A stretch of 64,000 bases of DNA from a virus (lineage: Duplodnaviria; Caudoviricetes), in IMG/VR virus record IMGVR_UViG_3300012665_000817, positions 25,340 to 89,339 of that record; one strand, 5' to 3'. Within the stretch, counting starts at the first letter, position 1; each line of letters opens with the position of its first letter. This document shows, one piece after another, positions 1 to 64,000 of this stretch. The notes below the pieces were generated by a model. It had not been told where the DNA came from, ran no database searches, and was given only the letters and a program-made list of their open reading frames with translations. A program made the translations under genes and the position numbers.

Positions 1-414
1 CCTCGTGCTCGCCGCATTACTGGCGCATCTCCTCTCTACCCTCTTAGTGCTAACGATCTTTACGTTGGTGCAGATGGAACATCAAATATTTATTATTTCT
101 CAGAGATTGCAGCCGAGTTTATTGATGGAGATAACGCTTGGACAATCCTGACTAATGTTTCAGATATTAATAACAACACAACAACTGAAATTCCTAACGC
201 TGCTGTAATTGACCGTGTAGAAAATACGATCAGAGTAAGCGCTACATTTACACAAATTAATTCTATTATAGGTCCTCGTGATCCAGGAGTCTTGGACCTT
301 TACGCAGTTAGACCAAGTCTTGGAAACCCAGCAGTAAATGAAGTTGTTCACTTAGTCTCCAGTAACGTCATCGTTCAGCTGGGGGAAAGAACAGTTCCAA
401 TCTATACTGTGTAA
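1..414 (+). CDS. 5'-truncated virion (probable head-tail joining) protein
   Basis: Frame 1 is open from base 1 to TAA at 412-414 (PRARRITG...VPIYTV*). It lies directly upstream of the tail-completion-like genes. Function is inferred from position only. Confidence 0.6.
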   Translation, partial: PRARRITGASPLYPLSANDLYVGADGTSNIYYFSEIAAEFIDGDNAWTILTNVSDINNNTTTEIPNAAVIDRVENTIRVSATFTQINSIIGPRDPGVLDLYAVRPSLGNPAVNEVVHLVSSNVIVQLGERTVPIYTV

Positions 415-442
415 TACGACAACCTAAAGACAAGAGGACACT

Positions 443-952
443 ATGGCTACACCTATTAATACAGCAACTGTAGATGACTCAGCTAAAAATCTAGCTGCAC
501 TTATGCAAGGAGTTCTTGACTCCGTTATTAGTACATATGCATCATACACAATGCCTCTACCAGGTCGTAGATATTGGACTCTTGGGAACCCTTCTGTTGA
601 TTGTGAACAAGTTGTAGTTTCTCTACTTCAAATGTATATCGGCTCTCCTGGAGATGAAGCAACTGATCCTCGTAGATGTAACGATCCACGCAGCGCAACT
701 TTACTTGTTTCTGTATCTAGAGAAGTACCTACAGTTTCTATAAACGGTAAAGCTCCATCAGCAGATGATATTCAAGCTTTCTCGGAAATCTCTGCATATG
801 ATGCATGGATTCTTTTAGATAGCTCGCGGGCTTTAGACCAGTGGGCAACAGGTGGTTCTTTTGGTTTGGGAGTGATTGCAACTGTGGAGACCAATGCTCC
901 TGAAGGTGGATTTCAAACCGTGACCATGACAATCACTGTAGCGGTCCCATAA
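443..952 (+). CDS. putative tail terminator/completion protein
   Basis: 169-aa ORF with GAGG SD. It sits between a head-tail gene and an HK97 gp10-like gene, and its stop overlaps the next ATG (TAATG). Confidence 0.5.
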   Translation: MATPINTATVDDSAKNLAALMQGVLDSVISTYASYTMPLPGRRYWTLGNPSVDCEQVVVSLLQMYIGSPGDEATDPRRCNDPRSATLLVSVSREVPTVSINGKAPSADDIQAFSEISAYDAWILLDSSRALDQWATGGSFGLGVIATVETNAPEGGFQTVTMTITVAVP

Positions 953-1341
953 TGGCTAATGTAAGAATTAATTGGTTTGAAGCTCCTCTAGATAGACTAT
1001 TAAATCAACCTGGTGGAGAAGTCGGTAAATATTTACAAATAAAGGGAAATGAAATTCTTGCTTCTGCTCGAACAAGAGTCGGAGTGAGGACAGGAAGGTT
1101 AAGAGCCTCCCTACATATGAGACATATGAGAGATGCCAGAGGTCAATACCTTTGGATTGGATCAGATGTTTCCTATGCTTTGGACCATCACGAAGGCACA
1201 AAACCTCATGTGATAACTCCAAAAACTGGAAAAGTTCTTCGTTTTGTCTCAAGAGGAAGAATTGTTTACGCACATTCTGTAAAACATCCAGGTACAAGAG
1301 CAAACAGATACCTATCTGATGCTTTGAAAGACAAGATATAA
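952..1341 (+). CDS. HK97 gp10-like neck/tail completion protein
   Basis: Motifs GVRTGRLRASL and HHEGTKPHVI...KHPGTRANRYL are typical of this family in actinophages. Confidence 0.7.
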   Translation: MANVRINWFEAPLDRLLNQPGGEVGKYLQIKGNEILASARTRVGVRTGRLRASLHMRHMRDARGQYLWIGSDVSYALDHHEGTKPHVITPKTGKVLRFVSRGRIVYAHSVKHPGTRANRYLSDALKDKI

Positions 1342-1395
1342 TTATCTAACGATAACTACGAAAGTAGTACGTCAATGACAGAAAAGGAATAATAG

Positions 1396-1743
1396 ATGAC
1401 AACACGATTTAAAGATTTTGGTGATGGTGGAGTAATCAACTCGGAGCCATTAAATTTTAAACTGCACGGTCAAGATTTTGCATGTAAGCCAAACCTTCAA
1501 GGAAAAGCACTACTAGATATGGCATCAATGTCATCATCAGCAGACCCTGTTGTTTTGGCTCAGGGTATTAGTTTGTTCTTCAGCAAAGCACTTCAGGAAG
1601 AGAGCTATGCACGATTCCAAACACTACTTGATTCAGACAAAATTGTAACTGTTGAGTCTTTGGCAGAAATTGCTGGTTGGTTGGTGCAAGAGTATTCAAA
1701 CCGCCCGAACCAGGGGCCAGAGCAATCTGCGAGTGGGCAATAG
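1396..1743 (+). CDS. tail assembly chaperone (G-like)
   Basis: 115 aa, upstream of the tape measure gene. It ends WLVQEYSNRP... and overlaps a -1 frame ORF. Confidence 0.75.
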   Translation: MTTRFKDFGDGGVINSEPLNFKLHGQDFACKPNLQGKALLDMASMSSSADPVVLAQGISLFFSKALQEESYARFQTLLDSDKIVTVESLAEIAGWLVQEYSNRPNQGPEQSASGQ

Positions 1744-2126
1744 ACCTCTGGCCCTATGTAAATGGTAAAGCTTTGACTAACGGTATTAGATTAGAAGAAT
1801 TGGAGATTTCTGACATGTTAGATGTACTGCATTACTACATGGAAGAAGACTACAATTTTTCTAACGCAGACCAAGTCGATGCTAAATCAAGACTTAGAAA
1901 AACAATTTATAGAACAATGTATAATAAAGACTATAAATTTGGAAATGAAACTGAAAAAGACTTCTCGCTTCCTCAGGATTTTACTATTCAAGAAGAAGGG
2001 TCCACTCCTTCTCAGGAAGAAGATCCACTAAAAGGTCCTACGAAGTCTTATGTACGACCAACAGAGTTTAATCCTGATTCAGCAAAACCATTTGGAAATC
2101 TTTTAGACGCTCCATTCGAGCTCTAA
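1677..2126 (+). CDS. tail assembly chaperone extension (T-like), probably made by -1 frameshift
   Basis: The -1 frame is open from 1656 and overlaps the previous gene by about 88 nt. It has no SD or ATG start near its 5' end and lies directly before the TMP. Confidence 0.6.
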   Translation: MVGARVFKPPEPGARAICEWAIDLWPYVNGKALTNGIRLEELEISDMLDVLHYYMEEDYNFSNADQVDAKSRLRKTIYRTMYNKDYKFGNETEKDFSLPQDFTIQEEGSTPSQEEDPLKGPTKSYVRPTEFNPDSAKPFGNLLDAPFEL

Positions 2127-2154
2127 TCTAACTTAGTAACTAGGAGGTGATGGC

Positions 2155-5100
2155 ATGGCAGTTGTAGGTAGTGCAGAGATCTTTGTCCGTGCCGTCACAT
2201 CTGGGTTTAAAGATGATGTAAAAAGAGGTTTAAGCGGGCTAGATAACCTTGGTGACGAACAAGGTTCTTCTTTAGGAAACTCGTTTTCTAGAGCATTTAC
2301 CAGAAATGCTACTGGAAGCATTATGGATATGTTTAGTCAAGGATTTTCTCAGAGTCTTATGGACGCTAGAGAAGGTTTCAGAGCTCTAACAACACAAAGC
2401 TATGTAATGGGAGCTGCTCTCACAGCATTAGGTGGAACAGTTGGTGCTTTAGTTGGCGGTGTCGGTGTTCTCATTGGAATTGTTGGAGCTGCTAGTCCTG
2501 TCTTACTCGGTTTTGGAAACATATTAGGTGCTGTAGCAGTAGGTGCCTCTGTTTTAAAACAAGTATTTAAGGGTGTTGGCGAGGCAATTGGCAACCAGAG
2601 TAAGGGTGTTGATGCTGCTGGAGATGCAACAGAAAGATATAACGATGCTCTAGATGCACAGAATGATGCAACTTACGCATACAATCAACTTGTCAAAGAT
2701 CAAGCAAGAGCTCTTAAAGATTTAGAGGAAAGAAGAAACCAAGCAGCTGATGCTGTAGCAGATGCGACTATTGCTTCTGAAAGAGCAGAGCGTAACTACC
2801 AAGAATCAGTAAAAAACACTGAAAAAGCAATTCAAGATGTAACAAAAGCTCGTGAAGATGCTAAGGAAGCAATCCAACAACTTCGCTTCGAGCTTGAAGG
2901 CGGAGTTATTTCTGAAAAGAAAGCACGCCTTGAGTTTGAAAAGGCTCGTGACTCCCTACAGCGTGTTCAGGATCTTCCACCTAACTCTCGTGCTCGCCGT
3001 GAGGCTGAGCTTGCATTTGCTGAAGCAGATCTTAATCTTCGTAAAGCAATAGATAAAAATAACGACCTACGCAAAACAACAGCTAAAGCAAACAAAGCTG
3101 GGGTAGATGGCAGTGCACAAGTAATAGCTGCTGAAGAAAAATTAAAGAAAGCAAAAGAGGCTCAAGGCGATGCAGAGATAAATGCTGCAAAGGCCGTAAG
3201 AGGTGTTGTAGAAGCCAAGAAAGCCCTTAAAGAAATTGATGACTCTCTTCTAGCTGGTTCCGAAAGAGAGCTTGCAAATACTAGAGCGCTAGAGCTAGCT
3301 GCTCGGGCAGAGCGTGAAGCTATAGAAGATACTGCTAGAGCTAAAAAAGCCCTAGATGTTGTTATGGGAACTCCTGCAATCGCAATGTCCCCCGCTGCTA
3401 AAGAGTTTGTTGATTACATTGTTGGTCTTAAAGATAGACTTGAAGAGCTAAGACTTAAGCTTCAAGAAGAGTTTTTTAGTAAGTTTACTCCAGCAGTTAA
3501 AACACTAGCAGAGACATATCTTCCTATATTGGAAAGAGTTCTTCCAATTATTGCATCAGCTTTAGGAGATGTTGCAGCAAAGATAGCAGAGGTGTTTAAA
3601 GATCCTAAGGTAATTGAAGCTGTAACAAAAGTCCTTGATGCAATGGCTCCTATCATTCTTGCCCTTGGTGGTGGAGCAGCAAATCTTGCTGGAGGATTTG
3701 CTATTCTTCTTGGAGCGTTTTCTCCTTTTGCTGTTGAGTTTGCTAAGTATGTAGAAAACCTTACTAAAGGTTGGCTAGAAACAATAAAAATTAAAGAAGC
3801 AACAGGCGAGCTAGATGCAGCATTTAAAACAGCATCAGATGTCATGTACTCTCTATTTGCATCTATTGGAAACACCATCGGCGCAATCATGGGCGTTATC
3901 AAGGCTCTCTTTGTTGAGGGCGGTGCTGGTTGGTACTTCCTTGATTGGCTAGAGAAGGTAACTCAGGGGTGGGAAGACTTTACTAAGCTAGGAAACGAAA
4001 ACGGAACTTTACCTACCCTTCTCAAGGGGCTTACAGAGAACTTTACAAAGATTTTAGAAATTATTGGTCTCATCATCGGGGACCTTATCCTTATGGGAGC
4101 TACAGAAGGATTTGGTAAGTTCTTAGATAGCGTAAAAATAGCTGCAGCAAACTTTGGGGATATTGGAATAGCAATTTCTGAAAACGCACTTCCAGCTGTA
4201 GGAAGATTTATTGAAAAGTTCTCGGAACTGGCAAAGATATTTGTTGACCCGCTACCTATTGCAATTTTCTTTGATACCTTAGCTATCGCTATAGGTGTTG
4301 TAGTTGCTATTTTTGACAATGAATTTATGAGAGCAATTCTTGCTGTAACAGGAGCTATGCTAGCTTTTGGAATAGCAATAGAGTTGACTACTAAATCAGT
4401 AACATTTTTTGGAAAAGCAGTTATTGCTAATGCCCTTATGGGGATAGATAAATTCTTATCAGTGCTTCCTGGTGGAGGAAGAATTCTCACCTTCTTCCGT
4501 TCTGGTCTTACTGCTACTAGAGGTGCACTTCTTGGACTACAGGGAGCTACCCTAGCTGCTGCTGCACCATTTTTAATTGTAGTAGCAGCTATAGCAGCTG
4601 TAATTGCTATCTTGGTTATAGCCTACAACAAGAGCGAGATTCTTAGAGAAGCACTAAAAGATTTTGTAGATGGAGTTTTAGGTGCTCTCAAGGAGGGCTG
4701 GGATAAGATCAAACTAGCTCTTAAAGATGCCATGCCATTTATTGACGGTGTCACGGATGGGTTTAAGGCTTTAGGTGACTTCTTAGGTAAGTATATTGTC
4801 CCATTCTTCAAGGAAGTATTGATAATTGCAATTAACCTAGTGGTAGATGTAATTATTGGCTTGATTAAGGTAGTTAAGGGAATCTGGGACGCATTCACAA
4901 CAGGAAACCCACTTGCTGTAATTAAAGCATTATTTGATGCAGTACTAGGTGTAATTAAAGGATTCCTCACAAATATTGCAAAAGCTTTTGGTTTTAAACT
5001 CTCATGGGCTTGGCTAACTGATGGATTGGAAGATGCAGTCAACTTTATTGCAAAGGGAATAAATAAAGTATCTGAAACTCTTAATAAAGCAATTGACGGG

Positions 5101-5421
5101 TTTAATAAAATAAACCCGTTCAAAGATGTTCCAAAGATTCCTATGATTTCAGTTCCAATAAAGCTAGCAAAGGGTGGAATTGTCCCAGCTACATCGGGAG
5201 GAATGCTTGCAACAATTGGTGAAGCAGGTCGTCCAGAGCGTGTAGAGCCTTTGGACCCTAGCGGGCTATCTAAGCGTGACAGAGCTATGATTGAGATGCT
5301 TGCTGGACCTGCTGGAGGTATCAATATAACTATTAATCCTTCTCAGGGTATGGATGAGCGTGAGCTTGCTGCACTCGTATCTCGTCAACTTGCATTCCAA
5401 CTTCGTAAAGGTGCTGCATAA
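2155..5421 (+). CDS. tape measure protein
   Basis: 1088 aa, Ala/Gly-rich with a coiled-coil then amphipathic helical region. C-terminal LAKGGIV...IGEAGRPERVEPL motif and AGGAGG SD. Confidence 0.92.
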   Translation: MAVVGSAEIFVRAVTSGFKDDVKRGLSGLDNLGDEQGSSLGNSFSRAFTRNATGSIMDMFSQGFSQSLMDAREGFRALTTQSYVMGAALTALGGTVGALVGGVGVLIGIVGAASPVLLGFGNILGAVAVGASVLKQVFKGVGEAIGNQSKGVDAAGDATERYNDALDAQNDATYAYNQLVKDQARALKDLEERRNQAADAVADATIASERAERNYQESVKNTEKAIQDVTKAREDAKEAIQQLRFELEGGVISEKKARLEFEKARDSLQRVQDLPPNSRARREAELAFAEADLNLRKAIDKNNDLRKTTAKANKAGVDGSAQVIAAEEKLKKAKEAQGDAEINAAKAVRGVVEAKKALKEIDDSLLAGSERELANTRALELAARAEREAIEDTARAKKALDVVMGTPAIAMSPAAKEFVDYIVGLKDRLEELRLKLQEEFFSKFTPAVKTLAETYLPILERVLPIIASALGDVAAKIAEVFKDPKVIEAVTKVLDAMAPIILALGGGAANLAGGFAILLGAFSPFAVEFAKYVENLTKGWLETIKIKEATGELDAAFKTASDVMYSLFASIGNTIGAIMGVIKALFVEGGAGWYFLDWLEKVTQGWEDFTKLGNENGTLPTLLKGLTENFTKILEIIGLIIGDLILMGATEGFGKFLDSVKIAAANFGDIGIAISENALPAVGRFIEKFSELAKIFVDPLPIAIFFDTLAIAIGVVVAIFDNEFMRAILAVTGAMLAFGIAIELTTKSVTFFGKAVIANALMGIDKFLSVLPGGGRILTFFRSGLTATRGALLGLQGATLAAAAPFLIVVAAIAAVIAILVIAYNKSEILREALKDFVDGVLGALKEGWDKIKLALKDAMPFIDGVTDGFKALGDFLGKYIVPFFKEVLIIAINLVVDVIIGLIKVVKGIWDAFTTGNPLAVIKALFDAVLGVIKGFLTNIAKAFGFKLSWAWLTDGLEDAVNFIAKGINKVSETLNKAIDGFNKINPFKDVPKIPMISVPIKLAKGGIVPATSGGMLATIGEAGRPERVEPLDPSGLSKRDRAMIEMLAGPAGGINITINPSQGMDERELAALVSRQLAFQLRKGAA

Positions 5422-8006
5422 TGTCAGAAGTTTATAATCAAGCACAGGAAAATAACTTTGTTGACCGTGGGTTAATCCCGCTTCCACAGCCTCACCTGAC
5501 TGGTATGAAGCTCAAGGCAGATATTGTCCTTGGTGACTTTGTATTCAACACTATCGACGAATACGGTGTTACTTGGGTTATCACTGACATCAGTGGTTGG
5601 TGGAACCATCCAGAACCAGATATGCCATCAATTCCTCGTGGTTTTGGAGATGGTGATTACGATATTAAAGGAAGATACAACGCTCGAATATTGACACTCT
5701 CTGGATCTTTCCTAACTCCAACACCTGACTTGGTTGAGGCAGCCCGTGATCGTCTTATCGCTGCTACAGATCTTGTGTACAAGGGAGCATGGCTAAAAAC
5801 AGGTGTTAATAATAAACGTGCTTCTTTTGTACGTCTTAGTGGTGCTCCTCAGATTCAAACAGTAACTGCAAGAGGAAAGACAGAGTTTTCTATTGGATTA
5901 AAAGCAGCAAACCCTCTTAAGTTCTCGTGGGATGACTCGGAGCCAGACGGATACGACATTATTGAAATCCCTGCTGCAAACCGTGATACTGCTGCTACAG
6001 GTGTATTGTCTATTACCAATAATGGAAATGTAGACACCCCGATTGAGCTAGAGATAAATGGACCGATTACTGGACCTGCTCGAGTCTACAATAAAACAAC
6101 TGATAAGTTGCTATACATAGTTTCTTCACTAAGAGGAAGATTAAACTCTTCTATCGAGAATAAACAAGTATCCTTTGATGTAGATACTCTAGAAGATATC
6201 GCAACACTCACGACAAGAACGAACCACGGTTTGCTTGTAGGAGACCTTGTAGAGATCAGTGGATTGTCAGAATCATATCTTAATGGAGATTTTACTGTCA
6301 CTGCTGTCCCAACAAATACAACTTTTTCTTTTAGTTTGTTTCCCAATATCTCCTCTATTGAGAGCATCGTATCTAAAAAACTTTCAAACAACATTGCAAC
6401 CATAACAACAAGAACAAACCATAATTTTGTAACTAACGACTCGATTACTGTTCAAGGTGTTGATACTGTCTTTAATGGTACCTATAGAATCACATCGACC
6501 CCTACAGCAACAAGTTTTACTTATGCAAAGAATAGAGTTCCACCTAGAGTTGTTACTGGAGCTATTTTAATTTCCAATATTGCAACTCTTACTACCAGCG
6601 AAGCTCATCAATTTATCGAGGGTGAGTCAGTAACTATTTCTGGTATAAATATTAACTATAATGGAACATACATTATTACAAGTATTGACTCTCCTACAAC
6701 ATTTAGCTATGCACTTACAAGAACAAACAGTAAGGCAATAACCACGAAGCAAATGTCTTCTGACATTGCGTCGATCACTATGGGAGCAGAGCACGGATTT
6801 GTTGCTGGAGAAAATGTATCCATATCTGGACTAGATGACACTTTTGATGGAACTTATAAAATACTTTCCGTTCCTACATCTACCTCATTTACATATAAAA
6901 TTGAAAGATCTACTGTAAACACAGCTGCTATCAGATCTATATTCTCTGGAGTTGCAACAATAACTTTAGCTTCTGACCATGGATTTAGTCTTGGAGAGCA
7001 AGTATTTGTATCTGACGTGGGTGCAAATTATGATGGAACATATACAATTACTCAGATACCTTCTAGTACAACTTTTAGCTACGCTAAAGCTGCAGCCGAT
7101 GAAACAGCGATTTTAGTTACTACTGGAACAGTCATTCCAGTAAGAAGAGCTGTAGTTGCACGACAGCTTATTGGAGGAGTTGCAACACTAACTACTTCTT
7201 CAGGTCACGGATTCCTTACTGGAGAAACAGTAACCGTTTCTTCTATGGGCACATCATTTGATGGGTCATATGTAGTAACATCGGTACCAAGCACAAACAC
7301 CTTTACATATAGTAAAGCTAGTGCAAACGTTGCCTATAGTATTGCTGGGGCTGGTATAACTTCTAGAGCGCAGTCTGGTACTACAGCAAGTGTTATTACA
7401 GCTAATGCTCATAATTTTACTAACGGACAGTATGTAACGATCAATAATATGGATTCTGCTGCATCTGCATTAAATGGAACATATATAGTTACCGTTACAG
7501 GTGCGACAACATTTACCTACACAGTTGGAACTTCTGCAACTATTGCAGCTGGTCCAGCAAGCGGTGCGACTCCATATGCAACTGGAGGATTTGCATTAGC
7601 TTCTAGATCTATACCATCTGCTGCTGATTCAGGTTCAGCAGTTGTATCTGGAAGTCTACCTTTCACAGCTATCAACGGTTCTGCATCAGTCTCTGCTGAT
7701 ATTTTAAGCGAAGTAGGCGGGGAGATTGAAAGCTCTGGAGTAGCTATTAGAAAGAACGAAGTTGTTTTTACTCCTGGTATTTCTGGAGCATCTGTGGATT
7801 TCGGACCAGATATTTTAGAAATAAACACCTTAACCAGAGATGTGTTTCTAAATGGAAGCTACGAAAATGCAAGAGCAAAATTAGATGTACTAACTGATTT
7901 TTTCTTCTTACAACCAGGTAATAACGAAATAGAGTTTATTGATGAAAAGAACTCTGTAAGTAGATCTTTGCTTAGAGTTTATTATAGGTCTGCTTGGCTG
8001 GGATAA
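5421..8006 (+). CDS. distal tail protein (Dit) with 7 inserted beta-repeat domains
   Basis: Follows the TMP. Dit-like N-terminus (DEYGVTWVITDISGWW...ARILTLSG) and C-terminus (FFLQPGNNEIEF...RSAWLG) flank tandem AT(L/I)T...HGF..G..V.I.G....NG.Y.IT.V.....F.Y repeats. Confidence 0.8.
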   Translation: MSEVYNQAQENNFVDRGLIPLPQPHLTGMKLKADIVLGDFVFNTIDEYGVTWVITDISGWWNHPEPDMPSIPRGFGDGDYDIKGRYNARILTLSGSFLTPTPDLVEAARDRLIAATDLVYKGAWLKTGVNNKRASFVRLSGAPQIQTVTARGKTEFSIGLKAANPLKFSWDDSEPDGYDIIEIPAANRDTAATGVLSITNNGNVDTPIELEINGPITGPARVYNKTTDKLLYIVSSLRGRLNSSIENKQVSFDVDTLEDIATLTTRTNHGLLVGDLVEISGLSESYLNGDFTVTAVPTNTTFSFSLFPNISSIESIVSKKLSNNIATITTRTNHNFVTNDSITVQGVDTVFNGTYRITSTPTATSFTYAKNRVPPRVVTGAILISNIATLTTSEAHQFIEGESVTISGININYNGTYIITSIDSPTTFSYALTRTNSKAITTKQMSSDIASITMGAEHGFVAGENVSISGLDDTFDGTYKILSVPTSTSFTYKIERSTVNTAAIRSIFSGVATITLASDHGFSLGEQVFVSDVGANYDGTYTITQIPSSTTFSYAKAAADETAILVTTGTVIPVRRAVVARQLIGGVATLTTSSGHGFLTGETVTVSSMGTSFDGSYVVTSVPSTNTFTYSKASANVAYSIAGAGITSRAQSGTTASVITANAHNFTNGQYVTINNMDSAASALNGTYIVTVTGATTFTYTVGTSATIAAGPASGATPYATGGFALASRSIPSAADSGSAVVSGSLPFTAINGSASVSADILSEVGGEIESSGVAIRKNEVVFTPGISGASVDFGPDILEINTLTRDVFLNGSYENARAKLDVLTDFFFLQPGNNEIEFIDEKNSVSRSLLRVYYRSAWLG
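6201..7525 (+). repeat. 7 tandem degenerate beta-barrel repeats inside Dit
   Basis: His cores HGLLVGD, HNFVTND, HQFIEGE, HGFVAGE, HGFSLGE, HGFLTGE and HNFTNGQ, each followed by (N/D)G.(Y/F) and (T/S)F(S/T)(Y/F). Confidence 0.8.
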
Positions 8007-8032
8007 AAAACATGAAAGAGAGACAATAGACA

Positions 8033-10117
8033 ATGGCATCGGTTACCTCATCTGACCCATCTGTAACAGATGTAAAGTACAGATACTTTTTAACAGACCT
8101 AGTAAGTAACTCTGTAATTGCAGAACTCCCATTTACTGGTGTCTCTTATCAAAGAGTCTTAAGAAAAGCAGGAACTTTTACTGGAAACATCCCACTAATT
8201 GCTGCAACTAGTAGATTAAATATCTACGATGCAACAATGCCAGGAAGAACTGGCGTATATGTCATGCGTAACGATGTATGTGTCTGGGGCGGAATTATTT
8301 GGGGTAGAAAATACGATCAAGCAAGCAAAACAGTAAGCATTGACGCATCAGAGTTTACAAGTTACTTTTATCATAGACATGTGTGGCAGACACTTCTTTA
8401 TGGCTCTGATTTTATCGGGATATCTTCTTTTTCTATTACAAATAAAGTTGCAACAGTTATTACTGAAGAGCCTATCAGCATCGATCCAACAAGATTTAGA
8501 GTTGGTAACTATGTAAAAATTACTTTTACGAATCCTGTAGTTGACGGTACTCATCAAATAGCTAGCATAACTTCTGCTAATAGTTTTACTTTTGCTGTTG
8601 ACTACCCAAATGTTACATCGACAGCTGTAACCAGTGGTGCCGTAAGAAAACTAATCGACACCTATGATTTTGTAAGAGACCTTATGTTTCAGCTCTCTAC
8701 AGATATGTCTGGTCTAAACTTTGCAAATGATGTAATTGAGCCAGCAGCTATTCAAGAAGTATCGATTATATCTAAAAAGAGAGATAACGGAAGAGTAGTT
8801 CTTGAGACCCTAGAAGAACACAGTTTGGTTCCCGGCCAAGAGTTTGAAATTATTCAAGTTGGTTCTGGCTTAGATGGCTACCATACTGTTACTGAAGTCC
8901 CTGATAATAATAATATAGTTTTTGAATTATCTGGTTCAAACATTTCAAAGGCGACTTTGTCTGGAATTAAAACTTTTTATGTGACTAAGAAAAAACTACA
9001 ATCTAACGTTGCAACATTGACAACACACCTACCTCATGGTGCAGCTGTGGGACAAGTAGTTGTAGTTAACAATGTGGACTCCTTCTTTAGTCAGAGACTA
9101 GACGAAAATTTTAATGGTAGATATACAATAACTTCTACACCCACACCAACAACTTTTACATATGATCAGCCAAGCCCAGAGGGAAGATTTTACCCAGACA
9201 TTGCAGAAGTTACAGTCTCTGGTGGAACTGTCACTCTAGGTAGTAAAGCAGTCTACGGAACTTTTGGACCTTACACAAGCAACTCAGATCTAGGAATTAC
9301 CGTTGGCTCAAATAAAACTAGCGGGCTATATCAAGATACACAGTATCTAAGAGGTTACGAGCTTAAAACTTTTGGTGAGATTTTAGAAGATTACTCCGAC
9401 AACCTAGATGGTTTTGAATATCGTATTGATTGTGACTACGACTTCACTACCGCATCTTTTACTAGGACTTTAGTTCTTATGAACATTGAAAACCCTAACG
9501 AGATTACGGTCAGCCCTGATATGTCGGATGCTGAAAGATTAGGGTTTAACAGTCTTGTCTTTGAGTATCCAGGTAGTATCTCTACTTTTACAGTAGAAGA
9601 AAGCGCTGAAGATGCTGCAACTAGATTTTTTGTAGAAGGCAACATTACAGATCTTTCTGACGCTGCAAGCCAACCATATGCTGTGGCAGCAGATACATCT
9701 CTATTAAACAACTCTTTAGGAAAGAGCTGGCCTTTACTTGATCAAGTCGAAATGGTAAATAACACTGCTGACGAAGATGTTTTATATTCTTATGCTCAGG
9801 AATATCTCTACGAATCAAAGCCCCCTATGGGAGACTTTAGTGTCAGGGTTAATGGATCTTTAAACCCTGTTGTCGGGACATATGTTCCCGGTCAGTGGTG
9901 TTCTTTGATTATTGATGATCCTTTTGTTCTTGCACGACTAGCTAGTGATCAAGAACCAAGAAGTGACATCATCGTGAGAAAAATTAATTCATATAAAGTA
10001 TCTGTGCCAGATGCCCCTTCTTTCCCAGAAACAGTAGATCTTGAACTTATTACTGACTGGAAGGTTGATAAAGCTGGAGAAGTAGCTGGACTTAAAAAGA
10101 CAACAGGAGGAAACTAA
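8033..10117 (+). CDS. baseplate hub/Tal-like minor tail protein (ReqiPepy6 gp37-like) with inserted repeats
   Basis: Follows Dit. N-terminal YRYFLTDL...ELPF..VSY.R.L..AG.F.G and VWGGIIWGR motifs, plus three copies of the Dit-type repeat. Confidence 0.75.
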   Translation: MASVTSSDPSVTDVKYRYFLTDLVSNSVIAELPFTGVSYQRVLRKAGTFTGNIPLIAATSRLNIYDATMPGRTGVYVMRNDVCVWGGIIWGRKYDQASKTVSIDASEFTSYFYHRHVWQTLLYGSDFIGISSFSITNKVATVITEEPISIDPTRFRVGNYVKITFTNPVVDGTHQIASITSANSFTFAVDYPNVTSTAVTSGAVRKLIDTYDFVRDLMFQLSTDMSGLNFANDVIEPAAIQEVSIISKKRDNGRVVLETLEEHSLVPGQEFEIIQVGSGLDGYHTVTEVPDNNNIVFELSGSNISKATLSGIKTFYVTKKKLQSNVATLTTHLPHGAAVGQVVVVNNVDSFFSQRLDENFNGRYTITSTPTPTTFTYDQPSPEGRFYPDIAEVTVSGGTVTLGSKAVYGTFGPYTSNSDLGITVGSNKTSGLYQDTQYLRGYELKTFGEILEDYSDNLDGFEYRIDCDYDFTTASFTRTLVLMNIENPNEITVSPDMSDAERLGFNSLVFEYPGSISTFTVEESAEDAATRFFVEGNITDLSDAASQPYAVAADTSLLNNSLGKSWPLLDQVEMVNNTADEDVLYSYAQEYLYESKPPMGDFSVRVNGSLNPVVGTYVPGQWCSLIIDDPFVLARLASDQEPRSDIIVRKINSYKVSVPDAPSFPETVDLELITDWKVDKAGEVAGLKKTTGGN

Positions 10118-10252
10118 ATGACCCTAAAAACACCAGATGAGTTTGATACACCGCAAGAGTATGCTGACTATTTATCGCAGATTCAAGCAGAAAAGAATGC
10201 TCAAGCTGAGGCTCAAGTGGCAGCAGCAGCGATAGCTAGAGAGGAAAACTAA
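10118..10252 (+). CDS. 44-aa hypothetical protein (below ORF-track cut-off)
   Basis: The ATG directly follows the Tal stop, with an AGGAGG SD 7 nt upstream. The ORF (MTLKTPDEFD...AAIAREEN*) fills the gap exactly. Confidence 0.6.
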   Translation: MTLKTPDEFDTPQEYADYLSQIQAEKNAQAEAQVAAAAIAREEN

Positions 10253-10254
10253 CC

Positions 10255-11760
10255 GTGGCAACTCGTAGAAGATCTAGAAGAAAAAGTATTGCTGGAAATA
10301 TCACGGATGTCCAAAAACGTCTTAGATATTTAGAAACCAGACCAGCACCTACACAGCTTGCTTCTAAGGTTGTCGTTTCAAAAAACATAGCACCTCGTGC
10401 TGTTGGACAAGAGCTGATTGCAGACTCAGCTGTCACAAGAAGGTCTCTAGTTGCAGGTGTTGTAGGTACCACTCAAATTGAAGCGAGCGCCATTACTCAG
10501 TCGTTACTGGCTACGGACTCGGTAGGTACTGCACAGATTATCCAAGACTCCGTCACAGCAAATGAGATTGCACCAGGAACTATCACGGCCAATGAGATGG
10601 GAGCTAACTCTGTCGGTTCTACTCAAATTAGCAATGGCTCTGTAGGTACAGATGAGCTTGCAGGTGGGATTCCAGATTCAAAGATTGCTGGAATGTCTTC
10701 TTCTAAACTCATTGGAGATATAACTACAGATAAAATAGGTAATCTTCAAGTTACAGATGAAAAAATAGCTGGAATATCTGGATCTAAAATAATTGGTGGA
10801 GTTCAAGGGTCTCTTATCGTTGATAGAAGCATTACTGCCGTTAAAATAGGGACAGGTGTGATCACCGACAATGAGCTCGGAGCTGACTGCGTAGGTTTTT
10901 CTGAGCTTAAAGATAACGCTATTTTTAATGACAACATCAATGCTGGTGTTGTCGTAGGAAGTTCTGGAACAGGTAAAGTAAATATTCAAAACTTTAGTAT
11001 TGGATCAAATGATATCTTTACTGGAGCTATTACCAATGCCAAGATTGGGCAGAATGCTGTTACTGATTACAATGTTTTAAACGTTTCTGCTGACAAAATA
11101 ACCTCAGGAGTCCTTGCTACACAAAGAATTCCATCTATCACGAATGCCATGCTAGCTGGTGGAATCACAAACGGAAAAATTTCAAGCGTTGATGCTGGAA
11201 CAATTATTACTGGCACTATAGGTATTAACCGACTTCCAGGAGAAGTTCTAACAAACGTAGCTGCTGGTACTGGTATATCAGTTACTGGAAGTGGTAGAAG
11301 TAGAACTGTTTCTTTTAACGGATCTGGATATGCCTTGTCTAACCACACCCATAGCCAGTATGCATCCTCTGGTAGATACGATACTTCTTTTGCTGGTGGC
11401 CACGTTGGTCACGGAGGTCACACTCACTTTACAAATATCTCTTCTACTAGAAAACTTAAGAAAGAGATTTCTGACTACTCCATTGACCTAGATAAGCTAT
11501 TTCTACTCCAACCAAAAAGATTTAAATATCGTAATCAAGCAAGAGATGCCAGTAAGAACCGCGAATGGGATTACGGGTATATTGCAGAAGAGGCTTTAGA
11601 GCTTGGAGTAGAAGAGATCGTTGGATATGATGAAAAAGGAGAAGTAGATAGCATCAATTACGGTCTTCTTTCTGTTTTTGTCTTAGAGCTCGTCAAAAAA
11701 CAACAAAATGAGATAAACTTACTCTCAGAAGAGATTAAGCGACTTAAGGAGAACAAATGA
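10255..11760 (+). CDS. tail spike/fibre with C-terminal intramolecular chaperone (peptidase S74)
   Basis: Repeated IT..KI-type shaft motifs. The C-terminus SSTRKLKKEI...YGYIAEE...INYGLLSVFVLELVKKQQ..I..L matches the S74 ICD. Confidence 0.85.
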   Translation: MATRRRSRRKSIAGNITDVQKRLRYLETRPAPTQLASKVVVSKNIAPRAVGQELIADSAVTRRSLVAGVVGTTQIEASAITQSLLATDSVGTAQIIQDSVTANEIAPGTITANEMGANSVGSTQISNGSVGTDELAGGIPDSKIAGMSSSKLIGDITTDKIGNLQVTDEKIAGISGSKIIGGVQGSLIVDRSITAVKIGTGVITDNELGADCVGFSELKDNAIFNDNINAGVVVGSSGTGKVNIQNFSIGSNDIFTGAITNAKIGQNAVTDYNVLNVSADKITSGVLATQRIPSITNAMLAGGITNGKISSVDAGTIITGTIGINRLPGEVLTNVAAGTGISVTGSGRSRTVSFNGSGYALSNHTHSQYASSGRYDTSFAGGHVGHGGHTHFTNISSTRKLKKEISDYSIDLDKLFLLQPKRFKYRNQARDASKNREWDYGYIAEEALELGVEEIVGYDEKGEVDSINYGLLSVFVLELVKKQQNEINLLSEEIKRLKENK

Positions 11761-12143
11761 TTGTCTACGCAGCTCACTACGAGGTGGGTAAACCAGCTAT
11801 GATTAAAAAGGTTATAGAAACCATAGATGAAACATTTGTAGAGACTGGTGTTAACTTTTACAATCTTGAAGAGAGAGAGTTTTTAACAGACGAGATCATC
11901 GCTCAGCATCTTGAAAATCTACTTCTCTACTTTAAAGAAGTAGCTGCATCTTCTTCTATTATTCCTACAGCAAGCCATCAAACAACACATATCGTCCCAG
12001 AATGGGCCGAACTAAATGATATTTTTCAAGAAATTGTTTCATGGTGGAATTTCCTAAGCTACAGGCCAGAGACGGATGAGTCCGATCACTACCATGACCC
12101 GATCACAGGTGAGCACACAACAGCACCTTCAGAAGAAGGGTAA
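11757..12143 (+). CDS. hypothetical protein
   Basis: 128-aa ORF with an ATGA overlap to the spike gene. Confidence 0.6.
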   Translation: MIVYAAHYEVGKPAMIKKVIETIDETFVETGVNFYNLEEREFLTDEIIAQHLENLLLYFKEVAASSSIIPTASHQTTHIVPEWAELNDIFQEIVSWWNFLSYRPETDESDHYHDPITGEHTTAPSEEG

Positions 12144-12152
12144 ACTTCTACA

Positions 12153-12623
12153 ATGTTTGAAGTAAAAGATGGATCTAGAACGCTTCAGTTCAACGGGCGT
12201 CTTCTGGGAGAATCCTCTTCATGGCGCCGTGGGTCTACACGCTGGATAGAGTTTAAGCTCTTCAAGACAGAGAATGGCTCTTATATCCTCTCTCGGGTTG
12301 GAGTCTCTCTTGTATTCCACGGGGCGGCATGCCCTCTTGTTAAGAGATATTACCTAAAAGAGTCTGACACAGATTGCCTAACAAAAGACTCTACCCCATG
12401 TGAAGAGTGCGATCCTTCTAGAGATCTACCTGTTATTTTCCCTGAAACAGACCGCAACTGGGCTCAGGTAAGCGAAGATCCAACTCCTGTACTAGATGCA
12501 CTTTACAAATACGACCAAGGTGGTGCAAGATACCTTACTAACGTTGCTCAAAGGCTGCTTGAGAAAGCGGCTTTGAATGACGAAAAGATAGACTCCATAT
12601 ACAGAGTGGAGATGATCCCCTAA
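12153..12623 (+). CDS. hypothetical phage protein (Cys-containing)
   Basis: 156-aa ORF with protein-like composition (H...C...PCEEC). Confidence 0.65.
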   Translation: MFEVKDGSRTLQFNGRLLGESSSWRRGSTRWIEFKLFKTENGSYILSRVGVSLVFHGAACPLVKRYYLKESDTDCLTKDSTPCEECDPSRDLPVIFPETDRNWAQVSEDPTPVLDALYKYDQGGARYLTNVAQRLLEKAALNDEKIDSIYRVEMIP

Positions 12624-12643
12624 AAGATTAAGGAAAAAGACAT

Positions 12644-13435
12644 ATGACAATAGTGAATCAAGATGAAAATCTTGTTGTTCCAAAGAATACTATTGCATTC
12701 TTTCCTGTAATCCCGAGCGAAGGTGTCAAACCCTTTGATTTAAAAAATATAGGTTTATTTCTAAATCCTTTAAATACAGACCATAAGCGAGGATGGTTTT
12801 CTCCCAACTTCTATAAGTGTCTACCGCTAGCAATTGGAAATATGCAGGGTTTTGTTTTCAGCATTCCATACGGATTTGATGTTATTTGGAATGGTGGAAA
12901 CTCTCCAGAAGATATAACCATAACTTATCACGATGATTTTGAACCATATAGAGATTTAAATTTTATATATCCTAACTCCGAGTTTGGCCATGGAGTTCTT
13001 ACTCTTCACTACCCAGTTATACTAAAGACACCTCCCATGGTTAATTTAATGACTATATCTCCTCCTAACTATCCAATGCCGGGAATGAGCGTAATGACAG
13101 GAGTTGTAGAGTCTGACAATATTCGTTTTGGTTTTACTTTAAATCTAAAGATAGATATACCAAACACAGTTATACGGGTTCTCCCTGACTCGCCTTTAGT
13201 AGGCATTATACCTATACCAAGATACTTCTGCGACTCTTTTGAACTAAAGAGTGCTTATGATATCTTTGATGAACAGGTTGTAGAGGAAGAGAAAGCAGTA
13301 GTAAAAGAGCACTCAGATAAAAGGGAAAGAGATAATATGGACAAAAACGCTAAAGATGGTCTATATTACAAAGGTATGGATGTTAGAGGTAACAAGTTTA
13401 AAGACCATCAGCTTCCTAGAAGCAAAAACAGTTAA
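12644..13435 (+). CDS. DUF6065-like protein
   Basis: Motifs YKCLPLAIGNMQGF, WNGG, SEFGHGVLTLH, KTPP..NL...PPN and GVVESD resemble DUF6065. Confidence 0.6.
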   Translation: MTIVNQDENLVVPKNTIAFFPVIPSEGVKPFDLKNIGLFLNPLNTDHKRGWFSPNFYKCLPLAIGNMQGFVFSIPYGFDVIWNGGNSPEDITITYHDDFEPYRDLNFIYPNSEFGHGVLTLHYPVILKTPPMVNLMTISPPNYPMPGMSVMTGVVESDNIRFGFTLNLKIDIPNTVIRVLPDSPLVGIIPIPRYFCDSFELKSAYDIFDEQVVEEEKAVVKEHSDKRERDNMDKNAKDGLYYKGMDVRGNKFKDHQLPRSKNS

Positions 13436-13451
13436 CGCAGGTTAGGAAACA

Positions 13452-15290
13452 ATGAGCGACAATCAAACGACGCAAGGATTAGGTGATGTAAAACTTCACC
13501 TTGTTGATTCTGTAGAAAAAGCTGGCCAGTTTATTACTTGGCTTGGTGAAAGACGTCCTTATGACGCAATTGCAATCGATACTGAAACTGGTGAACGCCC
13601 CGGTGGGCAGCGTAGCGATGCGCTATCTCCTTGGCATGGAGACTTGCGTCTTGTTCAAGTTGGAGATGGAATGCAAGGCTGGTCTATTCCTTGGGAAGAA
13701 TGGAACGGTGTCTTCTACGAAGCAATGAGAAAGTTTGAAGGTCCTATTGTGTGTCACAATATTGCCTTCGAAGCAAGATGGTTTGCAATTAAATCTAAAT
13801 GGGAAATGCCTTGGCAGCGTGCACACGACACAATGATTATGGCTCACATTATTGATCCTCTTGGTGTTGGTGGTCTTAAGCCTCTTGCTGCTCGTTATGT
13901 AGATGGCAAGGCTGTTGCAATGCAAGAGAGTCTTGACTTAGGTCTCATTGAGAATGGTTGGACTTGGGGAACAGTCCCAGTTAACTACGAGCCTTACTGG
14001 GTGTACGGTGCTTTAGACACAGTTCTAACAATGCGCTTATGGGAACAGTTTTATCAGCAGTGTGGCCCACAAGGTCCATATAACCGTGCCTATGAGCTTG
14101 AGATGGCAACACGCAAGATTGTTACTCGTATGGAGATTAATGGTGCTCGTGTTGATCTTGATTACTCGAAGAAGAAGTATGAAGAGCTTTTATCTTACGC
14201 AGACTCGGTGAAGGATTGGGCAGCTAAGACTTACGGTGGAACAAGTATTACAAGTAATATCCAACTAGTACGACTTTTTGAAAAGCTTGGTGCAGAGATT
14301 ACAGAAACAACCCCCTCTGGAGCAAAGTCTGCAAGTAAAGATCAATTAAAGCTTTTAACAATTCACGGCAACGAAGAGGTTAAAAACCTTGCAGAGACTG
14401 TTCTCAAGCAACGCAAGGCAGATAAGCTAGCTAATACCTACTTCCTTAATTTTCTTAACAAGAATGTTGATGGAATATTGCACCCGTCCGTAAAGACTCT
14501 TGGTGCTCGTACTTCTCGTATGTCAATCACTGATCCTGCTCTACAGACTCTACCTAAGGGAGATGAAACAGTACGCAGAGCATTCTTACCTCGTGACCCA
14601 GACCATGTAATTATCTCTTCTGACTTAGATCAGGTTGAATTCCGTATGTTTGCTTCTCTATCTCAGGATCCAAACCTTATCTCTCTATTTCATAAAGCAG
14701 ATGCAACTGGCTCTGATCCATTTACCGAAATCGGTCGTCAAGTTTATCAAGAACCAGATATGCAAAGAACAGATAAGCGTCGTAACCTCATCAAGGGTGT
14801 TGTCTACGGACGACTTTACGGAGCAGGTGTTGCTAAACAAGCTTTGACTGCTGGTGTTCCAGAACCCCAGATGCGTTCTGTTTCTGATTCTTTTGATGCT
14901 AACTATCCAGGAATGATGCAGTTCCAAAAGCAAATTGAAAATATTGGAATGACTCGACTTCGTCAAGAAGGTCAAGGTTATGTAAAAACTTGGACTGGTC
15001 GCCGTATCCCTTGTGATGAAGAGCGTGTCTATACTCTTGTTAACTACCTAATCCAAGGTGGAGCAGCAGAAGTATTCAAGAGCAATCTTGTAAAGTTGGA
15101 TCAAGCAGATTTGACCGAACACCTTATTGTTCCAGTACACGACGAAATTGTTCTACAAGCACCTAAAGACCAAGTTGAAGAGTTCAAAAGAACTGTTCAA
15201 GAGTGTATGACCACTACCGAAGGTTGGGCTGTTCCACTGACCTCAGGCATCGATGGTCCTATGAATAACTGGGGGGAAAAGTACGCATGA
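13452..15290 (+). CDS. polA: family A DNA polymerase (3'-5' exo + pol)
   Basis: Exo motifs AIDTET, HNIAFE and YGALD. Pol motifs A (DLDQVEFR), B (KGVVYGRLYG) and C (VHDEIV). Confidence 0.97.
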   Translation: MSDNQTTQGLGDVKLHLVDSVEKAGQFITWLGERRPYDAIAIDTETGERPGGQRSDALSPWHGDLRLVQVGDGMQGWSIPWEEWNGVFYEAMRKFEGPIVCHNIAFEARWFAIKSKWEMPWQRAHDTMIMAHIIDPLGVGGLKPLAARYVDGKAVAMQESLDLGLIENGWTWGTVPVNYEPYWVYGALDTVLTMRLWEQFYQQCGPQGPYNRAYELEMATRKIVTRMEINGARVDLDYSKKKYEELLSYADSVKDWAAKTYGGTSITSNIQLVRLFEKLGAEITETTPSGAKSASKDQLKLLTIHGNEEVKNLAETVLKQRKADKLANTYFLNFLNKNVDGILHPSVKTLGARTSRMSITDPALQTLPKGDETVRRAFLPRDPDHVIISSDLDQVEFRMFASLSQDPNLISLFHKADATGSDPFTEIGRQVYQEPDMQRTDKRRNLIKGVVYGRLYGAGVAKQALTAGVPEPQMRSVSDSFDANYPGMMQFQKQIENIGMTRLRQEGQGYVKTWTGRRIPCDEERVYTLVNYLIQGGAAEVFKSNLVKLDQADLTEHLIVPVHDEIVLQAPKDQVEEFKRTVQECMTTTEGWAVPLTSGIDGPMNNWGEKYA

Positions 15291-15754
15291 CAAAATATGT
15301 CTTATCAGTAGATCCAGGAAAAGCCACAGGTGTTGTTTTTATGTCATGGAATGGCTCTGATCCAGTCCCTAACGTGATACTTTCAAAAGAAGTGCAACCA
15401 GAGGATTTTGCATTAGTTATTGAAACCGTTTTAAATACTCAAAAGCAGCAAGATGACTTTACTGTTGTGTGTGAGCGATTTACTATCAATGCCCAGACAG
15501 TCCGTAACTCTCAGGCACCCTATAGCCTTGAGCAGATAGGGGTGCTAAAGCACCTTTGCCGTACCAATATGTACGATCCTGAAAAGATCGTTTTTCAGTC
15601 TCCAGCAGATGCCAAGAATATGTTCCCTAACCCTACCCTCAAAAAGCTTGGGACTTGGCATGTAGGAGGGGAAGGGCACGCAAATGATGCGATGCGACAC
15701 GCCCTGCTAAGGCTGGTTAAAACTGGCTGGGTTCCTAGAACTCTGCTAGACTAA
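15287..15754 (+). CDS. RuvC-like Holliday junction resolvase
   Basis: VLSVDPGKATG, VCERF and HANDAMRHA give the RNase H-fold acidic triad. Confidence 0.75.
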   Translation: MTKYVLSVDPGKATGVVFMSWNGSDPVPNVILSKEVQPEDFALVIETVLNTQKQQDDFTVVCERFTINAQTVRNSQAPYSLEQIGVLKHLCRTNMYDPEKIVFQSPADAKNMFPNPTLKKLGTWHVGGEGHANDAMRHALLRLVKTGWVPRTLLD

Positions 15755-15838
15755 AGATACTATTAAGAAACTTTTAGTTTGCAATATCTTCAATAGTATG
15801 TTTTACTTGATGTAGTGACGCTAAGGAGTAGGTGGCAA

Positions 15839-17641
15839 ATGGCAGTAACAGTAGATATAAATCCAGACAAGAACAATATCCTCATAACCGCTGACTGGCG
15901 CTTTAAAGAGCTCTGTAAAAGCCTTCCAGGGGCTTCCTGGAGCCCTAAGGAGCAGGTCTGGACTGTTCCGCTTAGCTGGACAACTTGCCTTGCCTTACGG
16001 TCAACCTTTAAGGAAGATCTCTTTGTAGGACCTGCTCTAACCGAATGGGCAACCAACGAACTCAATAATAGAATTGCTCCTGCCAATGCCCTTAGAGAGC
16101 TTGAGACCTATGAGGGTGATGAAGACCTTTTCCCACATCAAAGGGCTGGCGTAGCTTTCCTTAGCACCGCAAAGCGTGCTCTTCTAGCAGATGAGCCGGG
16201 CTTAGGTAAGACTGCCCAAGCCATTCGTGCTCTTAAAAGACTTCAAGATAATGGCGAAGATGTTTTCCCTGCACTTATTGTGTGCCCTAATACCCTAAAG
16301 AAAAACTGGGCTAGAGAGTTTGAGAAGTGGTGGCCGGGAGTGAAAACTCAAGTTATTAAGGGTTCTGCTGTTCAGCGCAAGAAGCAGTTTGCCAATGAAG
16401 AAGCGCAAGTATTTATTATCAACTGGGAATCACTTCGCTCACACTCACGTCTTGCTGGTTACGGTTCTATCGCTTTAATTAAGTGTGTTGACATGGGTGG
16501 TCAAGATCCAAGCGTTACAGAGACTCGCTGTGAGGTACATCCTCGTGAGCTTAACATGATTGATTTTAAGGCAGTGGTTGCTGACGAAATTCACCGCTCT
16601 AAAGAGCCAAAGTCCAAGCAGACTCGTGCTCTTTGGGCTGCAACTGGAGATGCCCCTATTCGCTTTGCACTTACTGGTACTCCTATTGCTAAAGATGTTG
16701 TTGATCTTTGGTCAATTCTTCACTGGCTCTCTCCTATCGATTGGCCATCAAAGACAAAGTGGATTGATCGAATGATTGACATCATGCTCAACGCATTTGG
16801 TGGAATGATGGTAATCGGTGTTAAGCCACATATGGAAGATGAATTCCACAAGAGCGTAAATCCTGTAATGCGTCGTATGCTTAAGAAGGTAGTGCTTCCT
16901 TGGCTACCACCTGTAATGAACGAGCGTCGTGATGTGGAGATGTCAACTAAGCAGAAAAAAGCTTATGACCAGATGCGTGACACAATGATTGCTGAGTTAG
17001 AAAGTGGAGATGCAGTTACTGCTCCATCTATCTTGACTCAGACAACACGCTTGCTTCAATTTGCTAGTTCTTATGCCACTATGGAAGTTGATGAGTCAAC
17101 AGGGGAAATGAAGACTGTTCTTGCTGGACCATCTTGTAAGGTGGATTCGCTTATGGATGACATTAAGAATGGTGACTTTGGAGATGACTCCGTTGCTGTC
17201 TGTGCAGTATCACGTCAGCTAATTGACCTTCTTAGCGCAGAACTTACAAAGGCTGGAATTAAGCACGGACTGATTACTGGTGCTCAGAATGAAGACGAGC
17301 GACAGAGAGCAGTAGATGATTTCCAAGCAGGAAATATCAAGTGGGTTCTTTTTACTGCTCAAGCGGGTGGTGTAGGTATTACATTGACTGCTGCTCGCCG
17401 TCTTGTTATGCTACAGCGACCTTGGTCACTAGTTGATCATCGTCAGGCTCTAGATCGTGTTCACCGTATTGGTAGCGAAATCCACGACTCTATCTTGATT
17501 ATGGATTATGTAACAGAGGGAACTATTGAAGAAAGAGTTTTACAAGTACTAGAAACAAAGTCAGATAATTTCGAACAGATTGTTCGAGATAAAGATCAAC
17601 TAATGAAGTTGCTCAAAGATGATAAGGCAGGTGTTCTATGA
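15839..17641 (+). CDS. SNF2-family helicase
   Basis: LADEPGLGKT, VADEIH, LTGTP, AGGVGITLT and QALDRVHRIG. ATG 15839 is preferred over the track's GTG 15815 because of the upstream AGGAG/AGGTGG SD. Confidence 0.93.
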   Translation: MAVTVDINPDKNNILITADWRFKELCKSLPGASWSPKEQVWTVPLSWTTCLALRSTFKEDLFVGPALTEWATNELNNRIAPANALRELETYEGDEDLFPHQRAGVAFLSTAKRALLADEPGLGKTAQAIRALKRLQDNGEDVFPALIVCPNTLKKNWAREFEKWWPGVKTQVIKGSAVQRKKQFANEEAQVFIINWESLRSHSRLAGYGSIALIKCVDMGGQDPSVTETRCEVHPRELNMIDFKAVVADEIHRSKEPKSKQTRALWAATGDAPIRFALTGTPIAKDVVDLWSILHWLSPIDWPSKTKWIDRMIDIMLNAFGGMMVIGVKPHMEDEFHKSVNPVMRRMLKKVVLPWLPPVMNERRDVEMSTKQKKAYDQMRDTMIAELESGDAVTAPSILTQTTRLLQFASSYATMEVDESTGEMKTVLAGPSCKVDSLMDDIKNGDFGDDSVAVCAVSRQLIDLLSAELTKAGIKHGLITGAQNEDERQRAVDDFQAGNIKWVLFTAQAGGVGITLTAARRLVMLQRPWSLVDHRQALDRVHRIGSEIHDSILIMDYVTEGTIEERVLQVLETKSDNFEQIVRDKDQLMKLLKDDKAGVL

Positions 17642-18564
17642 GTGGTGTAGTAAGACTATCTAACTCCGAACTACAGACATTTAAGGACTGCCGTCGTAAG
17701 TGGTGGCTTGCTTACTACCGCCGTCTACAACCAAAGTTTCGTGATAAGACTGGTGCTCTAGCTTTTGGTAGCCGTATCCACGCAGCTCTAGATGATCACT
17801 ATGCAAACGGGACTCCACTATTAGAAGCGCACTCAAAGCTTGTGCAGGTAGACAAAGAGATTCTTCTTGCAGACTTTCTAGATGTATCTAATCTTGAAGC
17901 AGAGGCAGAGATGGGTCGCATCATGTTAGAAGGTTATGAAGAGTGGGTTGCGGAAGAGGGAATCGACGCAGAACTTGAAATGATCTCTACAGAAGAAACA
18001 ATCATTGCTCCACTCTTTAACGGAGAAGTTGAATTACAGGGAAAGCTTGATATGCGTGTTCGTCGTAAAGTTGACGGCGTTCGTATGTTCCGTGACTTTA
18101 AAACTGTAGGTGGGTCTCTAGGAGACTTTGGAAACCTTGCTCATATGAACGAGCAGGTTATGACTTACATGCTTCTCGAGGCTACAAAAGCTGACGAAGA
18201 ACACCGCTCAGATGGCGGTATTTTTACTCTTCTTAAGAAAGTAAAGCGCACAGCAACTGCTCGCCCACCTTTCTATGATCAAGTAGAAGTTCATCACAAT
18301 GTATTTACAATGCGTTCTTTCTGGAATAGAATCCATGGAACGATTGCTGATCTTATGAATGTTCGTAGAGCTTTAGATACTGGCTCAGATCATTCATATG
18401 TTGCATATCCGACACCAAGTCGTGATTGCAAATGGAAATGCCAATTTTTCGCTATATGCCCAATGTTCGATGACGGAAGCGCTGCCGAACAAGCACTTAG
18501 CGATTCGTATGAGGAAGCAGATCCTTATGCGTATTACGAAACCGACAAAAAAGGAAGTGAGTGA
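17638..18564 (+). CDS. PD-(D/E)XK (RecB/Cas4-like) exonuclease
   Basis: LSNSELQTFKDCRRKW, GKLDMRV...RDFKT and C-terminal CKWKCQFFAIC. Confidence 0.85.
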   Translation: MSGVVRLSNSELQTFKDCRRKWWLAYYRRLQPKFRDKTGALAFGSRIHAALDDHYANGTPLLEAHSKLVQVDKEILLADFLDVSNLEAEAEMGRIMLEGYEEWVAEEGIDAELEMISTEETIIAPLFNGEVELQGKLDMRVRRKVDGVRMFRDFKTVGGSLGDFGNLAHMNEQVMTYMLLEATKADEEHRSDGGIFTLLKKVKRTATARPPFYDQVEVHHNVFTMRSFWNRIHGTIADLMNVRRALDTGSDHSYVAYPTPSRDCKWKCQFFAICPMFDDGSAAEQALSDSYEEADPYAYYETDKKGSE

Positions 18565-18567
18565 CGT

Positions 18568-19356
18568 ATGAGCGATATTCAACGTTCTCTTACCGTTATG
18601 GTGTACGGAGAGAGTAAGGTTGGTAAATCCAGTCTTGCTGTTACAGCACCATATCCACGCCTAATGCTCGATGTTGAGGGTGGACACCGCTTCCTCCCAA
18701 TCATCGTAAAGTACTGGGATCCTCTTCGTGAGGAGCCACCAGTGGCTGATGGAACTTGGGATACATGCGTAGTCACAGTGCGTGACTATGACACTGTTCT
18801 CAAGACATACCAGTGGCTACAACTAGGTAAGCATCAATTCAAGAGTCTGATCATTGACTCTGTGTCTGAACTCCAAGTTAAGTGCTTGGAGAACATCGCA
18901 GGTGTTAATCAGATGACACAGCAGCAGTGGGGAGAACTTCTCCGCCACATGGGTGGACTCTTGCGTGACCTGCGTGACCTAACAATGCACGCTACAAATC
19001 CACTAGAAGCAGTAGTTCTAACTGCAATGGCTCGTCTTGATAAGGATGGTCGTTATCGTCCATACCTACAAGGTCAGCTTGCGATTCAGGCTCCTTACTT
19101 CTACGACATTCTGGGTGCGATTACCGTTGAGGAACGTCACAACCCAGATCCAACACAACCACCATTCAAAGTTCGTCGTATGTACGTTGAGCGCACAAAC
19201 CAGCATGAAGCTGGTGAGCGTGTACAAGGACGTCTTGGCAAGGTAGTTGAGCAAGAAAACCTCTCTATCGAAAGAATGTTAGACATTGTTTTCGGACAGA
19301 GACAAGCAGCAGCAGCGGCCGCAGCAGCTGAAACAACAACACAGAAAGAAGGATAA
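18568..19356 (+). CDS. AAA_24/Sak4-like ATPase (probable single-strand annealing protein)
   Basis: Walker A YGESKVGKS, LMLDVEGG and IIDSVSE. It sits between the exonuclease and the SSB. Confidence 0.8.
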   Translation: MSDIQRSLTVMVYGESKVGKSSLAVTAPYPRLMLDVEGGHRFLPIIVKYWDPLREEPPVADGTWDTCVVTVRDYDTVLKTYQWLQLGKHQFKSLIIDSVSELQVKCLENIAGVNQMTQQQWGELLRHMGGLLRDLRDLTMHATNPLEAVVLTAMARLDKDGRYRPYLQGQLAIQAPYFYDILGAITVEERHNPDPTQPPFKVRRMYVERTNQHEAGERVQGRLGKVVEQENLSIERMLDIVFGQRQAAAAAAAAETTTQKEG

Positions 19357-19359
19357 TAA

Positions 19360-19923
19360 GTGAGCAGTAAAAACTGGTCTGACTTAATTAAGGATGCTGG
19401 TGAAACTGGCAGTTACGAACCGCTACCTGACGGTGATTTTGATCTATTGGTAGTAGAAGCAACTGCAACAACATCGCAGTCTGGTAAGACAATGTTCAAG
19501 CTAAAGGCACAGGTTGAAGGTGGACCTTACAACAAGCGTCTTGTCTGGGATAACTTGGTTGTAACACCAGAAAGTCCTGCAGCACTTGGTATGTTGTTTA
19601 AGAAGTTCCATGCAATGGGTATTGGTCGTAGCTACTTCGACACAAACCCAACTAACGCTCAGATTGAGGCAACTCTTACTGGTCGTAGATTCCGTGCACA
19701 GATTGGCAGCCGTATGTATAACGGAGCCAAGAAGAACGAGATCCGTAACTACTTCCCAAGCGCAGCAACCATTGCAGCAATGCAAGGTGACACTGCAGCT
19801 CCTGCTCAAGCAGCAGCACCAGCTCCAGCGTCTCCACCTCCAGCAGCAGCACCAGCTCCTGCTCCAGCACCAGTAGCAGCAGCACCAGCTCCTGCTCCAG
19901 CAGCACCGTCTGCACCGTTCTAA
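19360..19923 (+). CDS. DUF669-like ssDNA-binding protein
   Basis: YEPLPDGDF.L.V.EA....SQSGKTMFKL...VWDNLV OB-like core with an Ala/Pro tail ending PF. Confidence 0.75.
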   Translation: MSSKNWSDLIKDAGETGSYEPLPDGDFDLLVVEATATTSQSGKTMFKLKAQVEGGPYNKRLVWDNLVVTPESPAALGMLFKKFHAMGIGRSYFDTNPTNAQIEATLTGRRFRAQIGSRMYNGAKKNEIRNYFPSAATIAAMQGDTAAPAQAAAPAPASPPPAAAPAPAPAPVAAAPAPAPAAPSAPF

Positions 19924-19932
19924 TAAAGTTCG

Positions 19933-19966
19933 TTGGGGGGCTGCTCAAGACAGGGCAGCCTCCTAA
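19933..19966 (+). terminator. 14-bp GC-rich hairpin after SSB (terminator or stabilising stem)
   Basis: TTGGGGGGCTGCTC-AAGACA-GGGCAGCCTCCTAA pairs fully, with 3 G-U pairs. There is no classical U-tract. Confidence 0.5.
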
Positions 19967-19984
19967 TAACTAACAAGGAGAAAA

Positions 19985-21013
19985 ATGAAAGTATTAGTTA
20001 CAGGATTTACAGCATCTCAGTGCTCTGAGAATGCTAATAATCGTCTGTCTACTTTTACTGGATTGTTTAAGAATGCTTTAGATGAACTTCAGTGCGATGT
20101 AACTTGGGAAAAACCACAGCTCTACATGAGCAAAGAATATTTAGATCAATATGACTTAATCATAGTCGGGCTTGCTTCTCCACACAGCGTTTCAGCTAAC
20201 TATGTGTACGCTGGCCTTTGGGTAGCTAGTCAAGCAAAAGATCTAGGGAAGCTAAGACTACTAATCGATGCACCAGACCCATATTGGATCTGGTCTGGAA
20301 TTAGAGACTGTAACGACAACCCACAAAAACTTTTTAAATCTTTTTATGATAGAAGACACAACTATTTTGAGGCTCAAGACAGTAAGTACGCCGAACCTAT
20401 CTATCGATTTATCCAACACCTTTATAACGAGCAGTGGGGTAAAACTATTGTCCCAAGCATGCCGTGGTTCTCTAGAGAGGTTGTATCTAACTCTATTAAG
20501 AATCTACAGACTGAAGATGTTGTAGGTATTTGTTATGACAGAGAGCTTATTGACGCTTCTATAGATCGTATAGATCCCTCATATGGCACATACTGGTGTG
20601 CTGATGCTCCTAAAAGCGATTGGACTAAGAAGGTAGTAAAAACTTTAGCTTCAGAAGTAGTGCCAGTACGAGTTCACAAGTATGATAAGAATAGCGAGAT
20701 TCTAAGTCGCATAGAGAACTCTATGGGAACTTTGATTAGTACATATAAAAATAACGACCCTTGGTGGTCTATAGCGATATCTCAATCGATTGCGGTTGGA
20801 GTTCCTGTAGTTACTGATTGGCGTCATACATCTTGGGTAGGAGCAGAATGGGCGTTTTTACCTTCAACAGTGGAAGAGATGAGCCCGAGTCAGCGGCTTA
20901 TCATGGCACAAAGTCAGAAAGATTTTTACAGAGATGCCACTCCCTCACGGGAGGAATCTTTGCAAAAAACAGCAGAGGCACTGGACAACCAGAGCTTGCT
21001 GTCAGTAATCTAG
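19985..21013 (+). CDS. GT-B fold (T4 beta-glucosyltransferase-like) protein
   Basis: The spacing of MKVLVTG / LFKNALDEL.CDV / YDLIIVG / LRLLID and the C-terminal NSMGTLI..Y....WWS...SQSIAVGVPVVTD parallels the BGT-type GT-B layout. The resemblance is remote and judged by eye. Confidence 0.45.
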   Translation: MKVLVTGFTASQCSENANNRLSTFTGLFKNALDELQCDVTWEKPQLYMSKEYLDQYDLIIVGLASPHSVSANYVYAGLWVASQAKDLGKLRLLIDAPDPYWIWSGIRDCNDNPQKLFKSFYDRRHNYFEAQDSKYAEPIYRFIQHLYNEQWGKTIVPSMPWFSREVVSNSIKNLQTEDVVGICYDRELIDASIDRIDPSYGTYWCADAPKSDWTKKVVKTLASEVVPVRVHKYDKNSEILSRIENSMGTLISTYKNNDPWWSIAISQSIAVGVPVVTDWRHTSWVGAEWAFLPSTVEEMSPSQRLIMAQSQKDFYRDATPSREESLQKTAEALDNQSLLSVI

Positions 21014-21039
21014 GCACATCTGTCAGAAAGGACATTAAG

Positions 21040-21480
21040 ATGCCAGAAGTAGATATGAACTGGGTTAAACAACAACTCACAGATAACAAAACTAAGAGGG
21101 TGGTTGGTGATTCTGTCATCAAACTTCTCAACGCTTGGACTGAGATTAAAAATACAGACCCAGATCCAGATAAGGATCAAGCAAACCTAAGTCAAGTTAT
21201 CGAGCTATTCAGCAAGATTGCCCTTGGTCATGCCATTGTAAAAGAAAATAAAAACGAAAACTGGGTACCAGCACAGTCTGGTCAATTAGTTATTGCCGAT
21301 GAAGTTCGTGTTAAGTGGAATGCCTTTGATGGTGATAAGGGTAAGATCCACAATGGTCGTCGTGGAAAGATTGTAAGTATTAGATACGGCGACATTATTG
21401 TAAAAACAACAGACGGTAAGGAGCCTCTACTAGATGGGTTCCACTACACTCCACAACAACTAGAGAAAAGAGTTCCATAA
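21040..21480 (+). CDS. hypothetical protein with C-terminal SH3/KOW-like domain
   Basis: ATG 21040 has an AAAGGA SD. The C-terminus reads DEVRVK...HNGRRGKIVSIRYGDIIVK. Confidence 0.65.
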   Translation: MPEVDMNWVKQQLTDNKTKRVVGDSVIKLLNAWTEIKNTDPDPDKDQANLSQVIELFSKIALGHAIVKENKNENWVPAQSGQLVIADEVRVKWNAFDGDKGKIHNGRRGKIVSIRYGDIIVKTTDGKEPLLDGFHYTPQQLEKRVP

Positions 21481-21701
21481 TGAAAACTGTCCATGTAAAG
21501 TCTTTAGTGAGCTCTACAACCTACAAGGGTCTTATAGCTGAAGCTGAAAAAAAGCTTTGTAATTTTTTTGAAATTGAGTTAGAAGAACTTAAAAATAAAG
21601 TAAACTATGAAATAACAGTGTACGAAAGCTCTAATGATGGCGTTACTCTTCCAATTTTTACTGGAGAAGTTTCCGCAAGATTGAGAAACTCACATGACTA
21701 A
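21480..21701 (+). CDS. hypothetical protein
   Basis: 73 aa, with coupled overlaps on both sides. Confidence 0.6.
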   Translation: MKTVHVKSLVSSTTYKGLIAEAEKKLCNFFEIELEELKNKVNYEITVYESSNDGVTLPIFTGEVSARLRNSHD

Positions 21702-22014
21702 TGAAAATGAATACCTCAAACAAGTAACAGATACTCCTCATCGGGTTGAAGCTCTTAGAGAAGCAGCTAGGATCACTACACAGGATAGAAATGCTAATTA
21801 TGGCGGTCCAGAAGAGAATTTTACACGGACAGCTAGGATTTGGTCTGTAATTCTTGGACACGAGATTACCAATGAGCAGGTAGCGATGATGATGGTTGGA
21901 CTTAAGATGGCACGATTTGCTCATGGCTCTGGGTTTCAACCAGATACATGGATTGATATTGCTGGCTATGCTGGCTGCGGCTACGAAGTCGGGAAGATTG
22001 CATCGGAGCAGTAA
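21694..22014 (+). CDS. DUF6378 protein (all-alpha nucleotide pyrophosphohydrolase-like)
   Basis: LREAA.....DRNANYGGPEENF.RTA.IWS...VAMMMVGLKMAR....DTWIDIAGYAGC. Confidence 0.75.
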   Translation: MTNENEYLKQVTDTPHRVEALREAARITTQDRNANYGGPEENFTRTARIWSVILGHEITNEQVAMMMVGLKMARFAHGSGFQPDTWIDIAGYAGCGYEVGKIASEQ

Positions 22015-22057
22015 GAGTAGACTAGAGCCATATAAAACTACTTGAAGGTAGGAGAAG

Positions 22058-22357
22058 ATGGCCGCAGAGCCCGTCATAAGCCCTATGCCAGTATGCGAAG
22101 CGTGCTGGCTAGAAAACCACACTAAGTGGGAGCCTGAGAGTGTGGACGAAAAAGGTAAAATCCTTATGCGTCTTAAAGGGGTAGATGTCCCAGAAAAAGT
22201 AAATAGTGGCTCTGTTGAGGTTTGTGTTATGTGTGGGAACATAACAGTTGCAGGGATATTTGAATTAAAACTTACAGATGAAGTGTATTTTATTAAAGAG
22301 CTTTACCAAGAAACCTTTGAGATTCCTCTAGATACTACAGAAGAAGATCCAAACTAA
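22058..22357 (+). CDS. hypothetical zinc-ribbon protein
   Basis: CEAC...CVMC and an AGGAG SD. Confidence 0.6.
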   Translation: MAAEPVISPMPVCEACWLENHTKWEPESVDEKGKILMRLKGVDVPEKVNSGSVEVCVMCGNITVAGIFELKLTDEVYFIKELYQETFEIPLDTTEEDPN

Positions 22358-22367
22358 GGAGTCATAA

Positions 22368-22703
22368 ATTAAAGACGAAAGACATGGTCAGCATCTCTGG
22401 TCTGAGTGGGGTGGGAGTGGCTACAGCGAACAGCTCACAGCCTCGACTGTTTACTACACTTTTGACCACGTTGATCTAGAAAATGACTTAGTGCGAAGAG
22501 CTCTTGCCTCGGCTTTACAGAGAGACGGTGTTGCAGTTTCCTTAGGTGATGGATTTAATATGATAGATAAAGCAACTCCAGTACATGGATGGTCGGGGTT
22601 AATTGATGAAGAGCTCGAATTTACCGTATGTGATGACTCTGGAGAGACAGAGTATGGAGATATTGTAGGGGTAGCACTCGCAACGACATGGATAGAAATA
22701 TAG
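22368..22703 (+). CDS. hypothetical protein, apparent ATT start (111 aa)
   Basis: The frame is open from 22368, straight after an in-frame TAA. AAGGAG lies 6 nt upstream of the ATT. The track's GTG at 22491 has no SD. Confidence 0.5.
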   Translation: MKDERHGQHLWSEWGGSGYSEQLTASTVYYTFDHVDLENDLVRRALASALQRDGVAVSLGDGFNMIDKATPVHGWSGLIDEELEFTVCDDSGETEYGDIVGVALATTWIEI

Positions 22704-22706
22704 TAG

Positions 22707-22754
22707 ATAGTCTATAGTAGAGCGGTTTTATAGTCTATAGTCTAAAATAGTCTA
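22707..22754 (+). promoter_or_regulatory. four ATAGTCTA copies and a TAAAAT -10 box upstream of whiB
   Basis: ATAGTCTA at 22707, 22730, 22737 and 22747. TAAAAT at 22743-22748 lies 7 nt before the ATG, and there is no SD. Confidence 0.5.
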
Positions 22755-22755
22755 T

Positions 22756-23235
22756 ATGTGGAAACCAGCTGATAACCTAGAGTGGCAGAAAGATGCATCC
22801 TGCGCTGATCCTAAAAATAAAGAATCTGTTGACTGGTTCTTTTCTACGGATTCAGTAAAGAAATATGCAGCTAAAAATATGTGTTTCGAGTGCCCTGTTA
22901 GATCTCAGTGTCTGCAGTGGGCTTTAGAGCATAGACAAATCTGGGGCATCTGGGGAGGAAGAGATGAAGTTGACATCCGTAGAACTCTATCCGTATCCTA
23001 CAACGGTGAAGAAACAAAAAGAAGAAGAGTACCTAATTGTCCATATTGCACTGCTCGTCCTTCTAAGCTTGATACTTCTATAGAAGAACTACCAAACGGT
23101 GGTAGATGGACAACAGCAAAAATTGTTACATGTACAGAATGTAACTTTTCATGGAGAAGCAGAACAAGTGCAAATGCTATTGAAGCTTATAAAGAAGAAA
23201 AACTACAAAAAACTAAGACAAATAAAAAGAAATAG
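22756..23235 (+). CDS. whiB: WhiB-family Fe-S transcription factor with C-terminal zinc ribbon
   Basis: WQKDASC...C..C.VRSQC..WAL...WGIWGG, followed by CPYC...CTEC. Confidence 0.92.
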   Translation: MWKPADNLEWQKDASCADPKNKESVDWFFSTDSVKKYAAKNMCFECPVRSQCLQWALEHRQIWGIWGGRDEVDIRRTLSVSYNGEETKRRRVPNCPYCTARPSKLDTSIEELPNGGRWTTAKIVTCTECNFSWRSRTSANAIEAYKEEKLQKTKTNKKK

Positions 23236-24733
23236 GGTTTTTTAAATCTATCTCAAAGGGCATGTTTTGATTTAATAAATCTCTTTCTACATTTTCTTTA
23301 AAATACTCGTAGTGTCCTTTAGCATAATCATACATATCAAACTGTATAAGCTCTTCTTTTGCAAGATTAGGATCAATAAGGTTTAAACCAGCTAAAGTCC
23401 ACTTCCAAAGATCATTAGCTCCCCATTGTTCGTCGGAAGCAAATAAAAATGTTGGAATTTTACTTTTTGCTTTTTCAATATAATTTTTTACTGTAGGAGT
23501 TACTAGATTTTCATTCTTGATGTATCTCCAAAATTCGGAGTCTTCTCGACCACCCTGATAATGGAGAACTGTAAAATCTAATAGATTCTCATACATTTTT
23601 ATAATATTGTTATTATAATTTTTAATGTTTGCTTCAGTAACAGTGGTCTCAGGTTTACTTGTTAAATGTTCCAAACAAAACGAGTAAACCTGAGCAATTG
23701 TTGCATGAATAGATGTAGCCTCTAGTGGTTCAATAAATGAACTTGCTAGACCAGTAACTAGACAGTTATTCTTCCAAACTTCTTCTAAACGACCAGATTC
23801 AAACTTAAGATGATTAATTGGTACTATAGGATGTCCCATAATTTTTTCAGCTTCGTCTTGAGCCTCGTCTTCAGACATAAAACTACTACTGTAGACATAG
23901 CCGCAACCTTTTCTACTCGAAAGAGGTGTACGCCACATCCAACCTGATGAAAGCGCTTCTGCTTCAGTCACTGGTTGTATTTTTTCACCTTCTTCATACT
24001 GAACAAGGAATGGCATAGCTCTATCGACAGGAAGATAGTCTTTATATGAGTGCCATTTAATCTCTAACTTTTTAGCTAATATTCTTTGCATACCAGTACA
24101 GTCTACAAAAAAATCTCCCTCTAAAATAGAATCATCTTCAAGTAAGACCCCACTGATATTTCCATTAGATTTTATTTCTACATCTTTAATAATTGAATCT
24201 ACAAATTTAACATTGTAGTATTCAACTAAGTAATCTTTAATATACTTCCCTACTTTAAAAGCATCAAAGTGAAGTCCGTAGTCTCTATTATTTAGGAATT
24301 TATTACTGTTATAAGCTTGACCTGCTGGTGTGCAAAGATAAGCTTTATCTATTCCGTACTCAGAAATAACATAATTAAAAAGATGATCTGGCGAGTTTTT
24401 TGTTGTTACAGATCCTACAACTGGAGCAAAATATGATCCTTTATCTTTTGCCCAGTTTATGTGTTTTAAGGCGTACTTTGGTATAGCATCTGTTTTATTT
24501 ATAAAATCTGCAATGTCCATCTCTTTATTGTTAGGTAGTAATTTTCTATTATTATAAAAAAAGTTTCCACTTAATATATCAATAATCAAACCACTAGAAG
24601 CTTCTCCAGCTCCAATAATCCCGATTTTAGAGGACTCGACAACCGTTATATTGTGTTGATAAGGGTTACTTTGTGAGATTATGAAAGCAGACAGCCACCC
24701 GGCTGTCCCGCCCCCACATATAACTATGTTCAA
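23213..24733 (-). CDS. flavin-dependent (tryptophan) halogenase-family protein
   Basis: GGGTAG FAD motif, GAGEA, K-YALKHINW (RebH K79 position), WMWRTP and FIEPLEATS. TTG start overlapping the upstream TGA. Confidence 0.88.
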   Translation of the reverse strand: MNIVICGGGTAGWLSAFIISQSNPYQHNITVVESSKIGIIGAGEASSGLIIDILSGNFFYNNRKLLPNNKEMDIADFINKTDAIPKYALKHINWAKDKGSYFAPVVGSVTTKNSPDHLFNYVISEYGIDKAYLCTPAGQAYNSNKFLNNRDYGLHFDAFKVGKYIKDYLVEYYNVKFVDSIIKDVEIKSNGNISGVLLEDDSILEGDFFVDCTGMQRILAKKLEIKWHSYKDYLPVDRAMPFLVQYEEGEKIQPVTEAEALSSGWMWRTPLSSRKGCGYVYSSSFMSEDEAQDEAEKIMGHPIVPINHLKFESGRLEEVWKNNCLVTGLASSFIEPLEATSIHATIAQVYSFCLEHLTSKPETTVTEANIKNYNNNIIKMYENLLDFTVLHYQGGREDSEFWRYIKNENLVTPTVKNYIEKAKSKIPTFLFASDEQWGANDLWKWTLAGLNLIDPNLAKEELIQFDMYDYAKGHYEYFKENVERDLLNQNMPFEIDLKNPISFYLS

Positions 24734-25815
24734 TCTTTTTCTTTTTCTTCTTCTTCTAAACTAGACTTCATTAAGCAATAATCTAGATTATTTTTTAATC
24801 TTTCATTACTTGGTTCTAAATCGTAAGCTTGCTGAGCATATTCCGCTGCTTCTTTATAGAGTCCTAGATTGTAGGAAGCTATAGCTGCATAGTCATAGGG
24901 TGCAGCTCCCCAAGCGTCTGCTTCACAAAGATACTCGAGAGGTTTTTCAGTAATAGCTAACGCTTCTTTAGCGGTCTCTAAAGAGTTAGTCCAATCATTT
25001 CTTTCATAATAAAGCTTTGCAAGATCTACCCAAGGCTCTCTGCGACCAGGTGCTTGTATGATTGCTTTTCTAAACCAAATCTCTGCTTCTTCTGGAAGTG
25101 ATTTACCAATAAAACGCATGGATGCGGCACGCTCTGGTGCCCAATGAGCTGTTGGTAGATCTAAATGGCGCTTAAGCTCTCTAGCTGCTTCTTCATTCTG
25201 TCCATAAAAGTACAACTCTCGACCATAATAAAACGCATTGCGATCATTGTATGGATCTTCTTTAACTGAAAGTGCAAGAAGCGGTAAATATTGAGCACGA
25301 GACTTGCTTGGATCAGGGTGGTGATGAGTTTCAAGACCATCTGTCCATTCTTGTTTCTCCTCAATCCCGTAGCTATACAGACACTCGTGAACTGGGTGAC
25401 GCCATCTATAGCCCTTGCGAGCATGGATGTGGTCGTAGCTAAATTCGAGACCAGGAGTTCCATCATCATTAAATGACCAAATATGCTTATATCGTGGTCG
25501 TGTTACTCCTCGACTCCATAGCTCTTCAAGAACTGGTTTCCAGTTAGGAGTAATAACTTCATCCATATCCAAAGAGATACACATGTCAATGTCTTCAGGC
25601 AAAAGTGCTAGTGCAGCATTCCGTGCATCATCAAATCTCCAAGGCATGTTTTTAATACTATGAACTACGATCCCAAGCTCTCTAGCACGTTCTACAGTGC
25701 CGTCTGTTGATCCAGTATCTGCAATCATTAAGTAGTCAGCATCTTTAGATGCCTCGAACCACTTATCGACAAACTGACGTTCATTAAGAGCAATTGTGTA
25801 AATAGCTACTTTCAT
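24730..25815 (-). CDS. GT2 glycosyltransferase with C-terminal TPRs
   Basis: ADTGSTDGT, RFDDARNAAL, DxD motif LDMDE and HPVHE, followed by helical TPR-like repeats. Confidence 0.9.
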   Translation of the reverse strand: MKVAIYTIALNERQFVDKWFEASKDADYLMIADTGSTDGTVERARELGIVVHSIKNMPWRFDDARNAALALLPEDIDMCISLDMDEVITPNWKPVLEELWSRGVTRPRYKHIWSFNDDGTPGLEFSYDHIHARKGYRWRHPVHECLYSYGIEEKQEWTDGLETHHHPDPSKSRAQYLPLLALSVKEDPYNDRNAFYYGRELYFYGQNEEAARELKRHLDLPTAHWAPERAASMRFIGKSLPEEAEIWFRKAIIQAPGRREPWVDLAKLYYERNDWTNSLETAKEALAITEKPLEYLCEADAWGAAPYDYAAIASYNLGLYKEAAEYAQQAYDLEPSNERLKNNLDYCLMKSSLEEEEKEKD

Positions 25816-25817
25816 TT

Positions 25818-26402
25818 TTACCCTATCTTCCTAAACCAGCGCTGATAACCTTTAAGTATTTCCACTACTCTATCACCATATATGTTGCTAAACGCATCGA
25901 TTGCCATTTTTGGCTCTTTTCTAACCCCTAAACCAGCAGACCATTCATAGTCGTCAAAGCCAATAATGCCTCCAACTTCTAAGCATTCATATGCGGCAAC
26001 TGCATCTTTAAGGACACCATAAGCGGTATGGTCACCATCGACATATATAAAATTAAACTTTTCAGTATTAGATCTAAAGAACTCGTCGCTAGTGCCTTTG
26101 AACTTAATAATCTTTCCGTCTTCCAATCCTTCTGCGACTTTTTCATCATATAAGGACTCCACGGTCTGCCAATTCATTTTATGGTGAACAGGCTCGTCGG
26201 AACCCTCCCATGTATCAATATCTACTAAAACAGAGTTTGAATTCTTAAGTAGGTTCTCATAGATCCAAAGAGATGCATCCCCCGTGTATGCCCCAACTTG
26301 TAGATACTTAGCTGGCTTACCCGGAACGTAGTTTTTTAAAAGAAATGTAGCAAAATTTGTCTGTCCATCATTCTTAAACCAATTTACATAATCTTCAGTC
26401 AT
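25818..26402 (-). CDS. class I SAM methyltransferase (Methyltransf_24-like)
   Basis: LQVGAYTGDAS, DIDTWEGS, FIYVDGDH and GGIIGFDDY. Confidence 0.88.
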   Translation of the reverse strand: MTEDYVNWFKNDGQTNFATFLLKNYVPGKPAKYLQVGAYTGDASLWIYENLLKNSNSVLVDIDTWEGSDEPVHHKMNWQTVESLYDEKVAEGLEDGKIIKFKGTSDEFFRSNTEKFNFIYVDGDHTAYGVLKDAVAAYECLEVGGIIGFDDYEWSAGLGVRKEPKMAIDAFSNIYGDRVVEILKGYQRWFRKIG

Positions 26403-26428
26403 TTTATCTCTTTTCGTTATATGAGGAT

Positions 26429-27987
26429 CTATCCTGAAATGATATATCTTTTTTGCCCTTTCATAGGCATATTGACTATTTTTACATCCCCTCCTTGAAC
26501 ACTTAAAGTACTCGTATAGTCATTAGCCAGACCAGTAGTGTATAGGATTGATTGAGAATTAGCTAGTATCCATCTCTTTATCTGACTTGGGGTCCAGTCT
26601 GGATACACTTGCTTAAGTAGGGCGCATATGCCAGCTACCTGAGGAGATGCCATAGATGTACCACCAATTACTGCTTGTTTATATGAAGCATTTAGGTAGT
26701 ATGCACTAGTAGACGCTCCATGTTCGTTTGTAGTGCTCATAGCACTCATAATTCTTTCTCCAGCTGCATAAATATCTACTGCTGGACCGCAAACGCTAAA
26801 ACTACTTCTGGCTTCCGTTGTTGAGACAAAAGCGGTTCCTATGGAACCGACATCAAAACCATCACCGCTACCGCAGTTAGGAGATGACCCTCTGTGGTAG
26901 TAAATATTCCCTAGGCTTGTTACTGTTATAAAGTTATTATAATCTACTCCGCCAGAAACATCAGCTTTCATACCAGTATTTCCAGCAGCGTTACATACAA
27001 TAACTCCTGCTGCAATTAATAAACTTACATCTGCATCTATAGAAGGAATATTGTATTCAAAAGCATATAAGTTTGCTCCCTGCTGATCTCCAGTATGTCC
27101 TTTAGCAGTGTCTTTAGTGGTTCCAGACCAAGGAGTTCCTCTATAAGAACCACCAGTTATTGAAAAATAATTTACTTGATTTTGACTCATTTGATTTAAA
27201 GATGTATCCCAGTAAATGTTGTATCCCCAGCTATTATTAATAACAGTAGGTCTTCCATTTGTTTTTGCGTTGTGCCAGCCCAGAATGCAGTCAAAAGCAT
27301 CAAATGTGCTTATTCCGCCATTAGGGTCTGTTGTACCTTGAAGTCCGCTAAGTTTAATAGAATATATATTTGCATTTTTAGCCCAGCCAAATGTCTTACC
27401 AGCCACTGTTGCGGCAACGTGGGTTCCATGTCCATCGTAATCTGTGTAATGTGCTGTTGGCATGGTTCCAGGAACACCACTGGCTGTATACCAATTTATT
27501 TGTTGAACCCTACTTGCCCCAGAAGCATCTTGAAACTCTGGATGATCTGCCTGAATACCGCTGTCAATAATAACTACATCTACACCAGTGCCGTCTAATA
27601 CATAGTCATATGTTCCGCCTGGATCTGCAGTGCTTGTTCCAAAAACATTAGTAGCAGACGTGTGACGAAGCAAGCCCCAGTTTTGCTTTTCCCCAGATGA
27701 GGTGGTTGTTTTGTTAAAAGCTCCATCTTGAAAAGCAAATTTACTAGGTACAAGATCTTCTAGATTTGCTACCTCTTGGACCCGTGGATCTTCTTTTAGT
27801 TTTTGTGCTTCTTCTTCAGTAAGTAGGTAGACGGTATTTCTAGGGTTTACTGCTCTTTCATTCGCTACTTCTACAACTCTACTTGGAATAGTGTCTACAG
27901 TTGAAGAGCTACTTAGTAGATCATCCCACAGGGAGTCTGTTTGCTCTATACCCTCTGTAGTTACCGTGTAAGGATATAGTTCACTCA

Positions 27988-27988
<1 letters not shown>
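26429..27988 (-). CDS. S8 subtilisin-like serine protease with I9-like propeptide
   Basis: Catalytic triad IIDSG, DGHGTHVA and GTSMASP, plus oxyanion AAGN. N-terminal LTEEEAQKLKEDPRV. No signal peptide. Confidence 0.92.
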
Positions 27989-29777
<1,789 letters not shown>

Positions 29778-29778
<1 letters not shown>

Positions 29779-30020
29779 TATTGACCACCCTCTACTAAAG
29801 AAACTTTTCCTTCATAGCAGCAGTGATCTGCTCCTTCAAGAGTTTCTACAGCTGTATTGTACACACCTTCAAGAAAATCTTCACGACCAGTTGCCCACAC
29901 TACGTCCGAGACTAGTACCGTCTTATTTTCAGAGATATTTTTAATAGTTAAGTTAAGTAAAGGAGCGTTTTCGCTTTCCTCTACTTTCCACTGAAAGTTT
30001 CCTACGGTTTCCATCATCAT
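29778..30020 (-). CDS. hypothetical protein (80 aa)
   Basis: Translationally coupled on both sides. Confidence 0.6.
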
Positions 30021-31750
30021 GGCATCGACGCAATGCTCTTGACGGTGATAGTTCCAACCATATTACTGTGGATTGAGCAGAGATACCCGTAAGTTCCACT
30101 TATACTTGCTGGTACTTGCCAATACAAAGTTCCACTAGTTTTACCTTGAGCACTAGAACCAGTAGACACAACTCCCGCTGTTGTAACGTGAATTAGCCCT
30201 GTGTCGTAGTTTGCTCCTGCAAATCTAATCAGGAAAGGATGACCAGCTACGTTTAATCTAAACCCTATAGTTGTCCCCGAGATTGCATATATTGTTGGGT
30301 TATTTCCGCTGTACTGGTTATTAAAAAGATAAGATGAGGAGCCGTTAGCAGTGACATCTAACATAGTTATTGCAGGATAAGCAAACTCATCGACAGTAAG
30401 TCCAGCAGATGTTGCATCACTAGCTGCACTAAATGTTGTTATTCCCGCTGTTCCAGTCGCACCTGTCGCACCAGTCGGACCAGTTGCACCTACTGCACCC
30501 GTTGGTCCCGTTACCGTGCTTGCTGCACCTGTTGGTCCTGTAGATCCAGTCGGACCTGTAACAGTGCTAGCAGCACCCGTTGCACCTGTTGGTCCTGTTG
30601 GTCCAGTAGCACCAGTAGCACCTGTCGCACCTGTCGCTGAAGCAGAACCTGCTGGTCCCGTTGAGCCAGTCGGACCTTGCGGTCCTGTAGATCCAGTCGG
30701 ACCTGTAACAGTGCTTGCAGCACCCTGTGCACCCGTTGGACCTGTCGGTCCTGCTACTCCTGTGGCACCAGTGGGACCAGTTACGGTAGATGCCGCACCA
30801 GTTGCACCAGTTGCACCAGTTGGACCTGTAGGACCTGGAACTGTGCTTGCTGCACCCGTTGGTCCTGTCGGTCCACCTGATGGGCCTGTAGGTCCCGTTG
30901 GACCAGTTACATTTGACGCAGCTCCTGTTGCACCAGTCGCACCTGTTGGTCCTGTTGGACCAGTTACATTTGACGCAGCTCCTGTTGGTCCTGTAACACT
31001 AGGACCAGTCGCACCTGTTGGGCCAACTGCACCAGTTGCACCAGTTGGGCCAGTAGGTCCACCTGATGGTCCTGTAGGGCCAGGAACAGTTGAGGCTGCA
31101 CCTGTTGGGCCAGTTGCTCCTACTGCTCCAGTTGCACCTGTTGGACCCGCAGGGCCAGTTGGTCCATTTGCTGGGCCTTGCGGACCTGTTGGTCCTGTTG
31201 GACCAGTTGCGCCACTACCAGCATTAGAAACTCCAGAGCCAACAACTGTCCACTCGGATGGGGTTTTTACTTCTAAATTATTTGTTTCTGTATTGAATCT
31301 TAAATAACCTACATCTGCAGTTGCAAGCCGCTGAGCAGTAGTTCCTTTGTCAACATATAAAGTATTGTAGTTTCCTAAAATTGTTTTATTAGTTAGTATC
31401 TGCGCTAGATTTTCTGGTTGGCCAGCGTCATCTTGAGCTATACCACTTGCGCTAAAAGAAACAGTTGATACTGAGGCTCTAACATAAAGAGAGTCACCTT
31501 CATTTACTGGAAACCTAAAAGTTTCAAAAGACTGCCCTAGGCTTAGAGTTATATTGTATCCAATATAGGCGTATTGAGATGGAATTGAAGCATTAGCTGG
31601 TACTACCCAGATGCTAACTTTTGTTAGAGGAGTAGCTACTACAGCCTTACTTGCAGCAATAACAGACACCAGATATGAGGATTGAAACGTCTCTAAAACA
31701 GTATCTGTGTTAGCGGCAGGAGAGGCAACACCTAATCGTATAATTGGCAT
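30017..31750 (-). CDS. collagen-like fibre with C-terminal cupredoxin-like domain (577 aa)
   Basis: G-X-T tract. The C-terminal domain contains GHPF and YLCSIHSNM (C-x2-H-x2-M). Confidence 0.85.
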
Positions 31751-31759
31751 CTTGCCCTC

Positions 31760-34700
31760 CTATGCCTGTGCTTCAGACCATGATAGCTTAGCTGATGAAA
31801 GTGTTGGGTTACCTGTCAAACGAGATACCGCAATAGTAAGGATATCAGGTCCGTCAGGGAAAATCGAGTCTCCACCAAGAATTGAGTTTGAAAGCTCGAA
31901 CAGAGAGCTAACATCTACAGTTGTTGTTCCATCACTGGCTCCACCACCTGGAGCAGCTAGGAAGTTATAAACCTGAACTCCACCAGAAACGGTGTCCTGA
32001 GCAGTGTGCTCGATGATTTGAGTAAGTGATGGAGAATCTACTCCAATAAAGGACAAGTTATTAAGACGTGTATTTAGAAGAATCTTAACTTCAATAAGCT
32101 GATTAGTAGATACGCTAATCTCCTTAAGACGAAGCTGCATTCGATTAATAACGTCTCGATCTCCAAGCTTTCCTGTCAAACCAGATGATACCGATGGGCT
32201 CAAGCGGATTGATAGAAGAGGCTGGTAGTTAGGGCCAGAGGTGTTATTTGCAGATCCATCTGGATACAAGAAGTATGTGTACTGAGTATTACCTTGACTT
32301 GTAAAGTTGATAACTTGAGATATAGCAGCACCTGGCTGAGCAATACTAGCCACTGTCTGCGAGCCAGTAACTGTGTATGTAAACACTGTATCGCTCACTC
32401 GGGTAACTGTGAAAGGTCCATTTACCAAGTTTGTGGCTGTTAAACCATAGATTCCTACATACATTCCTGTAGTTAGATTATGGTTAGTTGCTGTTGTCAC
32501 GGTGATTGTTGAACCTGAACGCTCAACTGTAGCTCCAACAGTAATAGTTGCATTAAGAGGAGTTAAGTGGATCAAGTTAGCTGAGTTAACAAAAGCTCTG
32601 TATTTAGCGTTGTTAGTTAGATTTGATAATGTATTAGAGCCCACCACCTGAGTAGCTGGGTTTAACGAGTTAACACCAAGCAAACCATTTGCTCCCAGTG
32701 ATTGGAACTGTAGGACTTCTCCTGTAGTAAATCCGTGGCTTTGAACAGTCATTAAATCTGTTGTCAAGCTAATTCCAGCAGATGAGAAGGACTTTGCAGT
32801 AGTTCCAGCAATGTTAAGAGTCTGGCTTGATCCTGTAAAGAGGTAAGCATTATCATCATCAAAACGGCCATCCATCATTACCGAAGTACCCCAGTGGAAC
32901 AGAGATGGAATGTATGTAGGGTTATCGTATGTAACTACTTCATAACGAGCTGGCATGTTACCAGAGCGTAAGTATGACTCAAACAAGTTGTTGTTGTGGA
33001 CAAACTCGTGTACATACTGAACCTGACCATCGGTTGTCTTGAAGCCGAAGCGAATCTTACCCGCACCGTACCAAGAGTAGTCAATGTAGGCCATCTGAAT
33101 ACGACTTAAGTCAAGGTTATATCCTGTTGCACCAGTTCCATCGCAAGGATCGATTGACCAATCCTCTTGAGGTATGCGAGTGTTTACAGTTTTTGTACCG
33201 ATAATGCCTGACTTAGCAGGGACAAACGAGTGGATTGTTGTAGTTCCAACGCTCGAGAGGTTTACAATATCAGCAGAATCTGGAGATGCTTTAAGCTTGA
33301 AATTATTGTTATCGATAAGAGATACATAATATGTACGGCCGTTGATAAGACCACCAATTGGCTCTCCATCAATAGAGTTATATGAAACTGGTAGTAGATC
33401 ACTAAAACCATGACCAATAATGTTAAACACATCGGTTGTTGTGTTGACAGCTGTTGAAGGATTAAACTCTTTTTCTGCTCCAGAAGAACCCTTGTACTCT
33501 GGTCGCACAGATAGACGAGTCTGACTTGTAATTTCTACAACTCTATATGACTGTCCACGCATAACAAGGTAGTCACCGACTGCCAACTGAGCTTGGAAGC
33601 TAGTGTTTGTTCCAAATATAACTTCGTTTCCTTGAAGTGCAGCTAAAGTTCCAGCTATTTGCTGAGTAGATGAACGACGTACAGCATAGATCTTTTGTCC
33701 ATCGTACTCAAAGAACATACCGTTCTGGTCATCAAACATTCCAGTGCGTACAGCTCCATTTGTCCAATTCTTTACATAGAACTGAGGGAATCCATATGCT
33801 CTATCTTGTGCAATTGCACCATTTGCAGAGATTCTAAATGTTGTAAGATCTACCACAGTTACTGAGAATTCTCCGTTGTAGACAGTACTTACATCTCCAA
33901 AAGAGTCAGTTGCTTCAGATACCTTAATAATCAAACCAGACAATAGACCGTGTGGTCGACGTGTCTTACACTCGATAGTAGTATTACTAAACTTTATCAT
34001 GCTCTCAAGGTCAATTGATGGCTTGAAGTTGATACCGCAAGAGGTCTGAATACCTTTACCTGACTGGTAACGGAAATACTTACGAGTCTGACGAATAATC
34101 TGTGCGTTCGATGTACCAGCTCCAGCAGACATTTCCACTCCACCATCGAATGGACGGTGTAGAGAGTAGCCTTCTGGACGAACATATACGAATGTAGGAT
34201 ATGAGTATGAGACAGAGCTGTATGCAGAAGCATATGGACGATCAACAGAAATCTGTGTATCAGATCCAATAGCTGTAATACGACGAATAATTGGTCCCAC
34301 TGGGATAGTCTCTGTCAAACTAAAGTAAGGAATAGACCCTACAGTACCTTGAGTTGAGATTGCTACAGCATTTGCATTAGATATTGCATCTGCAGCAGAT
34401 GAGTGAAGAGTAATTGTATTTGCATCAATTGCACGAACAAAGTAGTAATATTGATCAACAAGTGGAGCTGGTGACACGCCGCCATTTGCAGAGTAAACAA
34501 CTGTATCTCCTGTTGAAAACCCGTGAGAGGTCTTTGTAATTCTGTTATTTGCAGTATTAATATCTGCAGAGACAAAGTTAATATTTACTACAGTGTTAGG
34601 TGGGAATAGGCGGAAACGGTCTCCTACTTTAAGAATCTTAGAGAAAGAAGTACCAAGTCCATTAACAAGAACTGAGCCAGAAACAGTGGTGACTGTACCT

Positions 34701-37594
34701 CCACCAGTAATATTTCCGTTGAGCTGCGCTGTTGTAAATTTGTGACCGACACCAGTTCCAAAATCTGTAACTGTTAGTGTAGTACCTGTAGCAGAGTTGC
34801 TAGCAGATGTTGCTAATCTAAAGTAATCTCTATTAATCGCAACTACATAGTAATCTGTTAGGTCAGTAAGACCTACGATAACTGTTGCTGAATCACCTTT
34901 GTCATATCTTAGTTTTGTTCCAGTTAAGAAACCGTGAGAAGGAAGCTTAAAAGCACTAAGGTTTAAGTCAAGTGTTGTTCTTGGGTTAAAAGTTTTAGTA
35001 ATAAGAGGTACTTTTCCAGCAGCAGTAACTGTAAAGCTCTTATCTGTAGGAACAGAAGCAATTGAATAGATTCCATCTGGAGTCTTGCTCAGTGACTGTA
35101 GTGAGTGATATCCGACACCAGCGGGTGTGTCAGTAATATTTACCGCTGTTGAAGCATCTGCATTTTCTGGACTAGTCGCAAGCTTGATTTTATCTCCGTC
35201 AATAAATATCACATAGTAAGGAGTTGCAGTTGTTAGACCGTTGATAACAGTCTGACCTTTAGCATCATACAAAACAAGTTCTTTTTGAAGGAAACCGTGA
35301 TTTGGAATAGTAAAAGTATCAGTAGCATAATCCAAGGCAATAATTACTAGGGATTGAGTTCCAGTTCCAACAGCAAGAATATTTGCAGGGTTTGATAGGT
35401 TAGGATTTGGTGAAAGTTTTACAAGGCTGTTATCTACTTTAATAATGTAGTAGATAGTGTTATTTGATAATCCTTGGATAGTTGTTCCACCACCGTTTGA
35501 GTATCTAACTGCTTGTCCAGATACAAGGCCATGGTTAGGAATATACAAAGTGTCTTCTAGAATATTAACTGTAATGAATGTAAAGCTGTGCTCTGTACCT
35601 GTACCTGGTCCAGTTAAGTTAATAAATGTAGGAGCATTAAGAGATGTTTTTAATCTAATTTGGTTCGAGTTAAGAACTTCTTGAACATAATAGGTTGTTA
35701 GGTGAGTTAAGCCGCCAATAGATCCAGTATTATTTCCAGCTGGATTTCCACTACCGTTGTTGTACTGAATAGGCTGATCTACCAAGAAACCGTGAGCAGT
35801 GATAGTTAGTGTATCCGTTGCTGGGTTTACAACCACCTTAGAAATAAAATCTGGTGTAGCTGTAGAACGAGTCGATGGAAGCGTTAGATTAATTGTTGTA
35901 AATGAAGGACTTGGTGTTGAACTTAGTCTATATGTAAAGTTATCTACTTTATCGATGTAATAAATAGAACCGTTTGACAATCCTGCAGGAGCTGTTGTCT
36001 GGAATGTAGGTACAACTGCTTCACCGCTAGATAGATTGTGTGCTGCTGCGCTATAGATTAAATCTGCCGCAGAGTCAAAGTTAATTGGGACAAAAGCGTG
36101 ATATGAAGTACCAGCTGGTTCAATAGCAATCTTATTTGTTCCTGCTTCTGCATCTGCAGCTGTTGGGTAGACTTCATTTCCGTTTGTGAAAGATGAAACG
36201 AGAGATACTCCTACAGAGCCATCTCCAATATTGTATGAAGCAAGATTTGTAATTGCAACGCCGTTAAATAGCCCTGCACCATCAAATGTTCCACTTGATG
36301 TGCCAACATTTGTTGCAGTATTAATAATAAATGATCCACCGCCACCGCCAGATTGGAAAGCTGAAACGTTTCTTGCACCAGCGCCACCAGAGTAGCCACC
36401 GCCACCACCTGACTGACCACCGTTGTTTCCGTCAGAAGATCCTCCACCACCAAAACCACCGTTACCGCCATCACGAGCAGATTGTGCTATCGCTGTTAGA
36501 CCGTCGAGGAATGAACCACCACCTGTATTAAAAGGCGAAACTGAGCGACCGTTACCGCCTCGAGAGTTGAATCCTCCACCAGCTGCAGAGTTACCACCAA
36601 TTGCACTACCACCGAAGCCTCTAGCTCCACCAGCTACGACACCAGATGAGGAAAGACCGCCCAACTGCGTCAATACACCATCTTGACCGCCTCTTGAGTT
36701 TGCGTCGGCAGCACCGCCTCCTGCAACAAAGAGAGGAGCGTTAGTTGCTTTACGAACAACAAATGTTCCACCACCAGAGCCACCATATAAGTTTGCAGCG
36801 GTAGTTGTACCGTTTGCACCACGCTGTCCTACGGCAATAGTGACAACTTCACCCTTAGTAAGAGTTACTCTTCCCTTTACAATTGCTCCACGTCCTGCTG
36901 CTGCTGGACCAGAGCTTCCTTCAAAACCAGAGGCACCAGCGACAGTAAACTCATAAATACCTGATACTGGAACAGTCCAGTCCTGATAACCTTCGTAAGC
37001 ACCTTGAGTCACATAGGTTTGTGTCCATGCGGCAGCTCCTGTATAAGCATTTGTTCTTTGGGAGTTTGTTGGGCCAGTACGTCCTGTTTGATTACAAGAG
37101 GTAAAAGTAAAAGATGAAAAGGAATAAATTGACTGTTGTCCAGCAAAATCAGATACAGAAACGTTCTTTAAGAAATAGGTATTTCCGCTTACAAGTCCAG
37201 TAAGAGGAGTTCCATTTGTAAAATACTTAACTGCTTGGTTTGATGCTGTAGATGCGTCAATATTAACTTTATTGTTGTAAACAATAGGAGAGTTAAAAGT
37301 AATCGATCCGTTTGCATAACCAGTAATGTTAATGTCTGCTCCACCAGAAGTTGCGCTAAATCTCAACTTCTTAGGTTCTGTTGTTGTTACATAAACAAGT
37401 TGACCGTTAGTGTATCCAGTAATAGATCCAAGACCTGCTGCATAGATAAAACTTGATCCGTTGACTAAAGCCGATGGGATAGCTGTAGCTGCGCTAGTGT
37501 TTTTAAAGTAGATGAAGTCATCTACTATATTAACATTTGAACGACGAAAAGAGTGCGTGCCAGCTGCACCGACTGTTGTCACATTAATTGGCAT
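31760..37594 (-). CDS. giant virion/adhesin protein (1944 aa) with glycine-rich domain, beta-repeats and lectin-like core
   Basis: Gly-rich domain (WTVP..G.Y...AG..G...GGSGGGTF). At least 10 HG(F/L)..G....Y repeats. Core motifs RQTRKYFRYQSGKG, GMFDDQNGMFFEYDG and YSWYGAG. Confidence 0.8.
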   Translation of the reverse strand: MPINVTTVGAAGTHSFRRSNVNIVDDFIYFKNTSAATAIPSALVNGSSFIYAAGLGSITGYTNGQLVYVTTTEPKKLRFSATSGGADINITGYANGSITFNSPIVYNNKVNIDASTASNQAVKYFTNGTPLTGLVSGNTYFLKNVSVSDFAGQQSIYSFSSFTFTSCNQTGRTGPTNSQRTNAYTGAAAWTQTYVTQGAYEGYQDWTVPVSGIYEFTVAGASGFEGSSGPAAAGRGAIVKGRVTLTKGEVVTIAVGQRGANGTTTAANLYGGSGGGTFVVRKATNAPLFVAGGGAADANSRGGQDGVLTQLGGLSSSGVVAGGARGFGGSAIGGNSAAGGGFNSRGGNGRSVSPFNTGGGSFLDGLTAIAQSARDGGNGGFGGGGSSDGNNGGQSGGGGGYSGGAGARNVSAFQSGGGGGSFIINTATNVGTSSGTFDGAGLFNGVAITNLASYNIGDGSVGVSLVSSFTNGNEVYPTAADAEAGTNKIAIEPAGTSYHAFVPINFDSAADLIYSAAAHNLSSGEAVVPTFQTTAPAGLSNGSIYYIDKVDNFTYRLSSTPSPSFTTINLTLPSTRSTATPDFISKVVVNPATDTLTITAHGFLVDQPIQYNNGSGNPAGNNTGSIGGLTHLTTYYVQEVLNSNQIRLKTSLNAPTFINLTGPGTGTEHSFTFITVNILEDTLYIPNHGLVSGQAVRYSNGGGTTIQGLSNNTIYYIIKVDNSLVKLSPNPNLSNPANILAVGTGTQSLVIIALDYATDTFTIPNHGFLQKELVLYDAKGQTVINGLTTATPYYVIFIDGDKIKLATSPENADASTAVNITDTPAGVGYHSLQSLSKTPDGIYSIASVPTDKSFTVTAAGKVPLITKTFNPRTTLDLNLSAFKLPSHGFLTGTKLRYDKGDSATVIVGLTDLTDYYVVAINRDYFRLATSASNSATGTTLTVTDFGTGVGHKFTTAQLNGNITGGGTVTTVSGSVLVNGLGTSFSKILKVGDRFRLFPPNTVVNINFVSADINTANNRITKTSHGFSTGDTVVYSANGGVSPAPLVDQYYYFVRAIDANTITLHSSAADAISNANAVAISTQGTVGSIPYFSLTETIPVGPIIRRITAIGSDTQISVDRPYASAYSSVSYSYPTFVYVRPEGYSLHRPFDGGVEMSAGAGTSNAQIIRQTRKYFRYQSGKGIQTSCGINFKPSIDLESMIKFSNTTIECKTRRPHGLLSGLIIKVSEATDSFGDVSTVYNGEFSVTVVDLTTFRISANGAIAQDRAYGFPQFYVKNWTNGAVRTGMFDDQNGMFFEYDGQKIYAVRRSSTQQIAGTLAALQGNEVIFGTNTSFQAQLAVGDYLVMRGQSYRVVEITSQTRLSVRPEYKGSSGAEKEFNPSTAVNTTTDVFNIIGHGFSDLLPVSYNSIDGEPIGGLINGRTYYVSLIDNNNFKLKASPDSADIVNLSSVGTTTIHSFVPAKSGIIGTKTVNTRIPQEDWSIDPCDGTGATGYNLDLSRIQMAYIDYSWYGAGKIRFGFKTTDGQVQYVHEFVHNNNLFESYLRSGNMPARYEVVTYDNPTYIPSLFHWGTSVMMDGRFDDDNAYLFTGSSQTLNIAGTTAKSFSSAGISLTTDLMTVQSHGFTTGEVLQFQSLGANGLLGVNSLNPATQVVGSNTLSNLTNNAKYRAFVNSANLIHLTPLNATITVGATVERSGSTITVTTATNHNLTTGMYVGIYGLTATNLVNGPFTVTRVSDTVFTYTVTGSQTVASIAQPGAAISQVINFTSQGNTQYTYFLYPDGSANNTSGPNYQPLLSIRLSPSVSSGLTGKLGDRDVINRMQLRLKEISVSTNQLIEVKILLNTRLNNLSFIGVDSPSLTQIIEHTAQDTVSGGVQVYNFLAAPGGGASDGTTTVDVSSLFELSNSILGGDSIFPDGPDILTIAVSRLTGNPTLSSAKLSWSEAQA

Positions 37595-37628
37595 TTAACT
37601 CTCCTTTGTTTTTCTGTTTATCCAGCTA

Positions 37629-40571
37629 TTAAAGTCTTTGAATTGTTAGGAAACCTGCGCCACTGTTAGCACTGTTAGCGTTTGATTGGTTAGCTCCATT
37701 ATTAATAGATCCACCACCAGAACCACAACTAGACCAAGGTCCAGCTCCACCACCAGAGTAGCCTCCACCGCCACCAGCACCGTTTGAACCGCCGCCAGCT
37801 CCGCCGCCGCCAGCACCAAATCCACCAGCATAACCTGGACCGCCTACACCACCATTAATAAATGATTGTCCTGGCCAGCTACCACCGCCGTTGTTGAAGA
37901 GACCTCCGCCTCCTCCTGGTGTTGAGCTAGAAGGTCCACCATTACCACCACCTGCTTGTCCCCAAGCGCCTGGACGTCCTGCAGTTTGGTTGCCATAAGA
38001 ATCACGGCGTTCGTCACCGTTAGGTGCTCCACCGCCACCACCACCAGAAATAATTAGTGGGTTGTTGCTGATGTCGGTGATACCTGTTCCTCCACCACCA
38101 GATCCATCATAAAAATCGTTTTGACCTGGCTGTCCAACAGCAATCTTTAGAACTTGACCCTTGGTTAGTGTAAAGTCTCCACGGTTTCCAGCACCATAAC
38201 CACCACGCTGTCCCCAGTTTTGACCCCAGCCGCCAACGGCTCCGTATGTTTGAATTCTATAAGTTCCATCTTCTGGAACTGTCCAAAGCATAATTCCATT
38301 TACTGACATATTTAAATATGTATTTGCCCAAGCTGGGTTACCTATACCAGCTCTTGCCTGTGCAATATTTGGACCATTTCTTCCACCAGCTCCACCGCTG
38401 TTAAACTGTGCACTAGTGAAATCATAAAGTCTTGGTGCAGGGTTGATCTGGAAGGTAATTACTTGGAAACCTTGCAAACCACCAACGTCTGTTGCTCTTA
38501 CAGTTACTTGACGACCTGGAGCATTAATAACTTCTGTAGGAGTTCCTGAAATGACACCGTTAGATGTATTAAAGTTAAGACCTGTAGGAAGTGTTCCACT
38601 TGAAATTGCCCATGTGATTGGAGCAACAAGGTTTACAGTTGTTGCAGTAGTCGGGGTAATTGGTTGAGTTGCAAAGATATTTTCTCTAGAAATAGTAGCT
38701 GGATTGATAGATCCAATAGTTGCATTAATTGTGTAAGTATGGTTCTGGAATGCTGTTAAACCAGTAGCATCTGTTGCTGTAATGACAACTTGTCGTCCTG
38801 TAACTACCTCTACTGGGGTTCCAGATACAGAACCTGTATTCGTATTAAGAGTCAGACCATTAGGTAGAACTCCACTGGTAACAGCAAATGTAATTGGAGC
38901 TGTTAAACCTGTTGGTGTTGCAGTAGTTGGGGTTATTGGAGTACCACGGTCTACTGTAACAGTTACATTCTTTGGAGAAAGCTCTCCAGTATTCTGATTT
39001 AAAGTAAAGTTGTGCTGGTCATATCGTGTCTGAATGAAGTAGAAGTCTTTAATCTCATCGGCTGCATTTACCCCGAAACGACCATCTGCTGGATATTGAT
39101 ATTCCAACATATCTAAAGCTTCAAATCCGTTATCTTTGACATGGAAGATATCTTTATCTAAAGAAATTGCAATTTTTGTAAAAGACTGAATACCAGTTCC
39201 ACCAGATATGGATGTGATTACTGATCCATTAGGTAGAGGCTTTAATGTGAAACTGTAGTTGTTTGAGACTCCCTGACGGAAATATGTATCAATAAAATAA
39301 GTTGTATTGTTAGTTAGACCAGATGCGGCAGATCCAGTGCTATTATAGAACACCATGGCATTTGCATACCAATCAAGATCTACTAAACTTGTAACTGTTA
39401 CGTTAGATCCACTATAAGTTGCATTTGTTCCAACTGTTCCAGCCGTGTTAGTGGCGTCAAAGACTTGAGCAGCTCCCTGTAAAATATCTATGCTTGTCTG
39501 TGTTACAGGATTGACGTTGTTACCAGAAAAAGTACGAGCTTGGTTAGCAAGCTGAAATGTTCCAGAGATGGATGCTGTAATTGGTATTACATCTCCATCT
39601 GGAACAGCACTCACTGTAAAAGTTGATGTTGATGTTCCTAAAGAACTTGTGCTTTTTAGAAATACAACTCCTCTAGGATTTGATAAGAAATATCCAGCGC
39701 CACCAGTTATAGCGTAGTAAAGAGGTGTGCCGAGTGGTCTCCCAAGAAAATTCTCAGTGCTGTGAGCTACTGTAATAGTGTTATTAACTACACTTACACC
39801 AGAGATTGTGCTAACTACTCCTCCAGCAACTCCAGAGTTTGACCAGTCAATATTAATTGATGAAAGAGTGTTGGATCCATCAAAGGTCTGAGCAGTAGCT
39901 GAGTTTGTAGAGTCAAAAGACTTTGCAACTGTGTTTGACGCTGGAAAATCTTGAGAAATAGTTGAGTTAAGATTGAGGAAGTAGAACGGCGTATTTATCT
40001 TAAAACCATGAGAGCTTTCTGTGGTAACTGTAAGCACAGAGGTAGTACCGTCATCTGTAACAATACCAGAAGAGTCAGCGATACGAAGCTGCGAGCCTTG
40101 GAAAAACTCTCCTGTAATAATAGAAGAATACAAATCTTGAATAGCAGATGTACCAATCTGATTTGCCTTGCAAAGATATGTAAAAGTTGTTGGATTTGGG
40201 ATGGAGTTAATAATATAAGCACCATCTGCAGTAATAGATTTAGTTCCTGTAACCGAGATAGGAATACCTACAGATAACCCATGGTCAAAGTCGGTAACTA
40301 CAGTGATCTGACGAGTACCTGCGTTTGTGGTGATTGATGCAATATTTGGAATTGTAGTATCACCGCTCTTAGAAAAGAACGATGGAGTATTGTTAATAAG
40401 CTCAACGGTTTCCCATTTTGTTGGCTGCAGACCGTATTCAAAGTCTGTATCGATGAGGTTTTCAGGCTGCGAAATACGGAGTTTCGTTACTGGATCGATA
40501 AACTCCTTTGGAAAGGAGATTTCTCCTCCTGTACCTGATCCGCTACTGCTACCGCCTAAATAACCTGGCAT
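37629..40571 (-). CDS. virion/adhesin protein (980 aa) with putative Ig repeats and C-terminal glycine-rich domain
   Basis: N-terminal KLRISQPENLIDTDFEYGLQPTKWE. Two He_PIG-like units (SG.LP.GL..N...G.(V/I)SGTP). Polyglycine C-terminus. Confidence 0.8.
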   Translation of the reverse strand: MPGYLGGSSSGSGTGGEISFPKEFIDPVTKLRISQPENLIDTDFEYGLQPTKWETVELINNTPSFFSKSGDTTIPNIASITTNAGTRQITVVTDFDHGLSVGIPISVTGTKSITADGAYIINSIPNPTTFTYLCKANQIGTSAIQDLYSSIITGEFFQGSQLRIADSSGIVTDDGTTSVLTVTTESSHGFKINTPFYFLNLNSTISQDFPASNTVAKSFDSTNSATAQTFDGSNTLSSINIDWSNSGVAGGVVSTISGVSVVNNTITVAHSTENFLGRPLGTPLYYAITGGAGYFLSNPRGVVFLKSTSSLGTSTSTFTVSAVPDGDVIPITASISGTFQLANQARTFSGNNVNPVTQTSIDILQGAAQVFDATNTAGTVGTNATYSGSNVTVTSLVDLDWYANAMVFYNSTGSAASGLTNNTTYFIDTYFRQGVSNNYSFTLKPLPNGSVITSISGGTGIQSFTKIAISLDKDIFHVKDNGFEALDMLEYQYPADGRFGVNAADEIKDFYFIQTRYDQHNFTLNQNTGELSPKNVTVTVDRGTPITPTTATPTGLTAPITFAVTSGVLPNGLTLNTNTGSVSGTPVEVVTGRQVVITATDATGLTAFQNHTYTINATIGSINPATISRENIFATQPITPTTATTVNLVAPITWAISSGTLPTGLNFNTSNGVISGTPTEVINAPGRQVTVRATDVGGLQGFQVITFQINPAPRLYDFTSAQFNSGGAGGRNGPNIAQARAGIGNPAWANTYLNMSVNGIMLWTVPEDGTYRIQTYGAVGGWGQNWGQRGGYGAGNRGDFTLTKGQVLKIAVGQPGQNDFYDGSGGGGTGITDISNNPLIISGGGGGGAPNGDERRDSYGNQTAGRPGAWGQAGGGNGGPSSSTPGGGGGLFNNGGGSWPGQSFINGGVGGPGYAGGFGAGGGGAGGGSNGAGGGGGYSGGGAGPWSSCGSGGGSINNGANQSNANSANSGAGFLTIQRL

Positions 40572-40653
40572 TAGCTAATACCTCTTTCGCTGCGTAAAGA
40601 ATGTACATGTAGATTAACACTATATACATGTTCTGATTTCTTGTAATTATACA

Positions 40654-41304
40654 TTAAATACCTAACCACCAAGATGTAGAAACAGCTAAGGAGCCCTGAC
40701 CACCTGTCGGGCCTGTTGCTCCTATAGATCCACCAGCTGCGGCTATATAAACTCCATTGTAGTAAACATAGGTCTTAGCATCGTTTGTATTAAACCAAGC
40801 ATCACCATTTACTGATGTTTCAATATCTGGTTGAGTAGGGCTAACAATAAATTTTCCGACTGGACCTGTTGGACCAGTAGGACCTGCAACTTCAGATTGT
40901 GCACCTGTAGGACCTGTTGGTCCTGTTTGTCCACGAGGACCAGTTGGGCCTTGAGGACCAGTTACTTGAGAATCTGCTCCTGAAGGACCAGTAAATCCTC
41001 TTATACCTTGTGCACCCGTAGGTCCTTGTGGACCTGTTGGACCTTGCTGTCCAGTTGGTCCTGTAGGTCCTTGAGGACCTGCAACAGTTGAGTCTGGACC
41101 AGTCGGTCCCTGAATACCTTGAGCACCTGTAGCGCCTACTGCTCCTGTAGGTCCAGTAGCACCAGCAACACCTTGCGGACCAGTTGGACCAGTTGGAGCT
41201 ACTCTTTTAGCTTCCCAAACTGTCCCAGACCACACCCAAGTTTGATTATTTACGGTAAATTCTTCGCCAATTACTACGGGCGTAGGAAAATCTATAGCTG
41301 CCAC
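40654..41304 (-). CDS. short collagen-like fibre (216 aa)
   Basis: GTG start with GAGGAG SD. AIDFP N-terminal module, G-X-Y tract, GDAWFN...YVYY module and WWLGI end. Confidence 0.8.
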
Positions 41305-41335
41305 TTGGTGTCTCCTCTCTTAGTCTTTATCTATT

Positions 41336-41503
41336 TTACTCTTGAACAGGCTCTTGTATTCCAGAATTCTTCATACCTACATACGCATCTGCCCAATTAA
41401 CTGCGGCAGGAAGCGACTCCCAAGGGCCACTCTCGTCGATGATATTGTCACCGTAAAGAATCTGAACCTTAGGTCCATCTTCAAGAATTATGTATGAAAA
41501 CAT
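41336..41503 (-). CDS. 55-aa hypothetical protein (below track cut-off)
   Basis: AAGGAG SD. MFSYIILEDG...GPWES...NWADAY...QE* fills the gap. Confidence 0.65.
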   Translation of the reverse strand: MFSYIILEDGPKVQILYGDNIIDESGPWESLPAAVNWADAYVGMKNSGIQEPVQE

Positions 41504-41518
41504 TATATCTCCTTATTG

Positions 41519-42436
41519 TCATATCGAGTAAGCAATCTTCCCTGATGCACCTACCGCTAAGGCAAGAGAGTTATCTATATACACACCGTTAATATTAGTT
41601 GTATTAAAACTAGATGTTCTTTGTAGCCACGACACTCCGTCAAAAGATGTAGCTAACTTACCAGTAGCTCCTCCAGCAAGATATGTCCCCTCTGGGGATA
41701 CAGAAACAGATCTAATACTAGAAAGTCCAAAGGTGCTAACAGGAAAAACTTGAGTCCATGTATTTCCATTTAAAGAGTTTGCTACTTTCCCAGAATCTCC
41801 TACCGCAATAAACTTCCCACTGGTTGTCGCAGATACGGCATTAATAATAGAAGTACCAAAACTAGAAGTCCTTTGAGTCCAGTCAACTCCATTAGTAGAA
41901 GTTGCAAGTTTTCCATCATACCCTACTGCAGTTATTAAGCTTGGTGCTGCCCATACGCTGTTGATAAAAGAGGTACCAAAACTAGAAGTCCTTTGAGTCC
42001 AACTAATTCCGTCAATTGAAGTCGCTAGTTTTCCAGAGCCGCCAACAGCAACCCAGAGGGATGCCGACTGAGAATAAGAAATACCTAGAATAGTGCTTGC
42101 GCCAAAAGAAGAAGACCTTAGTGTCCAATTAATCCCGTCTGGGGACGTTGCTAATTTTCCAGAGCTACCACCGATTACATATAGATTATTTCCATAACTT
42201 ACTGCATATATATTGCTATCGAAAAAACCACTCGTCCTCTGTGTCCATGTTTGGGTGTCTGTAGATGTTGCTAATTTTCCAGAGTTGCCTACAGCAATAT
42301 AAAAACTGCTTGAAGGATTACGAATAATTGCATTAATGTTAGTCAAACTAAAAGAGGTATCTACAAGTTGAGTCCACGTTACAGGTGTATATGCTGAGAT
42401 CAGTGTGGCGTGAAAAGAGTGACTAGCAAATATCAT
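41519..42436 (-). CDS. 7-bladed beta-propeller (BNR/Ycf48-like) adhesin
   Basis: Seven W(T/L)Q R(T/S)S.F....I.....AVG.SGK(L/V)A.S repeats of about 41-43 aa. Confidence 0.8.
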   Translation of the reverse strand: MIFASHSFHATLISAYTPVTWTQLVDTSFSLTNINAIIRNPSSSFYIAVGNSGKLATSTDTQTWTQRTSGFFDSNIYAVSYGNNLYVIGGSSGKLATSPDGINWTLRSSSFGASTILGISYSQSASLWVAVGGSGKLATSIDGISWTQRTSSFGTSFINSVWAAPSLITAVGYDGKLATSTNGVDWTQRTSSFGTSIINAVSATTSGKFIAVGDSGKVANSLNGNTWTQVFPVSTFGLSSIRSVSVSPEGTYLAGGATGKLATSFDGVSWLQRTSSFNTTNINGVYIDNSLALAVGASGKIAYSI

Positions 42437-44313
42437 TATGCTGTCAAGTTTCCGCTAAGTAGCCACTCGTTGGTTGAGATTTTAATAAGGGAACCTACAG
42501 CATATCGAGCTTTTGTCGTAAAGCGAGATCCTTCTGTTCTAACAAAAACACCTGGAGATCCTTCTACTCTTACTTGACCAACACCAAGCTGAGTAAATAA
42601 AATCTGAGTTCCTACTGCAAATGTATATCCTCCAGCGCCATCCAATGGAACTGTGATTACTGTTACTGAGGAACTGTTCATTTTAACTATTGTTGATATA
42701 TCTGATGCACTTAAAGTAGTAGATGCTAAATATGTTCCTTGAGGGATGTTGTATGTTGCAGGTCCAGTAGCACCTGTTGGGCCTGTTACTGCAGGTCCTG
42801 TTGGTCCAGTAGCTCCTTGAGGCCCTGTTGGTCCTTCAACTGTGCTTGCTGGTCCTGTAGCACCAGTTGGTCCTGTTACAGACGGACCAGTTGCACCAGT
42901 TGGTCCAACAATCTGACCTACACTTGCCCAGTTAAGTCCGTTCCATACATACAAGAAACCATTGGCTGTAACTACATAAGCATCATTTAAAGAGTTACCA
43001 GATGCTGGAAGGTTTACTACCTGTGGAACGCTTCCTTTAACATTGATGGAAGTTCCTTGTGCACCTGTAGGACCTGTTGGTCCCACTTCTCCAGATCCAA
43101 GAACTAAGTTCCAAGAAGCATATGTGTTTCCATCTCCATTTATTTTATCTACTAACAATGTAATAGATAAGGAGTTAATTACAGTAATAACACCTTCCAT
43201 GAAGTTGCTTGGAACTGCGCTACTTGCTAAACGTGCTCTAGTTCCTACAGTAAAAGCGTCAACTTTATTCACAACGAAAGTTTTTATACCGCCAGTACTA
43301 ATACTTAGATTACTTGTAGAGGTAACACCAATATAGCTTGCACCTTGTGCACCAGTAGGTCCCGTTACAGATGGTCCTGTCGCACCTGTGGGACCAGTTG
43401 AACCTGTAGGTCCCGTTACATTGCTTGCCGCACCCGTTGCACCTGTAGGACCAGTAGGTCCTGGAATAGTTGAGGCTGCACCTGTAGGACCTGTAGATCC
43501 TGTTGCACCACGAAGACCAGTCTCACCTGTGGGTCCAGCTACACCTGTCGCACCAGTAGATCCTGTAGGCCCAGTTGGACCACCAGAAGGACCAGTTGGA
43601 CCTGAAGCTCCTGTAGGCCCTGTAACACTTGCACCAGTTGCACCTGTCGGGCCTTGTGCACCAGTTGCACCAACGAAACCTCTAGCACCTGTAGGTCCTG
43701 TTGGTCCCTGTGCACCAGTAGCACCTGTAGCACCTACTTCACCTTGTGAACCCGTAGCTCCAGTCACACCTTGTCCTTGAGGGCCTGTTACACCTCTTGG
43801 ACCTTCAATACCTTGAATTCCTTGCGGACCTGTTGGGCCAAGTCCACCTGTAGGTCCTACAACAGATATACCCTGTGGACCAGTTGCACCAGATACGCCT
43901 CTAGGACCAGTCGCACCTGTAGGTCCAGTTGCACCTGTAGGTCCAACTACTGTGCTTGCAGCTCCCGTAGGACCTGTTGCACCAGTTGGACCACCTAAAC
44001 CAATATTAGAAGAAGCAGACTCCACCCAGTAGCTATCGTAGTAAACATATATTTGACCAGTTTCAGCATTAAACCAAGCGTCTCCTACGCTTGGAGAAGC
44101 TGGAGGAGTTACTGCTGAAATACTAAAAGAACCACGGGCTCCCGTAGGTCCTGTAACTGTGCTTGGAGCTCCTTGTGGTCCAGTAGCACCAGTTGCACCT
44201 ACTACTGTTGAGACAACTAAGTTCCAAGCAGTTCCATCCCACTTCCAAGACTGAGCACCAGATGTAAAAATCTGATTCAGTGTTGGCGAATTAGGAAAAT
44301 CAATAGCTGGCAT
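42436..44313 (-). CDS. collagen-like fibre (625 aa)
   Basis: [15 protein letters not shown] start, G-X-T tracts and a C-terminal beta domain ending [16 protein letters not shown] overlap with the propeller gene. Confidence 0.85.
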
Positions 44314-44322
44314 TTTTTATAT
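44268..44322. repeat. 55-bp perfect direct repeat, copy 1
   Basis: aaatctgattcagtgttggcgaattaggaaaatcaatagctggcattttttatat, identical to 44986-45040. Confidence 0.9.
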
Positions 44323-44326
44323 TCTC

Positions 44327-45031
44327 CTAACTCAGTAACGATTCGTATGTAATTTGAATAAGAATTTTATCGTTGGAGTTAAAAAGAAACGGAGTATCTT
44401 GAGTTACAGCAACACCTTCAACAAAAATAGATGACTGTGAGTGCATATATAGCTCTACACGATCTGTTACTCCACCATTAAATATTGCAGTTCCAAAATA
44501 ATTAGTTCCCGGTCCTTCGTCACGCATAACTACCTGTCCTACTGGTTGGAAGTTTTCAATGACTCCTGGAGTAGGTAGAGATACGGAGTAAGTTCCAGAA
44601 CCACGGCTAAACCCAGTAGTACCAGCAATAATACGAATTTCTCCAACAATTGTTGCACCAATATTTACATATCTTCCAGTAATACTTCCATTACCAAGAT
44701 TAGGGTTAGTAACACTACCTCTTAAAATAGGCGTGTATGTTGTCCACGGAGTAATTGAAAAGCTACCAGTTGCTCCAGTTGCACCAGTAGGACCGGGTAC
44801 AGTTGAACCTGGACCAGTTGGTCCAGTAACACCTAATAGACCCTGTGGACCTGTAGGACCAGTTGCACCAATAGCAGTTGAGTCGCTACCAGCAGGTCCC
44901 GTTGGACCTGTTGGGCCTTGAGCACTAGTACGAACTAAACGCCAAGCGGTTCCATTCCATTTATATGTTTGGATGCCGTTTGTGTAAATCTGATTCAGTG
45001 TTGGCGAATTAGGAAAATCAATAGCTGGCAT
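44327..45031 (-). CDS. short collagen-like fibre with receptor-binding-head-like C-terminus (234 aa)
   Basis: Same N-terminal 15 aa as 42436-44313. Short G-X-T tract and a W.TYTP...GRY..IG...SLP head domain. Confidence 0.8.
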
Positions 45032-45040
45032 TTTTTATAT
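44986..45040. repeat. 55-bp perfect direct repeat, copy 2
   Basis: Identical to 44268-44322, offset by 718 bp. Confidence 0.9.
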
Positions 45041-45047
45041 CCTCTCC

Positions 45048-48000
45048 TTAGACAGCATTCGCAATGAAGGAGCCATTAATATAGATGGCAGAAGCTGATG
45101 ATAGTGTAACTGGTGCAGCACCTGTTAGTGCAGTTCGTACACCATTTGTTCCCATATAGAACAGGTCAATAAATGCTGATCCAGACGCATTATTAGCTAC
45201 GATATTGTAGCTAGCACCAGAGAAGTTTCCAGCAACATCGACAATTCCAGTGTATACATAAGAGAAACCAGTTAGAGGAATAAATGGAAGTGTCAATCTA
45301 TATTGACCAGTACCTACTGCAACAACGTTTGAGAAGTCAATCTTGATATTGAAGATTACATGATCTCCATAACGTACATATCTTCCAGATGTAGGTGTTC
45401 CAACAAAATTTAACCCTGTTCCAGACCATACTGGTGTGTATGTTGTAGTTGCAGGTTCTCCTACAGGTCCTTGAACACCAGTAGGACCAGTTGGTCCAAT
45501 CTTATCTACAATATCTATAACTCCACCGATAGCAAGATCTGTAACATCTTGATAAATAATCTGGCTAGGAGCATTTAGAGGCACGTCGTAAACAATGACT
45601 TTGTCTGGGCTGGATGTGTTACGACCAGCTGTTGTACTGTTGTTGCTTGTGCCTGAAACATTTGAGGTAGATCCAGAACTTATTCGAAGTGCGAAAGAGT
45701 TAGTGACCAAAACATTAGTAACATCAAAGTACATTCTTTCACCACGAACTGCGGTGAGTGTTGGGTTATCTCCAAGTAGACCAGAGACAGTAAACGCACC
45801 ATTATCGCCTGTAGAAGTAATGTAATAAGTTACACCACCTCTAGGACCAGTGGGACCTGTTCCACCAGTAGGTCCTGTAACAGTTGATGCCGCACCAGTT
45901 GGGCCAGTCGGACCTGTAACGCTAGGACCAGTTGGACCAGTAGGTCCTACTTCAGTAGACGCAGCTCCAGTAGGACCTGTAGGTCCAGTAACTGAAGGAC
46001 CTGTAGGTCCTGTAGGGCCAGGAACAGTTGATGCCGCACCAGTTGGACCCTTTGGACCAATCAATGCGCCAGCTTCAATCCAACCATTTGTGGCTGTGTA
46101 AATATAGATCGTGTCTTCAGCGTAAATTACATAGAAGTCACCAACAGAACCTGTAGTTGATCCAGCTCCTGCCGCGAACTCTGCATATGTGTTGTAGTAA
46201 CCCTTAGCTTGCGAGCCCACTCCTTGAGGTCCAGTTGGACCTGTAACGATAGGACCCGTTGCACCAGTAGATCCTGTAGGCCCAGTTGGTCCAGTTATAG
46301 ATGCACCAGTTGGTCCAGTTACACCTTGACCTCCTTGAGGTCCAGTTGGACCTGTTGCTCCACCAAACTCAGAAGTTCCTACTTCAACCCAATAGTTATC
46401 GTAGTAAAGATATACAGCGCCAGTTTCAGTTTCAAACCAAGTATCTCCCGGAGTTGCTCCACTAGGTGGTGTTGAAAATGCTGGTACAAACTCTCCCTGC
46501 ATACCAGTAGGTCCTGTGGCACCAGTAGGTCCTGTTGGACCAGTAGGTCCAGTAACACCAGTTGGTCCAGTAACAGTCGATGGTGCACCAGTAGCGCCTG
46601 TGGCTCCTGTTGGTCCTGTAGGACCTGTAAAACCTAAGAAACCTTGAATACCTTGTGGGCCAGTTGGTCCAGTTATAGATGCACCAGTTGCACCTGTTGG
46701 TCCAGTGATACCTCTATACCCTGTAGGGCCAGTTGCACCTGTTGGACCTGTAACAGTTGATGCCGCACCAGTTGGTCCTGTTGCACCTGTTGCACCAGTT
46801 GGTCCTACAGGAGCTGCCCCTGTCTCAATCCAATATGAATCATAGTAAACATAAGTTTTTCCATTAGCAGTGTTGAACCAAGCATCACCTGCATCTGGAC
46901 TTGCTGGTGGAGTGTCAGAAACAATTGCAAAGTTACCAAGCTCGCCTGTTGCACCTGTTGGGCCAGTAGCACCAGTAGCACCAGTAACTGAGGTTCCTTG
47001 TGGACCAGTAGGTCCTTGAATATTTCCTACGTTTACCCAAGTAGAAGATGATGCTGACCAAACATAAAGAGAGCCAGATACAAGATAACCATCTCCAGGA
47101 TTTCCTGTTGGATGTGCGGCTTGTAGTTCACCAAGAGTTGCATACGAACCAAGAATTGTTACACCAGTACCTGAAGCACCAGTTGGTCCAGTTATAGACA
47201 TACCTGTCGCACCAGTAGCACCAGTAGCACCAGTAGCACCAGTAATACCTTGAATACCTGTATTTCCAGTTGGTCCAGTTACACCTGTCGCACCAGTAGC
47301 ACCTGTCGCACCTTGAATACCTTGTGCACCTGTTGGACCAGTAGCTCCAGTTATACCTTGAATACCTTGTGCACCAGTAGCACCAGTTGCACCCGTGATG
47401 CTATTGCCTTGTGCACCTGTTGCACCTGTAGGACCAGTAGGTCCTGCAACACCTGTTGCACCTGTAACGCTGTCACCTTGTGCACCTGTTGCACCTGTAG
47501 CACCTGTTGGTCCAGTTACTGTTGAAGGCGCACCCGTTGCACCTGTTGGTCCTGTTGGTCCAGTTAATCCTGGACCTGTTGGTCCTTGTGGACCAGTCGC
47601 ACCAGCACCTGTTGGTCCTGTAGGACCTGTTGGTCCAACCACATTTGAGTCAGCACCTGTTGCGCCAACTGGACCCGTTGGGCCAGTAGCACCTGTAGGA
47701 CCAGCAACTGTAGACGCAGCGCCTGTAGGACCTGTTACTGCTGGGCCTGTTGCACCAGTTGCACCAGTTGCACCAGTTGGTCCAGTTACACCTTGAATAC
47801 CTTGAGGACCAACATCACCAGTTCTTGCAAAGGTGATGATAATGTCTTCATTATCTGAGAATGATGTTGCAAGACCGCTTACATAAGAAACTGGAACTGT
47901 GAAGTATCCACTGTTTTCTGTAATCGAATTTGTAATAGCAAATAATGCAAAGTCAGAAGAGTTTGTTTTATTGCTAATTCGGAAGTGACCCTTGATTGGG

Positions 48001-49772
48001 CTTGTTGAATCATCAATAGTACGAAGGAACTGTTGTACGTCAATTGCACCATCAGTCTCGTCATCAATAAATAAGTTTGTTGCAAGTTGAAGATCTAAAT
48101 TATTAAAACGAAGCTTTCCAGATCCTGGATCTGTTTCTGTAGCATTAGCTGTAAATGTGTAGTCAAAGCTTGCGCCACCAAAATTACCGATTGGTCCTGT
48201 TGCACCTGTTGCACCTGTTGGGCCAGCTACGCCAGTAGGACCTGTAGGACCAGCAACATTGCTTGCAGCACCAGTTGCACCTGTTGGTCCAGTATTTCCT
48301 GTATCACCCTTGACACCCTGAGCACCAGTAGCACCTGTAGCGCCTGTAGCACCAGCACCTGTTGCACCTGTTGCACCTGTCGCACCTGTAGGGCCAGCTA
48401 CACCTGTTGCACCTGTAGGGCCAGCATTACCTGTAGGTCCAATTCCACCAGTTGCACCAGTTGCACCTACTGGACCAGCGACTGTGCTTGCCGCACCTGT
48501 AGCACCAGTTGGACCTGCAGCACCAGTAGCACCTGTAGCGCCAACATCTCCTGTGTCACCCTTAACGCCTTGTGCACCTGTAGGACCTGCAACACCAGTT
48601 GCACCTGTCGCACCCGTTGCACCAGCGCTTCCAGTTGCACCAGTTGCACCTGTTGCACCAACAGCACCTGTTGGACCTGTAACTTGAGAAGGTGCACCAG
48701 TAGCACCTGTCGCACCCGTTGCACCAGTTGCACCAGTTGCACCTGTCGGGCCTTGTGCACCAACATCACCTGTGCGAGCAAAAGTAATGATGATGTCATC
48801 ATTTGCACTAAAGCTATCTGCTAAACCAGATACATATGCACAATTGACTTTAAAATAACCAGTATCTTCTGTAACAGAAGTGATTGTAAATAAACCAAAA
48901 TAGTTTGCATCAGACTTACGAGCGATGCGGAAGTGTCCCTTTAGTGTGCTTGTTGAGTCATCAATTGTGCGTAAGAAAGATTGGAGATCGATTGCTCCAT
49001 CTGCTTCATCATCGATGAACATGTATGTAGCAGCTGAAAGACTTGCATTGTTAAATTTAAGTTTTCCAGATCCTGGATCAGAGTCTGTTGTGTTGGTAGC
49101 AAAGGTATAGTCAAATGTTGCTCCACCAAAACTACCTGCTGGACCAGTTGCACCAGTTGGGCCTGTTACGGTAGAAGCTGCACCCGTCGCACCTGTTGCA
49201 CCAGTTGGGCCAACTGCACCAGTGGGACCTGTTACTGTGCTTGCAGCTCCTGTTGCACCAGTTGCGCCTGTAGGACCAGTTACGCCGGGACCAGTTGCAC
49301 CAGTTGCACCTGTAGGTCCCGTACTTCCAGTTGGCCCACCTGCAGGTCCCGCTGGTCCTGTTGGGCCTTGTGGTCCTTGAGATCCAGCCAATCCACGAGG
49401 GATATCTGTTCCTAAAGGAGATGTAGTTACAGGCTCAACCGTGTCAAGTTTTGTAATATCTACACTTGATGCGTTCCCTACTGGTAAATAAAATCTAAAA
49501 GAATATGGGCGAGCGCCACGAATACGAACTGTTGCGGTGTAATACCAACCGCGAGGACTTAAATCTAAATCATCTGTACATGGAAGACTAACTGTAAACT
49601 GACCAGTAGCGTTAAGTGTTACAGTAATTGGAGTAGAAAGAATTGTTGCATTATTTGCATCTTCAATACGACTAGATGGCGTAAATGTAACTGTTCCAGA
49701 TGCAGCCAGACCAGAGCTCTTTAGGTATTGCCCAAAGACCGTCCTTACGCTGACATCATTAGAATAGGGCAT
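45048..49772 (-). CDS. very long collagen-like fibre (1574 aa)
   Basis: N-terminal actinophage fibre-anchor-like domain (GTVTFTP...L...G.F.V.LP.TDD...P.GW.Y). Multiple G-X-T tracts are separated by globular inserts, including a duplicated domain of about 125 aa. Confidence 0.85.
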
Positions 49773-49843
49773 ATTTGGCGCTCCATGTCATCAAAACTTG
49801 AATAAAAAGGTGCACTGGTAACACCTATTTGGACCAAGTCTTA

Positions 49844-49853
49844 TTTTACGGTA
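49844..49853 (-). promoter_or_regulatory. TACCGTAAAA motif upstream of the fibre operon
   Basis: An identical 10-mer lies at 51513-51522. Both are intergenic, on the - strand and upstream of a start codon. Confidence 0.4.
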
Positions 49854-49885
49854 GTTTCAAAACATTGACCTTTAGAATACCGTAT

Positions 49886-51139
49886 CTAGGCTCGGTAGGT
49901 ACGGATAATACTAAGGTCTTTTCTTGGGTCGTGATTCTCTCCAATAACCATTGTAAGTAATCCTGGATGCGAATCCAGACCCTTTTTATCTCTAAACCAG
50001 TTAGATCCTCCGTCTAAAGTTGGAGCTTGGACCCAAAAGCGTTGTCCAATGTCCATAGCACGGTAGTGGTGGAAGTGACCAGAAACCCAAACGTCGCATT
50101 GGCCTAGATCAGTCATACCTAAAGATTGACCTTCTAGATATTTAATCGGGTTAACTCCGCCCATCTGATGACCGTGGAATAGTCCAAGCATTACACCGTT
50201 GATGTTGATAGATAGATTCTGATTTCCCTTAGCAGGGTATCTAAATTTGACGTGAGAAAGACTATCTACCTCGGCGCAGATGTCCTGAACAGCGCTAGCA
50301 ATTTCGGTGTTCCATCCATCTGCTGGATCTGCTGCTACCTGACGAGTAGATTCGTCATGGTTTCCATTTACAACTGGAACAATGAGCTCTTCGCAAAGGG
50401 GGGCAAAAGCCTTAATCTGAGCTAAAAGGACTCTTCGTGCAACTCGTACCTGTTCTGTAATACCTAGGTCAGATGCCGCTTGGCCTTGAAGTCTTCCGTT
50501 CTGGGATACATTTCCTTCAACATGATCGCCTGGCAAAGCAAGAACAATAGTCCCGATGGCTCTACCAATTTTCCGTAAATCTTTAAGTCTTTGAACTGCT
50601 TCTGATGTTGTATCTAAAATTCTTTGGACAATGTCATCTGTACCAGAGTCCCCTACTTTTTTACCAATCTGCTGGTCACTAACAACCACAAGGTAAGCAA
50701 GAGGGCCAGTAATAGACTCAGTAGGCTTCTGCGGCTTCCACTTAGATATCTCTTTACAGATAGCCTCTACATCTGCTTTATCCTCTGCTAGAGCAGCAAG
50801 TGGGACAAGCTTGAGTCGCTTTGATTCTAGAAGCTCTCCATCATATCTTTGCCACCTAGACATACCAAGATTGGTTACATGCCACTCATCTGGGTTAAGA
50901 CCAAACTCGATGAGGAGGTCTCTAGCCTCTGGCATGTTATTTACTGGCTTTGCAGTAGAAGTCAAAACTCCACCTTCTGGAGTTAGCTCTAAATTAGGAG
51001 TCCAATTCTCGGGAGTCTTCGTTATTCTTCTATCAGATCCAACTACTCCGGGACTCACAAGGTCAACTAGTTTTTGAGTTAAAGAAGCTTTAGATTCTTC
51101 TGTCGAATCTATTTTAGGGCTATCTTTTTTCTGAGTCAT
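49886..51139 (-). CDS. calcineurin-like metallophosphoesterase
   Basis: SDQQIG, GDHVEG, GNHDE, FHGH and GHFHH metal-ligand motifs. Confidence 0.9.
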   Translation of the reverse strand: MTQKKDSPKIDSTEESKASLTQKLVDLVSPGVVGSDRRITKTPENWTPNLELTPEGGVLTSTAKPVNNMPEARDLLIEFGLNPDEWHVTNLGMSRWQRYDGELLESKRLKLVPLAALAEDKADVEAICKEISKWKPQKPTESITGPLAYLVVVSDQQIGKKVGDSGTDDIVQRILDTTSEAVQRLKDLRKIGRAIGTIVLALPGDHVEGNVSQNGRLQGQAASDLGITEQVRVARRVLLAQIKAFAPLCEELIVPVVNGNHDESTRQVAADPADGWNTEIASAVQDICAEVDSLSHVKFRYPAKGNQNLSININGVMLGLFHGHQMGGVNPIKYLEGQSLGMTDLGQCDVWVSGHFHHYRAMDIGQRFWVQAPTLDGGSNWFRDKKGLDSHPGLLTMVIGENHDPRKDLSIIRTYRA

Positions 51140-51426
51140 TTTTTATCCTTAGCCGCTGCTGCTCTTTGGGCGTCTCGACTGACATAGCAACGACACCTTT
51201 GGGCTCTATGAAGTCTTATAGAGGCAAAAGCTACGTTATATCCCTCGCTTAAAAACAGCTCGTGTAGCTGAACATTTGAGATGGTCCCACTGACCGACTT
51301 AGTAGAAAAGACAATCTCCAAAGCCTTTCTATCTTCCTCATTCAGAGTTGTCATAAGCTTTGCCACACCGCAAGGGAGGCCTGGAGTTGATCTAGTTGCT
51401 TCTTTTAACTTATCTGCCAGACTCAC
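51136..51426 (-). CDS. small Cys/His (Zn-binding, HTH-like) protein
   Basis: PCGVAKL...IRLHRAQRCRC, with an ATGA overlap to the phosphoesterase. Confidence 0.7.
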   Translation of the reverse strand: MSLADKLKEATRSTPGLPCGVAKLMTTLNEEDRKALEIVFSTKSVSGTISNVQLHELFLSEGYNVAFASIRLHRAQRCRCYVSRDAQRAAAAKDKK

Positions 51427-51512
51427 AATATCTCTCCTATAAAGTAGGTTTGTACTAACCCTAAAGTAGAACTTAACTTGACAGGTTAGATAACAGAGAA
51501 CATTACCATTAC

Positions 51513-51522
51513 TTTTACGGTA
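51513..51522 (-). promoter_or_regulatory. TACCGTAAAA motif, second copy
   Basis: Same 10-mer as 49844-49853. A CGACACGCC (GACAC) element lies about 19 bp upstream on the - strand. Confidence 0.4.
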
Positions 51523-51585
51523 TGGCTATATTGAGTTTCTGGCGTGTCGCACTTAAAATAAAAGTGCTTTAAAAATCTATTATTT

Positions 51586-51912
51586 CTACTCTACAATATT
51601 TAAATTTGCTTTACGAGCCTTTTTTGGCTTAGGTTCAACCATTGCTAAAAGCAATCCTTCAATAACACCCATCTTGGCATTCATTTCTGTCTGACACTTC
51701 TGTACGTCATTTACCTGATCTTTTAGCGACCCTCCACCATTTTCCCAAAGTTGGTGTTCTACTCTGGACATACGCTCAGAAAGGGTTTTTCCCTGTGCAT
51801 CTACTCCAATTGCTTGGTCTACCCTTTTAGCAATTTTATACATGCTGAACATGAAAGCGCCTACGGCTGTGATAGTACCGATAACTAACATAATCGTAGT
51901 GAGCACAGACAT
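51586..51912 (-). CDS. membrane protein, lysis-cassette-like (NGG.SLKD motif)
   Basis: N-terminal TM helix followed by a coiled coil with LWENGGGSLKDQV. The start could be ATG 51912 or TTG 51939. Confidence 0.65.
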   Translation of the reverse strand: MSVLTTIMLVIGTITAVGAFMFSMYKIAKRVDQAIGVDAQGKTLSERMSRVEHQLWENGGGSLKDQVNDVQKCQTEMNAKMGVIEGLLLAMVEPKPKKARKANLNIVE

Positions 51913-52058
51913 ATCAGACACGGAAGATCTCCAGACCAATTTAGACTATATAGAGATATATAGTGAATATAGTATAACTGCTTTTGAGCATATATAGACT
52001 CTAGGATGCCTATGTTGTATAGTTAGCTCTACGCCAAAAAATACTAGAACTTGGGTGC

Positions 52059-52087
52059 TTTACCTATTGCGGTTCTATTGATAAGGT
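52059..52087 (+). promoter_or_regulatory. possible SigA-type promoter for primase
   Basis: TTTACC-17 bp-TAAGGT, followed by a GGGAGAGGA SD. Confidence 0.35.
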
Positions 52088-52118
52088 GCCGCCATAGACA
52101 TAGGGAGAGGATTCATCA

Positions 52119-54779
52119 GTGACAACAAACGCCGATAGATTTAAGAAAGCCACTGCTTGGTATGCAGCAAATGGTTGGGAAATCCTTCCTTGTCACGGCA
52201 TCGTTGATGGTCGTTGTACATGCGGTCAGTCTCACATGGAATCCAAAGATATTGGAAAACACCCAGCAATTAATGCATGGAACGTTGAATCTAGTTCTGA
52301 TATTGCAAAGGTGTATACATGGTGGGAAACAAACCCTGAATACAATATTGGTGTCAACTGTAAGTCGTCTGGTTTTCTTGTAATTGATATCGATCCACGA
52401 TCTGGTGGAGATCTTGCATATGACAAGTTTGAAGCATATGTAGAGGGAGCGCTTCCTCCAACTGTAGAAGCGACTACAGGACAATACGAAGTTAATGGAA
52501 AAATTATTCGTGGTCGCCATTTATTTTATAAGTGCGATGAAAATGAAGATTTAATTGGAAATCTTTCAAAGCTTGGCTTTAAAGGTATTGACGTAAAGCA
52601 CAACGGCTATGTTCTTATTGCTCCATCTCGTCACTTCTCTGGAATTACATATGAGTGGGTAGAAGGAAAAGAACCTTGGACTATACCTATTGCACAAGCA
52701 CCAGAAGAACTACTTATCCCTCTTAGAAAAAGAGGAAAAATTTCTGGAAGTAGCAGATATCAAACAGCAGACTGGGACTCACTTCTTGAAGACTCTATCA
52801 GTCAAGGCGTTGATGTAGATGGAATTCTTAACGAAGGAATTGATGAGGGTGAGAGAGCTGTAAAGCTTTTCCAACTTGCATGCTCTCTTGCAAATAAATT
52901 CCCCGTGCACACACCTGTGGGTCGTGAAGCTCTTATCTCATTTATGATTCGGTTTAATGGCGAGAAGGTTCGTCCTCCAATGCCGTTAGATGGACCTAAC
53001 TCCGTAATCATGCATACCGAGAGAGCGATTGATTTTGTTCAGAAAAATCCCATAATTGACAAGATCTGGCCTGGTGCTTCTGAGCATGCTCGATTAATGA
53101 CAGAGAACACTAAAAGAGAAAAACAAGCTTCTAATACTGGAGAGTTAGCTGCACTTACGGGTGTTGTTTATCCTGGTCAAGAGCAAAGTTCCAACGTTTA
53201 TTCTTCTGAAAATGATGAATATAGTTTAGAAGGAACTATTGGTGGAAGAATCTATGAGTCAATTAAAGATGGAATGTCTCTAGAAGAAGCCTCCTCTAAT
53301 AAAAATATGGGAGCTGTAGTAGATGTAGACGCAGTAAGAGAAGAGGATAGAGGTCCTGATTGGAAGGGCCGTTCTTTATCAGATACAGGTAATGGTCGTA
53401 GATTAATTGACTCTTTCGGTCAAGCACTTCGATACACACCAAGTCTTGGTTGGTTTGTATGGAGTAATGGTTACTGGAAGCCTGACGTAGAAGATCTTCA
53501 CATGCAAGAGACTGCTAAAAAACTTGGTGCTTTGATTGCTACTGAAGTTGCTAAGTGGGATCAATCTGCTCAAGCTCCAGTCATTGCGTGGGCTGCTCAA
53601 GCTAAATCTGAAGGAAGACTTAAAGCTGCAATAAAAAATGCAAACTCAGATCCAAGAATTCGTGTAGATGTCGAAAAGTGGGATCAGGATCCTAATTTAA
53701 TTGGAACTTTAAATGGTGTGGTTGATCTTCGCACTGGTGAGTTGCTAAAAGGTCGTCCAGATCTTTACATCACAAAGCGTGCTCCAGTTGCTTACACTCG
53801 AGGATTGACCAATATGCGTTGGCAACAATTTTTAGATTTTGCAACTGATGGAGATAAGGAATATCAGGATTGGATTCAGCGTGCTGTCGGATACTCGATG
53901 ACAGGCCATAATCAATACGACATTATGTTTTTAGTGTATGGACCTGCTGGTTCTGGTAAAAACACACTGGTGGAATCCATTGTTAAATGTTTAGGCAGTA
54001 GTCAGTATGCATATGCTATGGATTCTGGAGTTCTTTCAGCAGATGGTGGATCAAGTCATAATACGGATCTCTACCACTGGGCTGAAATGCGTGGTCGTAG
54101 ACTAGCTTGGGTAGATGAGCTTCCAGACAATGAACGTCTAAAAGAAAACGCAGTTAAGAAACTAACTGGTTCAGAAGAAATTACTGCTCGTTCTCCAGGA
54201 GAAAAGCCATTTACATTTAAGTCACAGATTAAGATGTGGATTACAACTAACCACAGACCAATCATCACAGATGATGCTATGTGGCGTCGTATTCGACCAA
54301 TTCCTATGTTAAAAACTCCAGAGCACTCTGACCCTACTTTGAAAGAGTATCTATTTGATCCAGAAGGTGGTCTCCCAGCTATCTTCTCTTGGGCAGTAGA
54401 AGGTGCAATAAAAGTGCTCGGTTCTAGTCAAAGAGACGGCCTTGGCTGGTGTAAGGTCGTATCTGAAGCAGCGGAGATGTATCGTAAGAATGAAGACAGA
54501 ATTGCTTTGTTCCTAGATGAAGAAACTGTTAAGGCTGAAGGTACAAGTATCCTAGTTAAAGCTCTATTCCTTCACTACCGTAACTGGAGTGAGGACCGTG
54601 GAGAGCGTCCTCTTACTCAGATTGGGTTTGACCGTAAGCTTCGTGAGCGTAACCTCAAAGTGGAGGGCAGCGGTGCTAATGCTGTACTTCACGGAATGTA
54701 TAAGGCTCCAGCTCCTGTACCTATTACCAACCTCCATGGAGATGTTAATTGGATGGAAGTGGGAAGATTTAATAGATAA
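52119..54779 (+). CDS. bifunctional Prim-Pol primase / P4-D5-type SF3 helicase
   Basis: GKHP, NIGV...VIDIDPR, GRHLFY and GYVLIAPSRH in the primase part. D5_N-like SDTGNGRRL. Walker A GPAGSGKN and Walker B AWVDE. Confidence 0.93.
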   Translation: MTTNADRFKKATAWYAANGWEILPCHGIVDGRCTCGQSHMESKDIGKHPAINAWNVESSSDIAKVYTWWETNPEYNIGVNCKSSGFLVIDIDPRSGGDLAYDKFEAYVEGALPPTVEATTGQYEVNGKIIRGRHLFYKCDENEDLIGNLSKLGFKGIDVKHNGYVLIAPSRHFSGITYEWVEGKEPWTIPIAQAPEELLIPLRKRGKISGSSRYQTADWDSLLEDSISQGVDVDGILNEGIDEGERAVKLFQLACSLANKFPVHTPVGREALISFMIRFNGEKVRPPMPLDGPNSVIMHTERAIDFVQKNPIIDKIWPGASEHARLMTENTKREKQASNTGELAALTGVVYPGQEQSSNVYSSENDEYSLEGTIGGRIYESIKDGMSLEEASSNKNMGAVVDVDAVREEDRGPDWKGRSLSDTGNGRRLIDSFGQALRYTPSLGWFVWSNGYWKPDVEDLHMQETAKKLGALIATEVAKWDQSAQAPVIAWAAQAKSEGRLKAAIKNANSDPRIRVDVEKWDQDPNLIGTLNGVVDLRTGELLKGRPDLYITKRAPVAYTRGLTNMRWQQFLDFATDGDKEYQDWIQRAVGYSMTGHNQYDIMFLVYGPAGSGKNTLVESIVKCLGSSQYAYAMDSGVLSADGGSSHNTDLYHWAEMRGRRLAWVDELPDNERLKENAVKKLTGSEEITARSPGEKPFTFKSQIKMWITTNHRPIITDDAMWRRIRPIPMLKTPEHSDPTLKEYLFDPEGGLPAIFSWAVEGAIKVLGSSQRDGLGWCKVVSEAAEMYRKNEDRIALFLDEETVKAEGTSILVKALFLHYRNWSEDRGERPLTQIGFDRKLRERNLKVEGSGANAVLHGMYKAPAPVPITNLHGDVNWMEVGRFNR

Positions 54780-54812
54780 TCACCATTTCTAGACTCCTGT
54801 ATCTTTTATGAT

Positions 54813-55220
54813 ATGTATGAATATCGTGTAAAGAAAGTTACAGGGGTCGTCGATGGCGACACTATCGATGTCGAGCTAGATCTTGGCTTCAATATTTCCT
54901 ATTCTCAGAGAGTTCGTCTTGCTGGTATTGATACCCCCGAGTCAAGAACTACAGATAAAAAAGAAAAAGCTCTAGGTCTTGAATCTAAGCAGCGTCTAAA
55001 AGATGTTCTTTCAAAAGCTCAAGTTATCGTTATCAGAACAGAGCTACCTGATAGCTCAGAAAAGTACGGTCGTATTCTTGGCTGGCTCTTTTTAGATGGA
55101 GCAGAGAAATCTGTTAACGAAGCTCTTGTTGCAGACGGATATGCTTGGGGATATCTAGGAGATACAAAAGTTAAAAACTTTGAAGAGCTTGCTGCTAAAA
55201 GAAAACTGTCTAACCCTTAG
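54813..55220 (+). CDS. SNase/thermonuclease-like nuclease
   Basis: VVDGDTI, RVRLAGIDTPE, KYGRILG and VNEALV..GYA. Confidence 0.9.
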   Translation: MYEYRVKKVTGVVDGDTIDVELDLGFNISYSQRVRLAGIDTPESRTTDKKEKALGLESKQRLKDVLSKAQVIVIRTELPDSSEKYGRILGWLFLDGAEKSVNEALVADGYAWGYLGDTKVKNFEELAAKRKLSNP

Positions 55221-56622
55221 GACTAAACACTCTAGCTCCACCACCTCCGCCACCTCTAAATGGCGGTAGTCGTCTTGCAGATGGAGACTTTGCGGTGATG
55301 CGGCCACCAGTAAAACCTTCAGGTGGTTTAATCATCAATGCGGTAAGTGCGTGCACTAATGCATCCACACGGTCTGGAGATTTTGTGTCTCCTGGAATCC
55401 ATGCAGTCATTTGTGATTCAAGATCTGCTAAATATCCAATGTGGTGAACACGGCCTTGCTCATATGCAAGAACTGTTGGCTCGGCACGCAATGCCTTGCC
55501 GTATTTTGAGTGAACTTCTAAAACTTTAACATTTGGGTCAATAGCATTAATTGCTTGACGAACCAAGGCTCCACCTTGATTTACTTCAGCAACTACAGGA
55601 CATCCCCATCTACGAGCCATCTCTACAACTTTATTTGCCCACACTTCAGGTGATCCATGAACTGTTGCGTCTTCAAGTACCCAAGCGTGGCGCTTATATA
55701 AATCTCTATCAGCTGTTGCAGCGCATACAACAATTCCGCATTCGTCTCGTGGATTTTCTGCAACTGACGGGTCAACACCAATAACACGCAACGGTGCTTG
55801 CGGTGGAAGAACTCCATGCCGCGAAGCTTCAATCATTTCAATAGTCCATAATGCACCTTCAACATCTGAAAGCATCTCACCATAAAGTTCTTGAGCAGCA
55901 AGTCTAGTTCCCGCATAAACACCAGTGATTGTGTCAAGATATGTTGAGCTAAGGTTTCCAGCGTTGTCCATTGTGCTACCACGACTAATTACTACCTTGC
56001 CAGTTTTTTCTGCTTCAGACATAAGTGAGTAAAGAAGTGGAACACGCTTTGGTGTTGTAGTGACCATAATCTGTGGAGATGATCCAAGACGAGTACCAAC
56101 ACGCAAGTTATCAAAAGCTGTCATACCTGCGGCATCTGGAGTTTGACGCCAAGCTGCAATTTCGTCTCCCCAAGCGTGTGTGAACTGCGGACCACGGAGA
56201 GAGTCTGGTTCGTCAGCAGTAAAACAAGTTGCGGTGTTTCCATTAGGCCAAGTCAGTCGGCGCTTCGATGGTTCATATAGTGGACGCTCACTTGGTGGCG
56301 TCACATTCATAATTCCTGATTCACCTTCAACAATAACGTCACGAACATCTGCTGCAGTACGAGCAACGAGTGCAAAGCGACGCTGACCTGTTGTTGTGTA
56401 TTTTGCTTGCTCTCTTACCCATTCGGACGCAGAGCGGGTCTTACCCGCTCCACGTCCTGCAAGGTAAATCCAAATATTCCAATCGCCATCAGGAGCAATT
56501 TGCTCTGGTCGACCCCACATTCGCCAATCCCATTTGACGGCTTCCATATCAAGATCAGCCAGAATTGCATTGCGTTCTTCTTCTGGAAGAAGAGCAATGT
56601 GCTCCATCATGCTTTTAGCCAT
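55210..56622 (-). CDS. terL: terminase large subunit
   Basis: Walker A AGRGAGKT, LRGPQF..AWGDE, nuclease IGVDPS and SPDRVDALVHA. Confidence 0.95.
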   Translation of the reverse strand: MAKSMMEHIALLPEEERNAILADLDMEAVKWDWRMWGRPEQIAPDGDWNIWIYLAGRGAGKTRSASEWVREQAKYTTTGQRRFALVARTAADVRDVIVEGESGIMNVTPPSERPLYEPSKRRLTWPNGNTATCFTADEPDSLRGPQFTHAWGDEIAAWRQTPDAAGMTAFDNLRVGTRLGSSPQIMVTTTPKRVPLLYSLMSEAEKTGKVVISRGSTMDNAGNLSSTYLDTITGVYAGTRLAAQELYGEMLSDVEGALWTIEMIEASRHGVLPPQAPLRVIGVDPSVAENPRDECGIVVCAATADRDLYKRHAWVLEDATVHGSPEVWANKVVEMARRWGCPVVAEVNQGGALVRQAINAIDPNVKVLEVHSKYGKALRAEPTVLAYEQGRVHHIGYLADLESQMTAWIPGDTKSPDRVDALVHALTALMIKPPEGFTGGRITAKSPSARRLPPFRGGGGGGARVFSPKG

Positions 56623-56628
56623 TACTAC

Positions 56629-57087
56629 CTAACCTATGCGCTGAAGACTTCTTTGTACTCCATAGTATAGAGGTGCAGCCGAACTTAGACCCATCGCTTT
56701 TGCAAGGTTAGAAAGGGAAATTCCAGACTGATATTCTTTAGCAAGTTGGTCGTGATACGAATCCACGCTCTCATTCTTTGCTTGAATTACACGCTTTGCT
56801 GCTTCTTGAACTTGTTCTGGTGTTAGACGAATAGATGTCTTTTCTCTTGACACTGCCACATCATCCATAACTACACGACGACGCACACCTGCGTAAGCAA
56901 CCTTAAGTTCTTTAGCTAACTTTGGAAGGCTTCCGCCACGCTTATGAAACTCAATAAGAAGTCTTGTATATTCACGACTTGCGTTGTGAGCTGGTGTTTG
57001 TTGCTCTCTTGATCCATAAGCCTTCTTTGCTAAAGGCAGGATCGGTTCAATCTTTGCTTTATATTCTTGTACAAGCTCTGCGTTCAT
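56629..57087 (-). CDS. tandem-HTH DNA-binding protein (possible small terminase or regulator)
   Basis: Two HTH-like units (GGSLPKLAKEL..Y.GV and GISLSNLAKAM..YYGV), immediately upstream of terL. Confidence 0.6.
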   Translation of the reverse strand: MNAELVQEYKAKIEPILPLAKKAYGSREQQTPAHNASREYTRLLIEFHKRGGSLPKLAKELKVAYAGVRRRVVMDDVAVSREKTSIRLTPEQVQEAAKRVIQAKNESVDSYHDQLAKEYQSGISLSNLAKAMGLSSAAPLYYGVQRSLQRIG

Positions 57088-57125
57088 TATGTCTCCGATT
57101 ATGTCTCTGGCGTGTGTCAGAGTCT

Positions 57126-57155
57126 ATTCTAGACATAAGTAGTAGGATAAGTCAA
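57126..57155 (-). promoter_or_regulatory. SigA/sigma70-type promoter for the HTH-terL operon
   Basis: TTGACT-18 bp-TAGAAT on the - strand. Confidence 0.65.
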
Positions 57156-57161
57156 ATAGGG

Positions 57162-57338
57162 TTATTCGTCATCGTCACGAGCGTTGCGAAGTGGGTATGT
57201 AGCCCACCAGACAACCATCGCAAAAATGATGGCATAGCCTACGATTGTCTTTGCAGACCCATCAAGAACTAGCCAAGCAATAAACATGCCTAGCAAGGTC
57301 CAGACCTGATCAATGACATCTCTTAGGAAGTCCTTCAT
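57162..57338 (-). CDS. 58-aa two-TM membrane protein (below track cut-off)
   Basis: AAGGAG SD and an ATGA overlap with the 1234-aa gene. Sequence MKDFLRDVIDQVWTLLGMFIAWLVLDGSAKTIVGYAIIFAMVVWWATYPLRNARDDDE*. Confidence 0.8.
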   Translation of the reverse strand: MKDFLRDVIDQVWTLLGMFIAWLVLDGSAKTIVGYAIIFAMVVWWATYPLRNARDDDE

Positions 57339-60300
57339 GGCTTTCTCCTTCTCGTTGCTGATCCTCCAGACGGAGCTCCTCCGCCTGACCCACCGCCACT
57401 GCCACCACCGCTAGATGATCCAGTACCGCCTGTAGCTGCTCCTGCTGCAGTTACAGCAGCGGCTACTGCCTGTCCTGCAACAACTGTAGCCAAAACCATT
57501 TTCTCTGCTTCTTCACGTTCTTCTTCAGACATATCTGCACCAAGACTTGTAAGTGCAAGTAGCGCCTGTGAAGGGTCAGTAAATATTGCATCTACCAATG
57601 CGCCTGGATCAGCAATCAATTCTAGCGCTGCTGCTACCTCAGCGATAATGATAATCTCATTACCATTCTCATCTTGACGTACCTCAACAGGGGTCTCTGC
57701 AGGTAGGTCTTCGTACCCGATTCCAGCGTCTTGGATCTGTTCTTTAGTTAAAGTTTCACCGGGTGCAACTGACTCAATAAGGGCGTCTGCAACAAGATCT
57801 TTTTCAGCTTCTGTTAGTTTTCCATCAGCAGCTAAAACCTCAGAAAGATTGTTAACTTCATCTTTAGTAACTTCACCATCTGCATTGAGAGCATCAAGAA
57901 TTTTTTCAGCATCAGCAGAACTCAACTTGCCATCACTAATAACATCTTCTACAGCAGCATCAATCTCTTCTTCTGTAGTTTCTGCTGGAGGTTCCTCTGC
58001 AGGAGGCTCTTCTGCAGGTGGCTCTTCAGCAGGTGGCTCTTCTGCTGGAGGCTCCTCTGCAGGTGGTTCTTCAGCAGGTGGCTCCTCTGCAGGTGGTTCT
58101 TCAGCAGGTGGCTCTTCTGCTGGAGGCTCTGGCTCTACAGGAGGTTCAACAGGTGGCTGCTCTGGTTCTGGTTCTGGTTCTACAGGAGGAGGAGGTGGAG
58201 GTGGAGGAGTTAGATCGTCAACAAAAACTTGAGTAGCAACTATCTCTGAGTATTTGGCTAATGAATCATTATCTGATCTAACGCTTATTTGATAAGTATT
58301 ATCTAATCCGCCAGTAGTTTCAAACAAAGCTGCTGAAAGAACAATACTTGTATTCAGAGCATTAGCATCTCCTGGGTTACCAGTCGCTACAGCCCAACCG
58401 CTACCTCCTATAGACCAAGAGATTGCATAACGTTCTGGTGTGATTACACCTGTTGGTGGATCCCATGAGACTTGAATGTCACCACTACTCAGTTGAGTAA
58501 CAACAACATTACTTGGTGCCCCAATTGGACTTTGAAGAATTACCTCTTGCGCTACAACTGTTTGTGCAGTCTGTACAGCTGCTATTGCTTCGACTGTCTC
58601 TGTAATTGCTGTCTGAGCTAGGGTTACTGCAGTATCCATAGCCTGAACTGCTTGCTCAGCTACAACTAAATTCTGCTGTGCTCCTACTAGGTTTTGCTGT
58701 GCAACATCTTCCTCTAAATCTAAAACTTCAAGTTCATCCTGCTCTTGAGTAAGAACAGTTTCTGCTGCTGCCAAAGTAGCTAGCTGTGTTGGAGTGGCAG
58801 ATGTAGTAGTAAATTCTGAACCTGGAATTACTTCCCATCCATTATCTGTAAAGCGCATTAAAGCTACAGAAGCTCCGCCACCATTTTCGTAATACCAAAA
58901 CTCAAAGACTTTCCCTACTCCAGCAGTTGTTTCTACATCGGCTGTAGAGCCGCCACCACCTTTGTCATACCAGTCATTTATAACAAGCTCTCCATCAAGG
59001 TAAAGCTTCGTGCCATCATCTGCTGGTGCATGAAGATACTGAGTCCCCGTTGTTTCAGGAGTCCAGTTACCTGTGTATTTAACAACTACATCTTCATTAC
59101 GGTATGAGCCAGCAACTGTTCCGCTACCCCACTGCTCATTAATTCCGTTTGTATCTATAGTGGTATGGATAGGGACAGCATTTGTAGGAAGAGTTGGAGC
59201 GTTGTTTTGCCCATTAACGCTGTATACCTCTACCTTTAGTCCAGAAGATGTAGCAGCATCGACTACTGCTTGAGCAGTAGCTTCTGTTGTAGTTGCAGCA
59301 GCAACAACAACTTCTTGAGCATCTACTGCTGCTTGCGCTTGTGCTAAAACCTCTGTTTTATCTGTAACTACTGCTGTTGCTGCTTCAACTGTAGGGGCTG
59401 TTTCTGCTAAAGTCACTGCAGTCTGCATAGCAGTCTGTGCTGCTTCAACTGCTTCTTGAGCTTCAACCACTGCATCTACAGCAGCATCAACTACTGCAAC
59501 TATTTCTGGCTTTTGTAGTGGTAGTGCGTCTGAAGAAGTAACTACTGTTTGTAGTGTATTAGAAACAGTCTCTACTGCTGCTGCAGACACAACGATCTGA
59601 GTTTCAGCAACTGCAACTACTGCCTCTGCTACAGCAGTGACTGCTGTCTCCACTGATGCAACGGCAGTTGTAGTAGCAGCTGTAGCCGCTGTCTCAGCTG
59701 TATCTACAGCTGTTTGAGCAATAGTTTGCGTTGTTTGTAAAGTTGCAAGAGTTGTTTGTTCTGTAGAAAGAGTTGCCTGAGCAGCATTAGCAGCAACGTG
59801 AGCTGCGCCCCACGCTGCATGAGATGCATCACGAACTGCTAGCTGTGCGTCATGGGCAGCCTGTGCTGAAGCAAGAGCAGCAGTTGCTGCTTCTGCTGCT
59901 GCTACTAGAGCAGGATCTGATGTTGTTTTTGTTACAGCAATATTGTCTACAACATAATAATCATTGTCTTTTGTGATAGTAACTGTTTGGATGTTTGTTC
60001 CAGTAACAGTCTCTGTTGAAGTGTATTGAATTGCTTGTGTCTGTTGAGAAACGTTATTGTTGATTACCTCTGTATTAGTTGTTCCATCTGCATTTGTTGC
60101 AGTCATAGTTGTATCGCCATTTTTGGCATACACGCCCATAGTCACAGAAGTAACAGTTCCCTGACCTGAAGGATTTACATTGATAACAACATCATTAGTT
60201 GGGTTCATAAGAACAAGAGCTGGACCAGCTGTTTGAGGTGTATTCCAAGGTCCACTAATTGATACATTACTGGTTGGTGTTGTTGTGACTGAAACTTCAT

Positions 60301-61039
60301 TAGCAGTAATTGTTACAACGCTAGTAGTGTTATTAGCAAAAGTTTCTGTAACTGTTGTAGTTGTATTTGTTGTTGCTGCCTCTGCTGCTGCATTTGCTGC
60401 TGTAGTTTGAGCAGTGGAAAGTGTAGAAGTTGCAGTCCCTAGATTTGCATTCTCTTGATAAAAAGTTGTTGTTGCAGTATTTACTGCTGCCTCAGCTGTG
60501 GAGACCGCTGTGGTTGCTTGCGCTACTACTGCTGTCTGGGATACAACTGTGGCTGTTGCTTCAGTTAAAGTTTGGTTTGCAGCCTCTGATGTTGCAACCG
60601 CTGTTTCTGCTGCTACAACTGCTGTACTTGCTGCTTGAGTATTAGTATCTGCTGATGCTACTGAGCTAGTTGCATTTTCAACAGATTGTGTGACGACTGT
60701 GGAAGGTTGAGCTATCGATGATGCTACCTCCGCAATTTGAGTGATTTTTGTTTCTAGTGTTGTTACAGTAGACTCTGCCGTTGCTACAGCAGTTGACGCT
60801 TCAGCTAGTGGACCTTGCGTTGGTACCACTGAAGTGTCTGTTGGGATCACCTCCGACGACGCACTGGATACTGCATTAGTGTTTCCAGTACCTCCTTGAT
60901 CTTGAGGAACTACGTCCTCAGCGATAGCGGCTGATGGGTTAAGTATCCCATAAATTACAGAAGTTATTGGGACAGCAAGAATGTAAGAGATGGCTTTAGC
61001 GCCAATCCTTACTTTAACTTTGCGTAAACGAGGACGCAC
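57335..61039 (-). CDS. secreted, C-terminally anchored surface protein (PA14 + FN3 + Pro/Glu repeats)
   Basis: Sec-type signal (basic n-region, h-region, A-I-A|E at residue 40/41). Ala/Thr coils, PA14-like ADDGTKLYLDG...YYENGGGA, FN3-like VSWDPP...Y.ISW, (EEPPA)n, a hydrophobic tail and RRRKP. Confidence 0.82.
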   Translation of the reverse strand: MRPRLRKVKVRIGAKAISYILAVPITSVIYGILNPSAAIAEDVVPQDQGGTGNTNAVSSASSEVIPTDTSVVPTQGPLAEASTAVATAESTVTTLETKITQIAEVASSIAQPSTVVTQSVENATSSVASADTNTQAASTAVVAAETAVATSEAANQTLTEATATVVSQTAVVAQATTAVSTAEAAVNTATTTFYQENANLGTATSTLSTAQTTAANAAAEAATTNTTTTVTETFANNTTSVVTITANEVSVTTTPTSNVSISGPWNTPQTAGPALVLMNPTNDVVINVNPSGQGTVTSVTMGVYAKNGDTTMTATNADGTTNTEVINNNVSQQTQAIQYTSTETVTGTNIQTVTITKDNDYYVVDNIAVTKTTSDPALVAAAEAATAALASAQAAHDAQLAVRDASHAAWGAAHVAANAAQATLSTEQTTLATLQTTQTIAQTAVDTAETAATAATTTAVASVETAVTAVAEAVVAVAETQIVVSAAAVETVSNTLQTVVTSSDALPLQKPEIVAVVDAAVDAVVEAQEAVEAAQTAMQTAVTLAETAPTVEAATAVVTDKTEVLAQAQAAVDAQEVVVAAATTTEATAQAVVDAATSSGLKVEVYSVNGQNNAPTLPTNAVPIHTTIDTNGINEQWGSGTVAGSYRNEDVVVKYTGNWTPETTGTQYLHAPADDGTKLYLDGELVINDWYDKGGGGSTADVETTAGVGKVFEFWYYENGGGASVALMRFTDNGWEVIPGSEFTTTSATPTQLATLAAAETVLTQEQDELEVLDLEEDVAQQNLVGAQQNLVVAEQAVQAMDTAVTLAQTAITETVEAIAAVQTAQTVVAQEVILQSPIGAPSNVVVTQLSSGDIQVSWDPPTGVITPERYAISWSIGGSGWAVATGNPGDANALNTSIVLSAALFETTGGLDNTYQISVRSDNDSLAKYSEIVATQVFVDDLTPPPPPPPPVEPEPEPEQPPVEPPVEPEPPAEEPPAEEPPAEEPPAEEPPAEEPPAEEPPAEEPPAEEPPAEEPPAETTEEEIDAAVEDVISDGKLSSADAEKILDALNADGEVTKDEVNNLSEVLAADGKLTEAEKDLVADALIESVAPGETLTKEQIQDAGIGYEDLPAETPVEVRQDENGNEIIIIAEVAAALELIADPGALVDAIFTDPSQALLALTSLGADMSEEEREEAEKMVLATVVAGQAVAAAVTAAGAATGGTGSSSGGGSGGGSGGGAPSGGSATRRRKP
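57981..58130 (-). repeat. 10 tandem 15-bp units encoding (E/P)EPPA
   Basis: tc(t/a)gc(t/a)gg(a/t)gg(t/c)tc(c/t) x10, with synonymous variation. Confidence 0.9.
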
Positions 61040-61065
61040 TTAGTAAACCCCCAGCGTAGGGCCAA

Positions 61066-61113
61066 TAGTTAGTGCAAGTTAGTGTCCGTAACCTGCGTAA
61101 CTAATTATAAACT
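61066..61113. promoter_or_regulatory. 48-bp dyad-symmetric site abutting the recombinase stop codon
   Basis: TAGTTA(61066)/TAACTA(61108) and AGTTA(61077)/TAACT(61098) are both symmetric about the central TA at 61089-61090. A TATAAT (- strand) lies at 61104-61109. Confidence 0.45.
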
Positions 61114-61771
61114 AAGCGTTTTGCTTCCTTAAATAAACATGTCGTACAGTGGATGCGTACCACTTAGCTCCGCCTTGTACTGTTGGAATTGCTTCATTAT
61201 TTAGGTTATCAGCAATAGTTTTATAAGAAAGACCTGCATCTCTCTCTAAAAGTATTCTTTCTCTAATGCTTTCTTCTACTTGTGGAAGTGGTCCTAAGTC
61301 AACTCCCCAAACCTTTTTATTGTCTCTTCTGTCCTTGTGAACATCTTTTTGACGCATGGAAATCATTCCACGCTCCATCTCAGCCATTGCAGACATAATT
61401 GTTACAACAAATCTTCCTTGATAAGTTCCAGTATCTAAACCAAGATCTAGTAACGCTAAACGCCATTCATACTTATGTGAGCGATCAACAATACTTAAGA
61501 AGTCACGAGTAGAACGAGCAAGGCGATCAAGACGGGTTACAAAAAGTGCTTTAGCTTTTCCTGCATCTAAGTCTTCTAAAGCTTGTCGTAGAACAGGGCG
61601 ACCAGTAATACTTTTACCAGAACGACCTTCTTCTCTAAGGATGACAGCTTCATATCCTGCTAGCTCTGCTGCAGCAATAAGTTGCTTCTCTTGAGCACCA
61701 AGACTCATGCCATCCTCTGCTTGCATTTGAGTAGATACTCGTGCATAGCAATAGGCAATACCTTCACTCAC
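61112..61771 (-). CDS. serine recombinase (catalytic domain + short recombinase-type DNA-binding domain)
   Basis: YARVST, EEGRSG...RP.L, TRLDRLAR and MAEMER. The C-terminal GLSYKTIADNLN..IPT..GG.KWYASTVR has no zinc-ribbon or coiled-coil extension. Confidence 0.9.
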   Translation of the reverse strand: MSEGIAYCYARVSTQMQAEDGMSLGAQEKQLIAAAELAGYEAVILREEGRSGKSITGRPVLRQALEDLDAGKAKALFVTRLDRLARSTRDFLSIVDRSHKYEWRLALLDLGLDTGTYQGRFVVTIMSAMAEMERGMISMRQKDVHKDRRDNKKVWGVDLGPLPQVEESIRERILLERDAGLSYKTIADNLNNEAIPTVQGGAKWYASTVRHVYLRKQNA

Positions 61772-62478
61772 GGAGCTACTCTTCCATTCTTCACAAAAGC
61801 CTCGTAGGTTAGAGGCATAATCTCTTTAAAGATCTCCTCATACTTTTCAGCAACCATCTCGATCTCTCTCTGAGGGTAGCTTGGAAAATGAGATCCTTCA
61901 GCAGTCATTCGTAGAGAAAGGAAGTTCATCAAAGCTCTGGCATTCATAGTGACATAAGCAGAAGAGTAGATATTGACTGGAAGAACTCCTCTAGCCACTT
62001 CTCTAGCCACTCCTGCGTTTAACATATCCATGTAGTTGGCATAAGCCTCTTTACAGGTTCTCCTATAGGAAACCATAGTGATAGCCATTTGCTCTGAACT
62101 GCCTTCTTCAAAAGTATAGGCTCCAGTCTTGCCAACTTGGACAAGTCTGCGATCTTTATCTGGAACATAGAACTCTGGTTCCAATACTCGATAGCGACCT
62201 GACTCTTCGTTGTAAGAAGCCATTCGATGGCGCATATGTTCACGCCAAACAAAGATAGGGGCTTTTACATAAAAGGTAAAGACAGAGTGCTCGAAGGGGG
62301 ATCCGTGACGCTCTCTGGCTAGGAAGTTAATCAAGCCAGCAAGCTTCTCGTCTCCCTCTGTCGAGTTAAACGATCTCTCTCCTTGGGTAGATACCTTTGC
62401 AGCAAAAGCCACGTCGTTATCTGAGGCACTGTGCTTTACAAGTTCGACAACTACATCTGATCTAAAGGTGAGGTCCAA
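61768..62478 (-). CDS. thyX: flavin-dependent thymidylate synthase
   Basis: HGSPFEH, REHMRHRMASYNEESGRY (ThyX motif) and AREVARGVLP. TTG start. Confidence 0.95.
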   Translation of the reverse strand: MDLTFRSDVVVELVKHSASDNDVAFAAKVSTQGERSFNSTEGDEKLAGLINFLARERHGSPFEHSVFTFYVKAPIFVWREHMRHRMASYNEESGRYRVLEPEFYVPDKDRRLVQVGKTGAYTFEEGSSEQMAITMVSYRRTCKEAYANYMDMLNAGVAREVARGVLPVNIYSSAYVTMNARALMNFLSLRMTAEGSHFPSYPQREIEMVAEKYEEIFKEIMPLTYEAFVKNGRVAP

Positions 62479-62691
62479 TTACTCCCCAGTCTTAACAGAA
62501 CGGAGCTTTGCTCTTGCCTTAGCCTTGGCTGCTGCTTCGTCGCTCTTTTTAAAGAATGTCATTGAAGCCTTAGCAATAGCAAGAAAAGCAGCAAAAGTGA
62601 TGATGCAGACGATTGCCACCAAAACCCAACCTACTGCCCATAGTGAGATTTGAAATGCCAGTTCAAATGGCAGTTTCCAGTTGATGTCCAT
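62479..62691 (-). CDS. small membrane protein
   Basis: 70 aa with a long hydrophobic segment and a basic tail. GAGG SD. Confidence 0.65.
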   Translation of the reverse strand: MDINWKLPFELAFQISLWAVGWVLVAIVCIITFAAFLAIAKASMTFFKKSDEAAAKAKARAKLRSVKTGE

Positions 62692-62826
62692 ATTTCCTCG
62701 TTTCTGGGGTCTTTCCCCGTGTAAATAAGCCTACCATATGTACAGACTTAGACTTAAGTATGTACAGCTTTTAGGGTGTTTTATAAGCTTCATATTGAAC
62801 GATTTTTACTTTTTTAAGCGTACAAC

Positions 62827-63039
62827 CTATTCAATGACATCTTCATTAGTAGCTTTTGCCACAAGAAGAGTAGCGTAGGTATTAGATAAAGTTGCAAGAA
62901 CTTGTGAAACTTCTGGATTAACATTTAGAGAAAGAATTGCTTGTTTTGCACAAGTAAGGGCAGCTATCTCGTAATTTGCTTTTAAGCTAAGTGAATCTAA
63001 TAAATTAAGAAGTTCTTCAGTATTGAGTGTTTTTGACAT
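62827..63039 (-). CDS. hypothetical protein
   Basis: 70 aa, AAGGGA SD. Confidence 0.6.
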   Translation of the reverse strand: MSKTLNTEELLNLLDSLSLKANYEIAALTCAKQAILSLNVNPEVSQVLATLSNTYATLLVAKATNEDVIE

Positions 63040-63074
63040 AGTATCCCTTTCTTAGGACTGTTAGGCGTACAACG

Positions 63075-63416
63075 CTATTTCTTAGGTGTTATAGGTTCCT
63101 CGTACTTAGTAGAGTTATCTAAACCGACAGGTTCTCCTGTAAGAGCTGAAGCTGCGTAATATGACAACCAGCGACCAGAAGCCAAGGCAAGTAAAGGCAT
63201 AGGTTCTCTAGGTGCTCTGATAATGTTTCCAGATTCAGTTTCAAGCTGTCTGGTGTTTGATATTGCTATTAGATCTCCAGTGTCCGTGACAACCATCTTA
63301 TCTGCGTTGACATGTATGAGCCTAGAGTCCTCTAAGACAATTCCCCAATAAAACTGGCCATAATTGATTGACTTAGGGTTTTCTGAATCGTAATTAAAAA
63401 GGTGGATAGAATCCAT
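63075..63416 (-). CDS. hypothetical protein
   Basis: 113 aa, AAGGAG SD. Confidence 0.65.
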   Translation of the reverse strand: MDSIHLFNYDSENPKSINYGQFYWGIVLEDSRLIHVNADKMVVTDTGDLIAISNTRQLETESGNIIRAPREPMPLLALASGRWLSYYAASALTGEPVGLDNSTKYEEPITPKK

Positions 63417-63466
63417 TTTTACTCCTTATGTAGATGTACATTGAATGTAGAAATAGAATATCACAT

Positions 63467-63625
63467 CTAAGCAGTCTTTAGTAAATCTGCTCTATCTATA
63501 ATAACTTTCTCCCAAGCAGCTCCACAGGCATAGCACCAATCGTCCTTGTCTAGGAACATTTTGTTGTTTACAACGCCTCTGGCACTTGAAGGGCATTCAG
63601 AGCAGAAATATGAGAACTGGATCAT
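63467..63625 (-). CDS. 52-aa zinc-ribbon protein (below track cut-off)
   Basis: MIQFSYFCSEC...WCYACG..., with an ATGA overlap to the upstream gene. Confidence 0.6.
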   Translation of the reverse strand: MIQFSYFCSECPSSARGVVNNKMFLDKDDWCYACGAAWEKVIIDRADLLKTA

Positions 63626-63891
63626 CCTATACCCCTAGTCGCTTTCATAATGGCTTCAATTGTCTTGTGGTTTAGCTTCTTCTCTGGACCTGCTCCAAAG
63701 TCACCAATTACAAGATAGGCAACTTCAATATAAGCCAGCGTGTTAGAGACTAAGTCTTCTGGATGGGAGAGATCATCGCCAGATGCTGAGTAAAGGTATT
63801 GCTGCAGTCCGGGCAGAAGCCTTTCTAAAAACTGATCAGGGGTCATATAACCCCTAGCCCTAAGTTCTTTCTCTGTTGGGTTTTTACTCAT
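63622..63891 (-). CDS. hypothetical protein (89 aa)
   Basis: Start reassigned to ATG 63891 (MSKNPTEKEL...), which overlaps the stop of an upstream Cys-rich ORF. Confidence 0.6.
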   Translation of the reverse strand: MSKNPTEKELRARGYMTPDQFLERLLPGLQQYLYSASGDDLSHPEDLVSNTLAYIEVAYLVIGDFGAGPEKKLNHKTIEAIMKATRGIG

Positions 63892-64000
63892 TCGTCGCAC
63901 CCGCAAGGCTCTGTGTAGTCGAATGTGCAAAAGTAGCAGCCCATGTACTCCCCGTGGGCTTTGCAGACATAGCGGAACTGCTGGGCATCGCAACAGATAT
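63888..64000 (-). CDS. 5'-truncated Cys-rich protein
   Basis: ...ICCDAQQFRYVCKAHGEYMGCYFCTFDYTEPCGCDE*, with TGA at 63888-63890 in an ATGA overlap. Confidence 0.55.
   Translation of the reverse strand, partial: ICCDAQQFRYVCKAHGEYMGCYFCTFDYTEPCGCDE

Follow-up and report, generated by a model that had tools for sequence, protein, structure and literature searches.

A phage gene run of collagen-like fibre proteins with a predicted fibre glycosyltransferase and further enzymes

The window analysed here is a stretch of 64,000 nucleotides within an 89-kb record, the source being an uncultured freshwater actinobacterial phage. According to the ORF listing, 15 co-oriented genes on its minus strand span positions 49772 to 23213, forming a 26.5-kb block (Table 1). 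The run encodes six Gly-Pro/Ala-Thr collagen-like proteins, two giant proteins and an Asp-box propeller, and then an S8 subtilase, an O-methyltransferase, a GT2-TPR glycosyltransferase (GT) and a flavin-dependent halogenase; 14 of the 15 genes encode at least 80 aa, and the fifteenth is a 55-aa ORF. The intergenic junctions lie between -4 and +34 bp with the single exception of an 82-bp gap, which agrees with the tight packing described in the initial annotation. The word operon used there denotes gene packing alone, since promoter and terminator scans of the run give site numbers not above chance. The run was also said to oppose a complete tail/baseplate module. Actually, a siphovirus-type tail-tip set does lie on the opposite strand (2155-11760), followed by replication genes, but it comprises a tape measure, two minor tail proteins and one fibre, and "complete" is an overstatement. 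As for the borders, a WhiB-like gene stands opposite the GT or the halogenase in 49 of 93 related loci, as well as in the nearest deposited genome, Actinomycetia phage DSL-LC01, and is a conserved marker of the module's border. On the upstream side a phosphoesterase gene is found; in eight related loci (L036, L039, L040, L045, L053, L059, L073 and L081) the distance from this gene to the GT downstream of it is about 0.7 to 2.4 kb, and in some relatives it directly precedes the GT.

Table 1. Genes of the run and its two flanking genes (positions are those of the window).
Feature	Position	Strand	Basis or remark
WhiB-like gene	22756..23235	+	Converges on halogenase; basis: sequence
Flavin-dependent (tryptophan-type) halogenase, 506 aa	23213..24733	-	Last gene of the run; Trp_halogenase (PF04820) E 7e-86
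GT361, GT2 (GT-A) plus TPR glycosyltransferase, SgtA type, 361 aa	24730..25815	-	Pfam GT2 and TPR
Class I cation-dependent-type O-methyltransferase, 194 aa	25818..26402	-	Methyltransf_24 (PF13578) E 3e-14
S8 subtilase, 519 aa	26429..27988	-	Peptidase_S8 (PF00082) E 1.4e-33; phrog_9158 E 4e-72
col596, collagen-like fibre protein, MPxxRLG N-terminal domain	27988..29778	-	Pfam Collagen E 2.4e-16
orf80, acidic protein of 80 aa with a Cys-Cys pair	29778..30020	-	Between col577 and col596
col577, collagen-like fibre protein	30017..31750	-	Pfam Collagen E 8e-17
GRD1944, giant virion-type protein, 1944 aa	31760..37594	-	Pfam ALK_LTK_GRD E 1.6e-9
GRD980, virion-type protein, 980 aa	37629..40571	-	Pfam He_PIG E 1.9e-19
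col216, short collagen-like fibre protein	40654..41304	-	Pfam Collagen E 1.6e-12
55-aa ORF, fifteenth gene	41336..41503	-	Small hypothetical gene in equivalent position of DSL-LC01
Asp-box (BNR-type) beta-propeller, 305 aa	41519..42436	-	Start overlaps col625 stop
col625, collagen-like fibre protein	42436..44313	-	Pfam Collagen E 2.3e-21
col234, short fibre protein	44327..45031	-	Pfam Collagen E 1e-3, under cut-off
col1574, collagen-like fibre protein, 1574 aa	45048..49772	-	Pfam Collagen E 1.7e-48, 9 stretches
Phosphoesterase gene	49886..51139	-	Co-oriented, upstream boundary; DSL-LC01 counterpart annotated calcineurin-like phosphoesterase

On the whole, Pfam Collagen matches bear out the six collagen-like genes, five of them over the cut-off with col234 falling under it, and in the whole 89-kb record such matches are confined to these six. 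They have uninterrupted G-X-Y runs as in bacterial and phage collagen-like proteins (PF01391). Counted in runs of at least four, the six genes hold 477 triplets, the longest uninterrupted run being 22; position Y is Thr in 291 triplets (61%), and position X is Pro in 203 and Ala in 167. Among them, col1574 is the largest, with 207 triplets in 26 runs, and consists of a tail-fibre-type N-terminus (phrog_14726 'tail fiber protein', E 1.4e-14), a globular insert of about 120 aa occurring twice and a C-terminal knob, its C-terminus matching phrog_677. The short col234 has a [11 protein letters not shown]-terminus, 15 triplets and a globular domain at its C-terminal end, matching the phrog_3449 'tail collar' N-terminus and phrog_13144; it shares an N-terminal motif with col625, which has 78 triplets (43 with Thr at Y) and matches tail-fibre PHROGs with E 1e-45 to 1e-49. 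Triplets make up 54% of the length of col216, which matches tail-fibre PHROGs with E 1.7e-40, and col596 has 71 triplets, 43 of them with Thr at Y. The col577 protein has an MPxxRLG N-terminal domain and a CxxHxxM motif in its C-terminal domain, where it matches phrog_677 and the C-terminal part of phrog_9158; its Copper-bind match is weak (E 0.046).

The other proteins between the collagens are of virion type or small. GRD1944 has an ALK/LTK-type glycine-rich domain at residues of about 200-460, matches phrog_5838 'virion structural protein' with E 1e-138, and is 54% identical to the giant of DSL-LC01, while its C-terminal 800 aa are 38-41% identical to 'virion structural proteins' of cyanomyoviruses. 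GRD980 has two He_PIG Ig domains and a glycine-rich domain at its C-terminal end, and matches phrog_22713 and phrog_5838 'virion structural protein'. Two giants are present as initially described, but "adhesin" is a label for them, because what they show are ALK/LTK-type glycine-rich domains and 'virion structural protein' PHROG matches. The propeller gene is confirmed by repeated S-x-D-G-x-x-W Asp-box motifs in GKLATSxDGxxWT units; it matches DUF6242 and the F510_1955 glycosylhydrolase family weakly, and its DSL-LC01 homologue, annotated 'PSII assembly factor', is 45% identical. In addition, family searches with orf80 gave no match, and this gene is kept only in the three closest loci, L005-L007. 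Since the proteins of the module match tail-fibre, tail-collar and virion-structural PHROGs, together with cyanomyovirus proteins annotated virion structural, we infer that the fibres are parts of the virion. They may or may not form the second appendage or coat system suggested in the initial annotation.

The only GT2 of the 89-kb record sits in this gene run, 2.2 kb from col596. It scores 24.7 bits against PF00535 (cut-off 23.3), and D83 and D85 of its DxD motif are invariant across 69 homologues. TPR Pfam matches lie at residues 248-340, and helical repeats occupy 176-360 in the AF2 model, which has a GT-A fold with pLDDT 97.5. The best structural matches to the model are the peptide glycosyltransferases SunS/ThuS (Foldseek E 1.6e-15 with TMq 0.64); by VIA they reach Z 22.1 (rmsd 2.6, 257 residues) and 21.3 (292 residues), against Z of at most 18.1 for the remaining GT-A structures. 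The Clostridioides difficile enzyme SgtA is 358 aa long (GT-A domain, residues 1-260; TPR part, 262-358). Its gene adjoins bclA3, and in vitro the enzyme transfers beta-O-GlcNAc onto Thr of the GPT repeats of BclA3 (PMC7157674). Because the phage GT is built like SgtA and lies at the end of a Thr-rich collagen block, the phage probably sugar-coats its own fibres.

We then present the neighbourhoods of this GT family. The phage set holds 80 IMG/VR loci with GTs 54-84% identical, of which 39 have at least 8 kb upstream. A same-strand collagen ORF is present upstream of the GT in 32 of these 39, and downstream in 4 of 41; all 80 loci belong to one broad lineage, so that part of the co-occurrence in phages is due to shared descent. 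The bacterial set, again of 80 loci (GT 43-59% identical), has a same-strand collagen ORF near the GT in 44, at a distance of 300 bp or less in 29, and the collagens carry Thr at 56% of Y positions. These pairs occur in Clostridia, Bacilli, Actinomycetota, Planctomycetota, Burkholderiaceae and Bacteroidota, and clostridial homologues next to GPT collagens are 43-51% identical to the phage GT. The co-occurrence that the initial annotation proposed as a check is thus seen for the GT in both sets, although a few relatives lack a nearby collagen: no collagen gene is found nearby in 7 of the 39 phage loci, and a relative's record of 90 kb, 68% complete, contains the GT while giving no Pfam collagen match. 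Distant GT homologues of jumbo phages (e.g. PaBG) sit amid unrelated genes.

That the GT would glycosylate the G-X-T fibres, as initially proposed, is well supported by comparison, namely by the peptide-glycosyltransferase fold, the SgtA architecture and the collagen partnership, which phages share with bacteria of several phyla. The acceptor might instead be another virion protein, capsid or tail tube for example, with the collagen fibres either spared or modified in addition. Such a role would fit the 90-kb record, and some mycobacteriophages reportedly glycosylate their virions; we regard it as improbable, as the partnership with collagen is far stronger than other neighbourhood signals of the family and SgtA acts on GPT repeats. 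We therefore favour, with a probability of about 0.6, the reading that the run serves as the phage's accessory fibre (host-recognition) module and that its GT2-TPR enzyme would glycosylate Y-position Thr of the collagen fibres, the phage itself being a large siphovirus of freshwater actinobacteria akin to DSL-LC01.

The mechanism we propose is as follows. The fibres would be trimeric collagen-like stalks of Gly-(Pro/Ala)-Thr triplets with small globular knobs between, accompanied by the two giant glycine-rich-domain virion proteins and the Asp-box propeller. Late in infection, the soluble GT2-TPR enzyme would take a nucleotide sugar of the host, most likely UDP-GlcNAc by analogy with SgtA, and O-glycosylate the Y-position Thr of the repeats, its TPR half holding the extended repeat peptide as may be expected from SgtA/BclA3 of C. 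difficile. The adjacent cation-dependent O-methyltransferase would then probably methylate a sugar hydroxyl. The outcome would be fibres sheathed in glycan, with triple helices that could gain stability despite lacking hydroxyproline and a surface that could be masked or tuned.

For the methylation step, the evidence comes from gene position and fold. In 28 of 36 loci the methyltransferase gene and the GT are no more than 100 bp apart, with the methyltransferase on one side or the other. Its AF2 model (pLDDT 84) shows a Rossmann SAM fold with acidic metal-binding residues, D122, D124, H125, D150 and D151 being invariant. Foldseek matches include TrmR, CCoAOMT/COMT, MeT1 and MycF (E 5e-10 to 1e-7), MeT1 being a sugar O-methyltransferase with TMq 0.68. 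Other members of the GT family carry fused Methyltransf_24/RMNT_CmcI domains, to which the phage methyltransferase has no significant pairwise similarity. The O-methylated fibres of the initial annotation gain from the conserved position beside the GT, the cation-dependent O-methyltransferase fold and the fusions in the GT family, but the fold is equally compatible with catechol, CoA-ester or RNA O-methyltransferases; a tie of O-methylation to fibre glycosylation is plausible, with moderate support.

All four enzyme genes named initially are borne out by Pfam matches and catalytic residues. The S8 subtilase has the triad D142/H187/S445 in subtilisin order and the oxyanion residue N251; its N-terminal extension of about 120 aa resembles a propeptide, and a signal peptide is not evident in the sequence. 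Its cyanomyovirus homologues, 28-36% identical, are located in structural regions. The halogenase aligns with PrnA (E 3.5e-56) up to residue 434 of 506, has the FAD motif GGGTAGW at residue 7, and conserves K86 and E338, aligned with K79/E346 of PrnA; it reads WMWRTP in place of WxWxIP, with Thr for Ile, and the version of DSL-LC01 lacks the second Trp. Among 93 related viral loci the halogenase is found in 22 and the S8 in 18, and both are lineage-specific additions. The initial suggestion of halogenated and proteolytically matured fibres comes down to adjacency, with the S8 missing from the nearest deposited genome, and the link of the two enzymes to the fibres is weak. Nor is the halogenase tied to collagen genes more widely: of 75 more distant viral halogenase loci, a collagen gene is nearby in 2 and this GT in 1. 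The halogenase thus occurs independently of collagen genes, which the initial annotation had named as an outcome that would speak against its proposal. Within the phage group, the halogenases directly adjoining the putative collagen GT, on either side, are of four or more divergent versions (23-92% identical), and this is the one observation from which we consider, as unlikely, that the enzyme acts on fibre Trp/Tyr in globular knobs or termini to give halogenated, glycosylated and methylated virion collagen. If true, enzymatic protein halogenation would here be seen for the first time on a structural protein of a virus.

It is also possible, though with a low probability, that the terminal enzymes have host-directed or auxiliary functions and owe their place only to the end of a late transcription unit, and that the fibres are unmodified. 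The GT would then have as its target glycans of the cell wall, the phage DNA or something else in the host, the halogenase would use a free small molecule as other phage halogenases do, and the protease would degrade proteins of the host. This would accord with the treatment of the DSL-LC01 halogenase as an auxiliary metabolic gene in a paper that leaves the collagen genes unmentioned (PMC10611076), and with GTs of freshwater acI actinophages, ascribed to DNA or cell-wall modification (PMC10202952). The PDB matches include VirX1, a known halogenase from a cyanophage, the distant homologues just described are almost never near collagen genes or this GT, and the GT stays beside WhiB even without fibre genes between it and the phosphoesterase (L039, L053). 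Against it, the GT-collagen pair, its two genes at most 300 bp apart, recurs across several bacterial phyla, the GT fold is that of a peptide glycosyltransferase with a TPR substrate-binding half, and the S8 gene lies between collagen genes in relatives.

RiPP clusters contain subtilisin-type leader proteases and Trp halogenases, and the closest solved folds to the GT are the glycocin glycosyltransferases SunS/ThuS. The S8, the SunS-like GT, the halogenase and the methyltransferase could thus be imagined as a cassette tailoring a small peptide, e.g. orf80 with its lack of a family match, resembling glycocins plus halogenated lanthipeptides. We hold this to be very improbable: orf80 is missing from L008-L015 where all four enzymes are kept, transporter or immunity genes are absent, and the conserved partner of the GT family is a collagen gene, not a short peptide. 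Glycosylation of the fibres remains the reading we prefer.

Finally, we compare the module with known systems. DSL-LC01 (OQ999401; PMC10611076) is syntenic, in the order phosphoesterase, collagens, propeller, collagen, glycine-rich giant, collagens, halogenase, GT and opposed WhiB, and its GT is 60% identical to the present one; it differs in having no S8 and no homologue of the present methyltransferase, and in a halogenase that is only 23% identical and located before the GT. The cyanophage halogenases (e.g. VirX1, PDB 6qgm) are likewise Trp_halogenase family members encoded by phages, with an intact catalytic Lys and Glu, whereas the present gene stands directly beside that of a putative collagen glycosyltransferase, and does so in no fewer than four divergent versions and positions. 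SunS/ThuS (PDB 7msn, 7msk, 7msp) give the best fold match over both domains, up to 292 aligned residues, combining GT-A with a helical-repeat peptide-binding half and taking a polypeptide acceptor. Sequence identity to the phage GT is, however, 13-17%, and SunS/ThuS S-glycosylate Cys of small helical bacteriocin precursors, while the phage module has no conserved precursor-like gene; an adjacent substrate of this type was rejected, the sole small candidate orf80 being missing from enzyme-keeping relatives. SgtA/BclA3, with SgtA compared by its published description, share with the phage a soluble enzyme of about 360 aa with N-terminal GT-A and C-terminal TPR, a GT gene beside and co-oriented with Gly-Pro-Thr collagen-like genes, and an abundant substrate motif, Thr at Y. 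A BclA-type exosporium protein was rejected as the identity of the phage collagens, whose N-termini match tail-fibre/tail-collar PHROGs in a phage genome. Unlike the sporulation locus of C. difficile, the phage has a fibre operon, in which the putative substrates are six tail-fibre-type proteins with phage N-termini instead of BclA and the GT is accompanied by a methyltransferase, a halogenase and a subtilase.

The fibre genes form one run of 15 minus-strand genes, all co-oriented, whose junctions range from -4 to +34 bp with the single exception of an 82-bp gap. Its gene content is as the initial annotation described it, namely six collagen-like proteins (Pfam Collagen), two giant proteins of 980 and 1944 aa, a 305-aa Asp-box propeller and, as the final four genes, an S8 subtilase with its triad, a Methyltransf_24 protein, a GT2-TPR glycosyltransferase (GT) and a member of the Trp_halogenase family. 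Pooled over the six collagen genes there are 477 G-X-Y triplets, counted in runs of at least four, with Thr at 61% of the Y positions and Pro (43%) or Ala (35%) at the X positions, and all collagen matches across the 89-kb source record fall inside these six genes. Their products match tail-fibre and tail-collar PHROGs and begin with three types of N-terminus, one a 10-residue sequence, one MPxxRLG and the third found in the 1574-aa protein. The giants, carrying glycine-rich ALK/LTK-type domains and Ig domains, had been labelled adhesins; they match 'virion structural protein' PHROGs (E 1e-138), and their cyanomyovirus matches likewise bear the annotation virion structural. Scanning 21000-56000 for promoters and terminators gives sites no commoner than in shuffled sequence, and thus carries no information on transcription units. 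A second appendage or coat system is one possible reading of the run.

The GT is present in at least 594 IMG/VR loci. In the 13 IMG/VR loci of the closest relatives, found via the halogenase, the gene order is giant, collagen(s), S8, more collagens in some, methyltransferase, GT, halogenase and an opposed WhiB gene; the type of L012 has the S8 gene placed between collagen genes. Among the best 80 of the at least 594 loci (GT identity 54-84%), 32 of the 39 having at least 8 kb upstream show a same-strand collagen ORF upstream of the GT, while a collagen ORF lies downstream in only 4 of 41. An independent test shows that the partnership extends to bacteria: of the best 80 among 221 bacterial loci (GT identity 43-59%), 44 encode on the GT's strand a collagen ORF with 15 triplets or more, no further than 300 bp from the GT in 29, and Thr occupies 56% of the Y positions. 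These loci come from Clostridia, Bacilli, Actinomycetota, Planctomycetota, Burkholderiaceae and Bacteroidota. Since Pfam Collagen matches occur in just 4 of 14 whole control genomes, the enrichment at GT loci is very large. A few relatives have the GT directly after a phosphoesterase gene with no collagen gene near, and the 90-kb relative record L069, which has the GT, gives no Pfam collagen match.

Some further loci are described here in their own right. A Candidatus Nanopelagicales MAG, from the likely host order, has on a 242-kb contig a GT 50% identical to the phage GT, and a collagen-like ORF of 58 triplets follows 1 kb downstream; this GT could be a host counterpart, a prophage remnant or the origin of the phage gene. 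In L052 and L069 the GT is longer (579-584 aa) and the small methyltransferase-like ORF after it is a different one; L052 has glycine-rich fibre genes in place of collagens.

The fold of the GT agrees with a peptide-modifying enzyme of this architecture. Its AlphaFold model (alignment with 69 homologues) reaches pLDDT 97.5. SunS and ThuS, the peptide glycosyltransferases of glycocins, are its top PDB hits spanning both domains (Foldseek E 1e-15; VIA Z 22.1 and 21.3), with pure GT-A structures at Z 18.1 or less; the TPR domains of GmaR and OGT are likewise among the matches. A scan of 1.84 billion representatives yields 937 relatives at E ≤1e-30, and close homologues (at least 67% identity) occupy the top of a search of 5.8 billion proteins. 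Neither a second GT2 nor a UDP-galactopyranose mutase is found in the 89-kb record, which is judged 67% complete. Taken together, fold, architecture and conserved partnership make the proposal of glycosylated Thr-collagen fibres well supported. Of the other modifications first proposed, O-methylation is plausible, while halogenation and proteolytic maturation, with adjacency in one lineage as their basis, do not stand beyond speculation.

Of 93 related viral loci, 36 carry the methyltransferase. The gene lies within 100 bp of the GT in 28 of the 36; 29 have it upstream of the GT and 7 downstream. The modelled protein (pLDDT 84) shows a cation-dependent O-methyltransferase fold, with TrmR, CCoAOMT/COMT, the mycobacterial sugar O-methyltransferase MeT1 (TMq 0.68) and MycF as neighbours; action on a sugar hydroxyl is plausible from this predicted fold, which is equally compatible with other acceptors. 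Some GT relatives are fused to methyltransferase domains or to additional GT domains, and because pairwise BLAST of the methyltransferase against the fused domains is not significant, the fusion argument is valid at the Pfam-family level only.

The halogenase has the motif GGGTAGW, a Lys and a Glu that align with PrnA K79/E346, and WMWRTP as a variant of WxWxIP. Among the 93 related loci, 22 have the gene, 17 of them no more than 100 bp from the GT. At least four versions occur: one 57-92% identical lies after the GT, one of 29% between methyltransferase and GT, those of 32% and 23% before the GT, and in the 48% version the GT is preceded by the halogenase and followed by the methyltransferase. 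The GT-halogenase adjacency is recurrent across divergent versions. Of 75 viral halogenase loci at a greater distance (30-46% identity), only 2 have a collagen gene near and 1 has the GT; several of the 75 instead have homologues of the glycine-rich giants or of S8 a few kb away. The sole two collagen-like ORFs near halogenases outside the lineage (L190, L225; n=2), with no GT near, are Thr-poor, at 3 of 28 and 5 of 185 triplets versus 56-61% Thr beside the GT. On distant viral contigs, homologues of S8 (40-47% identity) or of the giants (30-42%) are located up to about 10 kb from halogenase homologues. No flavin reductase gene is found in the 89-kb record (67% complete). In the halogenase of Actinomycetia phage DSL-LC01, only 23% identical, WxWxIP is missing its second Trp and the position of PrnA E346 is Asp, so that enzyme's activity may differ.

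Of the 93 related loci, 18 have the S8 gene, which lies upstream of the GT at a distance of 0.6-4.9 kb. T4-like cyanophages commonly carry its family, phrog_9158, inside structural regions, and in Sf-FR1 an S8-family gene adjoins a homologue of a giant protein; a literature search gave no usable cyanophage virion proteomics for the family. Its role may be fibre maturation, that of a virion enzyme or something else. The C-terminal ~110 aa of the 577-aa collagen protein contain AGHPF ... CSIHSNM, in a spacing resembling type-1 copper (amicyanin-like) ligands, with Pfam Copper-bind at E 0.046 only. This domain also has a match in phrog_9158: it corresponds to the C-terminal part of that family, and the S8 protease to the N-terminal part. 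A cupredoxin link between the two was rejected, as direct comparison with a cyanophage S8 protein reveals no common domain; the link derives solely from the common phrog_9158 match.

Two small-ORF observations concern the fibre genes. An acidic 80-aa ORF with a Cys-Cys pair, between two collagen genes, has no family match and is conserved in the three closest loci only (L005-L007). In the close relative L006, five tandem small ORFs absent from the window lie between collagen genes, the first of 109 aa and the remaining four (133-136 aa) clear paralogues; they indicate that the fibre module has a hypervariable insertion point.

The window spans bases 25340-89339 of the 89-kb IMG/VR virus record. 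As to the phage itself, DNA polymerase, helicase, exonuclease and Sak4-like annealing protein genes come after the tail genes. The WhiB-like gene and kinship with DSL-LC01, the closest deposited relative, point to a freshwater actinobacterial siphovirus. In the DSL-LC01 paper the halogenase counts among the auxiliary metabolic genes, and collagen goes unmentioned.

Positions of the features discussed, in the window or in related loci
Feature	Locus	Position	Strand	
Tape measure protein, two minor tail proteins, one tail fibre	window	2155-11760	+	
WhiB-like gene	window	22756-23235	+	
15-gene run	window	49772-23213	-	
C-terminus of 577-aa collagen protein	window	30020-30400	-	
80-aa ORF	window	29778-30020	-	
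Tandem small ORFs	L006	1558-3409		
Longer GT and methyltransferase-like ORF	L052, L069	10001-12260		
Nanopelagicales GT	L154	8001-10791		
Collagen-like ORF near halogenase	L190	3787		
Collagen-like ORF near halogenase	L225	1151		
DSL-LC01 halogenase	L001	25678-27246		
Distant halogenases near S8 or giant homologues, without collagen genes or GT	L189, L191, L194-L196, L213; L201, L203, L206, L209, L211, L212, L216, L219-L221, L224, L242, L253			

If a phage SgtA-like enzyme does O-glycosylate the fibres, then freshwater actinobacterial phages of a very abundant group make sugar-coated host-recognition fibres, and collagen O-glycosylation known from spore surfaces would reach virions. This would give a testable account of how hydroxyproline-free G-P-T triple helices gain stability, and would change the annotation of 'auxiliary' glycosyltransferases and halogenases in such phages. 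Occurrence of the GT-collagen pair in several bacterial phyla suggests a far wider spread of Thr-glycosylated collagen-like surface proteins than the few studied spore formers. Our literature search found no paper combining phage, collagen-like, glycosyltransferase and tetratricopeptide, and the module is undescribed there. In C. difficile, SgtA has 358 aa (GT-A, 1-260; TPR, 262-358), its gene adjoins bclA3, and in vitro it transfers beta-O-GlcNAc from UDP-GlcNAc onto Thr of GPT repeats (PMC7157674). By this published description, SgtA with its substrate BclA3 is the putative known counterpart of the phage GT and its fibres, and the module would be the phage version of an SgtA/BclA3 system.
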